Below, one piece after another: positions 1-64,000 of a DNA stretch of 64,000 bases. This DNA comes from a virus. Position numbers and translations under genes: made by a program. How positions within the stretch are numbered: the stretch's first letter is position 1; each line of letters opens with the position of its first letter. The DNA lies in the IMG/VR virus record IMGVR_UViG_3300023171_000009, positions 9,113 to 73,112 of that record; one strand, written 5' to 3'. The notes beneath the pieces were generated by a model that was given only the letters and a program-made list of their open reading frames with translations, was not told the origin of the DNA and ran no database searches.

Positions 1-252
1 CATTAACGGATCGAGAAGTATGTCCGTCCCTTGCAGCACTTTTTTCAGTCTAGCAACGCGTTTCCATTCAAAAGAATCATCGTCCCATTTATGTAGTATA
101 GTTTCTTTACCATCGTCGGCATAGTAAGTTATCACGGAATCACTATCATGTCCCGTTGAGGCTAAGGCTATGTCTTCACGGTTAAAAGGCCCGTTTATAG
201 CACCTAAACAGTTTCCGTCCTTATCTCTTTGTTCTACTACATACGCACTCAT
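1..252 (-). CDS. Hypothetical protein, 3'-truncated by window edge
   Basis: Hand-translated MSAYVVEQRDKDGNC..., open to position 1. Confidence 0.7.
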   Translation of the reverse strand, partial: MSAYVVEQRDKDGNCLGAINGPFNREDIALASTGHDSDSVITYYADDGKETILHKWDDDSFEWKRVARLKKVLQGTDILLDPLM

Positions 253-307
253 AATTGAAATAATTGCAACTCAATCACTATAGCCAGCCATTTATAATAT
301 CAAGGGC

Positions 308-3175
308 TTATCCTCTTGAAACACTCTTTCTTCTTTCTGCTTTTTGCCGTCCGGTTTTGCTGTCCACTTTTTCTTTTTCAGTCCAGCTTACTCTCTGTCC
401 TAGTAAAACGGTATAAACTCCACAAATTGCATCCGCAACGTCCTTGGATGTAACTGGACCGCTTGACGGATGATCTATCTTACTAGGCTTCTTCTTGAAA
501 TCCGGAACTAACGCTAGCAACTCTTTAAATCCAATTTCATTGACTGGACAAGCCACACGTTTTTGATGAAGGGCGGATCTTAGTGCATCATAAGTTACCA
601 AATCTTCAACACTTATTTTATCGGTTTTAAAACCTTTACTGACAAGTATCTGCCTGGTGTCCACAGACTGGAAATTATCCATAGTTACAATCTGGATAGG
701 TATTTTCAAAACGTCTCTCAGATAATAAACCCAATGTCTTATGATATCGATATTAATTTGCCCGGACTTAGGTGGTTGAACGGCTAATGCAAAATCATAA
801 ACGACATACGGAAAGGACTCTTCCACAAGCTTTAAATTTCCATCAGAATCAATAGTTGATGATTGTATAGGAACAACATCAAGGACGAATCCGCATGCTA
901 TGCCTACCCGATCTTGTGATAAAGCCAAATCGATATGTAAAGCTCTTGGACATTCAGGCCATGGAGTGGCGTAATCATCAGTTACTTCCGGCATTCCATC
1001 ATCAAATAAAGTTACAGTTTGTTTCCATGGAGAAATCATTCCTAGGGCTTTCCAAGCTTTAGCCATATTCCAAACGTCTTCACGATCTTTAAAGTAGACG
1101 TTAGAACTTCTAGCGCTTCTTCCGCCAAAATCGCGAAGCGCCCCCTCCGGGTCTGTTATAAAATGTTGTTTATATCTTACAGGAACTTCCATTATCTCAG
1201 CTCCTTTTCTAGGAGTTTCATCTGTGGAAAGTATACGCGTCATCGCCCTTTCATCCCCTACTTGGACTTTGAATTTTTGCTCTGTTTCCAATGTGGAGTC
1301 AGGATAAACTTCCCAATGCGCCTTCTCCCAAATAAATACCTTATGAGTGTCCTCAGTATTATCAGCAGCTAATACTTCTTTTTTTCTAACTTCTGTAAAG
1401 TCTCCCGCATGTCCTTTGGAAGACACCATGCAAAACCTTCCTATATCGGAATCAGGGAAACGGCTTGCTCTACGGCGTATAAGCTTTTTATAAACTTCTT
1501 TAGCTTGGTCAAATTCCCCCGTCTCCTCTTTGGACCTTTTAGACTTCTCAACAAAAGTCATGAAATTTAACTCATCGACAATTGCCGATATAACGTCTTC
1601 ACCTAAAAATTTATCAGCACTTGCGGCACCATACATAATCATAAGATTATGAGGAAACAGCATCATTTCTTCTTTGCGACGATTATATGGGAATTGTTCT
1701 TTAAAGTAAGGGCAGCGTTTTATGATGTTTTTTAGCTTTCCGTAAGTTACGCGCTTAGCCAATGAATCTGTTTTATTCAAACATAAAACCATAACGGGAG
1801 AACCAGGAAGCATTCCTAGGTAGAGTTGAGGTTGTTTGAAAGTAGATAGGTTATATAGATCGTAAAGAGTAACAATTTGTGCTAGGGTCGTTTTTCCGCA
1901 GTTCCCTGTTATAAATATATTTCCCTCACGTCTTAACACTAGTAATCCGGTGTTTACCCTGAAACAATATTTAAAGCCATCTGTAGATGGAACTCTTAAT
2001 ATATCTGACTTAGGAGTTGCAGCCATACTAGTTAGTGCATTCTTAGCCTTATGCACTATGTAATCTGTCTTACCGTCATCGCGAAGGTAACCACGCAATG
2101 AGGCTCTTTGCCCTAAAGTCGAAAAAGCATATTGTATAAAATCAGCCGAATCTTTATTTCGAGTATAAAAGGTTTGATCGGTTACAGAACCATCCCATCT
2201 TAAGCATTCATCACATATAATAACTAATTGCTCAGAAGAAGCTTGCCAGAAAGTTTTAAACGATTTTACTCTTAAAGGAGCTTCGAAATAAAATTTAACG
2301 TAACCCTCCGCTCCTTTATGCTCTTCCCAAGGGATGCCCGAGTCTTTCAATAGTATTCTTGCTCTATGTATCTTGTCTGTGCGTTTTATGTTTACAGTGC
2401 ATGCGTGACTCATCCTAGAAAAAGAACCATCTGCGATCACCATAACCATAACTCTTAAATCTTCATCGGACAATTCTAGCCCTATGTAATCAGGCACTTT
2501 AAATGTAGTCTGAAAGGAGCCTCTGAATCCGTTAGTAGAAGCGTTGTGCATTAGGGCTACTTCCTTTGCTGACTTAAATAGCCAATTCTTTTTTGCCTTA
2601 TAATAAACACGATGATCGTCGCATAGCATTTGGTCTATGCCATACTTAGTCTTAAAATGCCACATTTCAGCACAAGGCAATTTTATGTATTCTTTAGGAA
2701 TAACATAGTTTATCTCTTGTGTTACCGGGTCATATTCTGCAACCCTCTCTCCAGCATAGCTAGATATTTTTCTCCATCCATCAGGAGTTAAATATTCAGT
2801 CTTACTATCTACACAGCCGATCCCGCCCATTAACAGCGCCTCCATGTATCCACCGTCAGCAATACTTACAGCGGCCTCTAATACTTTTGCAAATACGCCT
2901 TGCTGTGGCGTAGTTTTATTTGACTTATCGGTTACAACGTCAAGCCCTAAAAAATCCTTGTCCCGGACAAACTGTTCCATTGAAACAGGGCGATGGCTTC
3001 TCCCGATAACACTAGCAAAATTCCCCTTCGCTTTTTTTAAATCATCTATGAAATCTGTAAACGTGGGTATGCTAAAATTAGGATTAGCTAATACAAGTTC
3101 TGATATTGCTTGATTAAGTATATCAGCAGGAGCGTTTGCTATAGCTAGTAATTGAGATTCCGTAAGGACTGCCAT
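308..3175 (-). CDS. terL: Terminase large subunit (intein-containing)
   Basis: Walker A GGIG/CGKTT split by intein, Walker B IVDE, C-terminal RNase H-like nuclease (HIDLA, MDNFQS, KDVADA). Start moved to ATG 3175; the track's TTG start lies inside the 14-bp site. Confidence 0.92.
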   Translation of the reverse strand: MAVLTESQLLAIANAPADILNQAISELVLANPNFSIPTFTDFIDDLKKAKGNFASVIGRSHRPVSMEQFVRDKDFLGLDVVTDKSNKTTPQQGVFAKVLEAAVSIADGGYMEALLMGGIGCVDSKTEYLTPDGWRKISSYAGERVAEYDPVTQEINYVIPKEYIKLPCAEMWHFKTKYGIDQMLCDDHRVYYKAKKNWLFKSAKEVALMHNASTNGFRGSFQTTFKVPDYIGLELSDEDLRVMVMVIADGSFSRMSHACTVNIKRTDKIHRARILLKDSGIPWEEHKGAEGYVKFYFEAPLRVKSFKTFWQASSEQLVIICDECLRWDGSVTDQTFYTRNKDSADFIQYAFSTLGQRASLRGYLRDDGKTDYIVHKAKNALTSMAATPKSDILRVPSTDGFKYCFRVNTGLLVLRREGNIFITGNCGKTTLAQIVTLYDLYNLSTFKQPQLYLGMLPGSPVMVLCLNKTDSLAKRVTYGKLKNIIKRCPYFKEQFPYNRRKEEMMLFPHNLMIMYGAASADKFLGEDVISAIVDELNFMTFVEKSKRSKEETGEFDQAKEVYKKLIRRRASRFPDSDIGRFCMVSSKGHAGDFTEVRKKEVLAADNTEDTHKVFIWEKAHWEVYPDSTLETEQKFKVQVGDERAMTRILSTDETPRKGAEIMEVPVRYKQHFITDPEGALRDFGGRSARSSNVYFKDREDVWNMAKAWKALGMISPWKQTVTLFDDGMPEVTDDYATPWPECPRALHIDLALSQDRVGIACGFVLDVVPIQSSTIDSDGNLKLVEESFPYVVYDFALAVQPPKSGQINIDIIRHWVYYLRDVLKIPIQIVTMDNFQSVDTRQILVSKGFKTDKISVEDLVTYDALRSALHQKRVACPVNEIGFKELLALVPDFKKKPSKIDHPSSGPVTSKDVADAICGVYTVLLGQRVSWTEKEKVDSKTGRQKAERRKSVSRG
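1901..2815 (-). mobile_element. Intein with LAGLIDADG-type endonuclease, 305 aa
   Basis: Begins CVDSKTEYLTPDGW, ends GNIFITGN followed by extein Cys; internal VIADGSF and LRWDGSV blocks. Confidence 0.9.
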
Positions 3176-3191
3176 AAAATGAAATCGTTGC

Positions 3192-3229
3192 AAAAAAGAA
3201 ACCGGAGTTAGGAAAACCCCAACTCCGGC
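3192..3229 (-). terminator. Rho-independent terminator upstream of terL
   Basis: CCGGAGTT/AACTCCGG stem followed by U-tract on minus strand. Confidence 0.8.
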
Positions 3230-3290
3230 TTGATTGAATTAAAAGACAGCCAATCCACCAAGAAAACCCTATCTTTTATTCAACTGTGAT

Positions 3291-3318
3291 AGTATAACTA
3301 TATAATGGCAGTTGTCAA
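3291..3318 (-). promoter_or_regulatory. sigma70-like promoter TTGACA-N16-TATACT
   Basis: Near-consensus hexamers. Confidence 0.75.
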
Positions 3319-3320
3319 TT

Positions 3321-3539
3321 TTAAGTATCTACAGAGATATGTAACCAAGCGGAAGGCGGGCTTTCTAAGCCTAGCTTTTCTTGTAAATCCTCCAAAAAGT
3401 CTTCATCCTCATTTTCAGAAGTGGAAGACGCTACATCGACACCATGCACGTTGTCGTATCCATCAAATCCAACAATAGGCAAGTCGTCAGGTAAGTCTTT
3501 GATGATTTCTTTTAGTTCTTTAATAGTGGTGATATTCAT
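3321..3539 (-). CDS. Hypothetical protein
   Basis: ORF with A/C-rich leader. Confidence 0.7.
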   Translation of the reverse strand: MNITTIKELKEIIKDLPDDLPIVGFDGYDNVHGVDVASSTSENEDEDFLEDLQEKLGLESPPSAWLHISVDT

Positions 3540-3565
3540 TTTATTTTGGGTTGATTGAAAAGGAA

Positions 3566-3669
3566 TCCTGCCCTTGTCTGCTCCACTCTAACGATAAAGA
3601 ATAAGTGAAGTAATAATTACTAAACAGTAGTAATTAAACAAACAGCATCACGTCGTGACAAGGACAGGA
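3566..3669 (-). ncRNA. Candidate structured intergenic RNA (multibranch)
   Basis: 13-bp closing stem TCCTGTCCTTGTC/GACAAGGGCAGGA (mismatch is G-U on minus strand); internal AATTACTA/TAGTAATT hairpin. Confidence 0.45.
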
Positions 3670-3675
3670 AATTGG

Positions 3676-3936
3676 TTATGAAATGCGAGTGAACCCCATA
3701 CTGGATAAGGCTTCGCGCTGTGTCTCAATTGGGTAATATAGATCAATCCTCAAAGAAACAAAAAGGTCAAAAATCGTTGAAAATTCGTCTAAAGGTATAA
3801 TTACTTTATCGACAATCCATATATGGACTTTATCTTGGACGTTTAAACGAAATTTAAACTTTTTATCAAGCTCCCAATGTTCTGGTGTAGGCTGTCCCGG
3901 AACTTCAAGATTTAAGTATATTCTATGTTTTATCAT
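3676..3936 (-). CDS. Hypothetical protein
   Basis: ORF in packed array. Confidence 0.65.
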   Translation of the reverse strand: MIKHRIYLNLEVPGQPTPEHWELDKKFKFRLNVQDKVHIWIVDKVIIPLDEFSTIFDLFVSLRIDLYYPIETQREALSSMGFTRIS

Positions 3937-3960
3937 TGTTAATATATCTATCTTTGCGTG

Positions 3961-4257
3961 TTAACTCTCCCAAAGATACTCTAAACGCTCTCTAAAGAGC
4001 CTCATATCCTCAGGAGAAACGCTTTGTTCCAAAGGTAATTCAGCCTCATTTACTTTAGTCACGGTTGTTCGTGCTATGATCCGTATTTCTTCAGGAAACT
4101 TAACAATAGAATTATGCCCTTGTGGCCGGGTAGAATTCCACAACGCGCCTTCTAAATGATCTGAGGGATTACCCATATCCACCCATTCTTCTTGAGTCCT
4201 GAATTTTCGGATTGTCTTTCCTTGTATAACAAATTGTGTTTTAGTTGTTTCACTCAT
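3961..4257 (-). CDS. Hypothetical protein
   Basis: ORF in packed array. Confidence 0.65.
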   Translation of the reverse strand: MSETTKTQFVIQGKTIRKFRTQEEWVDMGNPSDHLEGALWNSTRPQGHNSIVKFPEEIRIIARTTVTKVNEAELPLEQSVSPEDMRLFRERLEYLWES

Positions 4258-4678
4258 AAAAATGATTTGTTATGTTTACCGAATTTGATGCGGAAGGGCG
4301 GATATCCATCGGGTTTTCCGTATACACCTTTAGCTTACAATTTCCATATACGGTTAAAATGATTTCAGACTCACCTTTATGGACAGATACCGCGCCTTTA
4401 CCTTCCGTATTTTCTGTCTTCAGCACGATAGCCGCACTATCAGGAATAAACAAAGGGTTGGCTCCCTCAGCACCTATTTCACCCACCATAAACTTTCGCG
4501 GGGATAAAGATCCTTTATCCATTGAAACAAGGATATCGGTTCCAAGGTTGTTATTGCGTTCATGAAGCTGTAGTTTTTGCTTCAAATCGTTAATTTCAGA
4601 CTCCAAAGTTTGGATCTGCTCCACTCCCTCTTGAGTTAGACGGCTATACCATTTTGAATTTTTCCAGTCCGTTCTCAT
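4250..4678 (-). CDS. Hypothetical protein
   Basis: Coupled ORF. Confidence 0.65.
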   Translation of the reverse strand: MRTDWKNSKWYSRLTQEGVEQIQTLESEINDLKQKLQLHERNNNLGTDILVSMDKGSLSPRKFMVGEIGAEGANPLFIPDSAAIVLKTENTEGKGAVSVHKGESEIILTVYGNCKLKVYTENPMDIRPSASNSVNITNHFYE

Positions 4679-4679
4679 G

Positions 4680-4925
4680 TTATCTAATATTTTTGCCTAA
4701 ACTTCCGCAATTTGAATCCGAATCGACTTCTAAATACTTGATAAAGAAGTTCAGAAATTCATGCCCTAAATCACTTAAGATTTTGCCTGTTGCTTTACAG
4801 GAACCGCACCAACTCCAATCTTTTTGTTCTCTGCTCTTTCCAAGAAAAAACCCTCCCTTACCTTGGCATACAGGGCATTCTGTCTCTAAATGATCTAAAT
4901 TAAGTTGTTTTTTTGCATCACTCAT
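4680..4925 (-). CDS. Small zinc-finger protein (CXXCXGXG type)
   Basis: CPVCQGKG...CGSCKATG; start refined to MSDAKKQ. Confidence 0.65.
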   Translation of the reverse strand: MSDAKKQLNLDHLETECPVCQGKGGFFLGKSREQKDWSWCGSCKATGKILSDLGHEFLNFFIKYLEVDSDSNCGSLGKNIR

Positions 4926-4962
4926 AAAATTATACTTCGTTGTCTTTTTCCCACTCTTCAGT

Positions 4963-5139
4963 TTATTTGAAAGTTGGACCATCGAAAGTTACGCCGCAAT
5001 ATGGGCAAAACTTTGGTGGTTCAATTTCATAATGCCGCACATAAAAATTATTTTTACATATCGGGCAACTAATGGCACTAACATCAAACTTCCGGCCTGT
5101 GGAGCTTGTGTACTCGAATTTTTCCGGCTCCCCGTCCAT
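4963..5139 (-). CDS. 58-aa zinc-ribbon protein (not in ORF track)
   Basis: Hand translation MDGEPEKFEYTSSTGRKFDVSAISCPICKNNFYVRHYEIEPPKFCPYCGVTFDGPTFK. Confidence 0.75.
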   Translation of the reverse strand: MDGEPEKFEYTSSTGRKFDVSAISCPICKNNFYVRHYEIEPPKFCPYCGVTFDGPTFK

Positions 5140-5163
5140 GGTCTAAAGTATTTAAAAATTGTT

Positions 5164-5248
5164 TGGCTGGCATGACAGGACTTGAACCTGCATAGCAATT
5201 AAGCTGACTTACGTTTAGTCTGGAATACCAATTCTCCTTCACATGCCA
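5164..5248 (-). tRNA. tRNA-like gene with long variable arm and non-canonical anticodon loop
   Basis: 7-bp acceptor TGGCATG/CATGCCA, G73, encoded CCA, T-arm GCAGG-TTCAAGT-CCTGT, D-loop AATTGGTA, variable arm AGC-TTAATT-GCT; anticodon arm GACT-AAACGTA-AGTC. Confidence 0.75.
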
Positions 5249-5257
5249 AAAATTGTG

Positions 5258-5655
5258 CCACCCGCCTTTACTAAACTATATAGAACGTTCCACCGACTAT
5301 ATTGTTATTAAGTTTATTTTAAAGGCGGGTGGTCTTTGTCTCTTCTTTCATATACCATTCAATGTCTGTGATCCGCCACAGTGCTATTTTAAGGTAAGCT
5401 ACATAGTGCTTGAAATTTTTCAGGCCAATTGTTATAAGTTGCGCGGCTTCCTTTACCGCAATGCTTTTTGCTTTCTAGGTTGGCCAGTGGTCGGGCTTCG
5501 CCCCGCTGCTATAAGAATGTCAACTACATAGTGCTTGAACGGTTAAGGGTTAAAAGCTACAAATATCTAAGTTTTTTCATAAGGGCTGTGTTCGTGCTAC
5601 GCCACGATGCTATGAGTAACTACATTGGTTTAGAAGTTTAACCTTCTGGTTGAGG
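5258..5655 (-). ncRNA. Candidate ~400 nt structured non-coding leader RNA with three repeated hairpin units
   Basis: No credible ORF; three ATGTAGYT...ATAGCA-stem-GCGNAK-stem units with different but pairing stems; 13-bp inverted repeat at 5258-5332. Confidence 0.6.
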
Positions 5656-5660
5656 TTTAA

Positions 5661-5688
5661 AATGTATCCAAAAATGAGTTAAAGGCAA
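5661..5688 (-). promoter_or_regulatory. Promoter TTGCCT-N16-TACATT driving the ncRNA/tRNA region
   Basis: Hexamers; 14-bp site 8 nt upstream of -35. Confidence 0.65.
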
Positions 5689-5728
5689 CTACTATTTTGC
5701 AACGATTTCAAAAAGTCTCCTTAAATTC

Positions 5729-6103
5729 CTAAAAAAGATGCCTTACAGAACCATTTCTCACAAGTGCTTGTGCGAAGGTTAATCCGCCTCCATGGTCGTT
5801 TTTAATAACGCTGCAAGGGCCGTAGAGGCTCCATCCCTGCCTCATAAGAGAGGAAACTTTCTCGCTAAGCGGGGCGGAAAAATTACCAACTACCATAGTG
5901 TATTCAGGTAACATAGGCGGGGCGTCTTTTAATGGGTGCGGAGAGGCTTTCGCTTTACCGACCATTAGCTTTAATACCACGTCTACAAACTCTACAATAT
6001 CCTCTTTAGTGTGCGTGTATTTACGGTCCCTAAGTTCTTGAAATACAATCAAAAGATCCTCCGCTTCTTGATCCGTTAGGTTATTTAATCCTGGAGTGTC
6101 CAT
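5729..6103 (-). CDS. DUF1737-like domain protein
   Basis: C-terminal ...VSSLMRQGWSLYGP...FAQALVR resembles DUF1737. Confidence 0.55.
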   Translation of the reverse strand: MDTPGLNNLTDQEAEDLLIVFQELRDRKYTHTKEDIVEFVDVVLKLMVGKAKASPHPLKDAPPMLPEYTMVVGNFSAPLSEKVSSLMRQGWSLYGPCSVIKNDHGGGLTFAQALVRNGSVRHLF

Positions 6104-6127
6104 GTTTTTATTAGGTTAGGTTGTTGA

Positions 6128-6469
6128 TTACTCTGATAAACCGCATTTTTCATCAATTATTTGGAAGCTTCTCTTAAGGTGCTCTATAATTAAAGGCGAT
6201 ATCAATTTAAAGACGTGATAATCGACCGCTGTTTTAAAAATAGAATTAATTTCTTCATAAAACCGTTTATTCTCTTCCTCTATCTCTCTATAAAGGACGC
6301 CTTTTATCTCTTTCTTGTGCTCGTTAATCTTTAACTCTTTAAGATTAGGAATAACACAAACTTCATGGCCTTGCACAACAGAAGATGCATAGATTGTTGT
6401 TTGGGTAGTGATCATTACTCCATCTGGACCACATGGAGTAGTGTTTGTCTGATAAACAAGCTTTTGCAT
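6128..6469 (-). CDS. Hypothetical protein
   Basis: ORF in packed array. Confidence 0.65.
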   Translation of the reverse strand: MQKLVYQTNTTPCGPDGVMITTQTTIYASSVVQGHEVCVIPNLKELKINEHKKEIKGVLYREIEEENKRFYEEINSIFKTAVDYHVFKLISPLIIEHLKRSFQIIDEKCGLSE

Positions 6470-6471
6470 AA

Positions 6472-6678
6472 TTAAGATACTTGATAGTTTTTAGGATTGC
6501 GTGTTTGATTCGTCATATGAAGATCGTAAAAGAAATTAAAGTTATTTAAAAATATTACACTATCAAGGCTATAACGAAGGTCTATAAGTGAAGTATGTAG
6601 ACTAACGCTGCCGAAAAGCATAACGTTATAAGTCCAGACAGTAAAAGGGCGGGGATTTTCGCACGCAATTTTTTTCAT
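6472..6678 (-). CDS. Hypothetical protein (paralog of next)
   Basis: CENPRPFTVWTYNVMLFG. Confidence 0.65.
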   Translation of the reverse strand: MKKIACENPRPFTVWTYNVMLFGSVSLHTSLIDLRYSLDSVIFLNNFNFFYDLHMTNQTRNPKNYQVS

Positions 6679-6992
6679 GTTATGTCATATTCTACTGGTT
6701 TTGTGTTGCCCGCGTAAGTATTGGCGATTACACCAAGGTTCAATATGTAATCCTGATTACTAAGAAATCGATAATCACACATTGTGCGTATTATACTTTC
6801 AGGCCCTCCAAACTTTAGAACTCCGTAAGCCCATAAAGTAAAAGGAACTGGATTCTCGCAAAGCAAAGATGGACGTTCTTTTAATCCTTTACAGTCTGAA
6901 CATTCTTTTTGCAGGATTCCGCCTCTATTGCTCATCACAAAATAATGACCGCGACCAGCGCAAAAGCTACAAAATACACCTATAGTTTTCAT
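6675..6992 (-). CDS. Zn-finger hypothetical protein (paralog of previous)
   Basis: CSFC..CSDC plus CENPVPFTLWAYGVLKFG. Confidence 0.65.
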   Translation of the reverse strand: MKTIGVFCSFCAGRGHYFVMSNRGGILQKECSDCKGLKERPSLLCENPVPFTLWAYGVLKFGGPESIIRTMCDYRFLSNQDYILNLGVIANTYAGNTKPVEYDIT

Positions 6993-6995
6993 GTT

Positions 6996-7367
6996 TTAAA
7001 TACTCCTGTTAAGCGCGGCTTGGATTGCGTAAGGAGGGAGCATCCCGATTTGAATGCATCCCTTGATGTCTTCAGTTGCACCGATATAAAACATTGCACG
7101 AACTATGCGTTTGATCACGTCAGTAATGTCTTTCTGCAAAACATCGATTCTACGGGAGTCGCCATCGAAATAGAGAGTAGAGATACAGGCTTTCTTTTCA
7201 AGGGCGGTTAAATGCTGAAGTTCTCCAAACATTCTTTCAATGCGAGCCTCATCGATTTTAAGAGCCTTGGCTTGATCCTGTTTCATTTCGATTGCGTTCA
7301 TGTTTCGAAAGTAAGCAGATTTTTTAGAAGCACAACCCCTTTTTGCAATTATTTCACTTTTTGGCAA
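6996..7367 (-). CDS. Hypothetical protein
   Basis: ORF in packed array. Confidence 0.65.
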   Translation of the reverse strand: MPKSEIIAKRGCASKKSAYFRNMNAIEMKQDQAKALKIDEARIERMFGELQHLTALEKKACISTLYFDGDSRRIDVLQKDITDVIKRIVRAMFYIGATEDIKGCIQIGMLPPYAIQAALNRSI

Positions 7368-7368
7368 T

Positions 7369-7548
7369 TTAACCCCGTCTACTGGAGTAATACCAGACGA
7401 TATTACCTATGATTAACAACATCGCGCCTCCAATCACATACCAAAATAACATATTAAACCATTTTTTTCGGGAAATGTTTGGTTTATACAAATCAATGTA
7501 ACCACACACGATACACAGAACGAAAACTAAGAAGGAGAGTAATTTCAT
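7369..7548 (-). CDS. Small membrane protein
   Basis: Two hydrophobic segments. Confidence 0.6.
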   Translation of the reverse strand: MKLLSFLVFVLCIVCGYIDLYKPNISRKKWFNMLFWYVIGGAMLLIIGNIVWYYSSRRG

Positions 7549-7787
7549 CGTATTCCTTGAGTTGAAGCCACACAATCTTCAGTTAAATGTGGAGACGGCG
7601 GAAAAGGTATCCCCACTCTTGATAACAAGAAGGTTACTTCTTTTATCCAAGAATCGCGGTCCACGGCTTCAACAAAATAACATTGTCGCTTTTCTCCATC
7701 CACCCCGAATGTTACGTATCCTTTAAAAGTATCACTTTCCTTGGACCACAGCCCTAGTATTTTCCAACGTTGATACAAGAATTTCAT
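7545..7787 (-). CDS. Hypothetical protein
   Basis: ATGA-coupled. Confidence 0.6.
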   Translation of the reverse strand: MKFLYQRWKILGLWSKESDTFKGYVTFGVDGEKRQCYFVEAVDRDSWIKEVTFLLSRVGIPFPPSPHLTEDCVASTQGIR

Positions 7788-7951
7788 GAAAAGAATAGTT
7801 GTTTCACCCCTCCTGCTAACATCCAACCTGCAAGAATAAAAAGAGCGCTGGAAAGTAAAAATCCATACTCCTCTTCGCCTTTTTGCCTAAATCGATCCTT
7901 CAGACATCTAGCAACCAAAATTAATACAATAGAAGCTAAAATAAATCTCAT
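7784..7951 (-). CDS. 55-aa membrane protein (not in ORF track)
   Basis: MRFILASIVLILVARC...ALFILAGWMLAGG; ATGA-coupled on both sides. Confidence 0.6.
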   Translation of the reverse strand: MRFILASIVLILVARCLKDRFRQKGEEEYGFLLSSALFILAGWMLAGGVKQLFFS

Positions 7952-8427
7952 GATGTTAATAAAGGGCAGGTTGTTAACTCGGGAATTATAGTTCCCTTGA
8001 GTGGTGGATATGAGATAAAATAAATAAATTTATTGGTGATTGGGATTTTACTTGATTTAATCAGCAGTCTCAACAATTCAAACCCGAAATCAAAATTTCC
8101 CCAATTCGCGGCAAACCATTGAGACAAGGACGGGTTAGGGCTTACGCTGTATCCGGGTAGATCAAATCTAGCTCCATAATTTTGATAAGCGTCAATGCCT
8201 GATAGCCTGTAAACATGACCGAGAGCTTTAAACAGATATCCGGTTAAGTAATCAATCTCAGTTTGGCTGTGCTCAGCTATGTATTTTGCAACAATTTCAC
8301 TTTCTGGCCCTTTAGAAAGCTTTGGGTGATAGTCTTTAACCAAGCCCGTGATCGGAGGCTTGAACTGTGGCCGGGGTTCCGGTCTTAAAATAACTTTCGA
8401 CGGTGGTTTTTTTATCTGGAATTTCAT
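7948..8427 (-). CDS. Hypothetical protein
   Basis: Start MKFQIKK. Confidence 0.6.
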   Translation of the reverse strand: MKFQIKKPPSKVILRPEPRPQFKPPITGLVKDYHPKLSKGPESEIVAKYIAEHSQTEIDYLTGYLFKALGHVYRLSGIDAYQNYGARFDLPGYSVSPNPSLSQWFAANWGNFDFGFELLRLLIKSSKIPITNKFIYFISYPPLKGTIIPELTTCPLLTS

Positions 8428-8851
8428 TAGGGAATAATTCTTGTATCTTAGCATTTATTTTTAGAAGACAATTAGCCCATCCCCAATGGTAATTGTCTTG
8501 AAAACCATGAATAGGATCTGCGATTGGAGCAAGAACCATTTCTTCAAAAAACTCCGTAAATTGCCTAACACCTTTTTGATTAGAAACTCCTTTATCTGGA
8601 ATTTCATTGATCAAATTAAACAGTTCGTCTTTGTATTCGCGTAAAGCTTGAATTTGTTCTTCTTTAGAAAGCGCTCCTTTACCTAGATCATAGGCATCAA
8701 TAAACACTTCATGGTCATCCGGCAGTTGAACCGCAAGCATTACTTTTTGCGAAGAACTGAACTTAGTATCCGTGCCCTCATTACAGATACGCATACTGAT
8801 AACGTAATTTACGTTGATGTCTCTTCCGTTTTTAAGTCTGATTAATTTCAT
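8336..8851 (-). CDS. Hypothetical protein
   Basis: Start MKLIRLKNG. Confidence 0.65.
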   Translation of the reverse strand: MKLIRLKNGRDINVNYVISMRICNEGTDTKFSSSQKVMLAVQLPDDHEVFIDAYDLGKGALSKEEQIQALREYKDELFNLINEIPDKGVSNQKGVRQFTEFFEEMVLAPIADPIHGFQDNYHWGWANCLLKINAKIQELFPNEIPDKKTTVESYFKTGTPATVQASDHGLG

Positions 8852-8884
8852 ATTAAATATATTGTAATTATTAGCGCTCATGCT

Positions 8885-9268
8885 TTAAAGAAGTCCAGTC
8901 TTAATAAACGTATCAGCGGATTCAGGTTCGAAACTATGAACGCCAAACATAAAACCATGTGCATAATATCCATTATGGCAATTGAATAAGTGTAAGAAAA
9001 GTTCTTTATCTTCGAATACTAGCCTAAATATAGCTATCCCTCCTTCATCAAGACCAGGTGCATCTGCTAATTTTTTAAAGTAAGTGGTATCAAAACACCA
9101 GCCATCAAATTCCAAGGTCTTTAACCCATTAAACTCCGGCTCTACAGCTTCTTTGTATGAAATAAACCAATCCGCGTATTCACAACAATCTTGGCCTAAA
9201 TCATACCCAACAAAAACATTGTTATCGTCAACAAAGTTTATCTTTTGGCCTGTTTCAAATATTTTCAT
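8885..9268 (-). CDS. Hypothetical phage protein
   Basis: QDCCE and HNGYY motifs typical of a widespread small phage family. Confidence 0.7.
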   Translation of the reverse strand: MKIFETGQKINFVDDNNVFVGYDLGQDCCEYADWFISYKEAVEPEFNGLKTLEFDGWCFDTTYFKKLADAPGLDEGGIAIFRLVFEDKELFLHLFNCHNGYYAHGFMFGVHSFEPESADTFIKTGLL

Positions 9269-9279
9269 TTTAAATTGAT

Positions 9280-9603
9280 TTAATAAGCTTTAAAGGTTTG
9301 AGCTTCTTGATACCAGCTATATCCTCCGCCAATTTTCATTGGTCCGCGAGGGCAGCGTAAAGTTGGTTGTTTGTGATCTGCGTAAGCCCTTCCGCATTGC
9401 CTACATTTTTTGCTTAATTGAATTGTCGAACCATACTCACCCCGTCTATTATCGTAATGGTTTAGGGCGTTTATGATTTTATTAGCTGCAAGGGCGGTTT
9501 TACATGCAGCAAGAACTTCCCCGGACTCCTTTATCACAAATTCGTGATGCCCTGTAGTAGGGTTTATTTCATGCCAGTGGGAATATTTAGGAGGTTTAGG
9601 CAT
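9280..9603 (-). CDS. Hypothetical protein
   Basis: ORF, CXXC. Confidence 0.6.
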   Translation of the reverse strand: MPKPPKYSHWHEINPTTGHHEFVIKESGEVLAACKTALAANKIINALNHYDNRRGEYGSTIQLSKKCRQCGRAYADHKQPTLRCPRGPMKIGGGYSWYQEAQTFKAY

Positions 9604-9607
9604 AAAG

Positions 9608-10141
9608 TTATTCTGTAGGGAATTCTATAGCTATTCCTGATTCAAGGACGGTGATTTTCTTGGAAATCCATTGTAAGGTGCTGTCAGCCCAAGAAACTGT
9701 TAGGTTATATTTCCTTGGGTATATTAGGAAATCGTCATTAGGGGTTGCGCACCAAGTATAATCCTTACCCGGTCCCGACAATATCTTTTTTAGCGCTTCG
9801 CTGGCCGAAATATACAGGCAAAGACGCACTCCTTGCCGTTCAAACCGCCGTGCATGGGAGTCAAATGCGTCAAAAGCTGCTTTAAAGGCTCCCTGTCCTC
9901 TTGAGATCGCGTAGACTCTTTTGAACTCTTTACCTTGTTCGATATAAGGCTCAAGTATAGTAGGCGTTCGGGCCACTGCTCCTTTACAAGAAGCGAATGC
10001 TTGATTCAATGAACTTTTTGTTTCACCCGTATGCGGTCTGACTAATACGGAGCGCGCTTGACGTAATGGGCCGGGTTCAAAGTTTGCAATAATTTCATTT
10101 TCTTTTTCAGGTTCAATTTTGATGCCGCGTTTAAGTTTCAT
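9608..10141 (-). CDS. Hypothetical protein
   Basis: Start MKLKRG (or 10159). Confidence 0.65.
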   Translation of the reverse strand: MKLKRGIKIEPEKENEIIANFEPGPLRQARSVLVRPHTGETKSSLNQAFASCKGAVARTPTILEPYIEQGKEFKRVYAISRGQGAFKAAFDAFDSHARRFERQGVRLCLYISASEALKKILSGPGKDYTWCATPNDDFLIYPRKYNLTVSWADSTLQWISKKITVLESGIAIEFPTE

Positions 10142-10303
10142 GATAAGGACGGTAAGCATATTATGGATACTATTCCAACTCCTGCCAAGATACAAAGGAT
10201 GGAGCCTCCTAAAGATTTAAAAAACCCTAACCCGCATAGGAGCATAAAAATAAACTCCATAAATCCACCTAGTGCTAGGGCAATTAAAATCGTGTTTTGC
10301 ATA

Positions 10304-10660
10304 TTATTTAAGTAATTTGGTTTCTAACCCAAATGTCATTAATCCTAATTCAATTAATCTTTTTTTATCTCGATTTCTTTTTACCTGTGCTTTATATTTT
10401 TCAGGATTTCTTTTTTTCCAGGCGATGACACTCTCTTGCACTTTTTTAGAGTTATTTCTAACCCAATCACGGCGTGTCTTTTTAAACTGTTCAAGATTAT
10501 TAATACGCCATTTAGCTGCTTGCCTTCTAGTATAGCCAGATACTACTAGAGACTTTTGATACTCTTTTACCTTTTCCTTATTCGCTAACTTCCATGCTTT
10601 AGAGGCCGCTTTAGCTTTTTCTTTTTGACTATTTGACATACGTGAATATGGCGTCGGCAT
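10304..10660 (-). CDS. Basic helical-repeat protein
   Basis: W(K/R)xxN(K/P)EKxK repeats as found N-terminal to phage HNH nucleases; no nuclease motif seen. Confidence 0.55.
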   Translation of the reverse strand: MPTPYSRMSNSQKEKAKAASKAWKLANKEKVKEYQKSLVVSGYTRRQAAKWRINNLEQFKKTRRDWVRNNSKKVQESVIAWKKRNPEKYKAQVKRNRDKKRLIELGLMTFGLETKLLK

Positions 10661-10665
10661 ATCGA

Positions 10666-11244
10666 TTACTTTTTAAAAGCGTGCTCCCATATTGCTACTG
10701 CAACTTGCATTTCTCTGTGTGTCATAGTAAAAGAAATCCCCATTAAAGCTTTTTGAAAATTATCTTTATTAACAATGTCGCCTTTAAATTGATTAAATTT
10801 GGCAGGACGACTATTTAAGTATTTCTTCTGGTCTATAGGTGTCCTTAGATTATTGCCATCAAAAACCTGAATTACCTCTTTGTATGTTAAAGTTTTCGGA
10901 TCGACTTTAACAGTTTCTAAAGTATCAGGATTAACGAAATCAACACCTTTAGATATAACTTGCTGTTGTATAGTTATAGGCGCGTCTCGTAAACGATAAG
11001 CCCACAAAGATGTTTCCATCAGTAACTCAGGAAGCATTCGATTTTCGCCTATTTTAACCAAACTAGAAATTAAAGTCTTCGGAAGACCAGAACGTTCAAT
11101 CAACTCTTCTTGCGATACTCCCTTATTAATTATAGAAACTGTCAACTTTCCAGCCTCCATTAAATTCCGAGAAGCTGAAGAAAGTAAAGTTTTTAATTGA
11201 TCAATATCGGAAATACAAGACGGGCGTAAATTAGAGATTTTCAT
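10666..11244 (-). CDS. Hypothetical protein, possible HTH DNA-binding
   Basis: GVSQEELIERSGLPKTLISSLVKIG; own promoter at 11264-11291. Confidence 0.6.
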   Translation of the reverse strand: MKISNLRPSCISDIDQLKTLLSSASRNLMEAGKLTVSIINKGVSQEELIERSGLPKTLISSLVKIGENRMLPELLMETSLWAYRLRDAPITIQQQVISKGVDFVNPDTLETVKVDPKTLTYKEVIQVFDGNNLRTPIDQKKYLNSRPAKFNQFKGDIVNKDNFQKALMGISFTMTHREMQVAVAIWEHAFKK

Positions 11245-11334
11245 ATCTTGGAAGGATTTTATTAAGGTATCCAGTTTAATCTGAAACGCAAGCGGTATTA
11301 GTTAAGTTTCTTTACTAGCTTGTCCCTAGGCGAT

Positions 11335-11586
11335 TTATTTTGCACAAAAGATAGGAGCCATCGAATAGCTGCCCATGGGTTTAATGTATTCACAAGAACC
11401 GTCGTTCATTACGTAGATTTTACAGCGTTTTTCCTCGCGGTTAATAAGGACGGTTGCCATAGACTTGGTGCGGCTAAGAACCTTGCACTCAAAGATAGTA
11501 TCGTAATCGCAGGCACTACGGGCGGTAAGAGTCTGGCCTGCTTTTACGGTAGGGGCGTTTTCTTTGAGGATTGTTTTTGTTTTCAT
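11335..11586 (-). CDS. Hypothetical protein
   Basis: ORF. Confidence 0.7.
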   Translation of the reverse strand: MKTKTILKENAPTVKAGQTLTARSACDYDTIFECKVLSRTKSMATVLINREEKRCKIYVMNDGSCEYIKPMGSYSMAPIFCAK

Positions 11587-11660
11587 TGTGGTGTTTTCTG
11601 TTTAACTCGGTTTTTTAAGCTCCGCAAACCCTTTTTTCGAAATTTTGCAACTATTTCAAA

Positions 11661-11966
11661 TCAATACCCCATTTCGCGTTCCTCTTTTTCAGAAACGTAA
11701 CAATCTTTACAGTAGCCTGACCGATAAATTTTGTTATACCGGGTAGGAGAACATCCGCAACCCTTGCAACGGTAATGGACAAAAGGTTTCTTTTCTTGAG
11801 GAGCGGCACTGGCGGAATTAACGATGTCACGGGCTTGATCCGCCTTGGAAACATCAACCATCCAACATTTTTGATCGGGATTCCATTTCGCCCCAAGCTC
11901 CTTAAGCTTGTCCTTTACGGGGAAGGTATTGCCTACGATTGCAACTTTAGAAGAATTAGCAGTCAT
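11661..11966 (-). CDS. DUF5710-like domain plus Zn-finger protein
   Basis: VKDKLKELGAKWNPDQKCW; CKGC..CKDC; start refined to MTANSS. Confidence 0.65.
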   Translation of the reverse strand: MTANSSKVAIVGNTFPVKDKLKELGAKWNPDQKCWMVDVSKADQARDIVNSASAAPQEKKPFVHYRCKGCGCSPTRYNKIYRSGYCKDCYVSEKEEREMGY

Positions 11967-12008
11967 TTTGTTTGGAAGGATTGAAATTAGCCATTTGGAT
12001 GTGTTTCG

Positions 12009-12036
12009 ATCATTCCACAGTTTTTTGCCTGTGCAA
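12009..12036 (-). promoter_or_regulatory. Promoter TTGCAC-N16-AATGAT
   Basis: Hexamers with A/T-rich UP region. Confidence 0.6.
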
Positions 12037-12076
12037 GCCCTTTTTTCGTAAATTTTCAAAAAAGTGAAATCGTTGC

Positions 12077-12110
12077 AAAAAAGAACCGGATTCCGATCAA
12101 GGAATCCGGC
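12077..12110 (-). terminator. Rho-independent terminator
   Basis: CCGGATTCC/GGAATCCGG stem plus U-tract. Confidence 0.85.
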
Positions 12111-12127
12111 TAAAATCAACAGGCTTA

Positions 12128-12403
12128 TTATTTTTTCTCCCTATCTTCCGGGAAAGGCTCCAGTAAATCTTGATAGTGAACAGTTTGCTTTATCGGATCG
12201 TTTTTATACCTCCACTCTCGTTCACGCTGCATTGCTTTCTTCTCAGCTAAGTCGATAACGGCTAAATCCTGTTCAAGAAGCGTTATCTTGTCCTCTTTCT
12301 CAGAAACTTCCGCTTTTAGCGAATGCACGCTCTTTGAAAAGTTACTAACGCGCAAAGACTGAACAAACGCGACAAAGCCTAAAAAAATTACTACGTATTT
12401 CAT
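12128..12403 (-). CDS. N-terminally anchored coiled-coil protein (possible i-spanin-like)
   Basis: TM at N-terminus, heptads; directly downstream of lysin candidate. Confidence 0.45.
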   Translation of the reverse strand: MKYVVIFLGFVAFVQSLRVSNFSKSVHSLKAEVSEKEDKITLLEQDLAVIDLAEKKAMQREREWRYKNDPIKQTVHYQDLLEPFPEDREKK

Positions 12404-12407
12404 GGCA

Positions 12408-13088
12408 TTAATTGATTGGTCCGTTGATAAGTTTGACTGGACAAATTTTTTGCTTTAACTTATCCATCCATTTATAAACAGTTGCCAACATAAAATCGTT
12501 ATACTGGCTAGGCGGTATGGTTTGGCACCCCCACGAACTTGTGCCGCTATTACCTCCACGATGATAGTTGATAGCACCATAGATTTCCTCAACGTAGCGG
12601 GCATTTTTTGCGCCGGGTTTTCCATTATCGCGGATTATAGGAAAATGCCCGTAGTTCTCAATACCGTATTTTTCGGCCTGCTCCTCGTCCGGTTGACGTA
12701 ATGCTTGATAAGCTCCCTTGTGAAGTCCTCTTATAAAGTAGTGAACACCTTGATCAAGCATAGCGTAAGGTTTTCCAAGGGCAGCGTTCCACCCGATAAT
12801 GCTAGGGTCTGTATTAGCATTGAATGCGTGAATCCCTTCAGGAGTTATAACAAAAGCGGCATCGTCGTAATCCCCGACATCATTCACCCTTGGTTTCCCT
12901 ATAGTGTCGGCATAATAAGCCCTAACATTCAGAATACAAAGTTTATATTGATCCGGAATAGCCGGAACTGACTTTACATACGTAAATGCAGAGCCGTCTT
13001 TTGGAGTTTTATACTCCGATCTAGCTAGCTTTAAAATAAGGCTTTCGGGAGCCTGCGGGCGCGAACGTGGGATTTGTCCTGACATACT
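12408..13088 (-). CDS. Putative endolysin, L,D-transpeptidase (YkuD)-like catalytic fold
   Basis: INYHRGGNSGTSSWGCQTI resembles the H-x-S-x-GC catalytic motif. Confidence 0.6.
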   Translation of the reverse strand, partial: SMSGQIPRSRPQAPESLILKLARSEYKTPKDGSAFTYVKSVPAIPDQYKLCILNVRAYYADTIGKPRVNDVGDYDDAAFVITPEGIHAFNANTDPSIIGWNAALGKPYAMLDQGVHYFIRGLHKGAYQALRQPDEEQAEKYGIENYGHFPIIRDNGKPGAKNARYVEEIYGAINYHRGGNSGTSSWGCQTIPPSQYNDFMLATVYKWMDKLKQKICPVKLINGPIN

Positions 13089-13593
13089 ATTTTTTAGGTA
13101 AAGGTCTAGCCACAATTGGCCGTGATTTAGGGTATTTCGAAAACTCTAAACACTTTGGATCAATAGGGCCAGTAGTTGATTTAACAAATTGAAATACCGG
13201 CGGTAACTGAGGTTCTCCTAGAGCATACGGCTCTGTCGTTACAGAATGTTTTTCAGCGCTAACAAAAATAAAATTCGAAGTATATTCGGTTCTAAGCCAA
13301 GAACTTCCCCTGCAAATTCCAATAACAAACCTACTCCACGCTTCTTGTGCAGTCCTTCCGCGTTCCCCCATTAAAGTGTGCGTGACGTGCTTAGGGATTG
13401 GCGTTTGTCCGCCGTCTCCAAACATTTTTGGGTTATAAACTTTAGCACTGAGTCGCCATCTATAAACAACGTTAGTAGCTACGTCGGTAAATGGATTTTC
13501 AGGAATAACGCTCCCTTCAAGGGCGGGTATTTCTCTTGGTAAAGAAACAGGCACAACCTCCTTAGCTTTGGAAATAATTCTTTTTAGTTTCAT
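13087..13593 (-). CDS. Hypothetical protein
   Basis: ORF. Confidence 0.65.
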   Translation of the reverse strand: MKLKRIISKAKEVVPVSLPREIPALEGSVIPENPFTDVATNVVYRWRLSAKVYNPKMFGDGGQTPIPKHVTHTLMGERGRTAQEAWSRFVIGICRGSSWLRTEYTSNFIFVSAEKHSVTTEPYALGEPQLPPVFQFVKSTTGPIDPKCLEFSKYPKSRPIVARPLPKK

Positions 13594-13859
13594 AGACTAA
13601 TTCTATAGGAGGGTTGAGAAGATATCAAGGCATCACCACAAGATGCTAAATCTGTTTGCTTACAAGCTGGAATACCATCGATCCTGTAAGAGGGAGAATT
13701 ACCAACCATTAAAGCGGCGTCATGCGGTGAATCTCCGTGAGGCGTAACAGGGTCGGCAAGTCTAACAACCGGTAAACCATTAACCCGATAGTTAAATTGC
13801 GTGGAGATAACCGGACCACCAGCTAAATCACCAAGAACTCCTATAGGAAAAGAAATCAT
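13590..13859 (-). CDS. PAAR-motif spike tip protein
   Basis: NGLPVVRLADPVTPHG...IDGIPACKQTDLASCG. Confidence 0.85.
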   Translation of the reverse strand: MISFPIGVLGDLAGGPVISTQFNYRVNGLPVVRLADPVTPHGDSPHDAALMVGNSPSYRIDGIPACKQTDLASCGDALISSQPSYRISL

Positions 13860-14146
13860 GAAAGTTTTCTAACTCTTATTTTAGCTCCCCTGCCATCGCG
13901 GCTAAAGTATAAAACTTGATTATTATCAAAGGTCAATTTTAAATCGTCCGCAGTTCCTTCAATGCCAATAAGCTTGTTATTTATTAATTGTTCTGCTTCA
14001 ATAGGGCCTATCAAGGAGCGTGGTTCTAGCTTTATGGTGGTGGATCTTTCTTTCTTACCCCGTGGGAAAAAGCTATCCGTTAAAGAGGGTTCTACCCCGT
14101 CTTTAGCGGTCAATCGCCGTAAGGTTCTAGCTAGATTCTCCTGCAT
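13856..14146 (-). CDS. Hypothetical protein
   Basis: Coupled ORF. Confidence 0.6.
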   Translation of the reverse strand: MQENLARTLRRLTAKDGVEPSLTDSFFPRGKKERSTTIKLEPRSLIGPIEAEQLINNKLIGIEGTADDLKLTFDNNQVLYFSRDGRGAKIRVRKLS

Positions 14147-14447
14147 CTTCTTTTTTTTCAGAATTTTCCTCTTTCTCCTTTTTAAGTTCGATAAGAGCGG
14201 TCCGGGCGTCTACCAGCAAACGTATATAATCATCCATGTATTGCTCAGGTATGAAAAACCGGTTTTTATAACTGCCGAAAATTTCGCTTAAACGAATACC
14301 TATGCCTGCATTTTGCTGAACAACATCCACATAATATTTACGATTTTCGGTAAACATTTTGCTTTCGTGCAAAACTACGCTTCCGGGGTTAAGAGGAGCG
14401 CGGCGCGTCCCGTTAACAAAAATTCTAGGAGTTGGTTGTTCAGGCAT
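14127..14447 (-). CDS. PUR-like (PurA/DUF3276) ssDNA/RNA-binding protein
   Basis: RKYYVDVVQQNAGIGIRLSE...RFFIPEQYMDDY. Confidence 0.6.
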   Translation of the reverse strand: MPEQPTPRIFVNGTRRAPLNPGSVVLHESKMFTENRKYYVDVVQQNAGIGIRLSEIFGSYKNRFFIPEQYMDDYIRLLVDARTALIELKKEKEENSEKKEDAGESS

Positions 14448-14481
14448 ATTCAATAAGTTAAAAGTGAAATCGTTGCAAATT

Positions 14482-15069
14482 TTAGACTGACGACATTTGC
14501 CTAGTCTTATCTCGTTTTTGCACGCTGCCTTTCCAAATTGATTCAATTAAATCCACCGCAGAAACTCCAAAAAGGATCATAGCGAGTTCTTCAAGTTGTA
14601 TAAACAAAGCGATTATATTATCAGCCGAAAGATCATCAAAGCAAACTCCTTCATTTACCGTATCTGTGTATAACTGAATAATAAGGCTAGCAACTTCCGC
14701 GTAATTAATTTCAGCAGCTACAATTCGATTCAAATGCTCTGTTCGGTCTTGAGGAATAGCCCAAACACCAAAAATAAAATCCTCCTCAGTTAAATCATTA
14801 AATGTAAATTGCTGATTCTTCCACGCTACCGATATAAGATAGATACCAATATCAGCAATAGCGTCACGGGCTTCAGTAACATATTTTTCGAATACTTCAA
14901 AACCACGTATCCCCTGTTGAAATTTGAGTAAGCAATGAGCCAACTCTCCTAGCTCTTCAATCATACCTAACGCGGGTCGTTTAGCTTCTTGATGGCCAAA
15001 AGACTCAAGCTCCCATTTTTTATGCTCAGCGGCTATACGGGAAAGGATTTCAACTTTATTAGTAATCAT
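14482..15069 (-). CDS. MazG-like NTP pyrophosphohydrolase
   Basis: MIEELGELAH...EARDAIADIGIYL. Confidence 0.75.
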   Translation of the reverse strand: MITNKVEILSRIAAEHKKWELESFGHQEAKRPALGMIEELGELAHCLLKFQQGIRGFEVFEKYVTEARDAIADIGIYLISVAWKNQQFTFNDLTEEDFIFGVWAIPQDRTEHLNRIVAAEINYAEVASLIIQLYTDTVNEGVCFDDLSADNIIALFIQLEELAMILFGVSAVDLIESIWKGSVQKRDKTRQMSSV

Positions 15070-15090
15070 AGTTAATCAAAGGGTATACGT

Positions 15091-15118
15091 ATATTAGTAT
15101 ACGAATAGTTAAAGTCAA
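15091..15118 (-). promoter_or_regulatory. Promoter TTGACT-N16-TAATAT
   Basis: Hexamers. Confidence 0.65.
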
Positions 15119-16431
15119 TGCTTTAGTCTATATAGAGATAAATATCTGGGAGTATAATTTACAGTATCCCAATGAGTATAAGTTAAACAGTCCTCTATCT
15201 TATCAGCACGCAAGGAGAGGTTATACGGTGGAAGATCAAGATTTTGTTCGCGATATCCGTAATTATCTAATGACTCTCCCCATGTCGGACTTGAACGGTT
15301 TTCCTTGCGTTCGCAATAGTTAGTAATGATTAAATAATCTGCCTTACTGTTCAGAATATTTTGCAGCAATTTCAAAGTTGATTCATCGGACAAATGCTGT
15401 GTGCATTCGCGACAAAGTATTAAGCTTGTTGCGGTAAAAGGTAAAATAGGCTCGTTTACTATATCCTTAACACAAAAAAAATGCTCAACTTTACTAACTA
15501 CTTTTATATCTTTAAGATTATTAAGCTCGATTATTTCAGGAACTATATCCATTCCAAAATAGGTCGCAACATCCATTGTAACAAAATGCGATTCCATCCA
15601 AGTAAAAAGTCCACAAGGAGCGTCTATCAAAGTATCTACATAATATTCTCTTATTTTATCACGTATGAATCTAGCGTCTTTGACGGTGTTTTCATGTAAA
15701 GAACCCGGTCCGCTGGGATGCTCATTTCCCCATTTTCTTTCAAAGTAAGTCCGGGTAAAATTTGCCTTTAAATCGGCTTCTGGAGTAACGTTAGGGTTTG
15801 TAACTTCAGGTTTCTTCCATCGCGCCTTCCATTCATGAACTGCATAACTGTCTTCATGTGGCGGGCAAACATCTTCATTCCAAGAATACGGATAGAAATA
15901 ACGCTTAGGTAAAATGTTAACGTCTCCTATTTCACCAATTAGACAAACGTTATCATTCCATTGCCCATACATTTCTTTCCACAATGTAGATACAAGGACA
16001 GGGCCTGCTACATTGCAGTATCCGGATTTTACTAACTCAACAAGGTCATACCGTTGCAGCCTTCTATTTAGTTCAATAAAGAATGGATGGTCGGGCGGCG
16101 AAGCCATCGCACCATTAGCGATTGTGGTAAACCCTTCGACGCAAACCCAAGCTTTTCCTAGCAAATCATCAAGAGGCTTGCAGAGAGTAAAATCTATATC
16201 CAAATAAATACCGCCATGTTTTATAAGCGCTTGAACTCTTGAAACATCTGCTAGGGTCGCCCACGCTTCCAGCTTAATTAATTCCTCTTTCTGCGGATGC
16301 GTGACGTTTAATAGATTCAGCCAATTTAACTTCCATCCTGGTATAAACTCCATCCATTGGGTAGGGTTAGATGGAAGTTCTTCCGGGCCGTCCCAAAAAT
16401 AATGCAAGATTTTAGGTATCATATTATTCAT
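15115..16431 (-). CDS. Fusion of DXD glycosyltransferase (GT32/OCH1-like) and SAM-dependent methyltransferase-like domain
   Basis: IPKILHYFW, GGIYLDID, AGP; C-half SGPGS, IDAPCG, GMDIV, ILCRECTQHL. Confidence 0.8.
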   Translation of the reverse strand: MNNMIPKILHYFWDGPEELPSNPTQWMEFIPGWKLNWLNLLNVTHPQKEELIKLEAWATLADVSRVQALIKHGGIYLDIDFTLCKPLDDLLGKAWVCVEGFTTIANGAMASPPDHPFFIELNRRLQRYDLVELVKSGYCNVAGPVLVSTLWKEMYGQWNDNVCLIGEIGDVNILPKRYFYPYSWNEDVCPPHEDSYAVHEWKARWKKPEVTNPNVTPEADLKANFTRTYFERKWGNEHPSGPGSLHENTVKDARFIRDKIREYYVDTLIDAPCGLFTWMESHFVTMDVATYFGMDIVPEIIELNNLKDIKVVSKVEHFFCVKDIVNEPILPFTATSLILCRECTQHLSDESTLKLLQNILNSKADYLIITNYCERKENRSSPTWGESLDNYGYREQNLDLPPYNLSLRADKIEDCLTYTHWDTVNYTPRYLSLYRLKH

Positions 16432-17071
16432 TGATTATGCTAGGAGAGCCTGACTGACCAGCGTAAGCGGTAAATGTGTTAAACCCGAACACACTAGGCT
16501 TAACAGAACCGGAACGCATAACATGATCTGAACACATAATTACAGGCACGTTGTTATTAATAACAAACATAGCGCCTTTGCGACTAATCGCGTAACAGGC
16601 AGTTCCATAGCTGGTTAAATACGCATGGAATACTTCATCCTGCATATTTTTAAAATCTTCGCCAATAGGGCTTTCTAAATGAAGTTTAGGTTCTGCGGGC
16701 TGACCTGCAAACATATGCTCAAAATTAACCCAATGCCATCTAGGGCACGCCTTTTTAACTAAACCAATTGCACGCTCAAAAGCGCAACTAGGCTTATTAA
16801 ACGTAACGTCATCTTCACAACATAAAGCAAATGAAGCTTTGGTTTTAAGAAACGCCAGCAACATTAGTATATGACCACTGGCGCAACACACTTGGCCTGG
16901 ACTCATCCAATCTGTAGTTGAAGGCATGGTCTTTTTCAACCAGTCCGGATCATTCTTATTGGGACTAGTTATAAGAATCGGTGCTCTATCAAAGGTATCT
17001 GTTATTCTTTTAACAGCGGAATCCCTCCTATCCCCGGCACCTTCACAATTTAAAAGATAGATAGGGAACAT
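16424..17071 (-). CDS. Glycosyltransferase family 25-like
   Basis: IYLLN..DRR, CCASGH, CEDD, YGTACYAISRKGA. Confidence 0.8.
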   Translation of the reverse strand: MFPIYLLNCEGAGDRRDSAVKRITDTFDRAPILITSPNKNDPDWLKKTMPSTTDWMSPGQVCCASGHILMLLAFLKTKASFALCCEDDVTFNKPSCAFERAIGLVKKACPRWHWVNFEHMFAGQPAEPKLHLESPIGEDFKNMQDEVFHAYLTSYGTACYAISRKGAMFVINNNVPVIMCSDHVMRSGSVKPSVFGFNTFTAYAGQSGSPSIINE

Positions 17072-17352
17072 TACAAGGCGAGTTCTGGCTGTTTGTCTGA
17101 CTTAGTGATGTTAAGATAAACCACATATCCTAATCTAGCATATACCCCTTCTGGTAAAGGCTCACCAGCTTTTAAAAGAGCTAACCCTTCAATATGATCC
17201 TCTCTTTGCATTGCAGGATGATCTTCCGGATTACTGGAATGTGCTATAATCATCGGTGATTTTGGTGCATCGACAATAATTTTAAGATCGGAAATATCCG
17301 CACCATGTTCCTTACATAATTCTTCAAGGGCGGTTGTGAATGGGGTGTTCAT
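17071..17352 (-). CDS. Hypothetical protein
   Basis: Coupled ORF. Confidence 0.6.
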   Translation of the reverse strand: MNTPFTTALEELCKEHGADISDLKIIVDAPKSPMIIAHSSNPEDHPAMQREDHIEGLALLKAGEPLPEGVYARLGYVVYLNITKSDKQPELAL

Positions 17353-17356
17353 GGAG

Positions 17357-17704
17357 TTAAGAAAAGAGAATTACAACGGCGACGGCTATACCAATAAAGG
17401 TTAAAAAAGAAAAAATTATAAATAAAGTATGTTTCAAGACCTGAAGGTTTTCTATCCTTTTTTGTTCGTCTACAATTTGTCGTTCCACGTAAGCCGCAGC
17501 ATCCATTAGCTCTTGCTGGTGGTGATTCAACCAATCAAGACGGGAAAGGTCTTTCCTATCAAGACCTACTCCGTATTTTTTCAACCCTGCTTGACTTCGG
17601 GACAAAAATTTCTCCCTAACACGTTCGATAATAGGATCTAGCGTATAACCATTTCTGGATATAGGGTTAGGCTGGGGCGGTGGGTTATCGTTAGGAAAAA
17701 TCAT
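17357..17704 (-). CDS. Helical phage protein, possible all-alpha dNTP pyrophosphatase-like
   Basis: GLKKYGVGLDRKDL..DWLNHHQQELMDAAAY. Confidence 0.55.
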   Translation of the reverse strand: MIFPNDNPPPQPNPISRNGYTLDPIIERVREKFLSRSQAGLKKYGVGLDRKDLSRLDWLNHHQQELMDAAAYVERQIVDEQKRIENLQVLKHTLFIIFSFLTFIGIAVAVVILFS

Positions 17705-18129
17705 AGAACTGTATCGTCTAAAGGTTCAAGTATTTCAACCTTCTTAGGCATACGCACTAACAATCCGTTGAAATTAGAATCCCTGACAAAGCCGTTTCGA
17801 TTATACCAGCTAATCAAATCACGATAGCTAAGCGGAGAATCAGGGTAAGGAGAGGGCACCACAAACGCCACACTTTGAGATTTATCCATGTGTGCTAGAA
17901 ATTCTTCTAACAAAGCAGTCCCATAACCGCGCCCTCTATATTTATCAGGGACGTTTATACGGGAAATCCAAAAACCAGACATCACAATAGACGGCAGGCT
18001 TTCGCTACTTAGATTTGCTTTATGAGCATCAAGAACCGCAGCAAACGGAGGCAGCTTCATAAAAACTGCCACATATTCTTCTCTCGCTATAGCGGTAACG
18101 CTAAATGGTTTATTGGTGTCTGCGCTCAT
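17701..18129 (-). CDS. GNAT-family acetyltransferase
   Basis: INVPDKYRGRGYGTALL; WYNRNGF. Confidence 0.85.
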   Translation of the reverse strand: MSADTNKPFSVTAIAREEYVAVFMKLPPFAAVLDAHKANLSSESLPSIVMSGFWISRINVPDKYRGRGYGTALLEEFLAHMDKSQSVAFVVPSPYPDSPLSYRDLISWYNRNGFVRDSNFNGLLVRMPKKVEILEPLDDTVL

Positions 18130-18167
18130 TGAGTATACTAAACTGAATATCGATAGTTGCAAACGCG

Positions 18168-18548
18168 TTATGTGTTTTGCTGCAACGATTTCACTTTTTT
18201 ATTATACTTAGTTTCTGGTATTGGACAAGGCGTTAATTCAGGATATTTGCCTGATTCTTGAAGCTCTTTAATCCTTGAATACCTGCGGTCTTTTCCACCT
18301 GTTTTTATAGCACTTTCTAAGCTCGCGGCATCACCTCTGCTAGCGCAATATTTAATAAAGACAAGCTCAACCGGTCGCCTGCTACGCGTATACATCGCGG
18401 GTGATTTAGTTCCGGGCTCTCCATTATGTTCATCAACACGACGTTCAATATCCAATGTCATACCTGTATAAATTGAACCATCTGCGCAACGTAACATGTA
18501 AACACAATATCGACCTTCTTCTTTTTTACTGAATTTGAATTTTCCCAT
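18168..18548 (-). CDS. GIY-YIG nuclease
   Basis: YCVYMLRCADGSIYTGMT.DIERRVDEHN. Confidence 0.9.
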   Translation of the reverse strand: MGKFKFSKKEEGRYCVYMLRCADGSIYTGMTLDIERRVDEHNGEPGTKSPAMYTRSRRPVELVFIKYCASRGDAASLESAIKTGGKDRRYSRIKELQESGKYPELTPCPIPETKYNKKVKSLQQNT

Positions 18549-18933
18549 ATTTGTTATCGTATTCTTCTTTTAACTCTATCCAATATTTAGCGGCAAACTT
18601 TGCCTCTCCTTTTACAATCTTATCCTTAGTCGTAGAAAGCACAACACTTAACATATCAGATAAACGGCGTGCTTCTGTTAAGGTGCCTGTGGCCACTATC
18701 CAAAGAACGTCAAATTTCTTAAACCTAGCTCTCCTTTTTCCTGAGATTAACGAACTTCTGTTATGCTTTGGCCATACGTATCCGTGACTATGCTCCTTTA
18801 TACGTTGTTGTATCATATCGGTTACTCCAACATGATAAAAACATACGGTTTCCTCAGTGTATTTAGCTTTACGAAATTCACGCAAGATATAAATGCACGG
18901 AACAGGTATCACTTCTTTTCGTTCTGCCAGCAT
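18526..18933 (-). CDS. GIY-YIG-like protein
   Basis: CIYIL...YHVGVTDMIQQRIKEH. Confidence 0.6.
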   Translation of the reverse strand: MLAERKEVIPVPCIYILREFRKAKYTEETVCFYHVGVTDMIQQRIKEHSHGYVWPKHNRSSLISGKRRARFKKFDVLWIVATGTLTEARRLSDMLSVVLSTTKDKIVKGEAKFAAKYWIELKEEYDNKYGKIQIQ

Positions 18934-18934
18934 A

Positions 18935-19150
18935 TTAACGTTTGATTTTATAACATGGTTTTTTACAGCCGTGATTATAAGATCCGATATGATTAGGGTC
19001 AGTTATGCAAGGAGGCTTTGGCTCCGGTTTCTTTTTATCACCTATAACCCATAAAGAGGCTTTAATTAGAACTGCTATTAATACACCCATGCCTATGAAA
19101 ATAGCAGGAGTATCTAAATCAACCATTGATAAAATTTGCAACGATTTCAT
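18935..19150 (-). CDS. Small membrane protein
   Basis: One TM; start codon overlaps a 14-bp site. Confidence 0.6.
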   Translation of the reverse strand: MKSLQILSMVDLDTPAIFIGMGVLIAVLIKASLWVIGDKKKPEPKPPCITDPNHIGSYNHGCKKPCYKIKR

Positions 19151-19162
19151 AATTTAGTAAGA

Positions 19163-19456
19163 CTAAGGAGTCAATTTAAAATCGTTATAGCCGATTTTTA
19201 TTATACTAACTTCAGATACTTTTTTCCATTTAGCCTCGTCTCCAGAAACTAAAAAAATTTCAAGACCTAGCGATTTCTTAGAATAGACTTTTACACATTT
19301 TATATCCTTAAAGTTATCAGGAACAGCCCTATTAGGGTTTACGGATACCAAAGTTGTATTATTGGGAAGTTCATCGACCTTGTAAGCATAACAACGTCTA
19401 AAAACTTCAGCCGGGGTTTCTACTGGCACTTTCTCACTGTTTTTACGCTTACTCAT
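19163..19456 (-). CDS. Hypothetical protein
   Basis: ORF. Confidence 0.6.
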   Translation of the reverse strand: MSKRKNSEKVPVETPAEVFRRCYAYKVDELPNNTTLVSVNPNRAVPDNFKDIKCVKVYSKKSLGLEIFLVSGDEAKWKKVSEVSIIKIGYNDFKLTP

Positions 19457-19676
19457 AGTATTCTAAAATCTCCAAATTTAATTTTATAATGCGTATCCGA
19501 CCTTTCCTAGTTTCACGGCATCTTGCGGCAGTTTGTCTAGCCTCGGATAAAGACCTAGCAATATACCCATAATCATAAAACTCTCTCAAAGTTGAATGTT
19601 CATGCTCTACTAAATATCTCGTTTTAAACGATAAACTAGGTATACACTTATGCTTCAACCATTTAAATAGTTTCAT
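19449..19676 (-). CDS. Hypothetical protein
   Basis: ORF. Confidence 0.6.
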   Translation of the reverse strand: MKLFKWLKHKCIPSLSFKTRYLVEHEHSTLREFYDYGYIARSLSEARQTAARCRETRKGRIRIIKLNLEILEYYE

Positions 19677-19933
19677 AATCTTAACGGAAACAAGAAATTA
19701 GGAAGCCGTTGTTCGTTAATGTAAACAGAATCAGTAAATCGATTTAATACTATCGTGTTAGACGCCGCTATATATTCAACAGTAAGCACTGGTATTTCTT
19801 TCCATCCCCAAGGGGAGCGATAATATACAGTCTCTCCCGTGCCCAGCGTCCGTAACCTATCCATGTCGTGAGCATGAAGTAACTTCCCATGCTCTCCTTC
19901 CTTTGGAACGTAAGATAAAGATTCTCTATCCAT
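19673..19933 (-). CDS. Hypothetical protein
   Basis: ORF. Confidence 0.6.
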   Translation of the reverse strand: MDRESLSYVPKEGEHGKLLHAHDMDRLRTLGTGETVYYRSPWGWKEIPVLTVEYIAASNTIVLNRFTDSVYINEQRLPNFLFPLRL

Positions 19934-19934
19934 G

Positions 19935-20606
19935 CTACTTTATCTTTTGTGTTACTTTAGCGCCGTTAGACGTTTTGACTTTTAGGCGAACATTGTCGTA
20001 AACCGTGTCTACGATAACGGCGGTTACCCCTCCACTGCAATTAAACGCCGTATCCACGTTTACAAACTTGTTTCCTTTGATGGATTTAGTTTTGATGTTA
20101 TCAAACTTAGTGTCTGTTTTTTGAATACGAATTCCTGTTATACCGCCGGACACCGTATTACCTTCAAACACCAACCCACGGGCATCATTACACTGGAAAC
20201 TCTTATCACTCGCGCCAAACGCCCGGCAATCTTTGATAGTAAAATCTTCACTATCGTCAACTACATTGCTAAGACAATCCTCTCCTGTCTCAAGGAAGGT
20301 GAGGTTAAAGAAAGTGCATCCTTTTTCGCGTGCTACAATCCCGCCCGGTATCGCTCTAACACTACCATTTTTAAGAGTAAATCCGGGTATGCGTGTCCGC
20401 AAAGGAATTGCATCTTCATCCTGTTTATTCTTTGGCTTGGGAAGTTTACTCCCCGAAATCTGACAGCCTTGAAGATCGACTACAGTTCCTGAAATCTTAA
20501 CAGGCTTACCCTTAAACGCTTCAATAACGTCCGCCATAGTCCGCCAAGTATTATTTTTCTGTGTTAGAAACAGGGTGGCTTTAGGTTTGATTTTGGGTGT
20601 AGTCAT
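19935..20606 (-). CDS. Pectate lyase family 3-like beta-helix protein
   Basis: GEDCLS...GASDKSFQCND resembles PL3 (C)EDA...ADKxxQxN. Confidence 0.7.
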   Translation of the reverse strand: MTTPKIKPKATLFLTQKNNTWRTMADVIEAFKGKPVKISGTVVDLQGCQISGSKLPKPKNKQDEDAIPLRTRIPGFTLKNGSVRAIPGGIVAREKGCTFFNLTFLETGEDCLSNVVDDSEDFTIKDCRAFGASDKSFQCNDARGLVFEGNTVSGGITGIRIQKTDTKFDNIKTKSIKGNKFVNVDTAFNCSGGVTAVIVDTVYDNVRLKVKTSNGAKVTQKIK

Positions 20607-20782
20607 TTGATTTAGATTGTTCAAGTAGTCTAGCCTGTTTTGCCTCCTCTTGCAACTGTTGCATACGCTGCGTTCTAAGAGGGTTTAGCTTTTTCATAAC
20701 TATTTCCTCCGAAACACAAGTTCCAGGTCTGTGGCTGTTTCTACAGCGAATGCAGTATATTACCATAATAAATGCAACGATT

Positions 20783-21076
20783 TCAATTTACTTTTGCTAG
20801 AATATCCCCCTCAGATACTATTAAACACTCCTCCCCGGATACTGTGGTTTTAGTGCCTGCCCCTTTGTTATAAAGAACGCGGTCACCTGTCTTAACAAAG
20901 AAATCAATACGAGTCCCGTCAGTGGCAAAATCGCCAAGTCCAGTTTCAACCACAATGGCGTAATCAGACTTTTCTTTGCAGCTTTCAGGAAAAATAATTC
21001 CTCCCTTACTAACTGTTTCAGCCGGAAAAGGCTTAATTAAAACTCGTTGTCCTAATGGTATAATTTTGTCAATCAT
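20783..21076 (-). CDS. groES: Co-chaperonin GroES
   Basis: PLGQRVLIK, SKGGIIFP, VKTGDRVLY, EGDILAKV. Confidence 0.95.
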   Translation of the reverse strand: MIDKIIPLGQRVLIKPFPAETVSKGGIIFPESCKEKSDYAIVVETGLGDFATDGTRIDFFVKTGDRVLYNKGAGTKTTVSGEECLIVSEGDILAKVN

Positions 21077-21297
21077 ATAAAAATATGTCCTTCTGGAAAA
21101 TTGTTTAACTCAGGTCGTTTTTTAAACAACCAACCTTCGATTGTTAAATGTAATCTAACGTCACCTTTGGCGTCTTGCGCAAACTTCTTTGTATATGTTA
21201 TTTGAGATTTTGGAATCCAAACACCGTCACCTGTATTCTTTGGCCTAATGTATAACGCTTTATCTGAAGAGCGAATTAGGTATGCTGATATTTTCAT
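21073..21297 (-). CDS. Hypothetical phage protein
   Basis: SDKALYI...VWIPKSQI. Confidence 0.7.
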   Translation of the reverse strand: MKISAYLIRSSDKALYIRPKNTGDGVWIPKSQITYTKKFAQDAKGDVRLHLTIEGWLFKKRPELNNFPEGHIFI

Positions 21298-21298
21298 A

Positions 21299-21502
21299 CT
21301 ATGCGTATAAATATAAAGCTTGGCATATTGGACATCTTTTATCCAAAGGAGGGTCTATCATTCCTCTTTTTTTAGTAGACACAGCCCCGCATTTTGCGGT
21401 CTTGCTTTCCACAAATACACCATCAACAAAAACTCTATCAAAAGCGTGGTATAGATCATCGAATTCTTGAGTGTTTTCTACAGGCTTACGAAGTGTTTTC
21501 AT
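21299..21502 (-). CDS. Hypothetical protein
   Basis: ORF. Confidence 0.6.
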   Translation of the reverse strand: MKTLRKPVENTQEFDDLYHAFDRVFVDGVFVESKTAKCGAVSTKKRGMIDPPLDKRCPICQALYLYA

Positions 21503-21503
21503 A

Positions 21504-21788
21504 TCAATTCTTAGGTAGAATAGCTTTTAAAGTTTCTATGCTGTAATCAGTAGCGTCTACTCCGTTAACTAAGACTTTAATTTCAACTAGTCCGGAATCA
21601 ACAGCGTTCGATAAAGTTTTCCATTCATCATACCTAAAACTAAGGTTTTTATGGGTTTTCTTTAGTCTTGAAACAAGGGCGGCATCTTCGCACTTGCTTG
21701 CGGCATCTGCGCTAAGATACGTATGTTTAGCACTTTCACTTTTGCTCCAATGAAGCGCTAGCTTCAACAAATCTTGCAACGATTTCAC
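21504..21788 (-). CDS. Hypothetical protein
   Basis: GTG start overlaps a 14-bp site. Confidence 0.6.
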   Translation of the reverse strand: MKSLQDLLKLALHWSKSESAKHTYLSADAASKCEDAALVSRLKKTHKNLSFRYDEWKTLSNAVDSGLVEIKVLVNGVDATDYSIETLKAILPKN

Positions 21789-22000
21789 TTTTTAGCAAAG
21801 TCTTCCGGCTTCAATTTCACATAATTAGTAAAATCGATACCGTAGTAATTCTTACGCCGCATATCCAAGTCAGCTTTGATTCCTGATTTCTTTTTGCGGC
21901 TTCTTTTCTTTGCAATCGTGATTTGAGGGCAGATGTAAATTGAAGCCTTGGGAGTTTTAGGCTCAATGTGGATATTAAACGGTTTTTTACAAGTAGTCAT
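21785..22000 (-). CDS. Hypothetical basic protein
   Basis: ORF. Confidence 0.6.
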   Translation of the reverse strand: MTTCKKPFNIHIEPKTPKASIYICPQITIAKKRSRKKKSGIKADLDMRRKNYYGIDFTNYVKLKPEDFAKK

Positions 22001-22015
22001 ATGGTGGATTTAAAT

Positions 22016-22053
22016 GGCCTGCCCCTAAGTGGGTAAAGTTTAAGGGCAGGCCG
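22016..22053. terminator. GC-rich hairpin, possible terminator or processing site
   Basis: GGCCTGCCC/GGGCAGGCC stem, weak U-tract. Confidence 0.45.
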
Positions 22054-22093
22054 GGTTTGTCTATCGGTGTTTTTCTTTGGTGCGGAGAGGGTG

Positions 22094-22387
22094 TTATTTA
22101 ACCAGTGACAAATCATCAAGGATCTTGTCAAAAGCATTGTCAGGAAGCCCTTCCTGGCTGCCGGACAAACGACGACAAAGTTCTTCAGCCTTCTTTTGTG
22201 TTTCCTTTGGCAAGGATTGCGTCAGCTTGAAAAAAGCCTTCATCGTCTTTTCTTTGGATGTTAGCCCTACCGTTCCTTCCTTTGGATCGCCTCCTTCAGC
22301 AGGACGGGCGGGGGTTACAATGACTTCTGGTGTAGCTTCCGGATTTTGTGGATCGGGAAGAGTAGTTGTATTAGTTGCTTCACTCAT
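22094..22387 (-). CDS. Hypothetical protein
   Basis: ORF. Confidence 0.7.
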   Translation of the reverse strand: MSEATNTTTLPDPQNPEATPEVIVTPARPAEGGDPKEGTVGLTSKEKTMKAFFKLTQSLPKETQKKAEELCRRLSGSQEGLPDNAFDKILDDLSLVK

Positions 22388-22433
22388 AGAATGTTAGTAT
22401 AGCAGATTATTTTAATATGACAAGGACGGCTGT

Positions 22434-22718
22434 TTACTTACGTGTTTCTTTTTTAGGTTCTGTTGGTTTGATGGCTTCCGCAAACGCTTGATATAAGGCG
22501 TAAGGTGAGTAATCCGTGCCGATAACCTGACCACCTTCCAATAAGATACTCGTTTCATAAAGATTATCGACACTCTTTGGATTACTGACGAAGCCAATAA
22601 TTCGCTTTGCATCCACTATGTGAACATCCTGAAGATCGTGTTTTTTAGGGTCGATCTTGAATTCAGCCACATTAATAATGATAGGCTCTTTTGGTATTAG
22701 GTATAGTGCTAGAAACAT
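22434..22718 (-). CDS. Hypothetical protein
   Basis: ORF. Confidence 0.65.
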   Translation of the reverse strand: MFLALYLIPKEPIIINVAEFKIDPKKHDLQDVHIVDAKRIIGFVSNPKSVDNLYETSILLEGGQVIGTDYSPYALYQAFAEAIKPTEPKKETRK

Positions 22719-22774
22719 AGTGAAATCGTTGCAAAGTTTGAACTATACGTCGCTAAGTAAAAAGCCGTGGTAAA

Positions 22775-23056
22775 TTACTTATAGTAAGTATATTTGCTAA
22801 AATAGTCTAAATTGATTGTTATAGCCCTTGCGGCTGCCAATTTAAGCTCATAGGCTTTAAAATCGTAGTCCTTTATTGAGAATTCACGAATTGGGTCAAG
22901 TATTTTTCCTGTATCGACTAATTCTCTAAGTCGCTCTTTAGTAACAAACCAAATCCTAGATTTATCAAATTGTTCAAGAAGACGTGTAGTGCTTAATGAA
23001 AAGTGATCTGGATATCCTTTATGACAAGGGCGGTCGCTAAAACTTACTTCTTTCAT
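22775..23056 (-). CDS. Hypothetical protein
   Basis: ORF. Confidence 0.6.
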   Translation of the reverse strand: MKEVSFSDRPCHKGYPDHFSLSTTRLLEQFDKSRIWFVTKERLRELVDTGKILDPIREFSIKDYDFKAYELKLAAARAITINLDYFSKYTYYK

Positions 23057-23168
23057 GGCTTATAGACTTCAATTCCGTCCCTTGTGAAGTAATAACCAAC
23101 TTGCGGACCTTTTTTATACCTGCGTGCCGTTAGGTTCAGGACTTTTTTCAAAATTAGAATTAGGTATT

Positions 23169-23678
23169 TCATGTAGTTAGTTCTATGTGGTTTGGATAGT
23201 AGTAAACGGTGTTAAAGCGCTCTATTTTTTGTATCTCACAATTAGACACTAGGATTTCCAATCCTTTAAAAACTTTAGCCTGTGCATTAATAATGCCCGT
23301 AGTGTAACTGATTATTTTTTGAGCTACGTCCAAGTGTGTGATACCTCTTGGAGAATTAGCAACCACGTAAAAACACAAGCCATCTAAACTAACCATGCGT
23401 TCCGATAACCCACTAAAAAAGTCTTCTATTTCATAACTGGCTAAAAAAGACGCGTCACTATTTATTTTCAAGCTGCGCTCTGGAGTATGTCCGGACGGTT
23501 TCTTTACGTTAGGACGGCACTTTTTAGCTGCCGATTTGGCTTCTTTAAGCTGTTCCTCTATTCTAGCTAATCCTGTCAGGTAATCAGCTTTTTGAGTTTT
23601 ATTTTTCCATTTAATGACAACACCAGTTGTGTTTTTCAAAATGGCTTTTGCTTGTCGTTCCGAAAGTTCGATTTGCAT
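23169..23678 (-). CDS. Hypothetical protein
   Basis: ORF. Confidence 0.65.
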   Translation of the reverse strand: MQIELSERQAKAILKNTTGVVIKWKNKTQKADYLTGLARIEEQLKEAKSAAKKCRPNVKKPSGHTPERSLKINSDASFLASYEIEDFFSGLSERMVSLDGLCFYVVANSPRGITHLDVAQKIISYTTGIINAQAKVFKGLEILVSNCEIQKIERFNTVYYYPNHIELTT

Positions 23679-23679
23679 T

Positions 23680-23955
23680 TTAGTTGGAAGATTGTTTGAG
23701 AGTTAATTCAACCGCTACCGCTAAATTTATCATTCTTGCCGCGTCGGGCTGCGTAAGCTTTTTAGAAGCTTCTTCACTATCGTTCACCAATATAGCGTAT
23801 TCAATAAAGCTTAATCCAGAAACTTTTACACCCTCATAAAAACTAGAGGATAACGACTGAACTGCGTCAGCCCATTTTTCACGGCCTAAAGTATCTATGG
23901 TATATTGCCTACACTCTAACAATTTAGCATGGATCATATTTTGAAAAAGTTGCAA
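23680..23955 (-). CDS. Hypothetical protein
   Basis: ORF. Confidence 0.6.
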   Translation of the reverse strand: MQLFQNMIHAKLLECRQYTIDTLGREKWADAVQSLSSSFYEGVKVSGLSFIEYAILVNDSEEASKKLTQPDAARMINLAVAVELTLKQSSN

Positions 23956-23956
23956 A

Positions 23957-24244
23957 TTAGAGTCTGAACCTTTTTATCGTTCTATTTTCTTCTTTCTCCT
24001 TACGTTTAAGAAGCTTAGCGCGGGCTTCAGCTATCATTTGTTTACGTTTTTCCAGTGGATCAATTTTCTCTTTTAAAGGGCCGTTACTTTCTTTTAACGA
24101 AGCTATCGGAACTTTCCATCCGTTAAATAATACAACTATTTCAATAGTTTTTCCTTCATTATCAATATCAAGGAAGGAGCGTTTGACGGGATATCTTCCC
24201 CCCGCAAAAGTAACAATATCTCCTTCTGAATACTTAGTTTTCAC
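23957..24244 (-). CDS. Hypothetical protein
   Basis: ORF. Confidence 0.65.
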   Translation of the reverse strand: MKTKYSEGDIVTFAGGRYPVKRSFLDIDNEGKTIEIVVLFNGWKVPIASLKESNGPLKEKIDPLEKRKQMIAEARAKLLKRKEKEENRTIKRFRL

Positions 24245-24705
24245 AAACTCTTGAACTTTGCTTGATAGTTAGGAGTCCCCGGAACTGTTGCTTGAGCCGC
24301 AAAAACAGGGCCTAAATTATTCTCTACCGCACTAATAGAAGTTGTGAAAACTCCGGAATCATAAAGTTTTTTTAACGATAGTCCGGATACTTGTAGCAAC
24401 CGCTCAATGTCGATAATCTGACGGCTAGAGTTTTCATAAGTCACCAAGACTTTCTTTTTCTGCCCGTCTACCATTCCAGAAACTTCAAATGTATCTATGC
24501 CATTTTCAGACATAAACTCACTCACCATAGCCCGTTGTTTGTTATAGGCGTTTAAAGCCCGAGATTGAAGAATCCTGTTATTTTCTCCTTCCAACGCGGC
24601 TTTTACAATGTTTTCCGGTATTGCTTTTTTACTAGCAGCTTTTTTTGCAATCGTTGCAACTGCCTTTAAAGGCTGACTTTTAACAGCAGGTCTATGAATT
24701 TTCAT
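24241..24705 (-). CDS. Hypothetical protein
   Basis: ORF; promoter TTGACA-N16-TAAATT at 24715-24742. Confidence 0.7.
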   Translation of the reverse strand: MKIHRPAVKSQPLKAVATIAKKAASKKAIPENIVKAALEGENNRILQSRALNAYNKQRAMVSEFMSENGIDTFEVSGMVDGQKKKVLVTYENSSRQIIDIERLLQVSGLSLKKLYDSGVFTTSISAVENNLGPVFAAQATVPGTPNYQAKFKSL

Positions 24706-24742
24706 TGGTAAAGAAATTTAACTGGTTTACTTAAATTGTCAA

Positions 24743-25039
24743 TCAATCAAGTGTGCGGAAGTCAGTTATTTTTCCGGCTTTGATTCCCCGTAGTAACATT
24801 TCATCCCAAGACATCGTTTTAAGATGTCTTAACTGTTCGGATTCTTCAAGTGAAGACAGATACTCGAAAAGCTCATCGCGAGCTTGTGACGCGTGTTCGG
24901 CTAGTTTTTTGACAAAGTGTAAAAAAGCGGCTTTTTTTGCACCTTCAGTGATCTTACTGGTAGAGGGGGCGCATAAAATAGGCTCTACCCGCAAGGTTGA
25001 TTGCTCTGGCCCATTTTTTTTGTTAATTTTTAATTTCAT
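24743..25039 (-). CDS. Hypothetical protein
   Basis: ORF. Confidence 0.6.
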   Translation of the reverse strand: MKLKINKKNGPEQSTLRVEPILCAPSTSKITEGAKKAAFLHFVKKLAEHASQARDELFEYLSSLEESEQLRHLKTMSWDEMLLRGIKAGKITDFRTLD

Positions 25040-25042
25040 AAA

Positions 25043-25276
25043 TTAATTATACCTTGTCTTATCAGATATGCGATTCCATCGGGCAAAAGTCCTACAATGT
25101 GCTTTCCAGCGCCTGTTACGCTTAGCGGATCTAGGTGGATGGTCGCTGCCTGTGTGACACCATGTCCAATTTCTATTATGGCAAATAGCTTTTGCCCTAG
25201 CTAAAGCAGCGGATGCTTTACCTACTTCGCGGTGAAACTTCATGTAATTAAAATTATCAAAGGTATCTATACTCAT
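25043..25276 (-). CDS. Hypothetical protein
   Basis: ORF; promoter TTGCGT-N16-CATTGT at 25316-25343. Confidence 0.65.
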   Translation of the reverse strand: MSIDTFDNFNYMKFHREVGKASAALARAKAICHNRNWTWCHTGSDHPPRSAKRNRRWKAHCRTFARWNRISDKTRYN

Positions 25277-25389
25277 TTTGTTTGGAAGGATTGCGGTTTT
25301 CCTCTCAGTGTAAACACAATGGACGTAAAAAATAGGAACGCAAGTGATTTTTCTTCAATTTCTTTAAAAAAATGAAATCATTGCAACTT

Positions 25390-26130
25390 TTATTCCGGCT
25401 CCACGTCAATTGTTCGCCCCGTAGCTTGTCGTGACCGGTTTTCTTGAATTTGCTGAACCCTGTCCCCGATTGACGCAAGCATTTCAAGTGTTGCGTTTTG
25501 ATCATTCATCCTATTCATGACTAAAGAATTAGGTTTAACCTCGTTAATCGATTCGATTTCTTTAGGGGTTAGTCCGTAAAGCACCATTTTTTTGTCGAAA
25601 AGGTCTAAAAGATTTTTTGCAACAAGCTGCCTTATTTTTGCCTCTCCTCTTGTATTTAGCTTGCTAAAGTCATCATATAACATAGTTTCAAGGAACGACA
25701 ACTTTCCAAGCATTAACCCACGTGCTTGTTTAACGTTAGAGACTCCCCCCGCAACCTCCATGCGTAGCATACATTCGGCTAACAAAGATTTAGCCTCTGT
25801 ATTAGATAATCCGTATACGAAAGATATTTCAGCAGTAGAAGTTACTCCTTGCATTGCTAATAAATCGATACCTTGAATCAATTGTTCTTTTTTGGTTGCG
25901 GGATCGTCGCTAAAGTCTGTTAAAGCTTTAACAAGGGTTTTTCTATCAGACAAACAAACTTCTGTTGTAGTTGCCTGATATATATCCATTCCGGGGAGGT
26001 TAGCCTCATTCTCAAGGACGGGGAATTCTGGAATTTGTCCAGGCTCGGGCGGACCTATAGGAACATTAGCCGGAACTTGCCTAATAACTGTTGCGGCCCT
26101 GCGAATGGAGTTGCGGCGAGTAAGCTTCAT
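25390..26130 (-). CDS. HTH-containing protein, possible terminase small subunit
   Basis: Central HTH-like GVTSTAEISFVYGLS, helical body, C-terminal TIDVEPE; identity is inference. Confidence 0.4.
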   Translation of the reverse strand: MKLTRRNSIRRAATVIRQVPANVPIGPPEPGQIPEFPVLENEANLPGMDIYQATTTEVCLSDRKTLVKALTDFSDDPATKKEQLIQGIDLLAMQGVTSTAEISFVYGLSNTEAKSLLAECMLRMEVAGGVSNVKQARGLMLGKLSFLETMLYDDFSKLNTRGEAKIRQLVAKNLLDLFDKKMVLYGLTPKEIESINEVKPNSLVMNRMNDQNATLEMLASIGDRVQQIQENRSRQATGRTIDVEPE

Positions 26131-26148
26131 AAAGTGAAATCGTTGCAC

Positions 26149-26184
26149 AAAAACCGCCGCCTCCAATCACGGAAAGCGGCGGTT
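26149..26184 (-). terminator. Rho-independent terminator
   Basis: AACCGCCGC/GCGGCGGTT stem plus U-tract. Confidence 0.8.
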
Positions 26185-26215
26185 AATGAGTTAGGGGTAA
26201 CTTTTAAACTACCGC

Positions 26216-27430
26216 TTATTTTGCTTTTGCAGCCACTTTTTTAGCGGCTCCGGGGCGGGTAGCAGTAGCAGCCTTAGCTACAGGCTTGGTTCCGGCTTCA
26301 GAAGAACTAACAGCCAAGAAGGTATCAACAATTTTGAGCCAGATTTTACCATCCTTGTTAGGGGTTTCATCGGTAATACCTTCCTGTTCCTTCACCAAAG
26401 CAACAGCGCGGTTGACTAGCGCCTCTTCATCCGGCCCCATGGCAAAAAAGCTGAACTTTGTGCGAGCTTCGCGCGGTGAGTTTGTCGCGGTAGCGGCAGC
26501 TTCCCCATCCTCGGTTTCTTCCGCCACGCTGATATATTCCTTTTCCCGGATTTCGTCCTGAATATCGGCAACAGTATGCTTGGTATTTTTGGAGAATTCC
26601 ACCAAAGGAGCGATGTAATCTGTTAGCTCCTTGACCTTCATTCCCTTACTAGCAAGCACAACGCGGGCAAGTTCCTTAGCTTTTGGCCAACCAAGAGATA
26701 GGATTTCAGGGAACGCCTTAAGCAGAGGCTTAAGGTTCTGGACGATTTGCACCCAATACTGCGCGGTCCGGTATTTGATCCCAAGTTCTTGATCCACGAA
26801 AGCGGCGAATCCGCCTTTTTCGGCATACAGGGGAGCGCCGTTTTCGTCCAGAATAGAAGTATAGGATTTGTTAGCTTTGATAGCGACAAGAGCTAAACCG
26901 ATATCAAAATAGGTTTCGTTGGAACGATCCGCCAGCACGCGAACGGCTGCGATAATGTCGCCGCCCTGCTCGCTAATCAGGCCGTCAAGAGTCGGGGACA
27001 AAACAAGAGCTTTCCCTTTTCCCTTGACCTTTCCTTTTCCCTTGCCTTTAGCCTTGGCTTTAGGTGTAGTAGTGGCTTCTCCTTCAGCGGCTTCCTCCGA
27101 CGCTTCAACTTCGCCAGCGCCTTCTTCATCTTCCTCAGACGCGTAAGTTTCATTGAGGTAAGCTTGCTGCTCTTCGTTAGGCTCGACAAGCTCGTCGTGA
27201 CTAGCACAACCGATGCGGGCACCATCTTCGTTATCCTCAAGAGCGGAAACGTCGTAAAACTGAACGCCGTCAATTTCGTCAGAAAGTCCTGTAATAGTAA
27301 CATATTCGCCAGCCTTAAGAGGCTCCGGAATCTCGCCCTCCAGAACCATCACGTCGTCGACTTCATAGAGCACGATTTCAGGTTCTGATTTTTTTGGTGC
27401 GGGACGGGACGGGGTTTTTTTAGCAGCCAT
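26216..27430 (-). CDS. 404-aa acidic/basic DNA-binding-like protein, monocistronic
   Basis: Own promoter (27497-27524) and terminator; FAAFVDQELGIKYRTAQYWVQI helical DNA-binding-like segment; Lys/Ala-rich termini. Confidence 0.6.
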   Translation of the reverse strand: MAAKKTPSRPAPKKSEPEIVLYEVDDVMVLEGEIPEPLKAGEYVTITGLSDEIDGVQFYDVSALEDNEDGARIGCASHDELVEPNEEQQAYLNETYASEEDEEGAGEVEASEEAAEGEATTTPKAKAKGKGKGKVKGKGKALVLSPTLDGLISEQGGDIIAAVRVLADRSNETYFDIGLALVAIKANKSYTSILDENGAPLYAEKGGFAAFVDQELGIKYRTAQYWVQIVQNLKPLLKAFPEILSLGWPKAKELARVVLASKGMKVKELTDYIAPLVEFSKNTKHTVADIQDEIREKEYISVAEETEDGEAAATATNSPREARTKFSFFAMGPDEEALVNRAVALVKEQEGITDETPNKDGKIWLKIVDTFLAVSSSEAGTKPVAKAATATRPGAAKKVAAKAK

Positions 27431-27593
27431 GATGTTTTTGATTTGGGTTGGTTAGTTTATGTTATTGAATTTTAGCGCCTTTTCTGGCGACGGATTAGAT
27501 TACTTTATTCAAGGAGGATTGCAAGTCGTTTTATTCCCAAAGGTGAAATCATTGCAATATGTTAAATGTTATAAATAGGGTATTGACATATAC

Positions 27594-27752
27594 CTATCTG
27601 ACAATAATCGACTTTGTAAAATGCCCGCGAATTCTCAATAAATACGCGTCCGCGTTAAAGGGTATCCGTCGCCATTTACCTTTCAGCTTCCCATATTGAC
27701 AAAAATATAGATTTAGTTTCCTTACCGGTTTGGGCTTAAGTCTAATTTTCAT
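27594..27752 (-). CDS. 52-aa basic protein (not in ORF track)
   Basis: MKIRLKPKPVRKLNLYFCQYGK... Confidence 0.45.
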   Translation of the reverse strand: MKIRLKPKPVRKLNLYFCQYGKLKGKWRRIPFNADAYLLRIRGHFTKSIIVR

Positions 27753-27786
27753 GTAAATCGGACAAATCCGCCAGATTTGAAATAAA

Positions 27787-28392
27787 TCAAGTCGATTTTT
27801 GCAACGATTTCACTTTTTTGGGTTTATTTGGCTTTATCAGGCAATTTTTTACAGTTTCTATCTGAAAAAGTTGAAATTTTGGCGTCAAGCCTGCGGATAA
27901 CATGCTCCAAACTCTTGTCATTTGTGCCAAAATAAATGCATCCGCTAAATCATTGTCCTCCGTGTCATACCCAAACCAGTGTTTTACGTTTAACATAACC
28001 TCATCTTTATCCGCGTTTCCTATTCCTACAAAACTTTTGACGGCAGTAGGGGGAGCCTCAAAGTAATTACCTAGCTTTTCGTATAACTCCATTCGAACAA
28101 TCCCACCGATTTCAGCCATTTGCAGCTTTCTGGAGCCTAACGCTCTAATAGCGTAACCTTCAACTCCAGCATAATTAATTCCCGGTAACATTTCTCTCAC
28201 TGCATCGCGAATATATTGCCACCTTAAAGTGCCTTCCAGCCTATTTTTACCTTTACCCGGAATAACCACACGTTCAGTTATTTTAGGGCTTTTGCTTGAT
28301 AAATCCGTGCTAGGAACTTCTAAGACTATTAGGCCAGTGCGGTTCAAGGAAAGGTCAATCCCCAAATATTTGATAGGTTTGGAAAGCTTCAT
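27787..28392 (-). CDS. ruvC: RuvC-like Holliday junction resolvase
   Basis: YLGIDLS, VEGY, DNDLADAF. Confidence 0.85.
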   Translation of the reverse strand: MKLSKPIKYLGIDLSLNRTGLIVLEVPSTDLSSKSPKITERVVIPGKGKNRLEGTLRWQYIRDAVREMLPGINYAGVEGYAIRALGSRKLQMAEIGGIVRMELYEKLGNYFEAPPTAVKSFVGIGNADKDEVMLNVKHWFGYDTEDNDLADAFILAQMTRVWSMLSAGLTPKFQLFQIETVKNCLIKPNKPKKVKSLQKST

Positions 28393-29252
28393 GGCGGTAA
28401 AGTGAAACATCCTTGGCATTGATCGCAACCTTTTGCACGGGACGACTCGTTAGTATTACAAATTCTTGTTGGAAGTTTAGAAGTATCAAAAACGGATGCA
28501 GCCTGTCGTTTTAAAGAATCAGCCAAGGTGCGATAAATTGAGTCTTTACTTAAATCCAATTCAAAATATTTATACGGAGAATTGAACCTGTATTCTTTCC
28601 TTGCATAAATATTCAAACCATAATCAGCCACGGGAAAAGGCAATTTATCATCAGGTAATAATACTCCATAAAGTGCTAATTGCGTAGCATGACTACCTAT
28701 CGCCTTTTTTAAAGATGAAAATCCTTTATTAGTCTTGTTGCCTGAATCACTATCAGTAATTGATTTAATCTCAATTGGAACAATGATCCCGTTTTCTACG
28801 ATGGCAAAATCCATGCTTCCTGTTATTCTCCATGTCCAGTTTTCAATAACATATTCTGAATAATTGTTGAATGGAGTATCACAACACGCGGAAATCATTC
28901 CGGGTTTATAAACGTTATCGTAGTAACTTTTGCCACATCGGCAACGCCATCGACCAAAACAATTTTCAGGGCCGTAGCCGTCTATCAAGGAGCGTCTAAT
29001 GTGTCGTTCAACTTCACGGCCAATTGCCCATACTAGCCTGTCCGCGCCAGTGGGTTTCCATGTTCTAGCTCCATGTTGCAGGTATTTTAGAGATAGAGCA
29101 TAAGCGCGGGCGCACCAGTCAACTAATGTGCTAACATGGACAAGGTCAGGGTTAGTGCGTATTTCCTCCGGAGCCGAATCTTGCGCCCACAAAACATTAC
29201 CAATATCGCGCCTTAGATTTAAAGCGTTTTCTAGGTTAGACGATAAGCTCAT
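28389..29252 (-). CDS. PD-(D/E)XK exonuclease, Cas4/AddB-like
   Basis: GSMDF, IEIKS, QLALY, Cys pattern WCAR...RIC...CDQC. Confidence 0.75.
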   Translation of the reverse strand: MSLSSNLENALNLRRDIGNVLWAQDSAPEEIRTNPDLVHVSTLVDWCARAYALSLKYLQHGARTWKPTGADRLVWAIGREVERHIRRSLIDGYGPENCFGRWRCRCGKSYYDNVYKPGMISACCDTPFNNYSEYVIENWTWRITGSMDFAIVENGIIVPIEIKSITDSDSGNKTNKGFSSLKKAIGSHATQLALYGVLLPDDKLPFPVADYGLNIYARKEYRFNSPYKYFELDLSKDSIYRTLADSLKRQAASVFDTSKLPTRICNTNESSRAKGCDQCQGCFTLPP

Positions 29253-29607
29253 TTAATTTTTGCAATAGTTGCAGTAAATCTTCTACAGGGATTACAGCAA
29301 ATCCGCTCTCTATTGTTCCGCGTTCATTTAAAAACTCCACTATTAAAGCGGGAATTTCACTGGCACTTGCGGCGGCAGTTTGAATTTTATACAAAGTTTC
29401 ACGGGTGACGCTAAAAGACTTCAAAGAAGTTGCTTTGCATTCAAGCCTATATATACCATTCTTTCTAACATCGCCTTTCTCTTGCTTAGCTCCGGAAGCT
29501 TTAGTGGTTCTGGCTCCTAGTTTCTTTGCAAGGGAGGATTCTTGTTTGTTAGAATGTTTATAGGCTACTCCCTGTTTTATCAAAGTATGCCTAGGACGTT
29601 TTAACAT
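29236..29607 (-). CDS. Hjc-like PD-(D/E)XK resolvase
   Basis: QESSLAK, SGA..KGDV, LECKAT. Confidence 0.7.
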   Translation of the reverse strand: MLKRPRHTLIKQGVAYKHSNKQESSLAKKLGARTTKASGAKQEKGDVRKNGIYRLECKATSLKSFSVTRETLYKIQTAAASASEIPALIVEFLNERGTIESGFAVIPVEDLLQLLQKLNELIV

Positions 29608-30787
29608 GTCTTACGGGTAACTTAAATTTAGGCTTAGCAGGACTTGCCGCAGGTTTGGCGGCATGTGTTGAAGCGGTGGTTTTTAGTGGTGCCAGTTTTT
29701 TAGCGCCTCCTAGATAATTATCGATAGGAAACGGCGTCATTCCTTTTATTTCCCTGAACTTAGCAAGAGTAGCCTGCCGCATGTAGAGATTGAATTCTTT
29801 GTCAGTTTGCAACAAAGAGGACACTTCAGCGCCGGTTCTAAAATGATAGTCAAACATAGGAACATACAGCTTAGGTGCTCGCCCTTCCATAATGCCCATT
29901 TGTGCCGCATAATTACGGATTTGATCGAACTCCACAACCGTTCCATAACCGTATTTATTCTGAGGATCAGTTACCATTTCAAAAGCACCCTCTTTAAGGC
30001 CGGACGATCCTTTGCTCTTCCAGATTTTAAATCCACCTTCATAGGCGTCATTTTTATCAGTTATTTTTCCGTTCTCCATGTTAATCTTTTTAGCGAATAA
30101 CTCTACCTTAGTTTGATGGAAGAAATTGCTAAGCACTCCACCGGGCAAAACACGATTATCCATTTTAGGATTTTGAACTTGTTTATACCGCCATTGATTA
30201 GTGCTAAGGACGGTTAGTTTATTGCCGATTTTAGCGCGTTCAAGCATGTATATACGCATCTTAGTGCAAAGCCGCGTAATCTGGTTAGCCATGTAAGCGT
30301 AATTTGCCCCATCTTCCGCAGACTTTTCCACAATATCAGAATGCACAATACCAGATAGCGGATCAACAATAATTAATGAGATTTCTTCAGTATGCGCAGC
30401 TACATCAGCTAAATCCACCGCTGCCTGCCCACTTGGTGCTTGCAGCAGTTCAACCTTTGTCATGTCCGCCCCTTGTGCCGCTGCCCATTCTTGCTGGATA
30501 CCCATAGGGTCAAGGTCAATCCAAGCAACCCGCTTATTTGGGTATTTTTTTTGGAATTCTCCAATTACCCGATAGCAATTAGTAGTCTTCCCCACGCTTT
30601 CCCAGCCTAAAAACATGTTAGCAGTTGACTCACATATTCCACCACAAAGAGCCAAATCCAACATAAATATGCCAGTAGGAATAATAGTAAAAGGTTCAAG
30701 AGTGCTGGCGGTCCTCATTGTCTTTTCCCCATACGCTGCGCTAACTTGCTGGCGCGTATCAGTCAATTTTTGCATTTCAAAAGCCAT
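29591..30787 (-). CDS. recA: RecA-like recombinase
   Basis: PTGIFMLDLAL.GG, GWESVGKTT, IIVDPL, NQWR, PGG. Confidence 0.92.
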   Translation of the reverse strand: MAFEMQKLTDTRQQVSAAYGEKTMRTASTLEPFTIIPTGIFMLDLALCGGICESTANMFLGWESVGKTTNCYRVIGEFQKKYPNKRVAWIDLDPMGIQQEWAAAQGADMTKVELLQAPSGQAAVDLADVAAHTEEISLIIVDPLSGIVHSDIVEKSAEDGANYAYMANQITRLCTKMRIYMLERAKIGNKLTVLSTNQWRYKQVQNPKMDNRVLPGGVLSNFFHQTKVELFAKKINMENGKITDKNDAYEGGFKIWKSKGSSGLKEGAFEMVTDPQNKYGYGTVVEFDQIRNYAAQMGIMEGRAPKLYVPMFDYHFRTGAEVSSLLQTDKEFNLYMRQATLAKFREIKGMTPFPIDNYLGGAKKLAPLKTTASTHAAKPAASPAKPKFKLPVRHVKTS

Positions 30788-30788
30788 A

Positions 30789-31121
30789 TTAGTTTCCGCA
30801 GATTAAGTTAAAGTTTTGGCGTGTTATTGACATTTCATCAATTAAATATTGCTGCCCTTCAGCGCTCGCTTGTTGTATAGCGGCAGAACGAGCATCCACA
30901 GAATTTTCACAAGGGATGTGGACGCTTACATTTACTTTTATTGAGTAAAAATCACCCATGTTTTGAGTCGCGCCTATAGAAAGTGTTACTCCGGAGTCCA
31001 ATTCGCTTTGTTCAACTCCTGCTTTTTTTGCAACGATTTCATTATCCTTCTCGGCTATTACCTTTCCATGGCTGTGAATAGAACTTCCTACTGAGATAGC
31101 TTTTACCTTGGCTAACTTCAT
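30789..31121 (-). CDS. Hypothetical protein
   Basis: ORF in replication block. Confidence 0.7.
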   Translation of the reverse strand: MKLAKVKAISVGSSIHSHGKVIAEKDNEIVAKKAGVEQSELDSGVTLSIGATQNMGDFYSIKVNVSVHIPCENSVDARSAAIQQASAEGQQYLIDEMSITRQNFNLICGN

Positions 31122-31669
31122 AAGATAACACCTTTCTCTAAATCAAGTTTTCTAGCTATTTTAAGATGATAATTAATTAGAGATTTGAGTCTATCCTTCG
31201 TGATGGCAGTCCAACGTTGGCGCTGTCCAAAATCGTAATAATCGATAAAAGTTTCTTGAATAGCTAGACACTCTCTAACTGTTAAAAATTGAGTCCTTAC
31301 ATAGTAGCCATCAAGACGCATTGTGTTTGATGGCCTACGTCGTTTCCACCATATGTCAAAAAATTTAACCTTTCCAACCATTTCCGAGATTCTAAGGGTG
31401 GAATACCACATAGTGTGCTTATTATTGAACGTTCTCAGAGATAATCCCCTAACTGGCAAATACGTAAATTTACATAATGGATTTTCTCCAAATGGATACC
31501 CAAAAGTGTTAATGCACATATCTTCCACTTCAGCCAAGCTAACGAGTGGCGTTTTGTGTATAACTTTAACTTTTGGCTTCCATTCACGCCGCTGGCCTCT
31601 TCTGCAATTGATAGGATTGATTAAGGTTGTAAGACACATAAGAGTTTCAAAGGTTTGCCACAGTAACAC
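31118..31669 (-). CDS. Hypothetical protein
   Basis: ORF; start uncertain. Confidence 0.55.
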   Translation of the reverse strand: MLLWQTFETLMCLTTLINPINCRRGQRREWKPKVKVIHKTPLVSLAEVEDMCINTFGYPFGENPLCKFTYLPVRGLSLRTFNNKHTMWYSTLRISEMVGKVKFFDIWWKRRRPSNTMRLDGYYVRTQFLTVRECLAIQETFIDYYDFGQRQRWTAITKDRLKSLINYHLKIARKLDLEKGVIL

Positions 31670-32966
31670 CCTTTATCTGTTCGCACAAGGAGAGTCGTTT
31701 AGTTGAAATAGCTCTTAAAAATGGTATAGCGGTATCGATAGGCGTAATCCAAATAGGGTCTAATTTATCAGGGAATAAGCGTCTAACCCGCCCTAACTCC
31801 TGTTCCGGTTCTGAACTTGGGGTTAAATCTATACCTGCGTTAAGCCGTGGTATATTCTTAGCTCTGCGAAAGGTTCCCCTTGTTGCTAGTATTACCCTTG
31901 CTTCAGTTTCAATAAATTGTTTTTCTTTATCGGTAAGTTTTGCTTTATACACAAAACAAGTAATACCCATTGCAGTCAACAAATCTCTCAAAGTCTCAAG
32001 TTGAGATATCCGGTCAGAGACTCCTAAAACATGGCGTCCGCGATTTATCATCCATCTTAAATAACCGGCTATCCAGTGGTTTCTAGCACCGTCAGTAGCA
32101 ACAGCCGTGATAACTTTACCTAAACTATAAGATCGTTGAATATGTAGCGGGTATTTACCAGTATACACAATAGGCTTAACGGTCAACGGCATTACATCCT
32201 GACCGCTAACTACAAAATCACTTCCAAATTGATTGATGAATAAACCTTGGCAACCGTCTTTACGTTTCCAAGTAGCGGACAAGGCGAGCTTGTATTTTGC
32301 GGGGAATAATCCTATCGCTTTACTAAAACTTCTTGCCCCTAGAACGTCGCACTCATCAAACGAAATAAAACCAAAAGCATTGTAAAATTCTCTAGGATAC
32401 CTCCTTTGAACTAACGAATGCACCATCGCAATTGAGATAGGCTTATTGTATTCACATTTATCAGATTGGATTATCCCGATGTGATCTTCAGCCAATCCAA
32501 GATGTTTTGTTATCTCAAGTTTCCACTGCCTTATAAGACTATCTTCTGGAACTACTATCAAAGTTCTAAGCTTCAAGGAGGACGCTATTTTAAGCGCCGA
32601 CACGGTTTTTCCACTCCCGGTTTGAGCATTACCAAAAGCGACACCTTTAGTCTTGAGCCTTGAAAATAGGCCGTCAAAAAACTGTTGCTGTGCTTCGTCG
32701 CGTGCAACGATTTCACTTTTTGCTAGCTGGGGAATTACAGGCCCTTTATAGCGTAAATCTAACGAATTCTCGTTTTGGAAATACTCTTGCGACCACGCTA
32801 TAGGCAAGAAAATGTGAGTTCCAGAAATCCGATACCCTAAAATAGAGTCTGGCTCTTTTTTAGAAAAAGATTTAGGCGTATATGTATGAATTCGCTTTAT
32901 CCTAGCAAGCTCGCTTTTTTCAATCTCAAATAAAGGCTTGGATGCCCATGAGCGAAGTGTATACAT
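31647..32966 (-). CDS. Superfamily 2 helicase
   Basis: AQTGSGKT, DECD, SAT..R.DG, QELGRVRR. Confidence 0.88.
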   Translation of the reverse strand: MYTLRSWASKPLFEIEKSELARIKRIHTYTPKSFSKKEPDSILGYRISGTHIFLPIAWSQEYFQNENSLDLRYKGPVIPQLAKSEIVARDEAQQQFFDGLFSRLKTKGVAFGNAQTGSGKTVSALKIASSLKLRTLIVVPEDSLIRQWKLEITKHLGLAEDHIGIIQSDKCEYNKPISIAMVHSLVQRRYPREFYNAFGFISFDECDVLGARSFSKAIGLFPAKYKLALSATWKRKDGCQGLFINQFGSDFVVSGQDVMPLTVKPIVYTGKYPLHIQRSYSLGKVITAVATDGARNHWIAGYLRWMINRGRHVLGVSDRISQLETLRDLLTAMGITCFVYKAKLTDKEKQFIETEARVILATRGTFRRAKNIPRLNAGIDLTPSSEPEQELGRVRRLFPDKLDPIWITPIDTAIPFLRAISTKRLSLCEQIKGVTVANL

Positions 32967-32982
32967 ATACGCCTAATTGTTA

Positions 32983-34119
32983 TCAACCAAAAGCTTCGGG
33001 TTTGCCTACGCTTCTAGGCGCGGGCCTAGTAACGAGTGCGGGCCTTGATGTTGACGGTATAGCTGTTGGTTTAGCGGTGGTCGGAGCCGTTTTAGGCTGT
33101 GGCCTGCCCGGCATACTAGCAGGAGGCCTAGAAGTGGGAGGCTTAGGTGGGGTTTTTTCAAGGCCGGGGATTTCTTCACCGTCTGCCGGAGCCTCTTGAT
33201 TTTCGTAAGCGGCCCATTGTTCTTGAGCGCTCTGACGGCTTCCAGCAACTTTCCCTCTACCCTCTTCCGCCTTACTGAAAACTTCTTCGATATTAGGTTC
33301 ACCGAATATGCTAGCATAGTCCATAGGCCACATATGTTCACCCTCTTCAATGTAGACTTTCCCTTCCTCATTTTTGACTTCAGGGTTGTTAGCCCATCCT
33401 TCGATATCCTCTTCAGTGGCGAAAGTGTAAGAAACTGGCTCACCGGTTTCAGGATCGGCAAAATCAATCGGAAATCCAGTGCGAAAACTTTTTTCTGAAG
33501 AACTTCGTTCCATCATCAAAGTCATTCCCCGCAACGTTTTACCGCGCTTTACCGCCATAGCCTCTTTTTTAAGAAGCTCAGTAGCTAAGTCTCCACTAAC
33601 AGGCAGCAACGTATGCCGGTATGCATGTTTTACTTTCTGCCCTTCCTTACCAGTTTCATACTCTTGGAAAGCTAGGATTGTGAGAAAATTAACAAGTTGC
33701 CCTTTCTTTCCTAACTCACGGCATTTAGGGCAAGGGCCGATGCCCATATCCATGAAACACCATGAATAATTACCCCATTTTCCATCCTCACCGGGCTCGT
33801 TGTGCTCGCGCCGATAAAAACTGGTAGGGCCATTAAGACTTTCGTCCAGTATAACGATAAAACAGGAGTTTGCAGGCTCTAGCCAAAAACGGTATTTGGC
33901 TTTCCGTTGCGGAGAATTTCTTTCTTCCGCCTCTTTCTTCCTACGGGCATTATCCGCTGCTAGTGCGTCAGCGTAAGACATTTGATTTCCCATAGGAGGA
34001 CGCGGGCTAACGCTAGCAGTATTCGGCCTCGACGACGGGACTGGTCTTGCGGCGGGTCGTTGTCCGGGCAGCGGTCGGGCTGTCGGAGCGGTTGTTTTTG
34101 GGAGTGGTCTTGATGGCAT
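32983..34119 (-). CDS. ssDNA-binding/annealing-type protein with Pro/Arg-rich disordered ends
   Basis: RFWL, Zn site (CFMD..CPKC), acidic central part; position in replication block. Confidence 0.55.
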   Translation of the reverse strand: MPSRPLPKTTAPTARPLPGQRPAARPVPSSRPNTASVSPRPPMGNQMSYADALAADNARRKKEAEERNSPQRKAKYRFWLEPANSCFIVILDESLNGPTSFYRREHNEPGEDGKWGNYSWCFMDMGIGPCPKCRELGKKGQLVNFLTILAFQEYETGKEGQKVKHAYRHTLLPVSGDLATELLKKEAMAVKRGKTLRGMTLMMERSSSEKSFRTGFPIDFADPETGEPVSYTFATEEDIEGWANNPEVKNEEGKVYIEEGEHMWPMDYASIFGEPNIEEVFSKAEEGRGKVAGSRQSAQEQWAAYENQEAPADGEEIPGLEKTPPKPPTSRPPASMPGRPQPKTAPTTAKPTAIPSTSRPALVTRPAPRSVGKPEAFG

Positions 34120-34549
34120 TTGATTTAGTGGTTTTTTGTTTTTTAGTTTTTACTTTTTTAGCAAGTCTTTTGCATAATTGGCCGATTTTTCGGCCGGGCC
34201 AGTCTAACATTCTATCATAATTAAGTGGATTTTTGGGAGCCTTAACTGGAAAAAATATAGCACAAAGAAAGGCATAAACTATACCTGCTTCCCTCATTGG
34301 AAAGCCTTGAATAACAAGTTTTAAAGCGTTTCTAGGCGGGTTATTATAGTCAAAGATAAAACTTCCAGCTTGGGCATAAGAGCCTTTAGCTTCAAGGTTT
34401 ACAAGTATTTGTGTTGATTTTTGGTTAGTAAAAAAAGAGAGGGGTGTTAAGTATAAGTTTCGATTATCTTGTTTTAGTAGAGGGAATATTATTCCCTTGT
34501 TGTGTTTTAGTTTGTTTCTAAAATCGGAATACCGATCAAATGCTATCAT
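34013..34549 (-). CDS. Hypothetical protein
   Basis: ORF; promoter TTGACC-N16-TATAGT at 34559-34586. Confidence 0.55.
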   Translation of the reverse strand: MIAFDRYSDFRNKLKHNKGIIFPLLKQDNRNLYLTPLSFFTNQKSTQILVNLEAKGSYAQAGSFIFDYNNPPRNALKLVIQGFPMREAGIVYAFLCAIFFPVKAPKNPLNYDRMLDWPGRKIGQLCKRLAKKVKTKKQKTTKSNAIKTTPKNNRSDSPTAARTTTRRKTSPVVEAEYC

Positions 34550-34594
34550 AGCAAAGTTACTATAGGTAGGGTTGGTAATAGGTCAAGGGCAGCT

Positions 34595-35638
34595 TTAGTT
34601 TGCCATTATCGAATGTTCCATCATTTGTGAAATCGTTGCAGATTCTAACTGGTCGGGATCGGTCAAAGGTTCATTGCTTTCCGCATTAACCGGCCATGGT
34701 GGAATAAATAATGGATGTCCTTTTAACAGGTCGACTACGCCTTTTACCCGCCTTCCTGATTCAGTGGTATACCCATTGATACCTTTCTTTCCGGCTTCAT
34801 CGTTATCATAAAATGCATAAACAGGTAAACCCCAATCAACTAAAGTTTCAGCCTGCCACTGACTTAGCCGGGCTCCAAGAGTGGCTATAGGATGGCCAAA
34901 TCTATCGGCCCCGACTTCATACATTGAAGCATATGCAAAAAGACCTTCCACCAACAAGATAGGCTTTTTAGTTTCAGAAGGTATCAAGTCAGCGCCTAAA
35001 AGATTGAATTCTTTATGAAGTCCTAGCATGTCCTGAATCTTAACTTTGCTGTCATGACGAATTGAGCGACCACTAAAACCAAATAATTCACCTTTCCGAT
35101 TCTTAACAGGAAACATTATTCTTTTGTGGCTGATAACATCCTGCCCCAATGTTCCAGAATAACATAAGCCTAACATTGTGGCCGTCGATTCGGAAATAAG
35201 TCTCTCCTTCAAATATTGCCTAGCTTCAGGAACTTCCCAAGCCGGTTTATACATTCCTTTTATTTGTCCGGGAGATATAGGCTCTGGCCTTTCTACCTGA
35301 GTAAATTCGCCAAACTCAAAGTTTTGAACAACTTCAGATTCCGCAAGCATTATATCATGAACTAAAGAAATATAGTCAAGTCGACGATACCCCCCTAACA
35401 TAGTGGCAAGGTCAACTATGCTGCCTGAGCGACCACACACGTAACAATTAAAACCTGAACGCTTTTTATTATCAGCTTTTACATGAAATTTATTACCTTG
35501 TGCCCTTAAATCCCCTTTTGATTTGTGTCCTCCAAATGGAGCAAAAGGGCATTTACCATACATCCAACCGTCATCGCGGGGAGCACCTATTTGTATTTCA
35601 AGGAGAGCTAAAATTGGCCTTAATTTTGATATATGCAT
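34595..35638 (-). CDS. dnaG: DNA primase (Zn-finger plus TOPRIM)
   Basis: CPF..H..CYVCG; LVEG; YDNDEAG. Confidence 0.88.
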   Translation of the reverse strand: MHISKLRPILALLEIQIGAPRDDGWMYGKCPFAPFGGHKSKGDLRAQGNKFHVKADNKKRSGFNCYVCGRSGSIVDLATMLGGYRRLDYISLVHDIMLAESEVVQNFEFGEFTQVERPEPISPGQIKGMYKPAWEVPEARQYLKERLISESTATMLGLCYSGTLGQDVISHKRIMFPVKNRKGELFGFSGRSIRHDSKVKIQDMLGLHKEFNLLGADLIPSETKKPILLVEGLFAYASMYEVGADRFGHPIATLGARLSQWQAETLVDWGLPVYAFYDNDEAGKKGINGYTTESGRRVKGVVDLLKGHPLFIPPWPVNAESNEPLTDPDQLESATISQMMEHSIMAN

Positions 35639-35655
35639 AAGTGAAATCGTTGCAA

Positions 35656-38529
35656 TTAATCACCAGAAGTAAACCAACATGGCTTTTGTGCTACTATGTC
35701 TTTCCTCTTAACTAGGTCTTTTAAATTATAACCCATTTCTATATCCGCGACAATCGGCAAAGGAGGGGTGATACCAAACCATTCTTGAAAAGGTATATTC
35801 TCCAGATACCATCTTGCAGCGGAGGCGTAATGTTCCGCTTTACTTATAATAACTTCAAAAATGATAGCGTCATGAATTGGTGCTAAAACACACGCTTCCT
35901 CTTTAGGGGCATCACGATCAAATCTGATAGCTCCCATCAAACAAATATCACTAGAAAAACCCTGAACCGTGCTGTTAATAGCTTGTCTTTCCGCCTCCTG
36001 ACGAATCATCTTATCGTAAGAACGTATATTAGGAAGATGCCGTATACGCCCGTGCAAAGAACGAACGTATCCTGTCTGATTAACAAATTCCCGCTTTTTC
36101 TTATGCCAATTTACTAATCCTTTATAAAGATCGAAATAGGCATCATAGCTTTCTTTAGCTTGTTCGTCTGTAAATTCCACATGGTAAGTAGTTTTAGCAT
36201 ATGTTTTGAATTTCTTCCACCACATCCCGAATAAATATCCGAAATTAACGGCTTTAGCTCCTTGTCGTTTTTCATCTTGAATATCTTCTGCCATTAATAA
36301 AAAAGCTTCTACACTTACGTGCATTGTTCTGGCAGCCGTTGCTTGATGCAAATCTTTACCTTCATTATACAACCGCAGCATAGTTTTTTCTCTAGCTTCC
36401 CAAGCCGCAACTCTCAATTCAGCCTGAGATAAGTCTACAGATATTAAAATTCTACCCGGCCTAGCTACATAAATAGCCCGATATGCTTTAGCAAGCTTTC
36501 CATGTTTAGGAACATTTTGTCCATTAGGGTTTGCACTAGCAACACGGCCTGTCACAGTCCTATGTAAAAAATAACTAGCATGAACGCACCCATCAGGAGC
36601 AATATACTTCCAAATACCTTTGGCATCTTTTTTATCGACACCTACTTCTAAAATTTCAGAATTAACATCTTCTTCTTCAGTATTATATCCTTCACAACCT
36701 GCTAGCGTCAGCATGGTTTTAAACTTATTGTATGCGATATAATCAGCGACCCAAGGAACATCTTCGAAATAAGGCAAATGTTCCTTAGCAGAAGTCATAG
36801 GAACTTTTTGATCATCAGGAAGCTTTCGAGTTCCTTTTGTAAACATTACCGGTGTAAGTCTTAATCCTTTTTCGTGAGTAAATAAAATATCTCTAACAAA
36901 ATCATGTCTGGTAAACGATAACCCTTTTTTAGGTTTCTTTTCGTCCCACCATTTGTTTCTGATTTCAGGATCTATACTTCCTATCAATTTGTCATATTTA
37001 TTTTTACCCTCTTTTTCGGTAATTCGAGTGAAATCACGAATCTTTTCTTTATCAATCAACATGCCGCGTTTCTCCATCCCATAGAACATTCTAAGGGCAG
37101 GCATTTGAATTCTCTTATAACAATTCCAATGCCTATCATCTTTACTGCAAAGCCCTACCAAATAGTTAGTCATTCTCAAGCTGGCGTCACTATCCGCAGC
37201 CGAATAAAAAAGCATGTCGTCCGGATTTTCTCTAGGCATTTCTGCATAGTTTGCTTTTTCTTCAAACGCGTCTGAATACCCACTAAGTGCGGGAACGTAA
37301 AGGCGAGCACCTGTTGCCAAATCTTTTGATAACGTGTTTTCATCCCTGACAAACATTAGCTGCATGGAATCATGCATCCAATTTTCTAAGTTAGGCCGGA
37401 CTCCTACATTTTCCATTACGTGCCAGTCATAAGCTAGGTTATGGCCTGTGAATTGATATTTATCGCTTTCAAGGACGCTCTTAACCGCTGCCAGATTTTT
37501 TGCTGCTTCCTGTTCTGATACCGTCCAATAATCGTATTGTCCTTTTGGTATAGTCTTTCTTGTTTCAAATTGTTTCCAGCTTTGAATGGGGATAACGTAG
37601 GACTCCCCTTTCTTCCAGCTTATTTGAAAGATGAAAGGTTTACTTCCAGCCCACCATGAATTACTTCCGCCGTCATTGTAAGTTTCAGTATCGAACGCAA
37701 TAGCAACAGGCTTATCTTTTTGCAACTTTTTCAATAACTCTTCACCGGAGATATATTGATAGTTTACATCTTGAATTGCTAATTCTGCCGCTTTTAAATC
37801 ATATTCATACTGCCGCAAACGGCATACCATATCAAAATCCACCCTAAAGGATTCCTCAAAGCCAGGCTGTCTAAAGACTTGGGCCGGGGATACCATAGGA
37901 ATGCAAGGCAGATTGAATTCTTCCAAGTGCCTAATCTGTCCGCGAACCTTTGTTATCTTTAGGGGTTTGTTGAACGTCTGTTTTGTGGCGTGTAAACCTA
38001 GCGTCAAGACCGCTCGTGGTAATCCTCCTTCGGATTCCATAATCCTGTGAAAGTCATGTAAGAAACCGTCGCGGTTATCCTTTAGCCACTTGGTTTCTCT
38101 TGAGTCGCTTCCTGTCATTTCTTCCGGTATTGGCGGACAGGGGGAGACAAACCTAAAAATGCTTGTGGGTAAGTTTTTATCGTTAGCGGTGTTTAAGAAT
38201 AAAGATTTGGATTTCTTACCTAGTCCCAAATTCTTTGCGTAAACTTCATGGCTTGGAATATCACAAACTACAATAATATATTCGCCCTTTGCGGCCTCTG
38301 TAAACTCGCGTTCGTCTAACTCTGAGCGCGTTATAACAACATCAGCGGCAACATCAACATCCTTTTTTTCTTTAGCTCTCGCCCCATAAGCTTTGCTTGA
38401 GGCTGCTAGTATTGCGGCTAACCCTCTAGGTTTTTGTGCAACGATTTCACTTTCCGGAGTCTTAACAGCAGGAATAACTGGTTCTGGCTTACGTAATTTT
38501 AGTTTCATGTTAGGTAATTTTAGTTTCAT
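35656..38529 (-). CDS. polA: Family A DNA polymerase with N-terminal UDG-like and 3'-5' exonuclease domains
   Basis: FDTET, GHNLAYD, YSAADSD; TGRVAS, DLSQAELR, RQGAKAVNFG, IHDA. Confidence 0.93.
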   Translation of the reverse strand: MKLKLPNMKLKLRKPEPVIPAVKTPESEIVAQKPRGLAAILAASSKAYGARAKEKKDVDVAADVVITRSELDEREFTEAAKGEYIIVVCDIPSHEVYAKNLGLGKKSKSLFLNTANDKNLPTSIFRFVSPCPPIPEEMTGSDSRETKWLKDNRDGFLHDFHRIMESEGGLPRAVLTLGLHATKQTFNKPLKITKVRGQIRHLEEFNLPCIPMVSPAQVFRQPGFEESFRVDFDMVCRLRQYEYDLKAAELAIQDVNYQYISGEELLKKLQKDKPVAIAFDTETYNDGGSNSWWAGSKPFIFQISWKKGESYVIPIQSWKQFETRKTIPKGQYDYWTVSEQEAAKNLAAVKSVLESDKYQFTGHNLAYDWHVMENVGVRPNLENWMHDSMQLMFVRDENTLSKDLATGARLYVPALSGYSDAFEEKANYAEMPRENPDDMLFYSAADSDASLRMTNYLVGLCSKDDRHWNCYKRIQMPALRMFYGMEKRGMLIDKEKIRDFTRITEKEGKNKYDKLIGSIDPEIRNKWWDEKKPKKGLSFTRHDFVRDILFTHEKGLRLTPVMFTKGTRKLPDDQKVPMTSAKEHLPYFEDVPWVADYIAYNKFKTMLTLAGCEGYNTEEEDVNSEILEVGVDKKDAKGIWKYIAPDGCVHASYFLHRTVTGRVASANPNGQNVPKHGKLAKAYRAIYVARPGRILISVDLSQAELRVAAWEAREKTMLRLYNEGKDLHQATAARTMHVSVEAFLLMAEDIQDEKRQGAKAVNFGYLFGMWWKKFKTYAKTTYHVEFTDEQAKESYDAYFDLYKGLVNWHKKKREFVNQTGYVRSLHGRIRHLPNIRSYDKMIRQEAERQAINSTVQGFSSDICLMGAIRFDRDAPKEEACVLAPIHDAIIFEVIISKAEHYASAARWYLENIPFQEWFGITPPLPIVADIEMGYNLKDLVKRKDIVAQKPCWFTSGD

Positions 38530-38530
38530 G

Positions 38531-39931
38531 TTAGCGCATATAATCAGTTACTTCTTCGTCTGAATCATTGTCGTCCGAACCCATGATTGTTTCAATTGGG
38601 AACTCGCTAAAGTCCATGGTATCAAAATCCATACTAACAGCAAATCTTTCTGCCGCACCGTCGCGGGTTTTCATAGGGTCGATAATCCTATGACTTAACT
38701 GATAAGGGGAAGGAGCGTATAACATCGCGGCTACAATATCAGCGTCTTTACCTACTGCATCCGTTCCCGCGATTGAACTTAAATCTGCCCGATGCTTCTT
38801 TCCTTGTGAGGAGTTTTTTTCAGTTCGATTTAGTTGATAGGTTACAAAACCCGGAAGCTTTCTATCAAGCAATAATCCTTTAATTTCTCTAACTACTTGT
38901 TCCTGCATATCGGCTTGCTGTTGCCTGTTAGTTATTCCGCTTGCTTTAACCAAGTAAGCAGCATCAATAAATAAAGCGTCAGGGCCAAAATTAGCACAAC
39001 TACGTTCAAGATCAGGAATAGTCTGATTAAACGAGCCGGATATAACATCGGTATCAGGGCCGCGAGCTATTTGTTCAGCAACTGCGTATAATCGACGCTC
39101 ACCATGCGTGGAAACCTCGCCTTTCTTGATCAAAGAATGATTTATCCCTGCCTTACGTCCAAGCCATCTTCTAACAAGTTGCTTGCCCGGCATTTCGTTT
39201 GAACAAACAACGCAACGCAATCCAGCGGCATGACAGGCTAAGAAAGCTTCAGATAGTAAAATTGTTTTACCAACTCCGGGACGGCCAACATAGGCAGTTA
39301 ATTCTCCAGGCATAATGCCTCCTGTAGCCATGTCTAAAGACTCATAGCCCGTAGGAACACCGATTAATCCGACAGTTCTTCTAGCAAGTTGAAAGTCAAC
39401 TAATACTTCCTGAGCAAGAGTTGAAAAGGTATCCGTTCTTTGATTGCGGGTTACCGCAAGCATATCAGAAAGTTGTTTTCTAACAATAGCAAGGAGGGTT
39501 GCTTGATCTGCTTTACCGGCTAATGCCTTAATAAGTAGCTTTTGGTTTTCTTGGATAGCAACGTGCGTTTCCCGCTCCGCAATTCTATTAATGAAATAAT
39601 CCGCTGTTTCGTTAGATACTACATCTAAAGCATGCCCGCTTGATCGTGCGGTGTCTGGCTCCGGCAATCTGCCGTATTGTCTTAAGTGCGCTTTAGAAAA
39701 TTCGTAAAGAGCTATCTCTTGTTCATGTAAATGCCGTGTTTCTATGTTCTGAAAGGTGGGAATGTCGTTACCTTGCAAAACTACTTTCAACAGCTTTAAC
39801 CCAAGGTCAGGGTTGAATTGTGGTTTCTCTGCTACCAATAAGGATTGTGCCGGTCTTGCGCGTGGCGCTGAATTTTCTTCTGAGGGGGCGGGTTTCGCCG
39901 TGCTTGTAAGCAATTTTGATAGTGCGGACAT
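38531..39931 (-). CDS. dnaB: DnaB-like replicative helicase
   Basis: GVPTGY, GRPGVGKT, SNEM, FIDAAY, QLNR. Confidence 0.92.
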   Translation of the reverse strand: MSALSKLLTSTAKPAPSEENSAPRARPAQSLLVAEKPQFNPDLGLKLLKVVLQGNDIPTFQNIETRHLHEQEIALYEFSKAHLRQYGRLPEPDTARSSGHALDVVSNETADYFINRIAERETHVAIQENQKLLIKALAGKADQATLLAIVRKQLSDMLAVTRNQRTDTFSTLAQEVLVDFQLARRTVGLIGVPTGYESLDMATGGIMPGELTAYVGRPGVGKTILLSEAFLACHAAGLRCVVCSNEMPGKQLVRRWLGRKAGINHSLIKKGEVSTHGERRLYAVAEQIARGPDTDVISGSFNQTIPDLERSCANFGPDALFIDAAYLVKASGITNRQQQADMQEQVVREIKGLLLDRKLPGFVTYQLNRTEKNSSQGKKHRADLSSIAGTDAVGKDADIVAAMLYAPSPYQLSHRIIDPMKTRDGAAERFAVSMDFDTMDFSEFPIETIMGSDDNDSDEEVTDYMR

Positions 39932-39932
39932 A

Positions 39933-40478
39933 TTATTGCAACGATTTCACTACTTCAACATTGCTAGTATAGAAAGACCGGAAATCCTTAGAAAACCAAG
40001 GTAGCGTTTCATCAGTAGTCCGAATTATAACCGTTTTATCGTATTGATTGATCATCATTCTAACAAAAGATTCTATTTTATGTGTCTGCCCTTGAGTATA
40101 GGGCGAGGCTTTACCTGTTTCAGCGCTGCAAAAAGAAAGCAACGTTAGTATCTCACAATTGTAGATTGGAGATAGTTTTTCAGCGTCATTATTTTCCAAA
40201 TAATGGAGCATCATGGCCGTTTCTACGGCAAATAAGTCTTTTCTCAATAGAGCCAATGCCGCAGAAAACACTAAGGCTCCGATATCATTAGGGCCTTCAA
40301 TTATCAGATTAGTTTCATCTGCAATTATCTGATTAATCCTATCATATGGTTTAAGCATACTAGGAAAATCTTTAGAAATTCTGAAGTCCGCATATCTTGC
40401 CCCTACTCCACAACTGAGCAAGACATTTCTAATCTGAACAGGAGTCATTGCCATAACGCTAATTACTAAAATTATCAA
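39933..40478 (-). CDS. Degenerate DnaC/IstB-like helicase loader
   Basis: GVGARYADF N-terminus and position between initiator and DnaB; Walker motifs eroded. Confidence 0.5.
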   Translation of the reverse strand: MIILVISVMAMTPVQIRNVLLSCGVGARYADFRISKDFPSMLKPYDRINQIIADETNLIIEGPNDIGALVFSAALALLRKDLFAVETAMMLHYLENNDAEKLSPIYNCEILTLLSFCSAETGKASPYTQGQTHKIESFVRMMINQYDKTVIIRTTDETLPWFSKDFRSFYTSNVEVVKSLQ

Positions 40479-41925
40479 ATATAGGTATTTGCTGGAATAT
40501 TATATTTCCCTCATCATCATACTCTGTCGGAGGCAAATCTTCAGCTAGTTTTTCCAACAATTGCCGCTCTTGTTCCCGACGTTCTTTGTAGGTTACAAGG
40601 GGACTGACGGGGTTGTAAAATTCTTGGACGTTGGTTTTCCGTTCCTCTTTTCTAACGGCTTTGGCGTCTCTCGGGCTAAGTTTACCCGTGGCTTCAAACC
40701 GCCGCATTCTCAGCGCGTCACGCTTATCTTTAACCACTTCGCGGTATTCTTCCGCCTTCTCCTTCACGATAGCGCTTCTATTTTTGTAGTCACGGAAGCC
40801 TGTAAAGCATTGCACAAATAGCCCCAGCGAGGGTTGCACCGCTTGATGCAATTTCATGGAAGATGTTATTTGCGCCCATTGGGTTATGGAATCCGTGATC
40901 AATTCCAGAAAGTCTTCAATGGTTCCGCCTCCGGCTTTCCATTTTGTTATTAGGCATTTCATCTGCCCTCTTTGTTTTTTGCCCCATGCCATGACGGGAG
41001 AAAGCCGCGCTCCATTTTGAGCCGTGACATATTCCTTTTCAAGTGACTGCCACAATTGCGCGGCTTGTTCGTAGTCGCTCAATTCTTTTTGCGGTCGGGC
41101 GGTCGGAATTTTCCCATACTCAAACTGGTATTTGCTAGGGGGCGCGGAACATTCCTCCTTATCTTCAAGGGTTTCAATCACCGGGGTAATTATCCTTCTA
41201 TTCAAGGGCAGCTTAAATCTTCTCCTTGCCGGAATCGCGGCGCTTGCGTCGCAGTTCTTATTTAAATTATCTTCTCCTTTATAAACATCCTCTTTATACA
41301 GGTCGATCTTCGGCCCACTAACAGACTGAACTTCGGCCCCTTCGTTTAAGCTAGAGGGTTGATCGTCGTCCCTTCCAGTAATACGAAATACACGCTCTTT
41401 GTTGGATTTTTCATGTTGTTCATCCCACAGCGTTTCATATTTCAAATCCTCGGGATTATATTGTTTTTTAGCGCGGGCTCTTTTAAGCATATCGTTGTAA
41501 AGAAAATTGTGATTAGGTTCAAAACTGTGAGTCAGCCGTCCTGTATATTTGCTGCGCTTCCAACTTATGAATAACAACTTGTTCCCCTTGTTGTCATAAG
41601 TTGAGTCTAGTTCTTTTATTTTAAGCTTAATTGTGGATAAGGCATACGGTAAGCCGTAGTTAGCCTTTACTCCATCTTTGCTGGTAACGCCGTCTAATAG
41701 ATGACGCATAGGGATTACTTCAGAATCTTTTCCGTAACCCCATACCCTGTTTAAAATGGCTCTAAGAACTGCGCATAAAGTGGAGTCCCGGCAATTTTCT
41801 GTAAATGCCTCCATGCACTTATCCCGCTTCCTCATATACTCACCCGGAGTAACGGGCTTTAAATTTTCAAGACGGGTGGTTGACTTTTTATAAGGTTCTT
41901 GTATGATACACATAATATATAGCAT
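40459..41925 (-). CDS. Putative replication initiator (N-terminal winged HTH)
   Basis: VLRAILNRVWGYGKDSEVIPMRHLLDG; synteny with loader and helicase. Confidence 0.55.
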   Translation of the reverse strand: MLYIMCIIQEPYKKSTTRLENLKPVTPGEYMRKRDKCMEAFTENCRDSTLCAVLRAILNRVWGYGKDSEVIPMRHLLDGVTSKDGVKANYGLPYALSTIKLKIKELDSTYDNKGNKLLFISWKRSKYTGRLTHSFEPNHNFLYNDMLKRARAKKQYNPEDLKYETLWDEQHEKSNKERVFRITGRDDDQPSSLNEGAEVQSVSGPKIDLYKEDVYKGEDNLNKNCDASAAIPARRRFKLPLNRRIITPVIETLEDKEECSAPPSKYQFEYGKIPTARPQKELSDYEQAAQLWQSLEKEYVTAQNGARLSPVMAWGKKQRGQMKCLITKWKAGGGTIEDFLELITDSITQWAQITSSMKLHQAVQPSLGLFVQCFTGFRDYKNRSAIVKEKAEEYREVVKDKRDALRMRRFEATGKLSPRDAKAVRKEERKTNVQEFYNPVSPLVTYKERREQERQLLEKLAEDLPPTEYDDEGNIIFQQIPIFDNFSN

Positions 41926-41957
41926 GGATTAGGAGCGTTAACTCCTGATTTAAATTT

Positions 41958-41996
41958 AGCCCGCTTGGAACTGGTAATTCCTCGCGGGCTTTTTAT
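41958..41996. terminator. Possibly bidirectional terminator
   Basis: AGCCCGC/GCGGGCT stem, T-tract on +. Confidence 0.55.
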
Positions 41997-42025
41997 TGGT
42001 TAGTTTTAATTTGAAATAGTTGCAA

Positions 42026-42337
42026 TTATTTTGAATTGAATAGCTCCTTAATTGCTTCAATTCTATGTGTGTATCTTACTGCCAAAACAGAATTCAAGGA
42101 GCCTTCTGGAGCGTCTTTGCTAATTCTGGTAAACTCTTGGTCTAACAATAATAAATCCCTTTCAAGTTCGCGAATTGCTTTTGCGTATCGGTCAGAAGAT
42201 ACACTTCCTCCGGCTGATATCACTAAAATTAAAACAAAGACTAGCCATCCCCATCCCGCAATATGGTTTATAGCCATCAAGGTAATTCCTGCCACTAAAG
42301 ACAACGATATCAATAACTGTGCATGTATAACTCTCAT
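42026..42337 (-). CDS. Membrane protein
   Basis: Two TM segments plus coiled coil. Confidence 0.65.
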   Translation of the reverse strand: MRVIHAQLLISLSLVAGITLMAINHIAGWGWLVFVLILVISAGGSVSSDRYAKAIRELERDLLLLDQEFTRISKDAPEGSLNSVLAVRYTHRIEAIKELFNSK

Positions 42338-42338
42338 A

Positions 42339-42614
42339 TTATGAAATCGTTGCAGATTTAGAACTAGAATTCTTAGAGGTTTCAATAAAGAAACAGCCGT
42401 CGTATATAGGCAAAGTCCGGTTGGGAGGAACAGCGATGATAAATATAAAAGGGCCTTCGTATTTTCTAAGTAATTTACGTTTATAGATTATATCCATAAC
42501 GCCAATATCATTCGTTACCTCAAATGTAGAGTTAGGAGGCACTATCCTCCCATCAAGTGCTTGTGCTACCGTAGTTTTACCTGACCCCTGTGGTCCATAT
42601 ATGATAGTGTGCAT
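42339..42614 (-). CDS. Small P-loop protein
   Basis: YGPQGSGKTT. Confidence 0.7.
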   Translation of the reverse strand: MHTIIYGPQGSGKTTVAQALDGRIVPPNSTFEVTNDIGVMDIIYKRKLLRKYEGPFIFIIAVPPNRTLPIYDGCFFIETSKNSSSKSATIS

Positions 42615-42630
42615 ATCTTTATATCTAGCA

Positions 42631-42774
42631 ATGAATAAAATTCCGCCTCCTTGGTAACTAAGTTACTAGGCTACACAAAAGGCTCAATGGCTAACAAAAC
42701 AACCTTTTACCTGCTACACAGATCGATTTTAGAAGAATCGACGGCAGGCACCAAAGAAGCGGAATTTTATTCAT
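42631..42774 (-). ncRNA. Fold-back structured RNA, 25-bp closing stem
   Basis: ATGAATAAAATTCCGC perfect 16-bp inverted repeat, extending to 25 bp with two G-U pairs on the minus strand; three internal hairpins; promoter TTGCAA-N16-TATTAT at 42815-42842. Confidence 0.6.
42691..42774 (-). CDS. 27-aa hydrophobic peptide
   Basis: MNKIPLLWCLPSILLKSICVAGKRLFC after an A/C-rich leader. Confidence 0.4.
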   Translation of the reverse strand: MNKIPLLWCLPSILLKSICVAGKRLFC

Positions 42775-42843
42775 AAACTGTTTGTTGTTTTGTTATTATG
42801 TAACCTAGTTCAGTATAATAACCTAACTGTTTAAGATTGCAAG

Positions 42844-43062
42844 TTAAAGTTTTTCAGGCGAAAAAGTGATAGTAGGGACTTCAAAACTTTGTGGAGGGCA
42901 TATTGAAACGCCTTTAATTCCATTAGTAGTAGTAATTAATACGCACCAATCTTCAGGATGCTCACTTAAAGCATTTTTTAGTTCCTTTGATAAATGGGGC
43001 AGTTCCAACGTTTGTTTAACTGTTAGAGTTATACGATTTAAAGGTAATAAATCTGTTTTCAT
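42844..43062 (-). CDS. Hypothetical protein
   Basis: Start MKTDLLP. Confidence 0.55.
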   Translation of the reverse strand: MKTDLLPLNRITLTVKQTLELPHLSKELKNALSEHPEDWCVLITTTNGIKGVSICPPQSFEVPTITFSPEKL

Positions 43063-43066
43063 GAAG

Positions 43067-43366
43067 TTAAACCTTCCTTGCCTTAATCTCATCTTCTGAT
43101 AGCTCTTCGATACCTGCGTTTTCTGTAGTTGCGCTATCGATTTGTTTTTCAAGATCATCCAATTTAACATGGACCGCTAGCCTATCTTTTCGACTATTTT
43201 CTAATGTTATCATCATGAGCATAGATGTTAAAACGCTGATTCCATAATCGAAAACATCAAAATTCACAAAAGGCATGATTATGCACCACAACAAAAATAT
43301 ACTAAATGAAGCAGGACGGCTTAGCGCTTTTTCAAACGCGTCCGCTACCTTTGAAAAGTGGGACAT
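43067..43366 (-). CDS. Low-affinity iron permease (Fet4)-like membrane protein
   Basis: Two TMs then RKDRLAVHVKLDDL...GIEELSEDE. Confidence 0.65.
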   Translation of the reverse strand: MSHFSKVADAFEKALSRPASFSIFLLWCIIMPFVNFDVFDYGISVLTSMLMMITLENSRKDRLAVHVKLDDLEKQIDSATTENAGIEELSEDEIKARKV

Positions 43367-43613
43367 AACTATTGATGTGTGAAGTTCTATCAACGTTTAG
43401 GTATCCAGCATCTTCTAACTCTTTAATTGCTTTAGTTAGGGTAGGACGTGAGGAATTTGCATTCTTTGCAAGGGACGACAAAGATTCTTGAACCGGGGAC
43501 ATACTGCCATCGTATTGATTGCAGATATAAGACAACAATTTAAAAGCACTTGGTTGAACTTTCGTTATAACCAATCGCAAAAATAAATCAGTAGGGGTAT
43601 TAAGATTACTCAT
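43332..43613 (-). CDS. Winged HTH protein
   Basis: SLSSLAKNANSSRPTLTKAIKELEDAGYLNV. Confidence 0.85.
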   Translation of the reverse strand: MSNLNTPTDLFLRLVITKVQPSAFKLLSYICNQYDGSMSPVQESLSSLAKNANSSRPTLTKAIKELEDAGYLNVDRTSHINSYVPLFKGSGRV

Positions 43614-43615
43614 GA

Positions 43616-43987
43616 TTAATATTCCTCGTATCCATCCCGGTTGCGCAAAAATGGAATTATAACATTCTCAAAATCAACGGCGTCTTCGTAGGATTCAAAT
43701 CCGGCTTTAAAGTCATCCACTATTTTGATACTTTGATAAATTTTCCAGATTTTATCAGAGACTTCCGATATGTTCCACCAGCTTTCTATTTCTTTTAAAT
43801 GCCAGTAACAAACATATTTCGCGGCTTTCACCATGTAAATAACAAAACGCCTTGAATCACAACGAAATTCAATAACGCTGGTGCGCTCCATCTTGACCGT
43901 CCCTTCCATGGTAGGTAATAATGTATGATCAAGGGCAGCTATTTTGCCCGTGGGAAAGATTGTTATTTCTAGTGGAACGGACATATT
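43616..43987 (-). CDS. Hypothetical protein
   Basis: ORF. Confidence 0.6.
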   Translation of the reverse strand, partial: NMSVPLEITIFPTGKIAALDHTLLPTMEGTVKMERTSVIEFRCDSRRFVIYMVKAAKYVCYWHLKEIESWWNISEVSDKIWKIYQSIKIVDDFKAGFESYEDAVDFENVIIPFLRNRDGYEEY

Positions 43988-44180
43988 TTTTATACGCTTT
44001 ACTATGAATTTCTGCAACCTTCCTAGCGGACGTTAGCTTGTTAAATACGCCTAAAGGTATATGATTTCCAGTAGGACGACAAGATAGAGTAAATTCTTTA
44101 GCCTGGTGACTGATTACATAAGGTCCGGATATGGAAAGCTGGCATACATTTTCGGTAGCAGGAATGTTAGTCCATTTCAT
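43929..44180 (-). CDS. Hypothetical protein (paralog of 45238-45441)
   Basis: MKWTNIPAT. Confidence 0.6.
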   Translation of the reverse strand: MKWTNIPATENVCQLSISGPYVISHQAKEFTLSCRPTGNHIPLGVFNKLTSARKVAEIHSKAYKKYVRSTRNNNLSHGQNSCP

Positions 44181-44331
44181 ATATCAATATTTATGGATCA
44201 TTAGTAACCAAACCGGAGTCTTAAATTTAGCCTCCAAAGATTTTAAATACTCCATAGGATCTTCGTTAATAACAACAGTGCAAGGATTGATTATATCAGT
44301 CTGGTATGTGATTAGGTATTTCATTTTGCAA

Positions 44332-44586
44332 CTATTTCAAAAATTCAAGCCTTACTGATATTACAAAATAGTCAGTATCTGAAAAGTCTTTCGTTTCAGG
44401 CTCTCCTTTCAAATTGTATATACAGCCCGATATGTCTATTTGAGTTGAGCCACAGCCCTTAAGATCACCTTTAACCGTAATAGGGGTTTCATACGTAACT
44501 TTAACAGGAAGACTAGCACCTAAAGGATGGGGCTTAGCCGCTTCGTATAATTCGTCTAAAAGATTTTGTAAGGTAAGGAAGTTCAT
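44332..44586 (-). CDS. Hypothetical protein
   Basis: ORF. Confidence 0.6.
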   Translation of the reverse strand: MNFLTLQNLLDELYEAAKPHPLGASLPVKVTYETPITVKGDLKGCGSTQIDISGCIYNLKGEPETKDFSDTDYFVISVRLEFLK

Positions 44587-44587
44587 A

Positions 44588-44773
44588 TTATTTAGCTTTG
44601 TTAGTTACTTTTGCGGCTGGTTTATTAAAGCCAGCTTGCTCTTTTCTCTTAAGCTTTCCTTTCAGAGCATCTTCAAAAGGCTTTGTATCGCTGGCGCACT
44701 TGTTGTCTTTATAGCCCTGAGCTTCTATGACAACGGCTCCGTTAGGTTTGATAGTAATTTCGATTGCTTCCAT
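44588..44773 (-). CDS. DUF2997-like protein
   Basis: IEITIKPNGAVVIEAQGYKDNKCASDTKPFEDAL. Confidence 0.75.
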   Translation of the reverse strand: MEAIEITIKPNGAVVIEAQGYKDNKCASDTKPFEDALKGKLKRKEQAGFNKPAAKVTNKAK

Positions 44774-44776
44774 AAA

Positions 44777-45241
44777 TTAACGTTTTGGGGCATGGCAAAG
44801 AATTTTAATTTCACCATTGGATTTTCTAACCGGCGCTCCTTCCAAAGTATAACCACGGTCTTTAATTACTTTCATTTGAAGCGCGTAATTATATTCAACT
44901 GTCAAAGCTCTAAAATGATCACTCTTTACCTTAGAATCAAAACCATCATATAGCTTGTTTCCAAGGACGGATGAAACGTATCCGCAAAAATCATCGAATA
45001 CAGGGATAAACTTACCGTCCTTCTTTATAAATCCTATGTCATATGGGCAGTCTTTCAGCTTTAACACTAAGTCTGCCGGTGTTCCGTATTTATCCATAAA
45101 CTGGTCAGGGTAATACATACGGGGAACCGCGTTTTCTTCCAGTTCACACTCAACGCCTTGTTTTTTAAGACTATCAACAGCCTGTCTTAGCACGGCTTCG
45201 CTAGTAAATGGAACATCTTCGCAAGTGGTAGTATGACTCAT
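44777..45241 (-). CDS. DUF1257 (Ycf35)-like protein
   Basis: MSHTTT...LRQAV...DIGF...FDDF...GY. Confidence 0.7.
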   Translation of the reverse strand: MSHTTTCEDVPFTSEAVLRQAVDSLKKQGVECELEENAVPRMYYPDQFMDKYGTPADLVLKLKDCPYDIGFIKKDGKFIPVFDDFCGYVSSVLGNKLYDGFDSKVKSDHFRALTVEYNYALQMKVIKDRGYTLEGAPVRKSNGEIKILCHAPKR

Positions 45242-45441
45242 GATTTAGTTGTTTGTTTACTATGCTTGACGGCAGCGTCCATAGCATCGTAAGAACTGTT
45301 GTAACTATCTATAGGGATAAAAAATCCACCTTCGTCTCTATAGGTTAGGTGATATTTTTTGTTAAAATACGCTATTTTATACGGCTCGCATCGTAATAAA
45401 GGCGGAGAGTATTTTGTTGCTGGTATATTTACCCATTTCAT
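45238..45441 (-). CDS. Hypothetical protein (paralog of 43929-44180)
   Basis: MKWVNIPAT. Confidence 0.6.
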   Translation of the reverse strand: MKWVNIPATKYSPPLLRCEPYKIAYFNKKYHLTYRDEGGFFIPIDSYNSSYDAMDAAVKHSKQTTKS

Positions 45442-45442
45442 A

Positions 45443-46081
45443 TTAGCGCCTTCCTATTTTGATAACTGGTTTTGCAATGATTACTTGATTAGTATTTTTA
45501 GCGTTAGCAATAGTAGTAATAGCGGTCATTTCCACATCACGAATAGACTCTTTTTCTGGCTCCAATATATGCTCATCGAACGCTTTTGCAACCATTCCGG
45601 AATCCGCAAATTGTATAAAATGACGGGGAATGACTACTCCGGCGGCAGCAACTTGATCAACGGTTAGAACATCGTAATTACCGCGTATGTAAGCGAATAG
45701 ATTCAAGGAACGGTCTTGCGCGGTTAGCTTGAGTCTACGCTCTCTCAAAGCCGCTTTATCGCGGATTTGAATATACATACTAGCCATTACTTCAATATTA
45801 CCTTTTATGGATCTTTTAGCAAAGAACTTGATAATCTGCCCCTCCGGTATCATAAAACGGGCACTAGTCCATTCACCGCAAAGAGTTTTAAGCCCTCTAA
45901 AAGCCGGTCCTTTTTCAGCGTTACTTCTACTAATATTGCCGTGCTTATATTGCGCAGCCATATCAAGAATAGTCTCTTTTAAGCCGATGTCCTCAGACTT
46001 AGGGCACCAATAAGCTTGTAGAGAGGCGGTTTTGCCGTCGTAATTTTCGCTTCCTGTTAGTATATCGATTGGTAGTCTCAT
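45443..46081 (-). CDS. Hypothetical protein in AAA module
   Basis: Coupled to ATPase. Confidence 0.7.
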   Translation of the reverse strand: MRLPIDILTGSENYDGKTASLQAYWCPKSEDIGLKETILDMAAQYKHGNISRSNAEKGPAFRGLKTLCGEWTSARFMIPEGQIIKFFAKRSIKGNIEVMASMYIQIRDKAALRERRLKLTAQDRSLNLFAYIRGNYDVLTVDQVAAAGVVIPRHFIQFADSGMVAKAFDEHILEPEKESIRDVEMTAITTIANAKNTNQVIIAKPVIKIGRR

Positions 46082-47700
46082 CGTTTAGTGATTGTTGGAC
46101 GTGCTAACGGTCTAGATGGCGGTAAAGGTCTAGGCTTTGCTGCAACGATTTCATTTTTATCCTCTTTTAAGGTAGAGGCATTCACCGCATGCATATCGCC
46201 CCATTTACGCATGGCTTCAAATCGTTCTTTGTGTGAATTGCTTATAGGATTAATAGCTTTAGCGTGCTGTAACAATAGGTCAGAAGTAGGCAGTTTACCA
46301 TTGTTAAGGCAAAAAGTGATAGTATCAACCACGCATTTTTCAATCTCAGCACCAATAAAGCCAGTAGTGGCTAGATCAAATGCATTCATGGGCACACTAG
46401 GCGCAGTATATCCCCGTTTTTTAAGGTGGATTTTAAGGATGTCCCATCGGTCTTGAACATTAGGAATATCCACAAAAAACTTTTCATCAAGACGCCCTGG
46501 CCGTAAAAGCTCAATGGGAATTTGAGTTACATCATTTGCGGTCAAAACGAAAAACGCGCCTTCGTTCATTTCTTGCATGTTAAATAACAATTGCTGAAGG
46601 ACGCGGCTAGATGCTCCACTGTCCCCGTTAGCGCCAGAAGATAAACCTGCCTTATCGATTTCATCAATCCATATAATGCATTGACCTAATGCTTTCAATG
46701 TTTTGAAAGTAGCTGTGGTTTTAGCTTCTGATTCCCCTACTATCCCGCCAAAACACATGCCGACATCAAACCTAATCAAGGGCAGGCTTAGCTTAGCTGC
46801 GATGGCTTTTGCGATAAGGCTTTTACCGTTTCCAGGCGGTCCCACTACTAGGACACCCTTCATAGGGTCGGCTCCTTTGGCAATAGCTGCGGATTCTAGT
46901 CTGATTTTATTGAAGTCTAGCCACTGTTTTAAGCCGTGTAAACCGCCTACTGTATCCATGTTAACTGGCGGGTAAAGTTCCAAAGTTTCAGATTTTCGAA
47001 TGATTTCCTCCTTGGACTGAAGAACATCACTAACTAAAATTCCTATATCCGTTGACGTGATAGCGTCGATATTTTTAGCGGCAGCACGCGAAAAGGCTTT
47101 CTCTGCTTCAAATTGTGTCATTCCAGCGCCAGAATGCGAAAGTGCAACGATTTCACTTGAGGGTAAATCACGAGATTGCCCTATCTTATCAAGCGCTATT
47201 TGGGCCATAGCGGCAACATCGGGTAACTCCAAATCAATGATTGTTATCTCCGGCTCAATCTCTACTGGAATTTTACAGGCTTCCGGGATTACAAAAACCA
47301 ACGTATGCCCGGTTGATGGGAATATATGGCAGTATTCGCTAATTATCGCCTGAGCGGTAGGCGAGTCAAAATGCGGATGCGGATGCGTCATTACTGCAAT
47401 TGCATTATCCGCAAACTTTTCCACAGCCAGCAAAGCAGCTATAAACCCATTATCTGGCTCATAATCTGTATACTTCTCCCAAACACTTATCAAAACGCCA
47501 TGGGCATCTGGTTTACCGTATTTCAACACCTCCCATCCCTTAGCTGCATCCCAGCGGTAAAACGGTTGTGGCTTTTGTTCTCCATTAGCTGCAAACGCTT
47601 GAAGCAAGTTTTGAGTTCTGCGAGCCTCCCTTGTCCGGGTAGCAATAACACCCACTCTAGCGATACGGGATAAGTTGAATTCAGATAAGTAATCAGACAT
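46078..47700 (-). CDS. AAA+ ATPase, Ycf46-like
   Basis: GPPGNGKS, WIDEIDK, TAN, LLRPGRLD; degenerate N-terminal AAA domain. Confidence 0.9.
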   Translation of the reverse strand: MSDYLSEFNLSRIARVGVIATRTREARRTQNLLQAFAANGEQKPQPFYRWDAAKGWEVLKYGKPDAHGVLISVWEKYTDYEPDNGFIAALLAVEKFADNAIAVMTHPHPHFDSPTAQAIISEYCHIFPSTGHTLVFVIPEACKIPVEIEPEITIIDLELPDVAAMAQIALDKIGQSRDLPSSEIVALSHSGAGMTQFEAEKAFSRAAAKNIDAITSTDIGILVSDVLQSKEEIIRKSETLELYPPVNMDTVGGLHGLKQWLDFNKIRLESAAIAKGADPMKGVLVVGPPGNGKSLIAKAIAAKLSLPLIRFDVGMCFGGIVGESEAKTTATFKTLKALGQCIIWIDEIDKAGLSSGANGDSGASSRVLQQLLFNMQEMNEGAFFVLTANDVTQIPIELLRPGRLDEKFFVDIPNVQDRWDILKIHLKKRGYTAPSVPMNAFDLATTGFIGAEIEKCVVDTITFCLNNGKLPTSDLLLQHAKAINPISNSHKERFEAMRKWGDMHAVNASTLKEDKNEIVAAKPRPLPPSRPLARPTITKR

Positions 47701-47726
47701 AGGTTAAGTTTCTTTACCAGTATAGC

Positions 47727-48152
47727 CTAAACACTAGAACTTGCAACAGGAACCATATTTAAAAGTTTATTTAACTTATTGAGTGACGTTAACGTAGATT
47801 TTAAATCAAGTATAGCACGCTCTAATGCCTCTTCAGTCACATTGTAATTATATGCCAACGAGACTCCACCCTCGGTTACGCACTTTACCCGCTCCTGCCC
47901 CCCCTCCCCCTCTTGGCCTAATAATCCAAAATGCCCCCCTAATCCATTTTCTCTATAGTATAGAACATTCGATCTAAAAGGCCCATTAGGCTCTGTGCCA
48001 GCCAATAGTTTGCCTGTTTTAGTAAAATAAAGGCAGAAGACGCCACATCCTTCATACAAAAAATATACTTTGTTTTTAACAACTCGAATATTTTTAATAC
48101 TTTCGATGGGGAAACCTGCTACTTTTGCTATTTGTTCAACTGTAAAGTTCAT
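47727..48152 (-). CDS. Hypothetical protein
   Basis: ORF. Confidence 0.65.
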   Translation of the reverse strand: MNFTVEQIAKVAGFPIESIKNIRVVKNKVYFLYEGCGVFCLYFTKTGKLLAGTEPNGPFRSNVLYYRENGLGGHFGLLGQEGEGGQERVKCVTEGGVSLAYNYNVTEEALERAILDLKSTLTSLNKLNKLLNMVPVASSSV

Positions 48153-48199
48153 ATGATGTTATTTTATTTATTTTATTTATTTTAATTTACCCTTCAATC

Positions 48200-48364
48200 T
48201 TACATTCCACGGGTAATTTTTTTAACAAGACCGCATTTATAACGATATACAAGGGCGGACCGGCCATTGTTCAACTTTACCATAAAAGCTTCAATGTCGC
48301 GAACCATACCTTTTGAAAGGATTGGGTAAGTTTGGCCGGAAGTTGTAGTGATTGTTTCGTTCAT
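48200..48364 (-). CDS. Small early protein, leaderless
   Basis: ATG 6 nt after -10 (48371-48376); starts MNET. Confidence 0.65.
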   Translation of the reverse strand: MNETITTTSGQTYPILSKGMVRDIEAFMVKLNNGRSALVYRYKCGLVKKITRGM

Positions 48365-48426
48365 GCGTGGATGATGGACCATAAAAAAGATTCTGCAAGC
48401 TGTTTTCTTCAGATTTTGCAATTATT

Positions 48427-48720
48427 TCACTTTTTACAGTCTCCTTTTTCATGATGACTTACAGTCGTAAACCATATTTGCCCTCCGCAGTTGGTGCAAT
48501 AGTCAACAGGAAAAAGAGGCGTTTCACCCGGATAACAAACAATTAGCTGCCCCGCTGTTTTGTTTTTATTTTTCTTCCGATTAAAATCTATTGATGTTGT
48601 TAAAGGTTCGGAAATTCTTATTCCATTAGGCATTTCATAAAGGTTACGAACAAAGCCAAATCCGTTTCCAATTCCTACAATTTGCTTTTCAGCAATCAAT
48701 TTCATTTCACTAGTGGTCAT
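48427..48720 (-). CDS. Hypothetical protein
   Basis: ORF, CXXC. Confidence 0.6.
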   Translation of the reverse strand: MTTSEMKLIAEKQIVGIGNGFGFVRNLYEMPNGIRISEPLTTSIDFNRKKNKNKTAGQLIVCYPGETPLFPVDYCTNCGGQIWFTTVSHHEKGDCKK

Positions 48721-48721
48721 A

Positions 48722-48922
48722 TCAATCTTTAAATTTAATACAAATTATCCGTTTTCCTGCTAATGCTAGATCGCGAGCAGCTTTAATTCCCTTACGGGTA
48801 ATTACAGAGTAAGAAATGTTTTCATAATCGAAACTAACACAACCTGTATAGCTATCCACTATCGCTTTAGCTTTTTTTATAATTTCAGGAGTAAGGACTG
48901 GCAGAAGAGCGGTTTCGTTCAT
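48722..48922 (-). CDS. Small early protein, leaderless
   Basis: ATG 6 nt after -10 (48929-48934); starts MNET. Confidence 0.65.
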   Translation of the reverse strand: MNETALLPVLTPEIIKKAKAIVDSYTGCVSFDYENISYSVITRKGIKAARDLALAGKRIICIKFKD

Positions 48923-48978
48923 GGGAGGACAATGGACCATAAAAAAGCATTCGCAAGCCTTTTTTCGAAATTTTGCAA

Positions 48979-49221
48979 TTATTTCAATTTTTCTAAAATA
49001 TCATTGTTTGAATCTGTAGAAGGGTAGACTCTTCCGCTTTTGTGCCAACGATCACGGATAGGGGTTTCTTCTCCCGTATCATAAAAACCGCATCGGTCAC
49101 AGCCTCCACCTTGTTGGATATGAGTAATCACAACCGTTTCTCCGCAGCGAGTCCGATATTTACCCGGCCCATCAATAATAACTGGAAGCGTAACAGAATA
49201 GTAATGAGGGAGAATTTTCAT
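48979..49221 (-). CDS. Hypothetical protein
   Basis: ORF; promoter at 49262-49289. Confidence 0.65.
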   Translation of the reverse strand: MKILPHYYSVTLPVIIDGPGKYRTRCGETVVITHIQQGGGCDRCGFYDTGEETPIRDRWHKSGRVYPSTDSNNDILEKLK

Positions 49222-49372
49222 TTTTGGAAGGATTGGGTTACCGCTTGTTTGCGATGTGGTGACAATGGGCGATAAAAAACACTATGCAAGCGATTTTTCG
49301 TCAAAAAAACAAAATCCCCGGAATTCTTTAAGAAAACCGAGGATTTCATTAAGTTTAGTTTTTGCAACGATT

Positions 49373-49603
49373 TCAAGCTTGTGTCAAAAGCCCAATTTTA
49401 TAGTTAAGCGTATCTATTTCTTTTTTAGCTTCTTGCAATAAATCTTCTAAAACCAAGCGTTTCGCAAGTTCGCGCAATGCTTGAGCTTTAAAAGTGTCAG
49501 GTATTGTAGGAAGCTGCGAATGCCCCTTTCTAGGGTATCCATAGTCTGTCAACATTGAACGCTCTTTAGCGACTTCATTGGACCACATATTCCAATTTTT
49601 CAT
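49373..49603 (-). CDS. Hypothetical protein
   Basis: ORF; start uncertain. Confidence 0.55.
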   Translation of the reverse strand: MKNWNMWSNEVAKERSMLTDYGYPRKGHSQLPTIPDTFKAQALRELAKRLVLEDLLQEAKKEIDTLNYKIGLLTQA

Positions 49604-49644
49604 AAAACAGCGCCGGTTTTTAAAGGACCGGTAACCTTTTAATT

Positions 49645-49959
49645 TTATCGAATTGACGCTGGAAAGTAAATGTAAGGCGTTACGCTCCATTTTTCCCAAA
49701 CGATTTCACCATCCGCGTTTTCATCTATTCCTACGTAAGCCACGGTTTTAAGGAGTTTGGCGGGGCGGGTTCCTTTACCTAAACCCGCACCACAATAAAG
49801 AGTATGGGTTGCACCACGCTCTTCGCTCCACTCACAAGGAGCGCTAGTGTAAAACTCATGGCTATTTTTAAATTCCGTGTCCTTTACAATTAACAAATCG
49901 CGGGTTTTGACATTAGGGATGGCGGCTACTAAGGCTTTGTTGGCTTCGATTGCGTTCAT
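49645..49959 (-). CDS. Small early protein, leaderless
   Basis: ATG 6 nt after -10 (49966-49971); MNAIEANK. Confidence 0.65.
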   Translation of the reverse strand: MNAIEANKALVAAIPNVKTRDLLIVKDTEFKNSHEFYTSAPCEWSEERGATHTLYCGAGLGKGTRPAKLLKTVAYVGIDENADGEIVWEKWSVTPYIYFPASIR

Positions 49960-50011
49960 GCCTTGACAATGACACACGAAGAACGCTGCGCAACCTATTT
50001 TTGCAACGATT

Positions 50012-50437
50012 TCACTTTTTCGGTTTTTTACGGGCAAAAAAGAAGCCGATAACCAATAATCCGATCAAAATCATAATATCAGGCTCCGGAATAGCGCACG
50101 TTCCTGGAACAGGAACCGTAGAAACACTTATAAATTGCGGTCCCTCATACCCTAAAACCACGGATTGCACTGGCACGAAGGGCGAATCAAATCGGATACT
50201 CGTTACGCTTGGCGTATAATTTCGTGTTCCCATGTATTGATACCCGTTAGAAATCGTTCCTACGTTCGGCATCCCTTGGATTGGCCCGTCAGAAAGACTT
50301 GAAAAAGAAGAAACATAAGCTTCCAGAAATACAATCTCCGTTCCCGCAGGAAACATGTAATCGTAAGTGTAAGTATCACCGTTTAAGAAGGCGGAACCTG
50401 TAACGGTATCGAATTGCAGAGTAAGTATAGTGTCCAT
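50012..50437 (-). CDS. Protein with PEP-CTERM-like C-terminal sorting signal
   Basis: IPEP + hydrophobic helix (DIMILIGLLVIGFFFA) + RKKPKK. Confidence 0.75.
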   Translation of the reverse strand: MDTILTLQFDTVTGSAFLNGDTYTYDYMFPAGTEIVFLEAYVSSFSSLSDGPIQGMPNVGTISNGYQYMGTRNYTPSVTSIRFDSPFVPVQSVVLGYEGPQFISVSTVPVPGTCAIPEPDIMILIGLLVIGFFFARKKPKK

Positions 50438-50481
50438 AGGGTTATATAGTATAGGCTAGATTATAAGTTTTTCAATGCACG

Positions 50482-50514
50482 AAAAAACCCGGACTCCATG
50501 ACAGAATCCGGGTT
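50482..50514 (-). terminator. Rho-independent terminator ending the late operon
   Basis: AACCCGGA/TCCGGGTT stem plus U-tract. Confidence 0.8.
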
Positions 50515-50535
50515 AAAGTGAAATCGTTGCAGAAT

Positions 50536-50964
50536 TTATGCCGCCGTTGACTTTGCCTGTTCGGCAATAGCTTTGATCAACTCGGAATAAGGAACTTTCA
50601 CACGATTTTGATCGTAAGCCACGCTAATCGCCGCGCCTAGCAAAATCCAATGCTCCTTGTCCCCAGCAATGGACAAAACAAGCTTGTTAATATCGGCTCC
50701 CGTGGTGCTTTCATCGGTGGCTACAAGGAGCGTATCCGCTACTTGGGTAATCACGGCAGCTTTTGCGGCGCGATCTTCAGGAGATTTTGCCTTGCTGAGA
50801 ACTTTAGTAACAGCCAGCGAAGTTGCGGTTTGTGCTAAAAACGTATAATCCGCAGGGTTTTTGGTGCCGTCCGGGTTGGTAGTTTGACACGCCGTGAAAA
50901 ACGGCATGATGGCAAAGACCAGAAGCAGGCAAAGCAGATTTTGAAGCATTTTAGGGAATTTCAT
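50536..50964 (-). CDS. Lipoprotein
   Basis: Signal with lipobox FTA-C. Confidence 0.7.
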   Translation of the reverse strand: MKFPKMLQNLLCLLLVFAIMPFFTACQTTNPDGTKNPADYTFLAQTATSLAVTKVLSKAKSPEDRAAKAAVITQVADTLLVATDESTTGADINKLVLSIAGDKEHWILLGAAISVAYDQNRVKVPYSELIKAIAEQAKSTAA

Positions 50965-51019
50965 AGGTTGTTTTAGGTTAGGTTTTGCAATAGTTGCAAT
51001 TTTTTAACGAGGCTGAACC

Positions 51020-51415
51020 CTACTCCTTTTTAAGCTCCGGATCAACTGGAATAATCACATCTGAATTAGCTTCCGCCGTTTGTTTGATAGTATCAGCAGC
51101 TTCGTTAGTGTCAGGACCGGCAAAACCATCCTCATCAAGCGGCTGCGTAGCGATAGGTGTTTGATTGATAGTTTTTTGCAATTCCTTAACCCCCGCTCTG
51201 TTCTGAGAGCCTACCCAATCCGCTATAATAGCCCATGCAGTTGCGCCGAAAAACGCGGCCCATCCTAAAATAGTTTCTTGTGGAATGTTTAAATTCAGCG
51301 CAATTACAGCTTTAGTTAATGCAATAGTAGCTAAACTAATAAGAGCCTTCAAAACAAGGCCTTTTGCCCCCATCAGAGAAGTAATGAGGATTGTTTTAAT
51401 TGGTTTTGGGTTCAT
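51020..51415 (-). CDS. Holin-like membrane protein
   Basis: Two TMs; C-terminal LDEDGFAGPDT resembling a peptidoglycan-binding fragment. Confidence 0.5.
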   Translation of the reverse strand: MNPKPIKTILITSLMGAKGLVLKALISLATIALTKAVIALNLNIPQETILGWAAFFGATAWAIIADWVGSQNRAGVKELQKTINQTPIATQPLDEDGFAGPDTNEAADTIKQTAEANSDVIIPVDPELKKE

Positions 51416-51440
51416 GTCTACGATTTTATATGTTATTTTA

Positions 51441-52196
51441 TCACTGTCCTAACGGTTTATTCTGCGAAATATCTGGAAAATAGTTAATAGGCGGGAGCGT
51501 TTGCTCAAAAACCTTAGCCCAAAGTAATCCAGTCATTTGAGAATTATGCGCCCTTGTTAAATTAAGGACTTGAGATTGTGCTCTAAATTGCGTTTCAACT
51601 TCTTTAAGCTTTTCTCCTACTGACGTTTTCAATACTGCCAGTTCATGGGCTTGATTGTTATATTCTGATTTCAACTCTGCTATGTCACGGCCTTTATCGC
51701 CTCTATCAACTTCAGAAGCCGTAGCTTTCTGGTTCAAGGAGGCTAGAATTCCGGACGCATTAAATAAGTCCTGAGCATTTCTACTAACGGTTGAATCAAG
51801 TCTTGAAATATCAGCACGTAAAGGGATTCCATAACTATCAACGTAGCTTCTAACGGTAGAGACGCCCCAAGTCATTAACCCACCAGCCACTAAACCAAGG
51901 ACGGCTATTCCTGTTTGAATCGTAAACTTTTTGTTATCGTCCTGCCCTTTAGTTTTGGAATTTATAGTTTGCGCCAAGCTTTCATGACTTTGGTGAATTG
52001 CTTTTTCCAGATTTTCCTGATTGCTTCGCTGGATTCTGGAAAGATTCTCCATCCCTTCCTTAGTATTAGCGGCTAAATCAGCTAAATTTTTAGCAAACGT
52101 ATTCTGTTGGAGTTCCAGTAAAACTAACCGCTCTCCTAATGCGTAATTACTTACTCTTTTTTCAGTAGTGGTTGGACTATCCGATTCATTAGACAT
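51441..52196 (-). CDS. Single-pass membrane coiled-coil protein
   Basis: TM GIAVLGLVAGGLMTWGV flanked by heptads. Confidence 0.6.
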   Translation of the reverse strand: MSNESDSPTTTEKRVSNYALGERLVLLELQQNTFAKNLADLAANTKEGMENLSRIQRSNQENLEKAIHQSHESLAQTINSKTKGQDDNKKFTIQTGIAVLGLVAGGLMTWGVSTVRSYVDSYGIPLRADISRLDSTVSRNAQDLFNASGILASLNQKATASEVDRGDKGRDIAELKSEYNNQAHELAVLKTSVGEKLKEVETQFRAQSQVLNLTRAHNSQMTGLLWAKVFEQTLPPINYFPDISQNKPLGQ

Positions 52197-52210
52197 AATA
52201 ATCTTAAAGT

Positions 52211-53383
52211 TTATAAAGTTTTTCGCTTTGCCTTGTTATCCGCTTTTATGATAGCCTTGTTAGTGGCTTTGAGTTGTTTTCTCATCGCGGCAGCCGCTTC
52301 ATTAGCGGCCTTTCGTTCAGCTTCTGTAGCGTTTTCTCCTAACCCATTAACTTGGACAGCAGGCTTATCACACTCTGCTGAAGTCACGTATCCTCCGGTT
52401 TTATCAAAAGAATGAGTTACACTCTTTAAATGCCAGTATGACGGCATCTTAATGCCCGTTTCCACATCATAAAACCCTTCGGTTTTTATCATCGTCTCTG
52501 CCTTAAGCTTAGGGTTTCCTCTATAAAGAGAAAACTCAAAAGAATGCCCCTCTACTTCCAGCATCGAAGCCCGTCCCGCCGCTGCCGCGTTTGCCAACTC
52601 TTCTGTAGCATACACCCCCGGTAAGGCTAGTCTAGCATTTTCTTTGCGATCTGCTTCGCCTGAATCAGTTCTAACAACTTTTACGGCATATGAATATTTG
52701 CCAGTATCTTTATTATATACATTAGCCACTACTGCCCCGTAATTACTTGTGCTCTGATTTAACCAACTCCAACTAGAACAAGCGTCTTCTTTTACGGTAT
52801 CTGATAGTGCTTGGATAGTTCCGACTTTTGCAAATAATAAAGTTTTACCACTAACTTTAAAGCTGGCACCATAACGTAACCCAAGGGCAGTTAAGAACGA
52901 TTGATCGGACTCGTTGCGTTGAATCATCGAACTTGCAATAATACCATAAAATTCAGGATCAATTATGGGCGTCATTTCGTTGCGCTGAGCAACGTGTTCA
53001 ACAATATCAGCTAATGATTGATTATCGTAAGTAGTGTTATGAGTTTCTTTCCACATTCCTCCGGTAGCCAAAGCGTGAAAATGAAAAGCAACCTCTCTTC
53101 CTCCGGATTTACTTTTTTGAACGCTGGACTCATCAAAGATAAAATCGCCCATGTTAACCATGCCTTCGTATTTAGGCATGTTGGACGCTTCCTGATAGCC
53201 TAAAAATAACGTAGCTTTGGCTCCTCTTTTGGGGATTTGAATAGCGGGAACGGCATCCAATCTAACAACTAACCTATCGTTGTTAAAGCCATAAGTATCT
53301 TGTAAAGTTAACCCTATGAAGCGATCCTGTAAACGGTCTGTATAGTCAATTCCGTTTATGTAAAATATGTATCCGGGTTTCAT
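52211..53383 (-). CDS. P2 gpD-like (late control D) baseplate hub protein
   Basis: DRLVVRLD, QRNESDQSFLTALGLRYGA; position after gpU. Confidence 0.85.
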   Translation of the reverse strand: MKPGYIFYINGIDYTDRLQDRFIGLTLQDTYGFNNDRLVVRLDAVPAIQIPKRGAKATLFLGYQEASNMPKYEGMVNMGDFIFDESSVQKSKSGGREVAFHFHALATGGMWKETHNTTYDNQSLADIVEHVAQRNEMTPIIDPEFYGIIASSMIQRNESDQSFLTALGLRYGASFKVSGKTLLFAKVGTIQALSDTVKEDACSSWSWLNQSTSNYGAVVANVYNKDTGKYSYAVKVVRTDSGEADRKENARLALPGVYATEELANAAAAGRASMLEVEGHSFEFSLYRGNPKLKAETMIKTEGFYDVETGIKMPSYWHLKSVTHSFDKTGGYVTSAECDKPAVQVNGLGENATEAERKAANEAAAAMRKQLKATNKAIIKADNKAKRKTL

Positions 53384-53892
53384 TTAAAGAATTCTGTTAA
53401 CCCACCAACAAAAGATTTTATTTGCGACTGCCATTGCGAAATGTCAAAAGCGCCGCTTGAAACTATACCATCACCACCAATAACATCAGTAGTGTAATGC
53501 AATAAATCTATGGAATAGGAACTTGTTTGATGATCGCCATTCCTTAGAAAGTCTTCTTGTTCATCAGATATATCAAGAATAGCAAATAAGCCATAAGAAA
53601 CGCCACTACCATCAACTAATGGAAAAGGCACTCCTTGTTTCTGAAGTGCAACGATTTCATTTATTTGGTTTAGCCCCGCAGCTTGAAGACCATATGCTGC
53701 TCCTAACGCGCTAAAGGTAACACCCGTAAGGCTGATAGAATGATTCTTAAATCCTGTAAACTGTAAAGGATCTTCGCTGCCAATGCGAGACATAGCAACC
53801 CATGAAGCTGAATTCTTGATAGACTTTTTAAGCAAGGGCCGCATCTTTGCCGTAAAGGTTACCCCTCCTAACGTGTATAATATTTCGTCCAT
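53380..53892 (-). CDS. P2 gpU-like tail protein
   Basis: RIGSEDPLQFTG, PFPLVDGSGVSYG; start refined to MDEIL. Confidence 0.85.
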   Translation of the reverse strand: MDEILYTLGGVTFTAKMRPLLKKSIKNSASWVAMSRIGSEDPLQFTGFKNHSISLTGVTFSALGAAYGLQAAGLNQINEIVALQKQGVPFPLVDGSGVSYGLFAILDISDEQEDFLRNGDHQTSSYSIDLLHYTTDVIGGDGIVSSGAFDISQWQSQIKSFVGGLTEFFK

Positions 53893-53893
53893 T

Positions 53894-56446
53894 TTAGTAA
53901 GGGCTAGTAGCGTTATCTTGACCCGTCCGGGCAGCATGGTCAGAGTCGGCTTGTTGCTCCGTATTCTTCTCATCAAGTTTTGCCTTAATGGCTGTAGCCA
54001 AGGCTTCCGCATTATCAAGCGGAACTCCAGTTATCGTAATACTAACGTCTCTGATAGCTTGTAACTGTTTCTTCTCAGAACTAGTCATCGCTGAAGGCTG
54101 CTTAGCCTCAAGTCGTTTTTGATCATCAATCAATCTAGCATTGGCATCCGCTGCTTGTTTTAACGCGTCTTGATCACCTGCCTTAAATTTAGTAGCATAA
54201 TCGATAATGCCTAGTTTACTTTCAAGAGCGGCCTTTTCGGAGTCCATCCTAGAAATTGCTCCTTTGACTTGATCAAGTTGCGAGGGAGCGTTTTCATATA
54301 TTTTTGCATCCAAACTTCTAGGAGCTAGCCAGCTTTTATCAGCGGTCGCCGCATTATATTTATCAACGTATCCTTGCTGTGTTGCCTGCTGTTGAAGCAT
54401 TAATGGCTTCTTCGCTTCAATATCAGCAATTGATTTTCGGATTTCATCCTTAACATAAGGATTATCTACTAGCTTTTTATAAGCAGCATTCCTATCTTCA
54501 GGGTTAGCAGAACGTGTATTAGATAGTTCGTTAGCTAAATTATCGAATTTACTACCTTTAAGAAGCCCAGCACCACCATCAAGGGCAGCGTTGCTCTTTT
54601 CCTTCATCCCGTTAGCTATACCTTCACCAATTAAACTGCCGACTCCATATCCTATAGATACTAACGCCGCACCGCCAAGTAAAGTTGCGAAAGGTCCACC
54701 GGCAGCAAAGAACCCTCCTACTTTAGAGGATACTCCACTGTTAATTCCAGTTCCAAGAGCGGTGCCCGCCGCTTGACCGGCTGCGGGGGCAATACCAGTC
54801 ATATAACGTAGAGCATTACTAAAACCGCTTAACGCTAGTTGACCTGTTTGAAAAAGTTTAACTGCCGGGCCGACGGCTAAGTTTAACGCGGTTATTGCAG
54901 CCACATACTTGATTGTTGTGGAAACCGCCTGCGGATTTTGCGCGATAAATTGGCTTACAGAATTAACAAAAGGTCTGATATCCGCTACTATATCTTTAAT
55001 AGCCGGGGCAAGAGTTGTTCCAACCTCAGTTGCTAGGTTTAAAACTGAAATCGTTGCAGTTTTTAATTGCTCCTGCGTAGTGCGCAAAGTCCTTTCAAAG
55101 TCTCTATTGAATTCGCCCGCGCTGTTTGTAGCAGCTTTGAATGCCGCATCAAACTTATCCATGTTGTTCATTGCAGCCATCAGTCCATTTCGGAACTGAG
55201 TGTCTGTGGCGATTCGGCTAACATTCTCAATCTTCCCTTGCGTAAGTTCTCTAGTTTTATCGATAAACGACTTAATAACGTTCCCACCTTGCGCTCTAAC
55301 TTCCTGCAAATAGCCGGGCAAATCAAATCCTAGTTTTTCTTCATATGCTTTAGATACTTCAGGAGAATCAATATGCCCTCTAAGATTTTCAAAGTTAGTA
55401 TAAGCTGTTGCGGAGTCAGGAGCACCTACCCGGATAGCTTGCATCAAAGAAGCTAAATACTTAGCACCTTCAACACCTTGAACTCCAAATTCCTTCATAT
55501 TAGCGGACATACCGCCAAAGCTTGCAGCAAAATCTTTAGCTTCATACTGACCAACTTTACCAGCCGCTGCTAGCACATCAAGAAAATTACCAATCTGTTC
55601 AGGCTTAATGGCCAGATTCGACATTGCCGCTGCATTGGTAGTCGCGATATCTTGAATTTGAATACCGTAAGCTGTCGCGGCTTTCCCACTATCCTCTAAA
55701 GCACCAAGACCTTCACGCAAAGGATTTAAACCAGCGCTAACGTATACTTCAAGGGCGGATTGAAGCTCTTTAGTCGTCTGATTTGTTCTCTCTCTACCAG
55801 ACATTTCCTTAATCTGGCGTGCCATGTTATCACGGTCCTTGTCGCTCAGGTTACCAGTGTTAGCTATAAGCTGATTACGGTAATCGAAACCGGAGCTTTG
55901 TAATACACTTCCGGCAATACCGGAACCAATAGCGGCGGAACCAATCGGGAAGCTAGCAGAATTCCCCCTATTCGCTAGATACCCGCCAAGTCCACTTCCG
56001 CCGCTATTGTTCCCACCGGTAGCAACTCCGTTTCCAACCCTACCGGAATTACGGATAGCCTCACGGCTAGCTGTTCTGTTGGCAGATTGGAGAGCACGTT
56101 CTCTGGCGGCAATAGAAGCCGCTACTTTCCTTTGTGCTATAGATTCTTGTTCGGCTAGCCCTATGGCTCGCCTAGTGGTTGCCATTTCTCTATTTCTGGC
56201 AGCATATAAAGCGTCAGTCCGTTTTAGACTAACGCCTAAAGTTCTCCCTAATGTAGCTAATGATTTGTTTAATGACGTGGTAGAAGCTGCCGCAACTGTA
56301 GTAAGTTTTTCAAAACTTGTTAAATTTTTAAGGACGGCTGAAAGTCCCTTGTCTAAACTAGCAATCCGCGAATCAAGAGTCTTGAACGCGGAAAGTAGCT
56401 TAGGATCAAGGGAAGCTCCAATCTCAATGGAAATAGCTTCACTCAT
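53894..56446 (-). CDS. Tail tape measure protein
   Basis: 850 aa Ala/Gly-rich helical protein with phage minor-tail core, after chaperone. Confidence 0.92.
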   Translation of the reverse strand: MSEAISIEIGASLDPKLLSAFKTLDSRIASLDKGLSAVLKNLTSFEKLTTVAAASTTSLNKSLATLGRTLGVSLKRTDALYAARNREMATTRRAIGLAEQESIAQRKVAASIAARERALQSANRTASREAIRNSGRVGNGVATGGNNSGGSGLGGYLANRGNSASFPIGSAAIGSGIAGSVLQSSGFDYRNQLIANTGNLSDKDRDNMARQIKEMSGRERTNQTTKELQSALEVYVSAGLNPLREGLGALEDSGKAATAYGIQIQDIATTNAAAMSNLAIKPEQIGNFLDVLAAAGKVGQYEAKDFAASFGGMSANMKEFGVQGVEGAKYLASLMQAIRVGAPDSATAYTNFENLRGHIDSPEVSKAYEEKLGFDLPGYLQEVRAQGGNVIKSFIDKTRELTQGKIENVSRIATDTQFRNGLMAAMNNMDKFDAAFKAATNSAGEFNRDFERTLRTTQEQLKTATISVLNLATEVGTTLAPAIKDIVADIRPFVNSVSQFIAQNPQAVSTTIKYVAAITALNLAVGPAVKLFQTGQLALSGFSNALRYMTGIAPAAGQAAGTALGTGINSGVSSKVGGFFAAGGPFATLLGGAALVSIGYGVGSLIGEGIANGMKEKSNAALDGGAGLLKGSKFDNLANELSNTRSANPEDRNAAYKKLVDNPYVKDEIRKSIADIEAKKPLMLQQQATQQGYVDKYNAATADKSWLAPRSLDAKIYENAPSQLDQVKGAISRMDSEKAALESKLGIIDYATKFKAGDQDALKQAADANARLIDDQKRLEAKQPSAMTSSEKKQLQAIRDVSITITGVPLDNAEALATAIKAKLDEKNTEQQADSDHAARTGQDNATSPY

Positions 56447-56927
56447 AGAGTCGGTTTAGAAATTTCTCTATATGTTTTTATCCACTCTAATATTTCATCT
56501 TCAGTTTGTTCCATGAAATAAGAAACAGGAGTGCAAAGACCGATTGCAACCATTGCAATTTCCCTGCGTAACCTACTTAAAGAACTGAACCTACAAATTC
56601 GAAAAAACGGTTTTCAAGAGTGTGTGAGTCCTTCCATGACAGAGTATAATACGCATCCCTAGTAATTGAAATATCTTTTCCAAGCGTCGGATGTTTAACG
56701 CTGGCGCAAAGCAAAATACCTTCCATCACTACCAAAGCAGCCGGGGCGTTAGAGCCTGCATTTGCAAGGGCAGTAAACCGGTCCTTGGCTTTAGGCTTGC
56801 GGATATACAGCTTGGTATATTCTCTTTTGTCTAGGGTTAGAGGTTCTGTAAGTTCAAATTCCAGAACATCGGATATAATCGGGCTTTCAGATTCTGAAGT
56901 CTCCGGAGTAGGGGTGTCTTTCTTCAT
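56443..56927 (-). CDS. Extended chaperone gpE+E' via -1 frameshift at T TTT TTC (56601-56607)
   Basis: -1 frame open to a TGA overlapping the tape-measure ATG; extension ...TPVSYFMEQTEDEILEWIK. Confidence 0.8.
56577..56927 (-). CDS. Tail assembly chaperone (P2 gpE-like)
   Basis: LTEPLTLD..EYTKLYIRKPKAKD; position between tube and tape measure. Confidence 0.85.
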   Translation of the reverse strand: MKKDTPTPETSESESPIISDVLEFELTEPLTLDKREYTKLYIRKPKAKDRFTALANAGSNAPAALVVMEGILLCASVKHPTLGKDISITRDAYYTLSWKDSHTLENRFFEFVGSVL

Positions 56928-56952
56928 GGATTGGGGTTTTAGTTAATAGAAA

Positions 56953-57459
56953 TCAGTGGCCTAGCGCTTCACGCATTCCGGCAGCAAGATCGACGCCACC
57001 CATAATATATTTTCCGTTGATTACGTCGATATCACAAGCCGCTTGTCCGTCAATTTCCAGCGCGTAGTGCGTGGGAGACATAGAGAACATTAGGGTATAC
57101 TCACCGTCTCCCGGTTTGTGCTCCATACCCGTTGCCCCTAGCACCATGCCCGTTGCATAAGCCACAACAGTCTGTTCCGATCCGTCAAGCCCTCTAGCGT
57201 ATCCTCGGAAAGTAAACTGAGTCTGCCCTTTTCCGATAGTGCCAACAAGGGCGGCATTATACTCAACTACTCCGAAAGAAAGAGTTAGTTTTTCACCGCC
57301 GATAACAATATCGGAAGCATTCCACATGCCTCCTCCGGAATGCTCCTTAGTGCGTAGGCTTAGGTCAGGAAGTTTAACATCAACGTGAGACGCGGCTAGT
57401 CCTACGCCGTCAATATACACATCCGAATTTTGAAGAATTCTAGGCGTTTTGTTACTCAT
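56953..57459 (-). CDS. Major tail tube protein (P2 FII-like)
   Basis: VKLPDL, GGGM, FTFRG, IDVIN.KY..GGVD. Confidence 0.9.
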   Translation of the reverse strand: MSNKTPRILQNSDVYIDGVGLAASHVDVKLPDLSLRTKEHSGGGMWNASDIVIGGEKLTLSFGVVEYNAALVGTIGKGQTQFTFRGYARGLDGSEQTVVAYATGMVLGATGMEHKPGDGEYTLMFSMSPTHYALEIDGQAACDIDVINGKYIMGGVDLAAGMREALGH

Positions 57460-57499
57460 GAAAATAGATAGTTTAAAGTTAGTTGCAACGATTTCACTT

Positions 57500-59179
57500 T
57501 TAGTTTACCGCAATATTCTTAACGAAGTCCGTCAAGTAATCACGGGTAATGTGGCTGGTGAATGTGATATCCGTCATTAAAGGAATCGGGTTAATACGGA
57601 AACTGAAAGCGATCTTGCCTTGTGCAACTCGCTCAGGGCTGTTAAGGCTAGGATCAATCCAGATATCAGGCCGTTTGTCAGGGGAAGGATTAGGGACAAG
57701 AACCCCGTCAGCTTCCAGAAGCCGGAAAAGCGTGCGGCACTGTTGCATGATTTGACGGGCGCGCTCCTTGGTAAACGGTTTATCAAGTGCCTCACGGTTA
57801 GCTTGAACGATACCGATATTAACCGCATCTGCAATTCGCAGCATAGAAAGAACCTCGCCGTTAGGCTGCCAAACGCCATGCGCTTTGAAATATCCAGCTT
57901 CCGCCACAATAACCACGCCACCGCGCTCATTGATATAATCGGATTCTGTTCCGGCAGTGATAAGCGAATGTGTAACTGGTTTAGTCACAGAAAGCACGCC
58001 TTCCAACTTGTTATTGGAGAAGGTTTCGTGGAATCCTTTACGTGCATCAACCCCAGCCTGACAACCTGCAATACGTGCGTCTGCGGGTTGATCAACAATA
58101 GTGCCGTCAGGGCCAAGAACCTTAACGTTAGGCCATGCAAGGACGCCTACGCGGCTATCTGGACTTCCGTAATGTGTGCAATCTGTCGCAAATTCCACGT
58201 AGTTTCTGGAATCTTCCGTTGCGGCAATAACGCGTCCTCCAAGAATCTTAGCCGCTGCCTCCATAGCATTAATAACCGGACTCGCTAAGTTAGTATCAGT
58301 CGCCGCACGGGCAGTTAACCGTGGGCAGATAATAAGCTTTGGAGAGACGTTAAGGAGGGCTTCAATCGATTCAGCCAATTTAAGACCGGTCTTAACCCCG
58401 TCAGAGTTAATCTGTCCAACCACATTGGAGATTACATCATTGATAGTCCAAGCGGTAGAAGTGTCAGGGTAAGAATAAGTAATCGAACCCATTTCCATTT
58501 CTGGAAGCATACGACTTCCCGCACGTAGAGTAAGCGTCCCCGCTAACGCGTCGTAAATGTAGTCCGTAGTTGCGGACCATGTAGCCTCAAAGGTTATGTT
58601 GATAGTAGCACCCAAGGGGACGGAAGCGTCTGTAACAGTCAGAAGTCCGGTAGTGGCATTGTAAGTATGCGTTGCAACTCCACTTGGAATTTTATTAACA
58701 ACTACGCTGGTTAAGTTTTTAGGAAGCGTTAGCGTTTTTGTGCCAGTGCTGGGAAGCTGGCGCTGAATGGAGCCGAAATTAACAAGAGTCAGCGGAGTAT
58801 CTGCCGTGTGTTGAGTCTTCGTAAGTTGAAGAACGCCGCGACGATCAAACTTAATGTTAAGATCGGTTTGGTTTTTAAATACACCAGTGGCAGGCAAGAC
58901 GTTAATTACGGCAACCGTAGCGTTAGACTGGTCATAAATGCCTTGCAAAGCTTCGGGAATAGTAATGCCAGCGGCTTTGTGCCACGGCTCCCATTTACCA
59001 AAAGTTTTGATAGCATCAGCAGGATTACCCACAATAAGATATGGGGAATTGATAGGACCAATAGGCGCGGTCCCTACAAGAAGAATAACCCCCAAGGCGG
59101 GTATTTTAATAGGAGGCACTTGATCCTGCTCAATGAATAAGCGTAGACCATGATGGAATGGGACAATAGAAACGGCCAT
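57500..59179 (-). CDS. Tail sheath protein
   Basis: FHHG, LVGTAP, SPKLIICP, SNNKLEGV, NSPERVAQGK. Confidence 0.92.
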   Translation of the reverse strand: MAVSIVPFHHGLRLFIEQDQVPPIKIPALGVILLVGTAPIGPINSPYLIVGNPADAIKTFGKWEPWHKAAGITIPEALQGIYDQSNATVAVINVLPATGVFKNQTDLNIKFDRRGVLQLTKTQHTADTPLTLVNFGSIQRQLPSTGTKTLTLPKNLTSVVVNKIPSGVATHTYNATTGLLTVTDASVPLGATINITFEATWSATTDYIYDALAGTLTLRAGSRMLPEMEMGSITYSYPDTSTAWTINDVISNVVGQINSDGVKTGLKLAESIEALLNVSPKLIICPRLTARAATDTNLASPVINAMEAAAKILGGRVIAATEDSRNYVEFATDCTHYGSPDSRVGVLAWPNVKVLGPDGTIVDQPADARIAGCQAGVDARKGFHETFSNNKLEGVLSVTKPVTHSLITAGTESDYINERGGVVIVAEAGYFKAHGVWQPNGEVLSMLRIADAVNIGIVQANREALDKPFTKERARQIMQQCRTLFRLLEADGVLVPNPSPDKRPDIWIDPSLNSPERVAQGKIAFSFRINPIPLMTDITFTSHITRDYLTDFVKNIAVN

Positions 59180-59213
59180 AAGATTAATGTATAAGAAGTT
59201 TTGATTATAAGTT

Positions 59214-59513
59214 TCACTTTAGCGGATACACCCGCCCTTGCTGAGAGTAGTAATTCATAGCGCCGGAAATCACCTGCTTACCTACATATATTCCTATTCC
59301 CCCTAAGATATCTCCTACCACTTGCGCTTTACTTTCCTTCTTCAGCCTAACTAATGGAATATTACCACTTGTTTGAACCGACGCAAGCTCTTTTTCCCTA
59401 ACTTTTAAGGTTTCAACGCCGTTCTTATCATATAGGCTAGCAATAGGTGAATTATCAGAACTTGCACAACCTATGTGGAGAAGTGAAATCGTTGCAATAA
59501 ATAAAGCTTTCAT
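59214..59513 (-). CDS. Lipoprotein
   Basis: MKALFIATISLLHIG-C. Confidence 0.65.
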   Translation of the reverse strand: MKALFIATISLLHIGCASSDNSPIASLYDKNGVETLKVREKELASVQTSGNIPLVRLKKESKAQVVGDILGGIGIYVGKQVISGAMNYYSQQGRVYPLK

Positions 59514-59514
59514 A

Positions 59515-60942
59515 CTAGGTAGTCGTTACGGACCATCCTTTACCAGTCGCTACAGTAGTAGAAGCTCCGGCACCGGGGTTACCTTTAACGTTGATGTTTT
59601 TAGTATCGCCTGTAGGAGAAGCCCCAACCGCATTATACAAAGCCAATATTGTTGCAGATTGCAAAGCGTTATCATTTAGTTTCAAGGACGACACAAGCCC
59701 TGTGTTAGCCTCGGGGAAATTAGTAATAGTTTTGAAAGAACCGCACCCATAAAGCTCCAATCGTGTAATACTTCTTAGGTCACTTCCATCAAACGCCTGT
59801 AACGTTGTTATATTTCCTCCCACTAATTCCGCTAAGCTAAATAATCCGGAACCGCCAAAGAATATCAAATGCGTTGAGGATATGTTTAGCGCTGTTAGGG
59901 CAGGCATCCCCGCGCCGCTGAAGAAAACTAGACTAGGCGTATTTTGTAGTTCCAACAAGCCAAGACGATTAAATCCCGCTCCGCTAAAGGTCACTAGCTG
60001 CGTATTCGTGGCAGTCAAAATAAGAAGACTGGAAAGACCCGTCCCTTCCAAAACAGTAATGAGCGTGTTAGACAGATTCAGATTGATTAGCTTTTTCAAG
60101 TTAGAAAGATCAACAGAAGTAATAGGGTTAGTTGATAGATTTAAGGTAGTTAAATCGTCAAAGCCCGTTCCTTTAAATGAAGTTAAGCTATTAGAAGATG
60201 CGTTAAGGGTAGTCAGTCCTTTAGCATTAAATCCGGATATGCCGGTAACAACCATTCCCGGAATTTGCAAATTTGTAATCACCCCCGCCGCAGCCCATAC
60301 ACGAATTATCTTTACGCTGCTACTGGTGGTCGTCTTGCTAGCGTCAGTATTACTTGTATGCTGCGTGATTGTATTATCCCACCATTGAACACAGTAAGCG
60401 CCAAGATTCGTAAGACAGCGGAACAGAACGCTTCCGGTATCTTTGGTGGTAGTAAACTCAATATAACTTCGGACAGGAGGCTTAGAAGTTATAAATCGGT
60501 TTAAAGAACTAGCTGTTAACTCTATACTCTCCATGTATTTTTCAAGAGTGATAGGAGCACCAATTCCATCGATTAAAACGGCAGTCCCGCCACTAAATCC
60601 GGGTTTGATGGAAACCAAGCCCTCTAAAGCCGCATTAACCAAAGTAGTGCGGTATTTCGCTGATAAATTTACAGGAATATTAATAACCTTAACATCTTCT
60701 TCCCGTGTAAGGTTAACGATCTTTTCGTTATAAGACAAGGGCAGCGTTAAGGTGTCCGTTCCATCGGAAACTCTCTGTTCATCTTTTAGCAAAGATGCCG
60801 GAGCCTGTTTATCAATTCCTCCTTGTGCTATGTGTAACATGTCCCCCGGATTTACTACTGTAGCGACGGGAAAAGAAATAATTTGGTTAGGTCCGGGCAT
60901 AAAAAGAGTTTTAAAAAAGTTAACTAAAGGGGGTAAGTTCAT
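59515..60942 (-). CDS. Leucine-rich-repeat protein in tail locus
   Basis: About ten ~21-aa LRRs (LTTLNLSTNPITSVDLSNLKK...); start at 60942 or 60900. Confidence 0.85.
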   Translation of the reverse strand: MNLPPLVNFFKTLFMPGPNQIISFPVATVVNPGDMLHIAQGGIDKQAPASLLKDEQRVSDGTDTLTLPLSYNEKIVNLTREEDVKVINIPVNLSAKYRTTLVNAALEGLVSIKPGFSGGTAVLIDGIGAPITLEKYMESIELTASSLNRFITSKPPVRSYIEFTTTKDTGSVLFRCLTNLGAYCVQWWDNTITQHTSNTDASKTTTSSSVKIIRVWAAAGVITNLQIPGMVVTGISGFNAKGLTTLNASSNSLTSFKGTGFDDLTTLNLSTNPITSVDLSNLKKLINLNLSNTLITVLEGTGLSSLLILTATNTQLVTFSGAGFNRLGLLELQNTPSLVFFSGAGMPALTALNISSTHLIFFGGSGLFSLAELVGGNITTLQAFDGSDLRSITRLELYGCGSFKTITNFPEANTGLVSSLKLNDNALQSATILALYNAVGASPTGDTKNINVKGNPGAGASTTVATGKGWSVTTT

Positions 60943-61054
60943 AAAAACAATATAACGGATAGAACGAAATATTGCAACGATTTCACATATCAAATCTTAG
61001 ATAGATATTGCCGACGGTCAGGCCTCTGGTGACGGACTCGGGATGCTCATGGTG

Positions 61055-62431
61055 TTAGAACGGCACCGGGATTTCCGCCCGGACTTTGACGGCCCGCGCG
61101 GCATACCCGGCGTCGGAGTAGTGGACGCCGTCGGTCCATGCGGCGGCGTTGTTAGGCGTCCAGACCGGCCCCACCATGGTGTATCCCAGGAAGGGGTCGG
61201 CACCCAAATCCACAAGATAATGCACCCTGCCTCCGCTCACTGCATTGGCTCTTAGGTAGGCGTTAAAGGCGTCTAACTCAGCCGCTTGTGCGTTAGTGCG
61301 GCTTAGTGCTGAGACGGTATATGCCACGCGCTTGCCAGTTCCTGTGCCGATGTTAGCGGCAATGGCTGCGTCCCAATATTGCTCCCAGCGCGCAATCATT
61401 GTCGCCGCAGTCGCTCCTGCGGTGTCGTCATTTACGGCAGCTAGAAAAAATAGCCAGTCGGCGGGGCCAAGACCATCCCATGCGGCAACTCGGCTCGCGT
61501 AGCACTCATCTATCCGTCTCCCGCTTTGTCGGTAGACGCGGGGCCGCCAGTTGGCGGCAACATTCATCCGGGTCAGTTCGTTTTTAAGCAAGGTGTCACC
61601 CTGCCCAAACATGGTGCTGTCCCCATGGTGGGTGACCCGACCAACAATGCTCCCCGTTGGCAGGTAAACTACGCCGTAGGTGGTCTGCGCATAAGTCAGG
61701 GCGGCGGTGATTTCCGGGGCAGTCAGCACCCGATCCCAGATTATTGTCTCAATATGCGGATTGCTGAAGGTTTGGGGCAGTTCAATATCTGTCCGGACTA
61801 CGGCGGCACACGCGGAAAATGTTGCCGTATTCGCCACGTCGTTCACGTAAATGTTCAGCGCGGAGGCCCCGAAGGTTACCAGAATGGCGAATGGCCTGCC
61901 TCCGCTCGGGACTTTGAGGGCTGATGATTTGAGCGTCACGCCATCAAACACCGTCACCACCCCGGTTCCGCCGTAAAGAGACACGCTGACAGCCCCTCCG
62001 CCTGCCCGGAAAATCTGGGTCGATGAAGCGGCTCCATTCTCTTGGTTGATCCGGCCAATCAACAAGAGCGTCTGATTTCGCTGGTCGAAGTTCCTTGTTA
62101 GAAGCAACGAGTTGGCGTGAAAAGCATTCACCTCGTTCGAGGAAAGCACCTCACCGTCTGTTGCATTCCAGGTTGGTCCGAAGCCGCTAATGGAAAGCGG
62201 GGTGCCTGCGTGCTGATCAGGCCACAGGTTCACTGTAGCCAGATTAGCGGCCCCTGTCAGGCTTGACGCCTTAAACACGCTGGTCATGCCGGGAACCGTC
62301 GCCGACAGGGCGGACGATGCCGAAAACCGGGTCTGCGCCAGCGCGGGGGATGCCAGCGTGAGCCCTGGACCTTGCGCGGCGGCAGGCAGCATAGCGCCCA
62401 GCAACGCCATAATGATTCGGAGAATATTCAT
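61055..62431 (-). CDS. Secreted-type protein with beta-rich N-domain and SGNH/GDSL hydrolase domain
   Basis: Signal MNILRIIMALLGAMLPAAAQ; GDS, AAVND, DGVH. Confidence 0.8.
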   Translation of the reverse strand: MNILRIIMALLGAMLPAAAQGPGLTLASPALAQTRFSASSALSATVPGMTSVFKASSLTGAANLATVNLWPDQHAGTPLSISGFGPTWNATDGEVLSSNEVNAFHANSLLLTRNFDQRNQTLLLIGRINQENGAASSTQIFRAGGGAVSVSLYGGTGVVTVFDGVTLKSSALKVPSGGRPFAILVTFGASALNIYVNDVANTATFSACAAVVRTDIELPQTFSNPHIETIIWDRVLTAPEITAALTYAQTTYGVVYLPTGSIVGRVTHHGDSTMFGQGDTLLKNELTRMNVAANWRPRVYRQSGRRIDECYASRVAAWDGLGPADWLFFLAAVNDDTAGATAATMIARWEQYWDAAIAANIGTGTGKRVAYTVSALSRTNAQAAELDAFNAYLRANAVSGGRVHYLVDLGADPFLGYTMVGPVWTPNNAAAWTDGVHYSDAGYAARAVKVRAEIPVPF

Positions 62432-62436
62432 GGCGG

Positions 62437-63348
62437 TTAGGGCTCGATGGCTGAGTAAACCCGGCAGGCTGCGTCCGTTGTTCCGAGCGGGACGATGGTG
62501 ATGGTGGCGGTCTTCCCCGCCGCAAGGCTGACTGGCAGGGCAGAGCCTTGAGGCTTCCAGGCCGGCCATGTGAGAGTGAAGGTCGATACCCCGCCCGTGA
62601 GGTAAAGAGTTAGCGGCTTTCCTGACGCCAGATTATTCGTCGTAAACGTGGTGTTGCCCGCCAAAGTATAGGTTTTCCCCGGATCGCCCGCGAAATCCAA
62701 TACTGTCCCGCCGGTCAGCGCTGAAATTGTATACGTATTATTCCCGATGGTTGTTCCCGCGATGGTGCCGCCCGTGATCGCAACGGCGGCGGCGGATTGG
62801 GTGGCTATGGTGCCGGTCCCGGCGGCGGCGCGGAGGGCGGCGGCATCAGCCAGCGCCAGCACGGCGCGACCGTAACTGGTGGTGGATAGCGCCGCGATGG
62901 CGGTTAAGTCGGAATCAAGCGGCTGGGACGCGGCAATAGCGGCGGCCTGCGCGGCTGCTATTGCCGTGGCCTGCGCGGTGCTGACCGGCTTATTCGCGTC
63001 AGTGGTGGCGTCCAGTATGCCTAATTTCGTGAAGTCCGCAGGAGCTAAAAGACCAGCATTTGTTCCTGTAGCCAAGGACAGCGTAACTCCTGTTCCGTTA
63101 GAATTGGCCATTACGTAATTCGTAGGTGAAGCCGTGCCTGTCAGGTTAGAGGCAGTTAGCGTCCTCATTTCCGTAGGCGTTATCTGCCTCGCCCTTGCAC
63201 CAGAAGCCTGACTGGCATCATAAACGGAAAAGTAATCCGCTGTTAGATCAAGGGCGGATGCTGTTGTTACAGGAGCCGGATAAATAGGCTCATCGGATTT
63301 TGCAATCGTTGCAAAAAGAAGTGTGAGTAGGAATAGTGTGTATTTCAT
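62437..63348 (-). CDS. Tail-fibre-like protein with N-terminal signal peptide
   Basis: DANKPVSTAQ, QPLDSDLTAIAAL, GTIATQ..AVAITGG fibre motifs; MKYTLFLLTLLFATIA. Confidence 0.7.
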   Translation of the reverse strand: MKYTLFLLTLLFATIAKSDEPIYPAPVTTASALDLTADYFSVYDASQASGARARQITPTEMRTLTASNLTGTASPTNYVMANSNGTGVTLSLATGTNAGLLAPADFTKLGILDATTDANKPVSTAQATAIAAAQAAAIAASQPLDSDLTAIAALSTTSYGRAVLALADAAALRAAAGTGTIATQSAAAVAITGGTIAGTTIGNNTYTISALTGGTVLDFAGDPGKTYTLAGNTTFTTNNLASGKPLTLYLTGGVSTFTLTWPAWKPQGSALPVSLAAGKTATITIVPLGTTDAACRVYSAIEP

Positions 63349-63377
63349 TGTATGGTAAAAAGGTGTTAGTTTATTTA

Positions 63378-64000
63378 TCAGTTTATAGTGGCATTACCGC
63401 CGTCAATGAGCGCTCTTTGCCCATCAATAGTTCCATAACTTACAGTCGGAGGAGTTGTGGATTTTGTGCGGATCGTTACTTTGCCAATACTTATGTTATC
63501 ACTAGTGTGTCCGACTTTTGGGACAAGCGAGATTGAGTTGCTAAATGAAGAAGAAACTGTCTGTGTATATGCTATGGACCTACTAAACGATAAAATCTCC
63601 ATTCGTTTAGCCTGCGGATAATAGCGTATTCCTACGTCTTGGGTTGTAGGTTGATCAATTTGAATAGGCGTAACCGTTTGGCTCAAATAAGCATTAGCTT
63701 GCCTAACTACAGCATTAAGATTATAGCTGGTAGAACTGGCACAAAGTCCAGCAATAGCTTCTGTTCCTACAGAAGCGGTAGCGGCATTAGCAAAGCCTAT
63801 AGTAAATGAACCTCCCTTGATGGTGACTCCTTCACAGTAGATTTCAACCATTGAATAATCCGCCAAATTAAGCGGAGTAGTTCCCTGAAGTTCGAATCTA
63901 CGTCCGCTTTGATTGCCTGCGGAAGTAATACCGTTAGTCGAATTAAAACTATAAGTTACAGGACCGGTTGTAAAAGCTTGCGTAAGAAACGAAGGAAGGG
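63378..64000 (-). CDS. Beta-rich tail-associated protein, 5' part outside window
   Basis: Frame of the track ORF stays open to the window edge (LPSFLTQAFTTGPV...). Confidence 0.65.
   Translation of the reverse strand, partial: LPSFLTQAFTTGPVTYSFNSTNGITSAGNQSGRRFELQGTTPLNLADYSMVEIYCEGVTIKGGSFTIGFANAATASVGTEAIAGLCASSTSYNLNAVVRQANAYLSQTVTPIQIDQPTTQDVGIRYYPQAKRMEILSFSRSIAYTQTVSSSFSNSISLVPKVGHTSDNISIGKVTIRTKSTTPPTVSYGTIDGQRALIDGGNATIN

Follow-up and report, generated by a model that had tools for sequence, protein, structure and literature searches.

The DNA of an uncultured phage carries a short site, repeated along its whole length, that forms a selected, genome-wide signal at the DNA level and is best read as a protein-binding array. 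We judge the chance as somewhat better than even that the copies are docking sites for a phage-encoded, dimeric, sequence-specific protein of a conserved module, most likely the 404-aa protein listed in Table 1. The first-pass annotation had proposed a genome-wide protein-binding system; its selected, protein-binding-like array was upheld, and its suggestions of host-regulator titration and of L5-type stoperators were not. To our knowledge, dispersed operator-like repeats have been reported only rarely in lytic phages. The array described here is a general feature of a wide clade, and this clade has cultured and tractable members among the Aeromonas, Agrobacterium, Pseudomonas and Rhizobium phages.

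Number, shape and placement of the sites

The analysed window is a stretch of 64,000 nucleotides, bases 9113-73112 of the 98,476-bp record; the sole sequencing run in which this DNA occurs is a leaf-litter metagenome. The exact core TGCAACGATTTCA was present 28 times in the window (17 copies on the plus strand and 11 on the minus strand), the number counted earlier, and dinucleotide shuffles of the window yielded 0.00 copies. The relaxed pattern TGMAANNNTTKCA was found 47 times, with 0.81 copies expected and a maximum of 3. These 47 matches, of the form TGMAA-N3-TTKCA, correspond to one per 1.36 kb, close to the previous estimate of about 46 copies including variants, or one per 1.4 kb. The excess held against codon-preserving shuffles: called genes contain 41 relaxed and 28 exact copies, while synonymous-codon shuffles of these genes gave 5.3 and 0.64, and codon-order shuffles 1.05 and 0.013, respectively. 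The array extends beyond both window edges, and the whole record contains 42 exact core copies and 74 sites when up to two mismatches are allowed. Both orientations are common, as had been noticed before (42 sites on the plus and 32 on the minus strand of the record).

The full word is about 20 bp long and asymmetric, tTTGCAACGATTTCA[C/A]TTTt. The site is truly asymmetric, and its T-rich flanks fall on the same strand in both core orientations. The word combines a TGCAAC half and a TGAAAT half around a 1-nt centre, and one exact asymmetric word is kept at 42 of the 74 sites. The simple 5-3-5 dyad described by the first-pass annotation was not borne out: besides the length and the asymmetric flanks, the form TGAAA-N3-TTTCA is absent among the 47 window sites.

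Table 1. Positions of the sites and genes discussed in the text, numbered within the window
Feature	Position	Strand	Remark
Site array, 47 TGMAA-N3-TTKCA matches	256..63313		Pattern counts
Array starts 1-12	256, 3180, 5698, 7344, 8287, 10085, 11646, 12065, 14465, 18181, 19137, 20651
Array starts 13-24	20773, 21775, 22721, 23942, 24646, 25373, 26135, 27544, 27800, 29261, 31029, 32703
Array starts 25-36	34628, 35642, 37721, 38437, 39937, 42012, 42342, 44327, 46141, 47143, 48417, 48974
Array starts 37-47	49363, 50002, 50519, 50986, 53647, 55046, 56545, 57484, 59484, 60973, 63301
404-aa protein (P0121)	26216..27430	-	Best candidate reader: conservation, predicted fold, predicted homodimer
Site copy, one mismatch	27544..27556	-	In 163-nt gap upstream of candidate reader gene
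RuvC-like resolvase gene	27787..28428	-	Synteny anchor of candidate reader gene
Intragenic site, primase gene	34628..34640	-	Relative's own site at exactly orthologous codons (ATIS here, ATVA there)
PolA stop/primase start junction site	35642..35654	-	Same junction carries a site in relative
Site inside PolA	37721		Position conserved in relative
PolA N-terminus site	38437		Position conserved in relative
Site upstream of dnaB	39937		Position conserved in relative
488-aa Rep_O/HTH_36-like putative replication initiator	40459..41925	-	Rival reader
Unrelated repeat cluster (putative iterons)	41156-41339		Inside initiator gene
93-aa HTH_36 protein	43332..43613	-	Candidate of the first-pass annotation
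Intragenic site near 3' end of AAA ATPase gene	46141..46153	+	Orthologous in relative, same frame (EIVA here, ATVA there)
Sheath/tube junction site	57484		Position conserved in relative

All genes of the phage are on the minus strand, and the sites are on both strands. About 60% of the sites are no more than 30 nt from a gene end, versus 13% of random positions. The other 40% or so are deep inside genes, in several reading frames, where they encode EIVA, KSLQ and ATIS/QRFH-type peptides; recurring peptides at such sites had been noticed before. The spacing is strikingly even, with a coefficient of variation (CV) of the gaps of 0.52 versus 1.04 in a junction-aware null (random, about 1.0) and a largest gap of 3.7 kb versus 7.2 kb in that null. 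Even spacing is a feature that the first-pass annotation did not contain.

The abundance of sites near gene ends fits an explanation in which the array, read by a phage protein, serves chiefly to block or insulate transcription at gene borders, giving a control of one-way transcription of the kind established for stoperators and KorB operators. The presence of a site upstream of the candidate reader gene would agree with this role, and so would the location of a site within 46 nt of three strict terminator hairpins. However, there are only four such hairpins, and terminator linkage thus explains very few copies. Several other observations count against roadblocks: both site orientations occur on a one-way genome, the sites deep in genes include conserved in-frame ones, and insulation does not need even spacing. 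A tyrosine integrase, which marks one lysogeny route only, was not found in a family search of the record (89% complete), and thus nothing points to a lysogenic state that would need silencing. A sigma-70 promoter reading was rejected as well: a -10-like box was located 16-18 nt downstream of 4 of 56 TTGCAA hexamers (7%), which equals the 6% background. We consider it rather unlikely that roadblocks are the main role of the array.

Sister arrays in related phages

Conservation in related phages, which the first-pass annotation had listed as a check, was found in the form of sister arrays, with sites at orthologous positions. The sister sites are built on TGCAA-N3/4-TTGCA and belong to related phages of several bacterial groups. 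The closest relative, of 97 kb, has TTGCAAC-W-GTTGCAA (38 exact copies, 62-69 by looser patterns). Among cultured phages, the words are TGMAAC-YR-GTTGCA in Aeromonas HJ05 (23 copies), TGCAAA-YR-TTTGCA in Agrobacterium JP1 (33 copies), TGCAA-RCGY-TTGCA in Pseudomonas SM1 (30 copies) and TGCAAC-NN-GTTGCA in Rhizobium L338C (47 copies). The dyad is perfect in the relatives and imperfect in the studied phage. Even spacing was observed in six phages (gap CV 0.36-0.68).

A site of the closest relative lies at most 30 nt away for 17 of the 47 mappable sites, where 1.9 were expected and the maximum in 300 trials was 6. This conservation of position includes intragenic sites in the same frame, despite the different word (Table 1). 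Orthologous positions that are kept while the word changes in concert indicate that the sites and their reader co-evolved. Searches at the nucleotide level gave little else: megablast against phage records returned no close DNA relatives, a 15-mer scan of IMG/VR only single chance matches, and the AAA ATPase as query no relative in IMG/VR. Literature searches with sequence strings of this word and the sister words retrieved only unrelated primers and operators, and a Rhodobacter phage paper does not mention a motif.

The relatives also bear on the idea that the phages copy a host operator of the LacI/GalR family (PurR, CcpA or Cra type) as a means of sensing the regulator or titrating it. The 14-bp forms in JP1, HJ05, SM1 and L105 fit the operator shape of this family, TGNAANCGNTTNCA, known from the PurR box and cre, and operator papers give the JP1 core GCAAACGTTTGC as the PurR/MalR box. 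However, in the studied phage and its closest relative the form is 13 bp long and lacks the central CG, and the same core occurs in phages of very different hosts. The LacI HTH (PF00356) was present in none of the five phages searched, which suits a host reader but not covariation with a phage gene. The 97-kb relative is part of a 7-Mb MAG, and all 35 exact 15-mers in this MAG were on the phage contig, where the core density was about 220-fold higher than on the other contigs. The word of the relative hardly occurs in the remaining 6.9 Mb, and the sites are not host-genome sites. Titration of a host regulator, one of the functions proposed earlier, was not supported by this comparison, and we regard a copied host operator as highly improbable.

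The candidate reader and its competitors

Among the four HTH proteins proposed by the first-pass annotation, the 404-aa protein is the sole one conserved in all compared phages, and a ParB/KorB/Noc-like fold is predicted for it. Each of six phages has one gene of its family (A3), which lies directly downstream of the RuvC-like gene wherever the flanks could be examined; around the latter is a recombination module with UvsX-like, exonuclease and second resolvase genes. The family search was exhaustive and used the domain only; with the full-length protein as query, the low-complexity tails dominated a word-based search. The site copy upstream of the candidate gene precedes a -35-like hexamer, TTGCAA, by about 20 nt, and autoregulation of the gene is possible.

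The protein is acidic in its N-terminal part and carries a KGKGKGK stretch. The ParB/KorB/Noc-like HTH domain is predicted in the centre (residues about 140-320), and towards the C-terminus there are a predicted dimerisation domain and a tail rich in Lys and Ala. Its AF2 model (pLDDT 90) matched ParB-parS (Z 7.5), Spo0J (6.7), KorB-operator (6.6), VirB (5.6), and SopB and P1 ParB (both 5.1). These ParB-family matches are modest for an all-helical domain (Z 5.1-7.5 to six DNA-binding domains, over 100-126 residues), and the Rubisco factor Raf1 scored higher (Z 9.2). Noc was the top-probability match in Foldseek, yet with E-values about 1. The ESM Atlas gave DUF3102/HTH_ParB as leads and Pfam gave none; a PDB profile search with the family returned nothing significant. 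Family searches of the genome found neither a ParB_N CTPase domain (PF02195) nor ParA, and at the sequence level nothing matched ParB or DUF3102. A homodimer through residues 321-375 was predicted with a score of 0.44 versus 0.23 for the best control, a mark that 21 of 30 proteins with structures solved as pairs attain and none of 23 solved as single chains. At least 80% of the contacts agreed between runs (pLDDT 74). A homodimer does not account for the retention of one exact asymmetric word at 42 of the 74 sites.

The candidate gene and the sites were found together beyond the compared phages. In 48 IMG/VR loci chosen by the candidate gene alone, by means of alignment A4, which is narrower than A3 (too diverse), TGCAA-N3/4-TTGCA occurred at 1.57 per 10 kb versus 0.12 in 65 control viral contigs, and at least two copies were present in 24 of the 48 loci versus none of the 65 controls. 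Some loci, for example L135, have the gene and lack the palindrome enrichment. Four relatives that share PolA only (L092, L093, L100 and L101) are without both candidate gene and sites, a weak control as they share nothing else. The most similar recognition helices of the family go with the same site type, and a W or Y after the conserved Tyr of the recognition helix pairs with 3-nt spacing in four of five cases. Nevertheless, the candidate gene is always accompanied by the complete replication module. Phylogeny therefore confounds both its co-occurrence and its covariation with the sites, and the reader could be any other core protein.

One competitor is the Rep_O-like initiator, for which the sites would be dispersed replication or priming starts about one Okazaki fragment apart. 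Initiators of the lambda O type are dimers that bind dyad sites, and the 488-aa protein resembles Rep_O/HTH_36 proteins. A spacing of 1.3-3.6 kb on both strands would suit lagging-strand priming, and the sites travel with the replication module. On the other hand, the initiator has its own unrelated repeat cluster within its gene, as in lambda ori, its BLAST conservation is limited to the studied phage and the closest relative, and known DnaG-type primases read trinucleotides. That a different core protein is the reader seems improbable to us. Other proteins were set aside. The 93-aa HTH_36 protein proposed earlier had no detectable homologue in the five phages compared and is thus unlikely to read a conserved array, and the earlier candidate at 25390-26166 had one only in the closest relative among the five. 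A heterodimer of the latter with the 404-aa protein as its paralogue is not indicated, the two showing no similarity. A 378-aa core protein (32983-34119) was dropped as reader; it resembles a gp32-type zinc SSB (invariant H/C/C/C), and PDB profile searches with it gave no significant match.

The sites could also be where a site-specific enzyme nicks, cuts or modifies the DNA, as in T5-type localised nicks or motif-directed modification. Long exact sites, asymmetric ones included, are typical of homing-type nucleases, and the phage has a rich set of nucleases and resolvases and a methyltransferase match. However, a dimer cutting the palindromic sites of the relatives would make double-strand breaks, the sites are on both strands, unlike T5 nicks, and no enzyme is linked to them. 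An enzyme target appears slightly less probable still.

Proposed function and comparison with known systems

In the favoured explanation, the reader is part of the conserved replication/recombination module that the 80-110 kb phages of a large clade have in common. The 404-aa protein as reader would act as a ParB/KorB/Noc-like HTH protein without the ParB CTPase domain, with a C-terminal dimer domain and basic Lys/Ala-rich tails. One dimer may be nucleated at each site, and the basic tails or oligomerisation may spread contact to adjacent DNA; with such spreading, one site every 1-3 kb would cover the whole chromosome. The asymmetric word suggests that the reader of the studied phage no longer reads both halves identically. 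The favoured function is chromosome-wide marking or organisation: the phage chromosome would be distinguished from host DNA for replication-recombination, packaging or protection, and transcription blocking at gene borders may be a by-product. In its boldest form, which we offer tentatively and hold to be less probable than the docking sites themselves, this would be a "phage chromatin" in a multi-host 80-110 kb clade, where a CTPase-less ParB-fold dimer with histone-like tails uses 25-75 evenly spaced sites to coat or organise the chromosome and mark it as self. Reader and sites would evolve together as a specificity code, and in the studied phage the site would have turned asymmetric.

Even spacing, orthologous positions, a changing word and one conserved candidate protein make it directly testable what reads a whole phage chromosome, and for what reason. 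A reader that coats or marks phage DNA would bear on replication-compartment biology, on self/non-self distinction during host DNA degradation and on defence evasion, and the site/reader pairs would form a natural set of orthogonal DNA-binding specificities.

KorB-OB of RK2, Noc-NBS of B. subtilis, ParB-parS, VirB and P1 ParB rely on inverted repeats of 13-16 bp with a centre of 0-2 nt. Sites of the KorB/Noc/ParB type are many and dispersed (12 OB sites for KorB and about 70 NBS for Noc) and are read by dimeric ParB-fold HTH proteins. In the predicted models, these proteins are the best DNA-binding structural matches of the candidate reader, and its predicted C-terminal dimerisation and the palindromic sites of the relatives would add to the likeness. 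The system differs in being a phage chromosome with about 70 sites and in that no ParB_N CTPase domain was found. VirB/P1 box A has RWGAAAT half-sites and a 1-nt spacer (PMC6410309), and GTGAAAT, one half of the word of the studied phage, is such a half-site, but the TGAAAT halves here face the opposite way to VirB sites.

Cluster A (L5) stoperators are likewise dozens of 13-bp asymmetric sites at junctions and within genes. They follow the direction of transcription, and the protein that binds them is the immunity repressor of a temperate phage (PMC4351075). Membership in this class, suggested before, does not agree with the two orientations of the sites (42 and 32) on a genome with all genes on the minus strand, and no tyrosine integrase was found.

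The closest analogue in print is the 17-bp dyad repeat TGTTCGG-N3-CCGAACA of Cluster O mycobacteriophages (Cresawn et al. 2015, PMC4351075), which has more than 30 copies genome-wide in a phage that is apparently not temperate; many of the copies are intergenic, and coding DNA contains about a third, with no promoter tie and a predicted dimeric binding protein. The studied phage also has more than 30 genome-wide dyad-like copies, partly coding and not promoter-linked. The AAA ATPase of the studied phage has weak tblastn matches in 69-kb mycobacteriophages, the sole trace of homology on the Cluster O side. The word and the phage lineage are unrelated, and the array described here differs in being evenly spaced, conserved in position under a changing word, common to phages of several bacterial groups, asymmetric in the studied phage and provided with a named candidate reader.

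Abundance and placement of the repeated site

The 13-mer core of the repeated site occurs exactly 28 times in the window, compared with 0.00 copies in dinucleotide shuffles, and its relaxed form (TGMAA-N3-TTKCA) occurs 47 times, with 0.81 expected. Counted inside called genes alone, relaxed copies number 41 and exact copies 28; the corresponding figures after shuffling of synonymous codons were 5.3 and 0.64, and after shuffling of codon order 1.05 and 0.013. These results confirmed that the repeat described in the first-pass annotation is real and exceeds codon-preserving expectations. The whole 98,476-bp record (CheckV completeness, 89%), whose bases 9113-73112 form the window, holds 42 exact copies and 74 copies with at most 2 mismatches, 42 on the plus and 32 on the minus strand. 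All real genes are on the minus strand, and the word is nevertheless present on both. The last ~155 nt of the record duplicate positions ~23-180 at its start, which indicates a circular or terminally redundant assembly; one of the 42 exact copies lies within this short duplication.

Alignment of all copies produced the consensus tTTGCAACGATTTCA[C/A]TTTt, which is longer than the core and truly asymmetric. The T-rich flanks are found on the same strand regardless of the direction of the site, and none of the 47 relaxed copies in the window has the form TGAAA-N3-TTTCA. About 60% of the sites are located no more than 30 nt from a gene end, a position shared by 13% of random points. In one orientation the TGA of the site is often the stop codon, or its A/GTG the start codon, while in the opposite orientation the site either stops 2-6 nt short of an ATG or comes after a terminator's T-run. 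The remaining sites are intragenic and occupy several reading frames. The sites are spaced far more evenly than expected by chance: the coefficient of variation (CV) of the gaps is 0.52, whereas random points give 0.98 and a null model with 60% of the points on gene ends gives 1.04, and the largest gap is 3.7 kb, compared with 7.2 kb in the null.

This arrangement bears on two readings of the sites. As sigma-70 promoters they were rejected, since a TANNNT box at 16-18 nt accompanies 4 of 56 TTGCAA hexamers, which is background. The presence of both orientations, the many intragenic sites, the absence of a promoter link and a genome search that found no tyrosine integrase in this phage weigh against an L5-type stoperator system, one of the comparisons drawn in the first-pass annotation. 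Promoters in the window resemble the classical TTGACA-N17-TATACT, and gene starts throughout it have A/C-rich leaders without Shine-Dalgarno boxes. The strand-polar motif CCGTCCTTGTC had been entered separately in the first-pass annotation as CAAGGGCRG.

Features of the window and their proposed readings
Position	Feature	Observation	Reading
~3640-3675; ~8000-8100; ~22400-22433	Second motif, CCGTCCTTGTC	Further copies outside the window; TATACT 17 nt after TTGTCA in the copy near 22400	Resembles an extended -35 region in a class of phage promoters of sigma-70 type
25277-25389; 48941-48978	Gaps with a common promoter-like block	TTGCG, about 5 nt, TTTTTTA-N-GTCCATTGT	May be, with the AAATTTCGAAAAAAGG boxes, a second promoter class
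Near 11660, 12080 and 48974	AAATTTCGAAAAAAGG box	Follows a site	
26216-27430	404-aa protein		Candidate reader of the array
32983-34119	Core 378-aa protein	Invariant His/Cys/Cys/Cys spacing, like the T4 gp32 zinc subdomain	Probably the phage single-strand DNA-binding protein
40459-41925	Rep_O-like initiator		Rival candidate reader
41156-41339	Clustered short direct repeats within the Rep_O-like gene	A 19-mer, an 11-mer and a 16-mer containing an internal dyad, each present twice	Resembles an iteron-type origin within the initiator gene, as in lambda
42026-42614	Two overlapping ORFs	Site copy exactly at the overlap (42342); first ORF (42339-42614) has a P-loop/Walker A start only	A frameshift may have divided a single ATPase gene, or the shift may be programmed
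44588-47700	AAA ATPase (SpoVK/Ycf46-like), 212-aa protein, DUF1257, DUF2997	Block conserved clade-wide; homologues in cyanobacteria	
60985-63301	GC-rich tail-fibre stretch	2.3 kb without a site copy	Consistent with a recent acquisition still devoid of sites

Sister arrays and conservation of site positions

No close DNA relatives of this phage were found in the phage or IMG/VR collections. A relative did emerge from a search with the AAA ATPase (45% identity): a 97,377-bp contig that had been binned with a Chitinophagaceae MAG and shares synteny with this phage across 67 genes. The site of this 97-kb relative is a perfect palindrome, TTTGCAAC-W-GTTGCAAA, whose 13-mer is present in 38 exact copies; looser patterns raise the count to 62-69. 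Every one of the 35 exact 15-mers in the 7-Mb MAG assembly is on the phage contig, which is also enriched about 220-fold in the 11-bp core relative to the other contigs. The common module consists of AAA ATPase, DUF1257, DUF2997, DnaB, PolA, primase, helicase, UvsX-like, resolvase, exonuclease and RuvC-like genes, and other phages with this module carry sister arrays: Aeromonas phage HJ05 (TGMAAC-YR-GTTGCA, 23 copies), Agrobacterium phage JP1 (TGCAAA-YR-TTTGCA, 33 copies), Pseudomonas phage SM1 (TGCAA-RCGY-TTGCA, 30 copies), Rhizobium phage L338C (TGCAAC-NN-GTTGCA, 47 copies) and several metagenomic contigs with sister forms. All of these arrays are over-even (CV 0.36-0.68), and gene ends hold 43-60% of their sites.

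Orthologous genes were used to transfer site positions from this phage to its 97-kb relative, and 47 sites could be mapped in this way. For 17 of the 47 a site of the relative lies within 30 nt, compared with 1.9 expected and no more than 6 in any of 300 trials; within 60 nt the number is 22, with 3.8 expected. Matches were seen, for example, at the junctions of PolA with primase and of sheath with tube, at the PolA N-terminus and in the gap upstream of dnaB; intragenic sites matched in the primase and AAA ATPase genes, among others. At the intragenic sites each phage has its own word in the same codons and the same frame, encoding ATIS/EIVA here and ATVA in the relative. Since orthologous positions match while the words differ, the word has been rewritten site by site with its positions kept. 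Such rewriting is what a change in the specificity of the reader would predict, and it speaks against both a mobile element and a mutational artefact as the origin of the sites.

A candidate reader of the array

The reader is expected in the common replication/recombination module, because the structural modules vary (myovirus or siphovirus tails). For most of the core proteins another role is evident: PolA, DnaB, primase, helicase, a UvsX-like recombinase, a gp32-like zinc SSB (the 378-aa protein, for which Pfam and PDB sequence searches returned nothing), an exonuclease and two resolvases. The 404-aa protein is the exception, and it is our best candidate reader. Its family is present as a single copy in each of six phages, adjoins a RuvC-like gene wherever the flanks could be read, and comprises about 195 homologue clusters with one architecture throughout; no Pfam family was found for it. 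In the cultured phages the orthologous gene is at 71796-73586 (HJ05), 59354-60619 (JP1), 44202-45551 (SM1) and 59759-61150 (L338C).

The predicted fold of the central domain (pLDDT 90) has as its best DNA-binding structural matches ParB-parS (Z 7.5), Spo0J, KorB-operator, VirB, SopB and P1 ParB; for a helical domain such scores are modest, and Raf1 surpasses them. Noc had the highest Foldseek probability, and the ESM Atlas lead was DUF3102/HTH_ParB. With scores of this size, the ParB/KorB/Noc-like fold is a lead rather than proof. The tails of the protein are KGKGKGK and AKK-rich. A homodimer model with its interface in residues 321-375 (pLDDT 74) scored 0.44, compared with 0.23 for the best control, a mark attained by 21 of 30 proteins whose solved structures are pairs and by 0 of 23 whose structures are single chains; at least 80% of the contacts agreed between runs. 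Why the word of this phage is so strictly asymmetric is not accounted for by a simple homodimer.

Several associations link gene and site, all confounded by descent because the candidate gene always travels with the module: TGCAA-N3/4-TTGCA is 13 times as dense in 48 IMG/VR loci picked for the candidate gene alone as in 65 control contigs, with at least two copies in 24 of the 48 loci and 0 of the 65 controls; divergent recognition helices go with divergent palindromes (GTGTTAC-TT-GTAACAC, TGAAA-N4-TTTCA, TTCGA-N3-TCGAA); and 3-nt or 4-nt spacing tracks the residue that follows the conserved Tyr of the recognition helix. The Rep_O-like initiator is a rival for the role of reader; however, it has its own unrelated iteron-like cluster.

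Function of the array and known systems

The even coverage, the ParB/Noc/KorB-like candidate reader and its basic tails together point to chromosome-wide marking or organisation as the function that we infer for the array. The sites may also act, secondarily, as roadblocks where genes border each other.

Literature searches with the sequence strings retrieved no papers on the word of this phage or those of its sisters. The closest case in print is the 17-bp dyad repeat of the Cluster O mycobacteriophages, which are non-temperate and carry more than 30 copies without a link to promoters; its reader and function are unknown (PMC4351075). VirB and P1 ParB sites consist of RWGAAAT halves separated by a 1-nt spacer (PMC6410309). 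This half is the same as one half of the word of this phage, but the arrangement is opposite.

What the first reader, a model, noticed from the sequence alone, without database searches (positions are those of the whole stretch)
5164..5248. Non-canonical tRNA: intact acceptor and T arms with CCA but an aberrant anticodon loop
Seen: perfect 7-bp acceptor (U1:A72), G73, CCA, canonical T-loop, D-loop GG and a class II long variable arm. However, the anticodon arm is a 4-bp stem with loop AAACGUA (A32/A33, U37; central ACG), and there are 4 nt rather than 2 between acceptor and D stem. Established: decoding needs U33 and a purine 37, and long variable arms belong to Leu/Ser/Tyr/Sec tRNAs, not Arg. 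Inference: a pseudo-tRNA, a decoy for anticodon nucleases or synthetases, or an RNase P/CCA processing tag for the upstream ncRNA.
Basis: partly seen in the sequence, partly recalled or inferred. Interest (0 to 1): 0.62.

Follow-up and report, generated by a model that had tools for sequence, protein, structure and literature searches.

The report
Non-decoding serine-type tRNA look-alike in phage
An uncultured 98-kb phage carries one tRNA-shaped gene whose body copies a rare serine tRNA design, but its anticodon arm cannot read codons, so it is probably a tRNA mimic or a dead tRNA, a kind of element already seen in other phages.

Summary
On the minus strand, 5164-5248 encode an 85-nt tRNA-shaped RNA. 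It has a perfect 7-bp acceptor stem (U1:A72), G73, an encoded CCA, a canonical T arm, a D loop with GG and a 14-nt variable arm. Its anticodon stem has only 4 bp and its loop reads AAACGUA (no U33, no purine 37). ARAGORN finds nothing. Rfam tRNA scores 28.4 bits (cut-off 29; E 3e-5 in the phage record), the only tRNA-like match in that record.

New here: the body is that of a rare class II tRNA-Ser. Real tRNA-Ser(GCU)/(UGA) genes in a Saccharibacteria MAG and in metagenome contigs share the identical D arm, the T arm, A26, G73 and the same 3-4-nt connector. The "4-nt connector" is therefore a family trait, not damage. All departures lie in the anticodon arm, the variable arm and a fully re-paired acceptor stem. 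CGU codons still mean Arg. The record holds no integrase, Ro60, RtcB, RNA ligase or CCA-adding enzyme.

No relative of the phage could be reached, so selection cannot be tested. Best reading: a non-decoding tRNA mimic or RNase P processing signal (about 0.45). Main rival: a dead tRNA (about 0.3). This scan has noted similar non-decoding phage tRNA look-alikes on other DNA.

The parts
5164..5248 (-). Whole tRNA-like RNA, 85 nt including the encoded CCA (5164-5166) and G73 (5167)
5242..5248 (-). Acceptor 5' strand UGGCAUG. It pairs 7/7 with 5168-5174 (CAUGCCA). U1:A72, G2:C71 and G3:C70.
   Evidence: Direct reading; pair probabilities 0.81-1.0
5222..5241 (-). 4-nt connector UGAA plus D arm GGAG-AAUUGGUA-UUCC (A14, G18G19 and A21 present). 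The D arm is identical to that of tRNA-Ser(GCU)/(UGA) in L110/L086, L072 and L077.
5206..5220 (-). Aberrant anticodon arm: 4-bp stem GACU/AGUC and loop AAACGUA (A32, A33, U37)
   Evidence: Rfam skips it with a local end.
5192..5205 (-). Long (class II) variable region AGCUUAAUUGCUAU: a 3-bp A/U-rich stem against 4 G/C-rich pairs in the tRNA-Ser homologues
5175..5191 (-). T arm GCAGG-UUCAAGU-CCUGU, identical to that of metagenomic tRNA-Ser(GCU) L072
5258..5332 (-). 13-bp perfect inverted repeat closing a 49-nt loop. It ends 9 nt before the tRNA-like 5' end and is followed by CACAAUUUU, whose U run abuts U1. It would become the 3' hairpin of the upstream RNA if RNase P cuts at U1.
   Evidence: (I2)
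5140..5728 (-). 589-nt gene-free stretch between ORF 5729-6103 and ORF 4963-5139. It holds three hairpin modules (5364-5625, another finding), the big hairpin and the tRNA-like element at its 3' end.

Best explanation
The element descends from a class II tRNA-Ser of a rare design (small D arm, 3-4-nt connector). It has kept everything needed to fold into the tRNA L-shape and to be handled as a tRNA end: acceptor helix, G73, CCA, and the D/T elbow with all tertiary nucleotides. It has lost the ability to decode: the anticodon stem is one pair short, the loop has no U33 or purine 37, and the anticodon is not a Ser anticodon. I think it most likely works as a non-decoding tRNA mimic. It would be transcribed with the upstream 480-nt structured RNA and recognised by RNase P at U1 (U at -1, RCCA 3' end). 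That cut would release an 85-nt CCA-ending tRNA-like RNA. It would also leave the upstream RNA with a hairpin-plus-U 3' end and free the downstream mRNA. The released RNA could in addition occupy a factor that reads the acceptor, elbow or variable arm of serine tRNAs. Shown: the anatomy, the tRNA-Ser ancestry of the body, and the absence of recoding. Inferred: transcription, RNase P processing and any mimic role.
For: (1) tRNA relatedness is significant: RF00005 scores 28.4 bits, E 3.2e-5 in the record. The real homologous tRNA-Ser(GCU), the only AGY-reading tRNA detected in its MAG, scores only 31.7 bits, so the low score partly reflects the design. (2) The D arm is identical (16/16, by search design). 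In addition, positions not selected by the search also match L072: connector 3/4, A26, all 17 T-arm bases, G73. Global identity is highest to tRNA-Ser(GCU), 67%. (3) The departures are not spread at random. All 12 near-universal positions outside the anticodon loop are kept (U8, A14, G18, G19, A21, G53, T54, Psi55, C56, R57, A58, C61), while all 3 inside it (Y32, U33, R37) are broken; this is my own post-hoc count, about 1/455. (4) The acceptor differs from the homologues at 5 of 7 pairs, each changed on both sides, and still pairs 7/7. (5) The cloverleaf lies within 0.6 kcal/mol of the MFE. (6) It is the only tRNA-like gene in the record and sits at the 3' end of a 589-nt gene-free, structured stretch in an otherwise tightly packed genome. 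(7) There is precedent: T5-like phages carry annotated 'tRNA-like RNA with unknown functions' RNA2 and RNA3 (AJ604531.1), and B. cereus tRNA-Other is a pseudo-tRNA working inside a larger RNA (PMC3399842).
Against: No homologue of the element, of its neighbours or of the phage was found, so there is no covariation or conservation evidence that the present anticodon arm is maintained. The D-arm identity with tRNA-Ser was the search criterion itself. The variable stem is weak (3 bp, A/U-rich). There are no expression data. The promoter-like and terminator-like hits in the region are at chance level. The count in point 3 is post hoc.
Confidence: 0.45

Rival explanations
1. It is a dead gene: a phage tRNA-Ser that recently lost its anticodon arm and is now drifting, with no function.
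For: ARAGORN finds no gene and the Rfam score is below the cut-off. The anticodon stem lacks one pair and the loop lacks U33 and R37. The variable stem has decayed from 4 G/C-rich pairs to 3 A/U-rich pairs relative to homologues. Nothing shows conservation.
Against: Neutral decay should also hit the acceptor, D and T arms. Yet those show 16/16 stem pairs intact, all tertiary nucleotides and the CCA present, and the D and T arms identical to working tRNA-Ser genes. Several independent changes cluster in one arm. A tightly packed phage genome seldom keeps useless DNA for long.
Confidence: 0.3
2. It is a working decoder with an unusual anticodon loop: a Ser-charged or Arg-charged tRNA reading CGN, or another codon through an expanded 9-nt loop.
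For: Serine identity does not depend on the anticodon and rests on the variable arm, G73 and the acceptor stem (PMC9976931). G73 and G2:C71 are present. The central loop triplet is ACG.
Against: A33 and U37 break the two most conserved loop rules, and the stem is one pair short. The nine CGT codons of TerL align mostly with Arg (24 of 36 homologue residues) and never with Ser. G1:C72, conserved in most bacterial tRNA-Ser, is replaced by U1:A72. The D loop lacks A20, which ArgRS needs (my knowledge). AGA, not CGU, is the main Arg codon in TerL.
Confidence: 0.07
3. It acts at the DNA level: an attP core copied from a host tRNA gene, or part of a packaging or replication site in the gene-free stretch.
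For: Phages often integrate into tRNA genes. The element lies about 2 kb upstream of terL in a repeat-bearing gene-free region.
Against: There is no tyrosine integrase in the 89%-complete record. There is no exact match of the T arm plus acceptor in one genome each of 185,579 prokaryote species or in IMG/VR. Both acceptor strands, the CCA and all tertiary nucleotides are present, which an attP core does not need.
Confidence: 0.04

Closest known systems
Class II tRNA-Ser(GCU)/(UGA) with small D arm and 3-4-nt connector: Ca. Saccharibacteria MAG CAZPQI010000019.1 (L086/L110); metagenome contigs L072/L080/L085, L077/L083
   Same: Connector UGAU or UGC against UGAA here; identical D arm; A26; identical T arm (L072); G73; long variable region; 7-bp acceptor
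   Different: 5 of 7 acceptor pairs are replaced (U1:A72 instead of G1:C72). The anticodon stem has 4 bp, not 5, and the loop is AAACGUA instead of UUGCUAA or CUUGAAA. The variable stem is weaker. The CCA is encoded here but not in the cellular genes.
T5-like phage RNA2 and RNA3, annotated 'tRNA-like RNA with unknown functions' (Salmonella phage 5, AJ604531.1)
   Same: Phage-borne tRNA-shaped RNAs with an acceptor stem and T arm but no usable anticodon arm, and no known role. There is a weak local similarity, CGUAAGUC-N13/14-GCAGGUUCAAGUCCUG (E 0.2).
   Different: They sit inside a large tRNA cluster. RNA2 is 125 nt and ends in ACA, and neither reaches Rfam tRNA at E<=1. The similarity is too weak to claim homology.
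Bacillus cereus tRNA-Other (PMC3399842)
   Same: A pseudo-tRNA that does not act in translation and is expressed as part of a larger RNA
   Different: It is chromosomal, flanks a genomic island and is of a different tRNA type. No sequence relation was tested.
Phage tRNAs with altered anticodon loops that escape tRNA-targeting defences (PMC10264068; PMC11555353)
   Same: A phage-encoded tRNA whose changes concentrate in the anticodon loop
   Different: Per the titles and abstracts and my knowledge, those tRNAs still work as tRNAs in translation. This one lacks U33 and R37 as well as a stem pair.
Bacterial and phage Y RNAs (YrlA) with a tRNA-like domain bound by Ro60
   Same: A tRNA-mimicking fold in a non-coding RNA
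   Different: There is no Ro60/TROVE gene in the record. As I recall, YrlA closes the acceptor end with a loop, whereas here the acceptor end is open and carries CCA.

Membership tests
Canonical decoding tRNA | 7-bp acceptor stem, discriminator and CCA | tested here: met
   7/7 Watson-Crick pairs, G73, encoded CCA
Canonical decoding tRNA | T arm (G53-C61, T54-Psi55-C56-R57-A58) and D loop (A14, G18G19, A21) | tested here: met
   All are present
Canonical decoding tRNA | 5-bp anticodon stem and a 7-nt loop with U33 and purine 37 | tested here: not met
   4-bp stem; loop AAACGUA with A33 and U37
Canonical decoding tRNA | Recognised by tRNA finders at standard thresholds | tested here: not met
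   ARAGORN finds 0 genes. RF00005 scores 28.4, below 29. The working homologue scores only 31.7.
Bacterial tRNA-Ser (SerRS substrate) | Long variable arm | tested here: inconclusive
   The region is 14 nt, but the stem has only 3 A/U-rich pairs against 4 G/C-rich pairs in the homologues
Bacterial tRNA-Ser (SerRS substrate) | G73 with G1:C72 and G2:C71 (PMC9976931) | tested here: inconclusive
   G73 and G2:C71 are present; G1:C72 is replaced by U1:A72
Bacterial tRNA-Ser (SerRS substrate) | Ser anticodon (NGA or GCU) | tested here: not met
   The loop AAACGUA holds no such triplet in any register
Bacterial tRNA-Ser (SerRS substrate) | Serylation | not testable with these tools
   Needs an aminoacylation assay
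Non-decoding phage tRNA-like RNAs (T5 RNA2/RNA3 type) | tRNA-shaped body with no usable anticodon arm, phage-encoded | tested here: met
Non-decoding phage tRNA-like RNAs (T5 RNA2/RNA3 type) | Conserved among related phages, or a stable RNA product | not testable with these tools
Y RNA / YrlA with Ro60 | Ro60 (TROVE) partner gene | tested here: not met
   PF05731 is absent from the record
attP tRNA fragment | Integrase, and identity to the 3' end of a host tRNA | tested here: not met
   PF00589 is absent. There is no exact 22-nt match in the species genomes.
tmRNA | tRNA-like domain with G3:U70 and a tag reading frame | tested here: not met
   ARAGORN finds no tmRNA at default settings or at relaxed thresholds. 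Position 3:70 is G:C.

The most novel reading that the evidence does not exclude
The RNA is a purpose-built serine-type tRNA bait. It keeps the acceptor end, elbow and long variable arm but cannot enter decoding. It would soak up a host defence enzyme that picks serine or class II tRNAs by their variable arm and attacks the CCA end. Examples are the DUF1814 nucleotidyltransferase toxins of the MenT/AbiEii family: MenT3 prefers tRNA-Ser through the variable loop (PMC11541572). At the same time the element could serve as the RNase P cut site that releases the upstream three-module RNA.
Probability: 0.1. Interest if true: 0.7.

Novelty: new member of a known kind. Interest (0 to 1): 0.35.

Why it matters
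Phage tRNA genes are now seen as weapons against tRNA-targeting immunity. tRNA-shaped RNAs that cannot decode keep turning up in phage genomes with no known role. This copy adds a class II (serine-type) example that stands alone in its genome, next to a long structured non-coding RNA. It also shows that a rare but working tRNA-Ser design, with a 3-4-nt connector, is barely seen or is misfolded by standard tRNA finders. If the mimic or bait reading were right, it would point to a defence that reads serine tRNAs. As it stands, it is an orphan without comparative support.

Tried and rejected
- Exact and degenerate DNA patterns for the T arm plus acceptor and for the anticodon arm found nothing in IMG/VR, JGI metagenomes or the species genomes.
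- The 16-mer of the upstream modules gave 7 IMG/VR hits, which I estimate is about the chance level.
- Searches with the neighbour proteins returned only the window's own protein or nothing.
- The first TerL search returned 61 loci that match only residues 116-438. One search showed that this part is an intein-like insert shared with RtcB, helicases and others, so those loci, and the tRNA-Gln genes seen in some of them, are not relatives. I dropped the tRNA-Gln synteny idea.
- The TerL C-terminal half found no IMG/VR relative. Among cultured phages the best is 33% identity (Rhodobacter, Agrobacterium and Vibrio siphoviruses), and RcDurkin has no tRNA annotated in the 7 kb on either side of its terminase match.
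- ARAGORN at relaxed thresholds gives a 97-nt 'tRNA-Gly(UCC)' fold with 2 acceptor mismatches and a nearly all-wobble D stem. I rejected it as inferior.
- Saccharibacteria as host: only 1 real case among 151 genomes of the class carries this D arm. The second hit, G079, is not a tRNA. The host stays open.
- Homology to T5 RNA2 rests on E 0.2 only, so I do not claim it.

Full report
**Where it is.** The window is bases 9113-73112 of a 98,476-base linear IMG/VR virus record estimated 89% complete. Genes run almost entirely on the minus strand, and GC is about 40%. The finding lies on the minus strand: the plus strand at 5164 begins TGG, the complement of CCA. It sits at the 3' end of a 589-nt gene-free stretch (5140-5728). 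On one side is a DUF1737 protein gene (5729-6103). On the other is a 58-aa zinc-ribbon ORF (4963-5139) that starts 24 nt after the CCA. terL begins about 2 kb further downstream.

**Observation.** Read 5'->3', the RNA has these parts:
- acceptor 5' strand UGGCAUG
- connector UGAA
- D arm GGAG-AAUUGGUA-UUCC
- A26
- anticodon arm GACU-AAACGUA-AGUC
- variable region AGCUUAAUUGCUAU
- T arm GCAGG-UUCAAGU-CCUGU
- acceptor 3' strand CAUGCCA
- G73 and CCA

ARAGORN at default settings reports no tRNA or tmRNA in the window. At 60-80% thresholds it offers only a 97-nt alternative with two acceptor mismatches and a nearly all-wobble D stem, which I reject. Rfam's tRNA model scores 28.4 bits against a gathering score of 29 and skips the anticodon arm by a local end. 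Over the whole record this is E 3.2e-5 and the only match. The element is therefore truly tRNA-related, and it is the phage's only such gene. The cloverleaf evaluates to -23.2 kcal/mol against an MFE of -23.8.

**What the body is.** A pattern made of the D arm, a free gap and the T loop hit 14 metagenome contigs and one species genome. Nine are class I tRNA-Met genes that use the 16-mer differently. The five with a long gap are class II tRNA-Ser(GCU) (L072, L080, L085) and tRNA-Ser(UGA) (L077, L083). The genome hit is a tRNA-Ser(GCU) of a Candidatus Saccharibacteria MAG (L086/L110).

These genes share the following with the phage element:
- a 3-4-nt connector (UGAU or UGC against UGAA)
- the whole D arm
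- A26
- G73
- in L072, all 17 bases of the T arm

In the MAG this is the only tRNA found that reads AGY codons, and it is the lowest-scoring of its 37 tRNAs, at 31.7 bits. Infernal and ARAGORN both shift its acceptor stem to cope with the connector. The "4 nt instead of 2" is therefore a trait of a working, if rare, tRNA-Ser design. It also explains part of the low score.

By global alignment the phage element is closest to tRNA-Ser(GCU), at 67%. The MAG's Tyr, Leu and other Ser tRNAs lie at 52-61%. The design is rare even in Saccharibacteria: one real case in 151 genomes. It does not fix the host.

**What differs.** Against these homologues:
- Five of the seven acceptor pairs are replaced on both strands and still pair. 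The result is U1:A72, G2:C71, G3:C70.
- The anticodon stem has lost a pair.
- The loop reads AAACGUA instead of UUGCUAA or CUUGAAA.
- The variable stem has gone from four G/C-rich pairs to three A/U-rich ones.
- The CCA is encoded here.

All twelve near-universal positions outside the anticodon loop are kept, while Y32, U33 and R37 are all broken. This count is my own and post hoc (about 1 in 455 if three hits fell at random among fifteen positions). The D-arm identity is partly by construction of the search.

**Can it decode?** Most likely not. A33 and U37 break the two strongest loop rules, and the arm is one pair short. No register gives a Ser or stop-suppressor anticodon with a paired stem.

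I tested the one concrete recoding idea: a Ser-charged tRNA reading CGU. Serine identity does not depend on the anticodon (PMC9976931). The nine CGT codons of TerL align with Arg in 24 of 36 homologue residues and never with Ser. G1:C72, conserved in most bacterial tRNA-Ser, is absent. The U1:A72 + G73 end looks more like tRNA-Gln or tRNA-Asn (for U1:A72; the rest is my knowledge). What, if anything, charges the RNA is open.

**Other readings tested.**
- attP: there is no tyrosine integrase in the record. There is no exact match of the T arm plus acceptor in one genome each of 185,579 species or in IMG/VR.
- Y RNA: no Ro60/TROVE gene.
- tRNA repair or maturation partners: no RtcB, RNA ligase or CCA-adding enzyme.
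- tmRNA: none.
- Coding: only short ORFs that overlap one another or the 58-aa ORF cover it.

**Surroundings.** Nine nucleotides upstream ends a 13-bp perfect hairpin closing a 49-nt loop. It is followed by CACAAUUUU, with the U run abutting U1 of the element. With U at -1 and an RCCA 3' end, the element has the features that bacterial RNase P favours (my knowledge). A cut there would leave the upstream RNA with a hairpin-plus-U 3' end. Promoter-like and terminator-like hits in the region are at shuffle level, so the transcription units are not established. The three hairpin modules further upstream were examined by another agent (e1-5359047).

**Comparative evidence: none.**
- The neighbour proteins have no relatives in IMG/VR. 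One of them, searched against the 5.8-billion-protein collection, matched only itself.
- The first TerL search was misled by an intein-like insert, residues ~116-440. It is shared with RtcB, helicases, DnaB and RecA and is present in all five aligned TerL relatives.
- The intein-free half finds nothing in IMG/VR. Among cultured phages it finds only 33%-identical terminases. One of these phages, RcDurkin, has no tRNA annotated within 7 kb of the match.

Whether the aberrant arm is maintained therefore cannot be tested here.

**Known things it resembles.**
- GenBank record AJ604531.1 of a T5-like phage annotates RNA2 and RNA3 as "tRNA-like RNA with unknown functions". A weak match (E 0.2) links our positions 36-73 to RNA2, too weak for homology.
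- B. cereus tRNA-Other is a pseudo-tRNA acting inside a larger RNA (PMC3399842).
- Phage tRNAs with anticodon-loop changes that evade tRNA-targeting defences are documented (PMC10264068, PMC11555353), but as far as I know they still work in translation.
- Toxins that single out serine tRNAs by the variable loop and act on the CCA end exist (MenT3; PMC11541572). That makes a Ser-type bait conceivable but wholly untested.
- Earlier notes of this scan report conserved non-decoding tRNA look-alikes in several other phages. They are unchecked leads, not support.

**Verdict.** This is a real, tRNA-Ser-derived, non-decoding tRNA-like gene. I rate a maintained mimic or processing element at about 0.45, a dead tRNA at about 0.3, an odd decoder at about 0.07 and a DNA-level role at about 0.04. 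It is a new member of a known kind, of modest interest because it is an orphan.

Noticed in passing
window 308-3193 (-), residues ~116-440 of TerL: The large terminase carries an intein-like insert at its ATPase P-loop. That third of the protein matches (40-47% identity) inserts in RtcB, SNF2 helicases, DnaB, RecA and clamp-loader proteins. It is present in all five aligned TerL relatives, and the Rhodobacter phage RcDurkin terminase is similarly long (1046 aa). It misleads similarity searches for relatives of the phage.
   Followed up: partly
L086/L110 (Ca. Saccharibacteria MAG CAZPQI010000019.1), L072, L077: These are working class II tRNA-Ser genes with a 3-4-nt connector between the acceptor and the D stem. 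Infernal scores the GCU ones only ~31.7 bits, and both Infernal and ARAGORN shift their acceptor stems (3-5 poor pairs) instead of using the perfect 7-bp helix. This design is prone to mis-annotation.
   Followed up: partly
window 5258-5332 (-): A 13-bp perfect inverted repeat encloses promoter-like hexamers (TTTAAA-N16-TATAGT). It could be either a terminator-like hairpin in read-through RNA or a promoter for the tRNA-like gene; chance-level by the shuffle control.
   Followed up: no
window 5230-5259 and 5713-5742: A 30-nt direct repeat (70% identity) marks both ends of the gene-free stretch. On the minus strand each copy reads GGCA..UUUUU..AAGGAGA, so the connector and D stem of the tRNA-like RNA double as a Shine-Dalgarno-like AAGGAG.
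   Followed up: no
window 4680-4982 (-) and 6675-6992 (-): Two small proteins carry paired CxxCxGxG motifs of the DnaJ zinc-finger type. The 58-aa ORF at 4963-5139 is a CxxC...CxxC zinc ribbon with a weak Lar-like PHROG match.
   Followed up: no
L071 (AJ604531.1) 1425-1549 and 550-622: RNA2 and RNA3 of a T5-like phage are annotated as tRNA-like RNAs of unknown function. Neither reaches the Rfam tRNA model at E<=1. RNA2 holds two T-arm-like hairpins.
   Followed up: partly

Follow-up and report, generated by a model that had tools for sequence, protein, structure and literature searches.

Three paralogous modules of ~55 bases, each joining two conserved sequence boxes to a small hairpin, lie on the minus strand of an intergenic region (positions 5140-5728) of an uncultured tailed phage, where they form the cores of 96-125-nt periods. 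Boxes and hairpin loop are conserved, the stems carry compensatory changes, no ORF is present and the modules occur once in the genome. Tentatively, the modules are read as a binding site, repeated on RNA, for a single protein that recognizes both sequence and shape, and we infer that they are transcribed, fold in vivo, meet a protein partner and have an effect.

The window, i.e., the whole stretch of 64,000 nucleotides that was analyzed, is part of a 98,476-bp IMG/VR virus record with an estimated completeness of 89%. Genes in the record include those for a tail sheath, a tape measure, PolA, a DnaB-type helicase and a DnaG-type primase, and all called genes of the 98-kb record are on the minus strand. 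According to ORF lists and Pfam, the whole locus is located in a gene-free gap of 590 nt (5140-5728, minus strand), flanked upstream by a 124-aa DUF1737 ORF (5729-6103) and downstream by a 58-aa zinc-ribbon ORF (4963-5139). Downstream of the gap, this zinc-ribbon ORF, a 100-aa ORF with a DnaJ-type zinc finger, a 142-aa DUF7239 ORF and others form a run of small ORFs, which is followed by a near-consensus promoter and terminator pair and then by the terminase gene; the modules are situated ~2 kb upstream of that pair. The flanking ORFs gave weak zinc-finger matches only in Pfam and include no candidate RNA-binding protein. The 100-aa ORF (4680-4982, minus strand), two genes downstream, carries its zinc finger as CXXCXGXG and has a sub-threshold match to Anti-TRAP (PF15777; 26.7 bits vs. 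a cut-off of 32). The 58-aa ORF gave weak Lar-like matches.

Direct reading of the sequence located the three repeat units on the minus strand at the places that had been reported by the sequence-only reading, together with the conserved boxes, the conserved loop and the compensatory stem changes described there. In each module, box A (TTCAAGCACTATGTAG) is followed by a spacer of 6 or 11 nt, box B (ATAGCA), a 5-bp stem with the hexaloop GCGNAK, and AC. Module 1 (5592-5635, minus strand) scores 73.9 bits with a covariance model of the units. Its box A, at 5635-5620, is degenerate (TTCTAAACCAATGTAG) and includes ATGTAG at 5625-5620; the 6-nt spacer and ATAGCA at 5613-5608 follow. Its hairpin (5607-5592) consists of TCGTG (5607-5603), the loop GCGTAG (5602-5597) and CACGA (5596-5592). 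Module 2 (5491-5539, minus strand; 88.1 bits) contains box A TTCAAGCACTATGTAG at 5539-5524, an 11-nt spacer and ATAGCA at 5512-5507; the hairpin (5506-5491) is built from (G)CGGG (5506-5502), the loop GCGAAG (5501-5496) and CCCG(A) (5495-5491), with GGGC-GAA-GCCC as an alternative register. Similarly, module 3 (5366-5414, minus strand; 88.0 bits) has box A at 5414-5399, an 11-nt spacer, ATAGCA at 5387-5382 and a hairpin (5381-5366) made of CTGTG (5381-5377), the loop GCGGAT (5376-5371) and CACAG (5370-5366).

Likeness between the units is above chance, with local alignment scores of 33-47 vs. maxima of 25-32 for shuffles. The covariance model scored its own copies at 74-88 bits (E ~1e-13 to 1e-16), high by construction, and returned only the three copies when run on the whole 98-kb record. 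Box A agrees at 16 of 16 positions in copies 2 and 3, against about half of the positions in the spacer that separates it from box B, and loop and box B are invariant in 3/3 copies, the most diverged copy 1 included. The complete 96-125-nt periods are weakly alignable outside the cores too, which points to a tandem triplication of the 96-125-nt period with a core of ~50 nt far better conserved than the rest. A by-eye count on the alignment gave ~33 invariant columns of ~45 in the core vs. ~10 of ~60 in the period flanks. On the plus strand, T is well above A at 5410-5500 (AT skew down to -0.63), so the linkers between the modules are A-rich on the minus strand.

Such a triplication might also be a neutral relic, a segment of ~100-125 nt that was copied twice and is now decaying without function; we regard this as a rather unlikely account of the locus. 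The conserved blocks would then be due to recent gene conversion or uneven decay, and intrastrand template switching in an inverted repeat might have produced the "compensatory" changes in one mutational step. An origin by tandem duplication does fit the alignability of whole periods. It is less easily squared with the strong concentration of conserved positions in the core, next to flanks that are almost down to noise, with a 16/16 run at ~55% identity, which is unlikely (~0.003 by rough calculation), or with the invariance of loop and box B in three copies, one of them as diverged as copy 1. Moreover, a useless stretch of 590 nt would rarely be kept by a phage genome.

Folding of the modules bears on both accounts. 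In the 5-bp stem (P2), pairs 1, 2 and 4 differ on both sides yet stay paired (3/5 pairs), and 14 of 15 cells pair vs. 27-47% in slid registers. The shuffle control was marginal, 22 of 500 shuffles reaching the observed value, and n = 3 paralogs would not allow a better outcome. When the three units were submitted to RNAalifold, two helices, P1 and P2, were predicted unaided, P2 being the hairpin of the sequence-only reading. P1 pairs CUAUG with YAUAG and is built from the 3′ part of box A and from box B; since it is invariant, it offers no test by covariation. A closing helix P0, between box A and the 3′ flank, was not significant. The folding energies of the units showed no gain over shuffles (z ~0), as RNA or as DNA and on either strand, and the module hairpins are weak (-4 to -7 kcal/mol). 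Hairpins no more stable than shuffles, marginal covariation and the orphan state of the element in the collections searched all agree with a decaying relic. Because all stem pairs are Watson-Crick, the hairpin is silent on strand and molecule type. The pattern had earlier been called the signature of a selected structure: the copies do look selected, and the claim, which rests on three paralogs in one genome, is not established because no homolog was present in any collection searched.

Coding readings were rejected on either strand, and the differences between copies had no third-position bias (by hand). No minus-strand ORF of at least 30 aa was present in 5243-5728, and two plus-strand ORFs (92 and 57 aa) had no family match, which bears out the earlier statement that the region holds no credible ORF. 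A weak sigma-70-like promoter candidate, TTGCCT-N16-TACATT, was read directly at 5661-5688 on the minus strand; with 8/12 consensus positions it falls below the promoter scan, which lists sites of at least 9/12. No terminator-like site was found on the minus strand in 4800-6200, hence none between the upstream gene and the modules. The discrete RNA of ~400 nt that had been proposed downstream of this promoter is not established, given a promoter (5688-5661) of only 8/12 and the lack of a canonical terminator. The modules are nevertheless expected in minus-strand RNA, as all called genes lie on that strand and no terminator-like site follows the upstream gene.

Further signals were noted around the gap. 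Directly after the stop of the 124-aa ORF (5680-5722, minus strand), a strong Shine-Dalgarno sequence, AAGGAGA, is followed after 5 nt by a TTG-started mini-ORF of 10 codons ending in TAA, which overlaps the candidate -35 element of 5688-5661. Read on the plus strand, box A of module 3 supplies a TTGAAA, which 17 nt separate from TATAAG (5410-5438; 10/12, last position G), a possible antisense promoter opposing every gene; a short hairpin and a T run follow. The idea that the motifs are genome-wide promoters was rejected, as they occur only at this locus and fit no sigma-70 spacing.

Under the RNA reading that we favor, the minus strand would be transcribed by read-through from the upstream genes, perhaps also from a weak promoter of the region's own. 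Each module of ~55 nt would then present a single-stranded 16-nt box A, the weak helix P1, a CA linker and the 5-bp helix P2, whose sequence is free to vary around a fixed hexaloop G-C-G-N-A-K; in two copies, a cross-loop C-G pair could leave a G-N-A pseudo-triloop. Three copies 96-125 nt apart would allow multivalent binding, and the whole may act in cis as a platform for processing, protection or read-through into the long hairpin, the tRNA-like RNA and the genes preceding the terminase. Alternatively, the modules might serve as a sponge. Fixed linear boxes, a fixed loop and a free stem are the pattern of protein-binding RNA hairpins such as nut boxA/boxB, coat-protein operators and the iron-responsive element (IRE). 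For this reading speak the clustered core conservation, the 16/16 box A, the covariation of P2, the expected presence in minus-strand RNA, the lack of ORFs and family matches on either strand, the RNA-like neighbors and the A-rich linkers. Against it stand the small number of paralogs (n = 3), the 22/500 shuffles, folding energies equal to those of shuffles, the invariance of P1, the missing homolog, the Watson-Crick-only stems and the GCGNAGC sequence in two loops, which is known for DNA rather than RNA hairpins.

The RNA-like neighbors follow directly downstream. A very stable hairpin of 75 nt (5258-5332, either strand; -32.5 kcal/mol, z -5.2, 0/200 shuffles) has perfect GC-rich 13-bp arms around a 49-nt AT-rich, self-pairing interior and is equally stable on both strands. 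Within this hairpin, the minus strand has a promoter-like TTTAAA-N16-TATAGT at 5323-5296; 5 nt beyond the stem begins a run of T5, just before a tRNA-like gene. This gene (5164-5248, minus strand) has an encoded CCA and matched RF00005 at 28.4 bits vs. a gathering score of 29. Its acceptor, D and T arms are good and its anticodon arm is odd (4-bp stem, loop AAACGUA); ARAGORN called no tRNA gene at the locus. The match is unique to 5164-5248 within the 98-kb record, and the 3′ half of the gene had no exact match in IMG/VR or GTDB genomes. In addition, a 30-nt direct repeat, 70% identical, is shared by the end of the upstream gene (5713-5742) and the start of the tRNA-like gene (5230-5259); both copies contain GGCA..TTTTT..AAGGAGA, and the likeness may be due to chance.

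The complementarity of ATAGCA to TGCTAT in the tRNA-like RNA had been offered as possibly coincidental; at 6-7 nt it is at chance level by a rough estimate. An antisense or target role was rejected as well, since complements to the units of at least 9 nt on the transcribed strand (9-11 nt) were at chance level only. Likewise, a tRNA or pseudo-tRNA array was discarded, as no unit matched the tRNA model even at E<=10, ARAGORN returned nothing, and the units did not align to the tRNA-like locus above chance. A bolder form of the RNA reading, to which we give little credence, would see here a new phage non-coding RNA operon of no described family. Its three two-hairpin modules, with their fixed pseudo-triloop, would titrate or recruit a protein of host or phage; produced jointly with the stable hairpin and a tRNA mimic that does not decode, they would form a cassette for takeover or counter-defense based on RNA.

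Relatives of the modules were sought in RNA families, viral records, genomes and metagenomes. With Rfam 15 at the gathering threshold over the 64-kb window, the units matched nothing, ROOL, GOLLD, ribozymes and riboswitches included; at E<=10 over 4900-5900, the only meaningful match was the tRNA at 5167-5248, outside the units. The earlier remark that no known RNA family was recognized thus stands at both thresholds. A strict pattern covering all three units gave 0 matches in the viral, genome and metagenome collections (IMG/VR, GTDB, JGI), a looser pattern gave 6 chance matches in metagenomes, and CACTATGTAG-N8-16-ATAGCA in IMG/VR gave 50 matches that were single, hairpin-less and attributed to chance. 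No link was found to the TGTGTAGC motifs at 42.7 kb.

For the 124-aa and 142-aa neighbor proteins no relatives were found in IMG/VR, and a set of 5.8 billion proteins contained no relative of the 124-aa protein. At the DNA level nothing in INPHARED matched, and PolA identity to the nearest cultured phages is only 33-36%. The two nearest true terminase relatives (L114 and L115) are 45% identical at most, and their loci contain neither such a module nor an Rfam match; in five whole viral records the module was not found either. Another 61 loci fetched with the terminase proved not to be phage relatives, as they had matched a mobile intein-like insert of ~320 aa, so the module search in them was uninformative. 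That insert occupies residues ~116-440 of the 961-aa terminase large-subunit ORF (308-3193, minus strand) and is 40-47% identical to segments inside RtcB, SNF2 and DEAD helicases, DnaB, clamp-loader/AAA proteins and RecA, as is typical of inteins that carry a homing endonuclease.

Should the modules function as RNA, a phage lineage that branches deeply would have a repeated hairpin motif, not described before, in association with a tRNA mimic, and the motif would be a lead on how phages use structured RNA beside tRNA-like genes. At present they have the status of a well-defined orphan motif with testable alternatives, not of a demonstrated new system.

The earlier note had left open whether the structure acts as RNA or as single-stranded DNA, and this ambiguity still stands, as two of the loops carry GCGNAGC. 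The modules could accordingly act as DNA, as the direct repeats of an origin of replication, of a site of priming or of some other site where proteins assemble on DNA, a possibility that we take seriously without thinking it probable. The boxes would be read on the duplex, the hairpin would be extruded or formed on single-stranded DNA and recognized by a primase or polymerase, and the AT-rich segment between the 13-bp inverted repeats would be an unwinding or cruciform element. A long non-coding gap that contains 49 bp of AT-rich DNA, a perfect inverted repeat of 13 bp and three direct repeats recalls classical phage origins such as lambda ori; the repeat spacing (96-125 bp) is far wider than in classical iteron origins. 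The long hairpin, equally stable on both strands, suits a DNA element, and primase (DnaG-type), helicase (DnaB-type) and PolA are all encoded by the phage. Conversely, no initiator gene adjoins the locus, the neighboring ORFs being without initiator-like domains, and GC skew is unchanged across 4-8 kb, a weak test with all genes on one strand.

More specific support comes from the loops, which in modules 1 and 2 read, with the closing C, GCGTAGC and GCGAAGC, i.e., the DNA mini-hairpin heptamer GCGNAGC. This mini-hairpin, exceptionally stable as DNA and much less so as RNA, has been reported at the primase origins of G4, St-1 and alpha3, at RSF1010 ssiA and in the N4 hairpin promoters (PMC13037366). 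The primase signals (G4, St-1 and alpha3; RSF1010 ssiA/ssiB) resemble the present locus in being non-coding and in having GCGNAGC or GCGNNAGC mini-hairpins, and the phage has a primase. They differ in that no module with common flanking boxes is repeated there, and their action is on genomes that are single-stranded or on strands of plasmids.

The early promoters of N4, three in number, consist of a GC-rich heptamer flanked by inverted repeats in which non-conserved bases need only pair (PMC4496689), the same pattern as found here: three copies, a GCGNAGC-type heptamer, variable pairing flanks and conserved bases beside the hairpin. However, N4-type promoters call for a 5-7-bp stem in register with the heptamer, a 3-nt loop and a central purine (PMC4496689), whereas the flanking stem of modules 1 and 3 is offset from the heptamer by one base, so that a bulged G is needed. 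Moreover, the closing C-G pair of the heptamer is lost in module 3 (GCGGATC), and the loop center of module 1 is T where N4 needs a purine. An in-register form is possible in module 2 only (GGGC-GAA-GCCC, 4 bp). With the hairpin on this strand as template, synthesis would be antisense to all genes, and this phage bears a sheath. A giant virion RNA polymerase gene is lacking, the largest ORF being 1164 aa in the 98-kb record (estimated 89% complete); a T7-like polymerase (PF00940) gave no match, though the control of that search gave no signal and the record lacks 11% of the genome. No sigma factor was found in the record. Should the modules nevertheless act as DNA, the range of GCGNAGC mini-hairpin initiation sites, so far N4, plasmids and small phages with single-stranded DNA, would come to include a large phage with a contractile tail.

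Under the favored RNA reading, the modules can be compared with lambda-type nut sites, which share the linear conserved box, the short spacer, a 5-bp stem of free sequence, a fixed loop, here purine-rich, and the occurrence of more than one copy per phage. That the modules are themselves a nut-type cis-acting control site, where box and fixed-loop hairpin load an antitermination factor before the late-gene region, appears quite improbable, even if their place ~2 kb ahead of the promoter and terminator pair before the terminase would suit such a role. The boxA consensus, CGCUCUUA or UGCUCUUUA, is absent from the units, and the GCGNAK loop has 6 nt and is not a GNRA-like pentaloop. There are three tandem copies within 300 nt vs. 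one per operon, and, unlike at nutL and nutR, no terminator lies between or just after them. No N-like protein was found among the neighboring ORFs with Pfam and PHROG; arginine-rich N-type antiterminator peptides are too short and too diverse for such scans.

Other repeated elements were compared as well. In type III antitoxins (ToxI-like), with which an analogy had been drawn, a non-coding unit is likewise repeated in a phage-related context. ToxI repeats are contiguous, of equal length (~36 nt) and placed directly before the gene of a toxin of the ToxN/AbiQ endoribonuclease type. The present repeats have periods of 96-125 nt with unrelated spacers, and the downstream ORFs of 58, 100 and 142 aa matched only zinc fingers and DUF7239, none being ToxN-like, so the analogy fails. 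CRISPR-like repeats or solitary repeat units, which would be near-identical over 28-37 nt and keep one stem sequence throughout, were rejected, since stem sequence varies from copy to copy and the periods (96-125 nt) exceed those usual in CRISPR arrays. An attP site with a tRNA-derived core and arm-type sites was rejected too, as the record has no tyrosine-integrase match.

The IRE offers a last parallel. Its hexaloop is bridged by a C-G pair, so that three bases are left for a protein to read, and modules 1 and 2 can similarly form C2-G6 and so expose G-N-A as a pseudo-triloop. Module 3 differs, as its C faces a U and cannot make this pair. The unpaired base is here on the 5′ side, and there is no sequence relation. 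By analogy, then, the three modules would work like the known "box plus hairpin" recognition sites, yet they belong to none of them.

Follow-up and report, generated by a model that had tools for sequence, protein, structure and literature searches.

The window (the whole stretch of 64,000 nucleotides analysed here) belongs to the genome of an uncultured contractile-tailed phage of about 98 kb from leaf litter, the record of which is 98,476 bp long. On the minus strand of the window lie the large terminase gene (308-3193) and, as part of a recombination module, the gene for a Cas4-like PD-(D/E)XK exonuclease (28389..29252), whose neighbours encode a RuvC-like protein (27787-28428), a RecA/UvsX-like protein (29591-30787) and an XPB-like helicase (31647-32966). 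The original prediction had credited the phage with a RecA and a Cas4-type nuclease, and both a RecA/UvsX-like recombinase and a Cas4-like exonuclease are indeed encoded. The phage further encodes PolA, DnaB and a DnaG-type primase (34595..35638, minus strand; 57% identical in the relative discussed below), the last of which is a candidate reader of the DNA word described here. A weak candidate reader is a 135-aa protein (18526..18933, minus strand; 31% identity in the relative) with a sub-threshold match to T5orf172, a GIY-YIG-type nuclease. Protein annotation covers about 75 of the 138 phage proteins; no FtsK-like gene was found among the approximately 75 scanned, and neither a repressor nor an integrase among those annotated.

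The word CAAGGGCRG occurs 19 times on the plus strand of the window and three times on the minus strand (3568, 40086 and 59232). The earlier plus-strand count of 19 was reproduced, as were the coordinates given for it, whereas the minus-strand count of two proved wrong. In 100 dinucleotide-preserving shuffles the mean was 0.74 for both strands together and the maximum 4, so that the 22 copies were reached in none of them. Position 6 also accepts either purine, and the fuller word is therefore CAAGGRCRG, with 28 plus and 3 minus copies in the window and 53 and 5 over the whole 98,476-bp genome, against an expectation of about 0.4 per strand; a reversed-word control gave 2 and 0. Hardly any variation is seen at positions 2-5, 7 and 9, and either purine (R) stands at positions 6 and 8; the 8-mer core AAGGRCRG is present 72 times on the plus and 20 times on the minus strand, with C as the preceding base in 53 of the 72 plus copies. 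Single-base variants of the full word are rare, which points to sharp recognition. No other asymmetric word of the phage genome is as frequent as CAAGGRCRG, which has a density over the entire genome of 1 per 1.86 kb, i.e. about every 1.9 kb, and lies on the template (non-coding) strand of nearly all phage genes. The majority-strand copies span 1470 to 97485 of the whole genome, are evenly distributed without clustering at one end, and nowhere switch polarity; the cumulative GC skew is likewise close to monotonic. Their spacing of 1.4-1.9 kb is a little more even than random (CV 0.78 vs 0.98, P=0.02). The minority orientation exceeds its null too (4 vs 0.95), and copies on opposite strands can lie close together, 10 bp apart at 74646-74664 of the whole genome and 91 bp apart in the window, at 3568 (minus) and 3659 (plus).

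In window coordinates and on the plus strand, CAAGGACAG is found at 3659..3667 (intergenic), 15993..16001 (read in the mRNA frame as PVLV, within a glycosyltransferase gene) and 63073..63081. CAAGGGCGG is found at 7199..7207 (TALE), 9489..9497 (TALA), 13518..13526 (PALE), 17325..17333 (TALE), 21674..21682 (AALV), 23025..23033 (frame 2, DRPC), 48250..48258 (SALV), 55750..55758 (SALE, within the tape-measure gene), 57246..57254 (AALV) and 63249..63257. CAAGGACGG occupies 8125..8133 and 22421..22429, both outside main-strand ORFs, as well as 9643..9651 (TVLE), 26013..26021 (PVLE), 44962..44970 (SVLG) and 51896..51904 (AVLG). CAAGGGCAG occupies 12776..12784 (AALG), 34584..34592 (intergenic), 41203..41211 (frame 0, LPL), 43930..43938 (AALD), 46777..46785 (frame 0, LPL, within an AAA ATPase gene), 52882..52890 (TALG), 54580..54588 (AALD, within the tape-measure gene), 56765..56773 (TALA) and 60736..60744 (frame 0, LPL). 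The copies at 63073 and 63249 are inside the listed minus-strand ORF 62437-63348, which the greedy gene caller dropped, and thus fall outside the kept ORFs. The minority orientation is represented on the minus strand by CAAGGGCAG at 3568..3576 (intergenic) and 40086..40094 (within a gene) and by CAAGGGCGG at 59232..59240 (within a gene). The 15-kb replication/recombination region between the copies at 26013 and 41203 holds the single intergenic copy at 34584.

Over the whole genome 45 of the 53 copies are in genes, and 36 of these 45 share a single frame, xCY-GYC-CTT-G, translated as [STPA][AV]L[EDVAG]. This shared frame and its common residues are what one would expect if the word were a by-product of coding, composition or chance, favoured by the usage of codons or codon pairs in a genome whose genes run one way. 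However, synonymous shuffles (n=1000) yielded 3.5±1.8 in-gene copies with a maximum of 10, and shuffles that also preserved every codon-junction dinucleotide (n=300) yielded 4.2±1.9, again with a maximum of 10, against the 45 observed. The excess hence survives both protein-preserving procedures, in line with the earlier claim that a codon pair is insufficient as its cause; the accompanying claim that the word falls in all frames and once between genes also stands, with LPL in frame 0 at 41203, 46777 and 60736, frame 2 at 23025 and the intergenic copy at 34584. Moreover, the neutral coding opportunity for the two orientations is just 1.3:1, against the 45:4 seen, and the polarity extends beyond ORFs, where the ratios are 11:1 (8-mer core in the phage) and 5:0, or 16:1 for the two phages combined. 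No such word was found in about 60 distant relatives. A coding or chance origin, to which we assign a negligible probability, is refuted by the protein-preserving shuffles. The exact word is used in 36 of 64 compatible tetrapeptides, and the tetrapeptide compatible with it is itself enriched 1.9-fold in the proteome: the phage proteome is bent to accommodate CAAGGRCRG. These results support the view that the word is a DNA-level strand-polar signal under selection, and neither a codon nor a codon-pair effect. Selection maintains CAAGGRCRG, a DNA word of 9 bp with sharp definition, on one strand.

We compared the phage with one diverged relative, which is syntenic with it and has a median protein identity of 44%; there is also a third relative, and the word comparison covers the former. 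In this relative the word is slightly shifted to [C/G]AAGGRCGG and has the same polarity (31:8), with majority-strand copies across the whole genome, no polarity switch and a spacing CV of 0.75 (P=0.008). Site positions are kept in 2 of 33 alignable sites. Thus, density and polarity are conserved between the two phages and positions are not. The minority orientation is above its null in the relative as well (8 vs 1.3 for the word, 20 vs 4.6 for the 8-mer core), and opposite-strand copies there lie 62 bp apart. An earlier proposal to look for a flip of the skew at an origin or terminus found no counterpart in the data, as the polarity is constant along both phage genomes.

In the phage 138 of 146 ORFs lie on one strand, the strand with the CYGYCCTTG form, and polarity and direction of transcription are therefore inseparable in this genome. 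This arrangement is consistent with a signal at the level of RNA or transcription, whereby CYGYCCUUG in mRNA, or the word as met by RNA polymerase, would cause processing, pausing or antisense suppression, and polarity would merely follow gene direction. Against this, the copies are uniformly placed along genes and show no association with gene starts, stops or promoter-like palindromes, and no complementary conserved RNA was seen. Further, in the two opposite-strand ORF blocks of the relative two sites keep the genome polarity and none flips, which amounts to a likelihood ratio of about 7, for ORFs that have no homologues. The 16:1 ratio of non-coding sites and the 2:0 in these blocks argue weakly that polarity is a property of the DNA and not of the genes, and we consider an RNA-level signal very improbable.

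Shine-Dalgarno sites are missing from both phages, as fits a host from the Bacteroidota, and the relative sits in a metagenome bin (MAG) labelled Chitinophagaceae; the host assignment rests on this bin label and the missing Shine-Dalgarno sites. In the MAG the word is at chance: the approximately 6.9 Mb that do not belong to the phage contig contain 111 copies of it and 279 of the reversed control. The same chance level is seen in 121 genomes of the family of the MAG and 301 of its phylum, and the densest among 421 further family/phylum genomes has about 1 per 11 kb on both strands, approximately as the reversed control. These counts give no support to a Chi, KOPS or uptake signal of the host. 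For a DNA uptake sequence (USS/DUS) hundreds to thousands of host copies in both orientations are expected, and this candidate was rejected with the word at chance in the likely host group; the word presumably resembles the Haemophilus USS core to within one base. The original prediction had likened the word to the host-read Chi, KOPS and SRS, a comparison that finds no support in these genome counts, in the absence of a flip or in the phage's own recombination genes. Like KOPS (GGGNAGGG) and SRS (GAGAAGGG), which are read by the gamma domain of FtsK/SpoIIIE and whose polarity converges on dif, it is a G-rich polar word, but the polarity switch at origin or terminus and the host enrichment are absent, and an FtsK-like gene is not among the annotated proteins (about 75 of 138). 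It also recalls the stoperators of mycobacteriophage L5, 13-bp asymmetric repressor sites that are many, dispersed and in one orientation relative to transcription; however, those occupy short intergenic gaps of a temperate phage, whereas 45 of 53 copies here are within genes, and a repressor or integrase was not seen among the annotated phage proteins. As coding and chance fail to explain the word and the likely host group is without it, the reader is probably a factor encoded by the phage that recognises a specific sequence and acts on a single strand.

A Chi-like function has close quantitative parallels. The word would switch an end-processing helicase-nuclease, either host AddAB/RecBCD or the phage's own, from degradation to recombination, and would thereby protect rolling-circle tails or cut concatemer ends, always presented in the same polarity. 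Chi itself is recognised by RecBCD/AddAB arriving from its 3' side, and the nuclease is thereby attenuated. Phage LLS carries 23 Chi (1 per 1.86 kb, biased 20:3), P1 has 1 per 1.90 kb, and P. aeruginosa phage MD8 has 32:0 (Zheng et al. 2025, PMC12315714). The present word, at 1 per 1.86 kb and 53:5, equals LLS and approaches P1 in density, has an orientation bias similar to that of Chi-rich phages (7-10:1), is the most frequent asymmetric word, is enriched in both orientations with one preferred, and comes and goes between relatives, which has also been proposed for Chi; the module with its RecA-like protein, Cas4-like exonuclease and helicase would supply suitable enzymes. Yet Chi-rich phages described so far typically have no recombination genes of their own and rely on host RecBCD (PMC12315714), whereas this phage has its own module, and its copies are evenly spread instead of clustered at one end. 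The over-representation of Chi in host chromosomes (about 1 per 5 kb or denser) is not seen in the likely host group, the word being at chance in the MAG and the 421 further genomes, and distant relatives with PolA, DnaB, primase, DEAD-type helicase and RecA genes are without the word. To our knowledge every known Chi is abundant in its host and no virus-encoded Chi reader has been described, both of which count against this explanation; we regard it as unlikely, if worth keeping in view. A self-contained version, in which the word would be a viral polar 'self' signal, or virus-encoded Chi equivalent, read on one strand by the phage's own recombination or replication machinery, receives little credence from us. 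Its candidate readers would be the Cas4-like nuclease, the XPB-like helicase, the RecA-like recombinase or the replisome, and it would protect or process the ends of the phage DNA and drive replication that depends on recombination, all without a host enzyme.

Two further phage-encoded activities deserve weighing. The DnaG-type primase with DnaB might start primers for lagging or displaced strands at the word, with the sense strand as template and a primer pppAAGGRCRG laid down after a 'cryptic' 3' base, in replication that is mostly one-way and co-directional with the genes. PolA, DnaB and the primase are all encoded, the 1.4-1.9 kb spacing is Okazaki-sized and more even than random in both phages, the first base, being less strict, is reminiscent of a cryptic base in the template, the weaker minority orientation fits some replication in the opposite direction, and neither phage has a polarity flip. 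But known DnaG- and T7-type primases read, through their zinc domain, a template word of 3-5 bases with a cryptic 3' base, whereas the word here has 8-9 specified bases, relatives with homologous primases have neither the word nor a comparable antisense word, and the replication-gene region is nearly site-free, with 34584 alone between 26013 and 41203; such a role appears improbable. Alternatively, the word could be the target of a phage adenine methyltransferase or other base modifier, and packaging, late transcription, strand discrimination or a similar phage process would then read the mark. Adenine is missing from the complementary form CYGYCCTTG, so sites would be marked on one strand only, and methylases that act on one strand (Type IIL/III) typically have asymmetric target words that include R/Y positions. 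A small gamma-class N6-adenine methyltransferase (FFTPR, DPCIGGGS, NPPW) is present in both phages at 44% identity and was not seen in any other locus examined. This enzyme, however, has about 45 residues after NPPW and no target-recognition domain, and its homologue in Flavobacterium phage laban6-1 adjoins a gene annotated as a ssDNA-binding domain protein (PF08401), a pairing that we take to suggest an anti-restriction role. As methylation by itself accounts for neither the approximately 100-fold enrichment nor the polarity, we think an epigenetic mark doubtful.

Tentatively, and with well under an even chance of being right, we favour site-specific single-strand nick sites as in tf, phiKMV and T5 as the most likely mechanism. 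Here the word would be the recognition site of a phage nicking system, and packaged or late intracellular DNA would carry ligatable single-strand interruptions, with 3'-OH and 5'-P ends, at the word on the non-coding strand. In tf a 9-bp word with two degenerate positions has 14 copies, all on one strand; in Rembedalsseter 13 of 13 WACTRTGAC are on one strand vs 0.7 expected, a word that 60 relatives retain despite their low DNA identity; in phiKMV the nicks are on the non-coding strand; and the main nick site is not the same in tf and LUZ24 (PMC3517423; PMC11780129). The word's style and polarity appear to match those of mapped nick motifs, i.e. the tf/LUZ24 'sci' motif TACT/RTGMC (WACTRTGAC in Rembedalsseter), CGACxxxxxCCTA/CTCCGG in phiKMV-like phages and R/GCGCRGG in T5. 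Like the known sci motifs (7-19 bp), it is asymmetric, with few degenerate positions and rare single-base variants, and its copies are nearly all on one strand, mostly within genes, far above chance and host-independent; they are uniform along genes, as has been reported for the tf group. The sharp recognition, the non-coding-strand placement and the same-polarity word in a relative of low identity (44% median protein) with a small drift in specificity favour nicking too; that shift would mirror co-evolution of a nickase specificity and its sites. A host phylum without enrichment fits a phage-autonomous reader, and the small T5orf172 (GIY-YIG-like) protein common to both phages, at its sub-threshold match, is weakly suggestive. 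The density of 1 per 1.9 kb is higher than, but within twofold of, that of tf (14 in 46,267 bp, about 1 per 3.3 kb). Several features count against nicks. We found no convincing nickase gene in the phage, the close opposite-strand pairs (10, 91 and 62 bp) could give duplex breaks if both were cut, and the density and orientation ratio fit Chi-rich phages equally well. The spread is even whereas known sci motifs are concentrated in one part of the genome, the minority strand (53:5, and 31:8 in the relative) is above its null unlike the 14:0 of tf, and 2 of 33 sites are shared here whereas the much closer members of the LUZ24 group have similar positions. Unlike the sci-motif phages, this is a large myovirus, probably of Bacteroidota, with another word.

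Where a phage genome has strand-polar words, they point to machinery that reads DNA in a single direction, and for about 50 years no explanation has been given for the nick sites of T5, phiKMV and tf. The present phage, of a lineage of uncultured, probable Bacteroidota phages, offers an unusually clean and dense case, with 53 sites, a reshaped proteome, conservation in a relative despite turnover of positions, and a likely host phylum without the word. If these are nicks, the phenomenon would extend well past the Proteobacteria phages with mapped nicks; if the word is a phage-read Chi-like or priming signal, it would represent a novel form of punctuation in viral genomes. Either way, the word is a simple marker with which to find and orient genomes of this lineage.

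The word CAAGGGCRG, for which the original prediction had proposed a Chi- or KOPS-like directional role from 19 plus-strand and two minus-strand copies, is indeed present 19 times on the plus strand of the window, but the minus strand carries three copies rather than two (3568, 40086 and 59232). Both strands together, dinucleotide-preserving shuffles of the window gave 0.74 copies, and none of 100 reached 22. Across the whole virus record of 98,476 bp, which is classed as linear with a CheckV completeness of 89% and of which the window covers bases 9113-73112, the counts are 34 plus and 4 minus. An exhaustive k-mer scan together with a table of single-base variants, both genome-wide, showed that position 6 also accepts either purine; hence, the word is better written as CAAGGRCRG. 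In this form it is found in 28 plus and 3 minus copies in the window and in 53 and 5 copies genome-wide, against 2 and 0 for a control with the letters reversed. Positions 2-5, 7 and 9 are nearly invariant, and the 8-mer core AAGGRCRG occurs 72 times on the plus and 20 times on the minus strand of the genome, with a C preceding 53 of the 72 plus copies. As every flank is different, an origin from a short repeat family was discarded. The strand preference never switches along the record, i.e. the flip of the skew at an origin or terminus for which the original prediction suggested looking is seen nowhere, and the core sites are spaced slightly more evenly than random (coefficient of variation 0.78 vs 0.98, P=0.02). 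A 15-kb region with replication and recombination genes (window 26013-41203) has one intergenic copy, at 34584, between its bounding copies; the counterpart region of the close relative described below has 7. The GC-rich tail-fibre cassette at window 61010-63050 contains none, the nearest being at 60736 and 63073. This fits a recent acquisition of the cassette, though a gap of 2 kb is not significant.

The genes of this phage are overwhelmingly on one strand (the minus strand carries 138 of the 146 ORFs with 50 codons or more), and therefore CAAGGRCRG lies on the template strand and appears as CYGYCCTTG in the mRNAs. Among the 45 in-gene copies, 36 are read as xCY-GYC-CTT-G, encoding [STPA][AV]L[EDVAG], with 7 in frame 0 and 2 in frame 2; a further 8 copies fall outside main-strand ORFs. 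The excess persists under the codon-shuffle test that the original prediction had called for: within-gene synonymous-codon shuffling yields 3.5±1.8 copies (maximum 10 in 1000 shuffles), and a stricter version that also retains every codon-junction dinucleotide yields 4.2±1.9. The exact word spells 36 of the 64 compatible tetrapeptides, and the compatible tetrapeptide is itself 1.9-fold over-represented (64 vs 33.8±5.5), implying that the protein sequences have been shaped by the word. Nor is the polarity accounted for by coding opportunity: shuffled proteins offer 76.6 possible carrier positions in the majority and 58.1 in the minority orientation, as against 45 and 4 occupied. The minority orientation, too, exceeds its null expectation (4 vs 0.95-1.09). 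In the 8.8 kb of the record outside main-strand ORFs the core shows a majority-to-minority ratio of 11:1, and copies are evenly distributed along genes with no relation to palindromic promoter-like sites. The explanation of the word as a coding by-product is refuted.

Searches with the capsid protein recovered one relative at 60% identity, whose 97,377-bp contig had been assigned by binning to a Chitinophagaceae metagenome-assembled genome (MAG); a scan of the contig library with the capsid alignment gave this relative and two distant matches, and nothing else. The contig is syntenic, with 59 of 138 proteins matching at a median identity of 44% (65% for PolA). It displays CAAGGRCRG at 31:8, the majority again being opposite to the genes, while its own core takes the form AAGGRCGG (52:20), preceded by C or G. 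The in-gene excess holds under both shuffles (30 copies vs 2.2±1.4 and 2.8±1.5), and outside ORFs the core stands at 5:0. The minority orientation is likewise above the null, both for the 9-mer (8 vs 1.3-1.4) and the 8-mer core (20 vs 4.6). Two blocks of ORFs on the opposite strand, which lack homologues, contain 2 sites that keep the genome polarity and none that is flipped. Of the 33 sites in the window's phage that could be aligned, just 2 are matched by a copy at the orthologous position in the relative. Between the two phages, density and polarity are conserved and individual sites turn over. A third, closer relative also exists (PolA 70%, DUF4815 protein 68%), represented by contigs of 9.7 and 27.4 kb in run SRR33038017.

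The word is lacking in more distant relatives. Megablast of a 12-kb stretch against GenBank phages gave no match, and a scan of IMG/VR with PolA alone returned relatives only at 30-40% identity, none with the word. Neither CAAGGRCRG (not enriched at the capsid loci) nor a comparable antisense word was seen at five loci whose PolA is 41-45% identical or at approximately 60 loci with a capsid protein at 33-43% identity. In the PolA loci, a polar TGAACTCAAGTTCAC was rejected as an equivalent since it is a mostly intergenic, promoter- or operator-like dyad, often situated immediately ahead of a start codon; the polar degenerate words of the capsid loci were rejected as codon strings of the Lys-Ala type on the sense strand or as Shine-Dalgarno sites. 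One of the PolA loci (L031/L035, ENA scaffold_944, 32.5 kb) shows modest polarity of a heptamer on the sense strand, TTCGCGG (15:0, about 4 expected), which could reflect either a Phe-Ala-Glu codon string or a further polar word. The window's phage has a second repeat, the dyad TGAAATCGTTGCAACGATTTCA, with about 20-26 half-sites per strand genome-wide, often at gene boundaries (e.g. window 3180-3200); the dyad of the close relative is TTGCAACAGTTGCAA. The operator- or promoter-like dyad varies among relatives, whereas the polar word is kept.

The original prediction also suggested looking for the motif in the host chromosome. The MAG with the relative has 150 copies in 7.0 Mb, 39 on the phage contig and 111 elsewhere versus 279 for the reversed control. 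The word is likewise at chance level in 121 genomes of the same family and 301 of the phylum, the densest of which has about one copy in 11 kb when both strands are counted, a figure close to that of its own control. An apparent all-plus polar run in one genome (G034) was rejected, the copies being on mixed strands. Hence, the counts do not support a host-wide signal of the Chi, KOPS, SRS or uptake type in the likely host group. Shine-Dalgarno-like sequences occur within 30 nt upstream of the start in only 2-5 of 138 genes of the phage and 1-3 of 128 of the relative, and the leaders of both are A-rich and G-poor. Such near-absence, typical of Bacteroidota and their phages, supports a Bacteroidota-type host; the source sample is a leaf-litter metagenome.

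The gene complement includes a tail sheath, tape measure, baseplate, capsid, portal and protease; a family A polymerase, DnaB and a DnaG-type primase; and, as the original prediction had recognized, a RecA/UvsX-like recombinase and a Cas4-like exonuclease, along with an XPB-like helicase and a RuvC-like resolvase. Minus-strand genes for a PAAR-motif protein (window 13590-13859), a GNAT acetyltransferase-like protein (17701-18162) and a Cpn10/GroES homologue (20783-21076) were also identified. An Atlas look-up indicates that a 961-aa protein (window 308-3193, minus strand) is an apparent large terminase with an MJ0330_N-type P-loop, interrupted by a LAGLIDADG endonuclease intein; the relative's copy is alignable over 540 residues only, and standard terminase Pfam models do not match the protein. 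Left of the window, the minus strand encodes a 268-aa gamma-class N6-adenine methyltransferase core (G000 4335-5141; FFTPR, DPCIGGGS and NPPW motifs) that has no target-recognition domain, is located among head genes and shows 44% identity to its counterpart in the relative. Its GenBank phage homologues are distant (26-32%), and that of Flavobacterium phage laban6-1 adjoins a gene annotated as a ssDNA-binding domain protein (PF08401). PDB sequence searches with the terminase and the methyltransferase gave no match, and NCBIfam added nothing decisive to the annotation.

We tentatively place nick sites first among the possible functions, because nick-associated motifs are the closest documented case. 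In phage tf 14 copies of TACT/RTGMC lie on a single strand and every one is nicked; in Rembedalsseter WACTRTGAC is on one strand in 13 of 13 cases, and the word persists in 60 relatives in spite of little DNA identity. LUZ24 and tf differ in their main site, and the nicks of phiKMV are carried by the non-coding strand (PMC3517423; PMC11780129). T5 has the nick motif R/GCGCRGG. By analogy, CAAGGRCRG could be a comparable site, although the minority strand is mildly enriched, three opposite-strand pairs lie only 10, 62 and 91 bp apart, and no clear nickase was found, the sole candidate being a 135-aa protein common to both phages with a sub-threshold T5orf172/GIY-YIG match. A Chi-like role, including one read by the phage itself, is doubtful. 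Chi-rich phages match strikingly in density and orientation (LLS one per 1.86 kb, 20:3; P1 one per 1.90 kb), but they rely on a Chi abundant in the host and typically lack recombination genes (PMC12315714), whereas here the word is not abundant in the likely host group and recombination genes are present. Priming sites are unlikely, and a one-strand methyl mark is slightly less likely again; the latter is considered because both phages share a gamma-class adenine methyltransferase, one that has no recognition domain. An RNA-level role appears the most improbable of these. Evasion of Type III/ISP restriction would explain the polarity but not the approximately 100-fold enrichment and was dropped. 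The idea that the word imitates the 16S rRNA tail or pairs with it was also dropped, there being to our knowledge no match to the rRNA sequence.

To the right of the window, two copies on opposite strands face each other 10 bp apart (G000 74646-74664; L010:1646-1664), and together make up an imperfect palindrome, CAAGGACAG-C-CCGCCCTTG, within a 394-aa ORF (G000 74458-75642). Were CAAGGRCRG a nick site, the pair would amount to a staggered double-strand cut. Whatever its activity, the reader of CAAGGRCRG has to recognize a specific sequence, work on or from a single strand and be a product of this narrow phage clade; candidate readers are the GIY-YIG-like 135-aa protein, the methyltransferase, the primase and the Cas4-like nuclease. 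Saturation of a phage genome with a polar word is of an already known kind, but both this word and this lineage are new.
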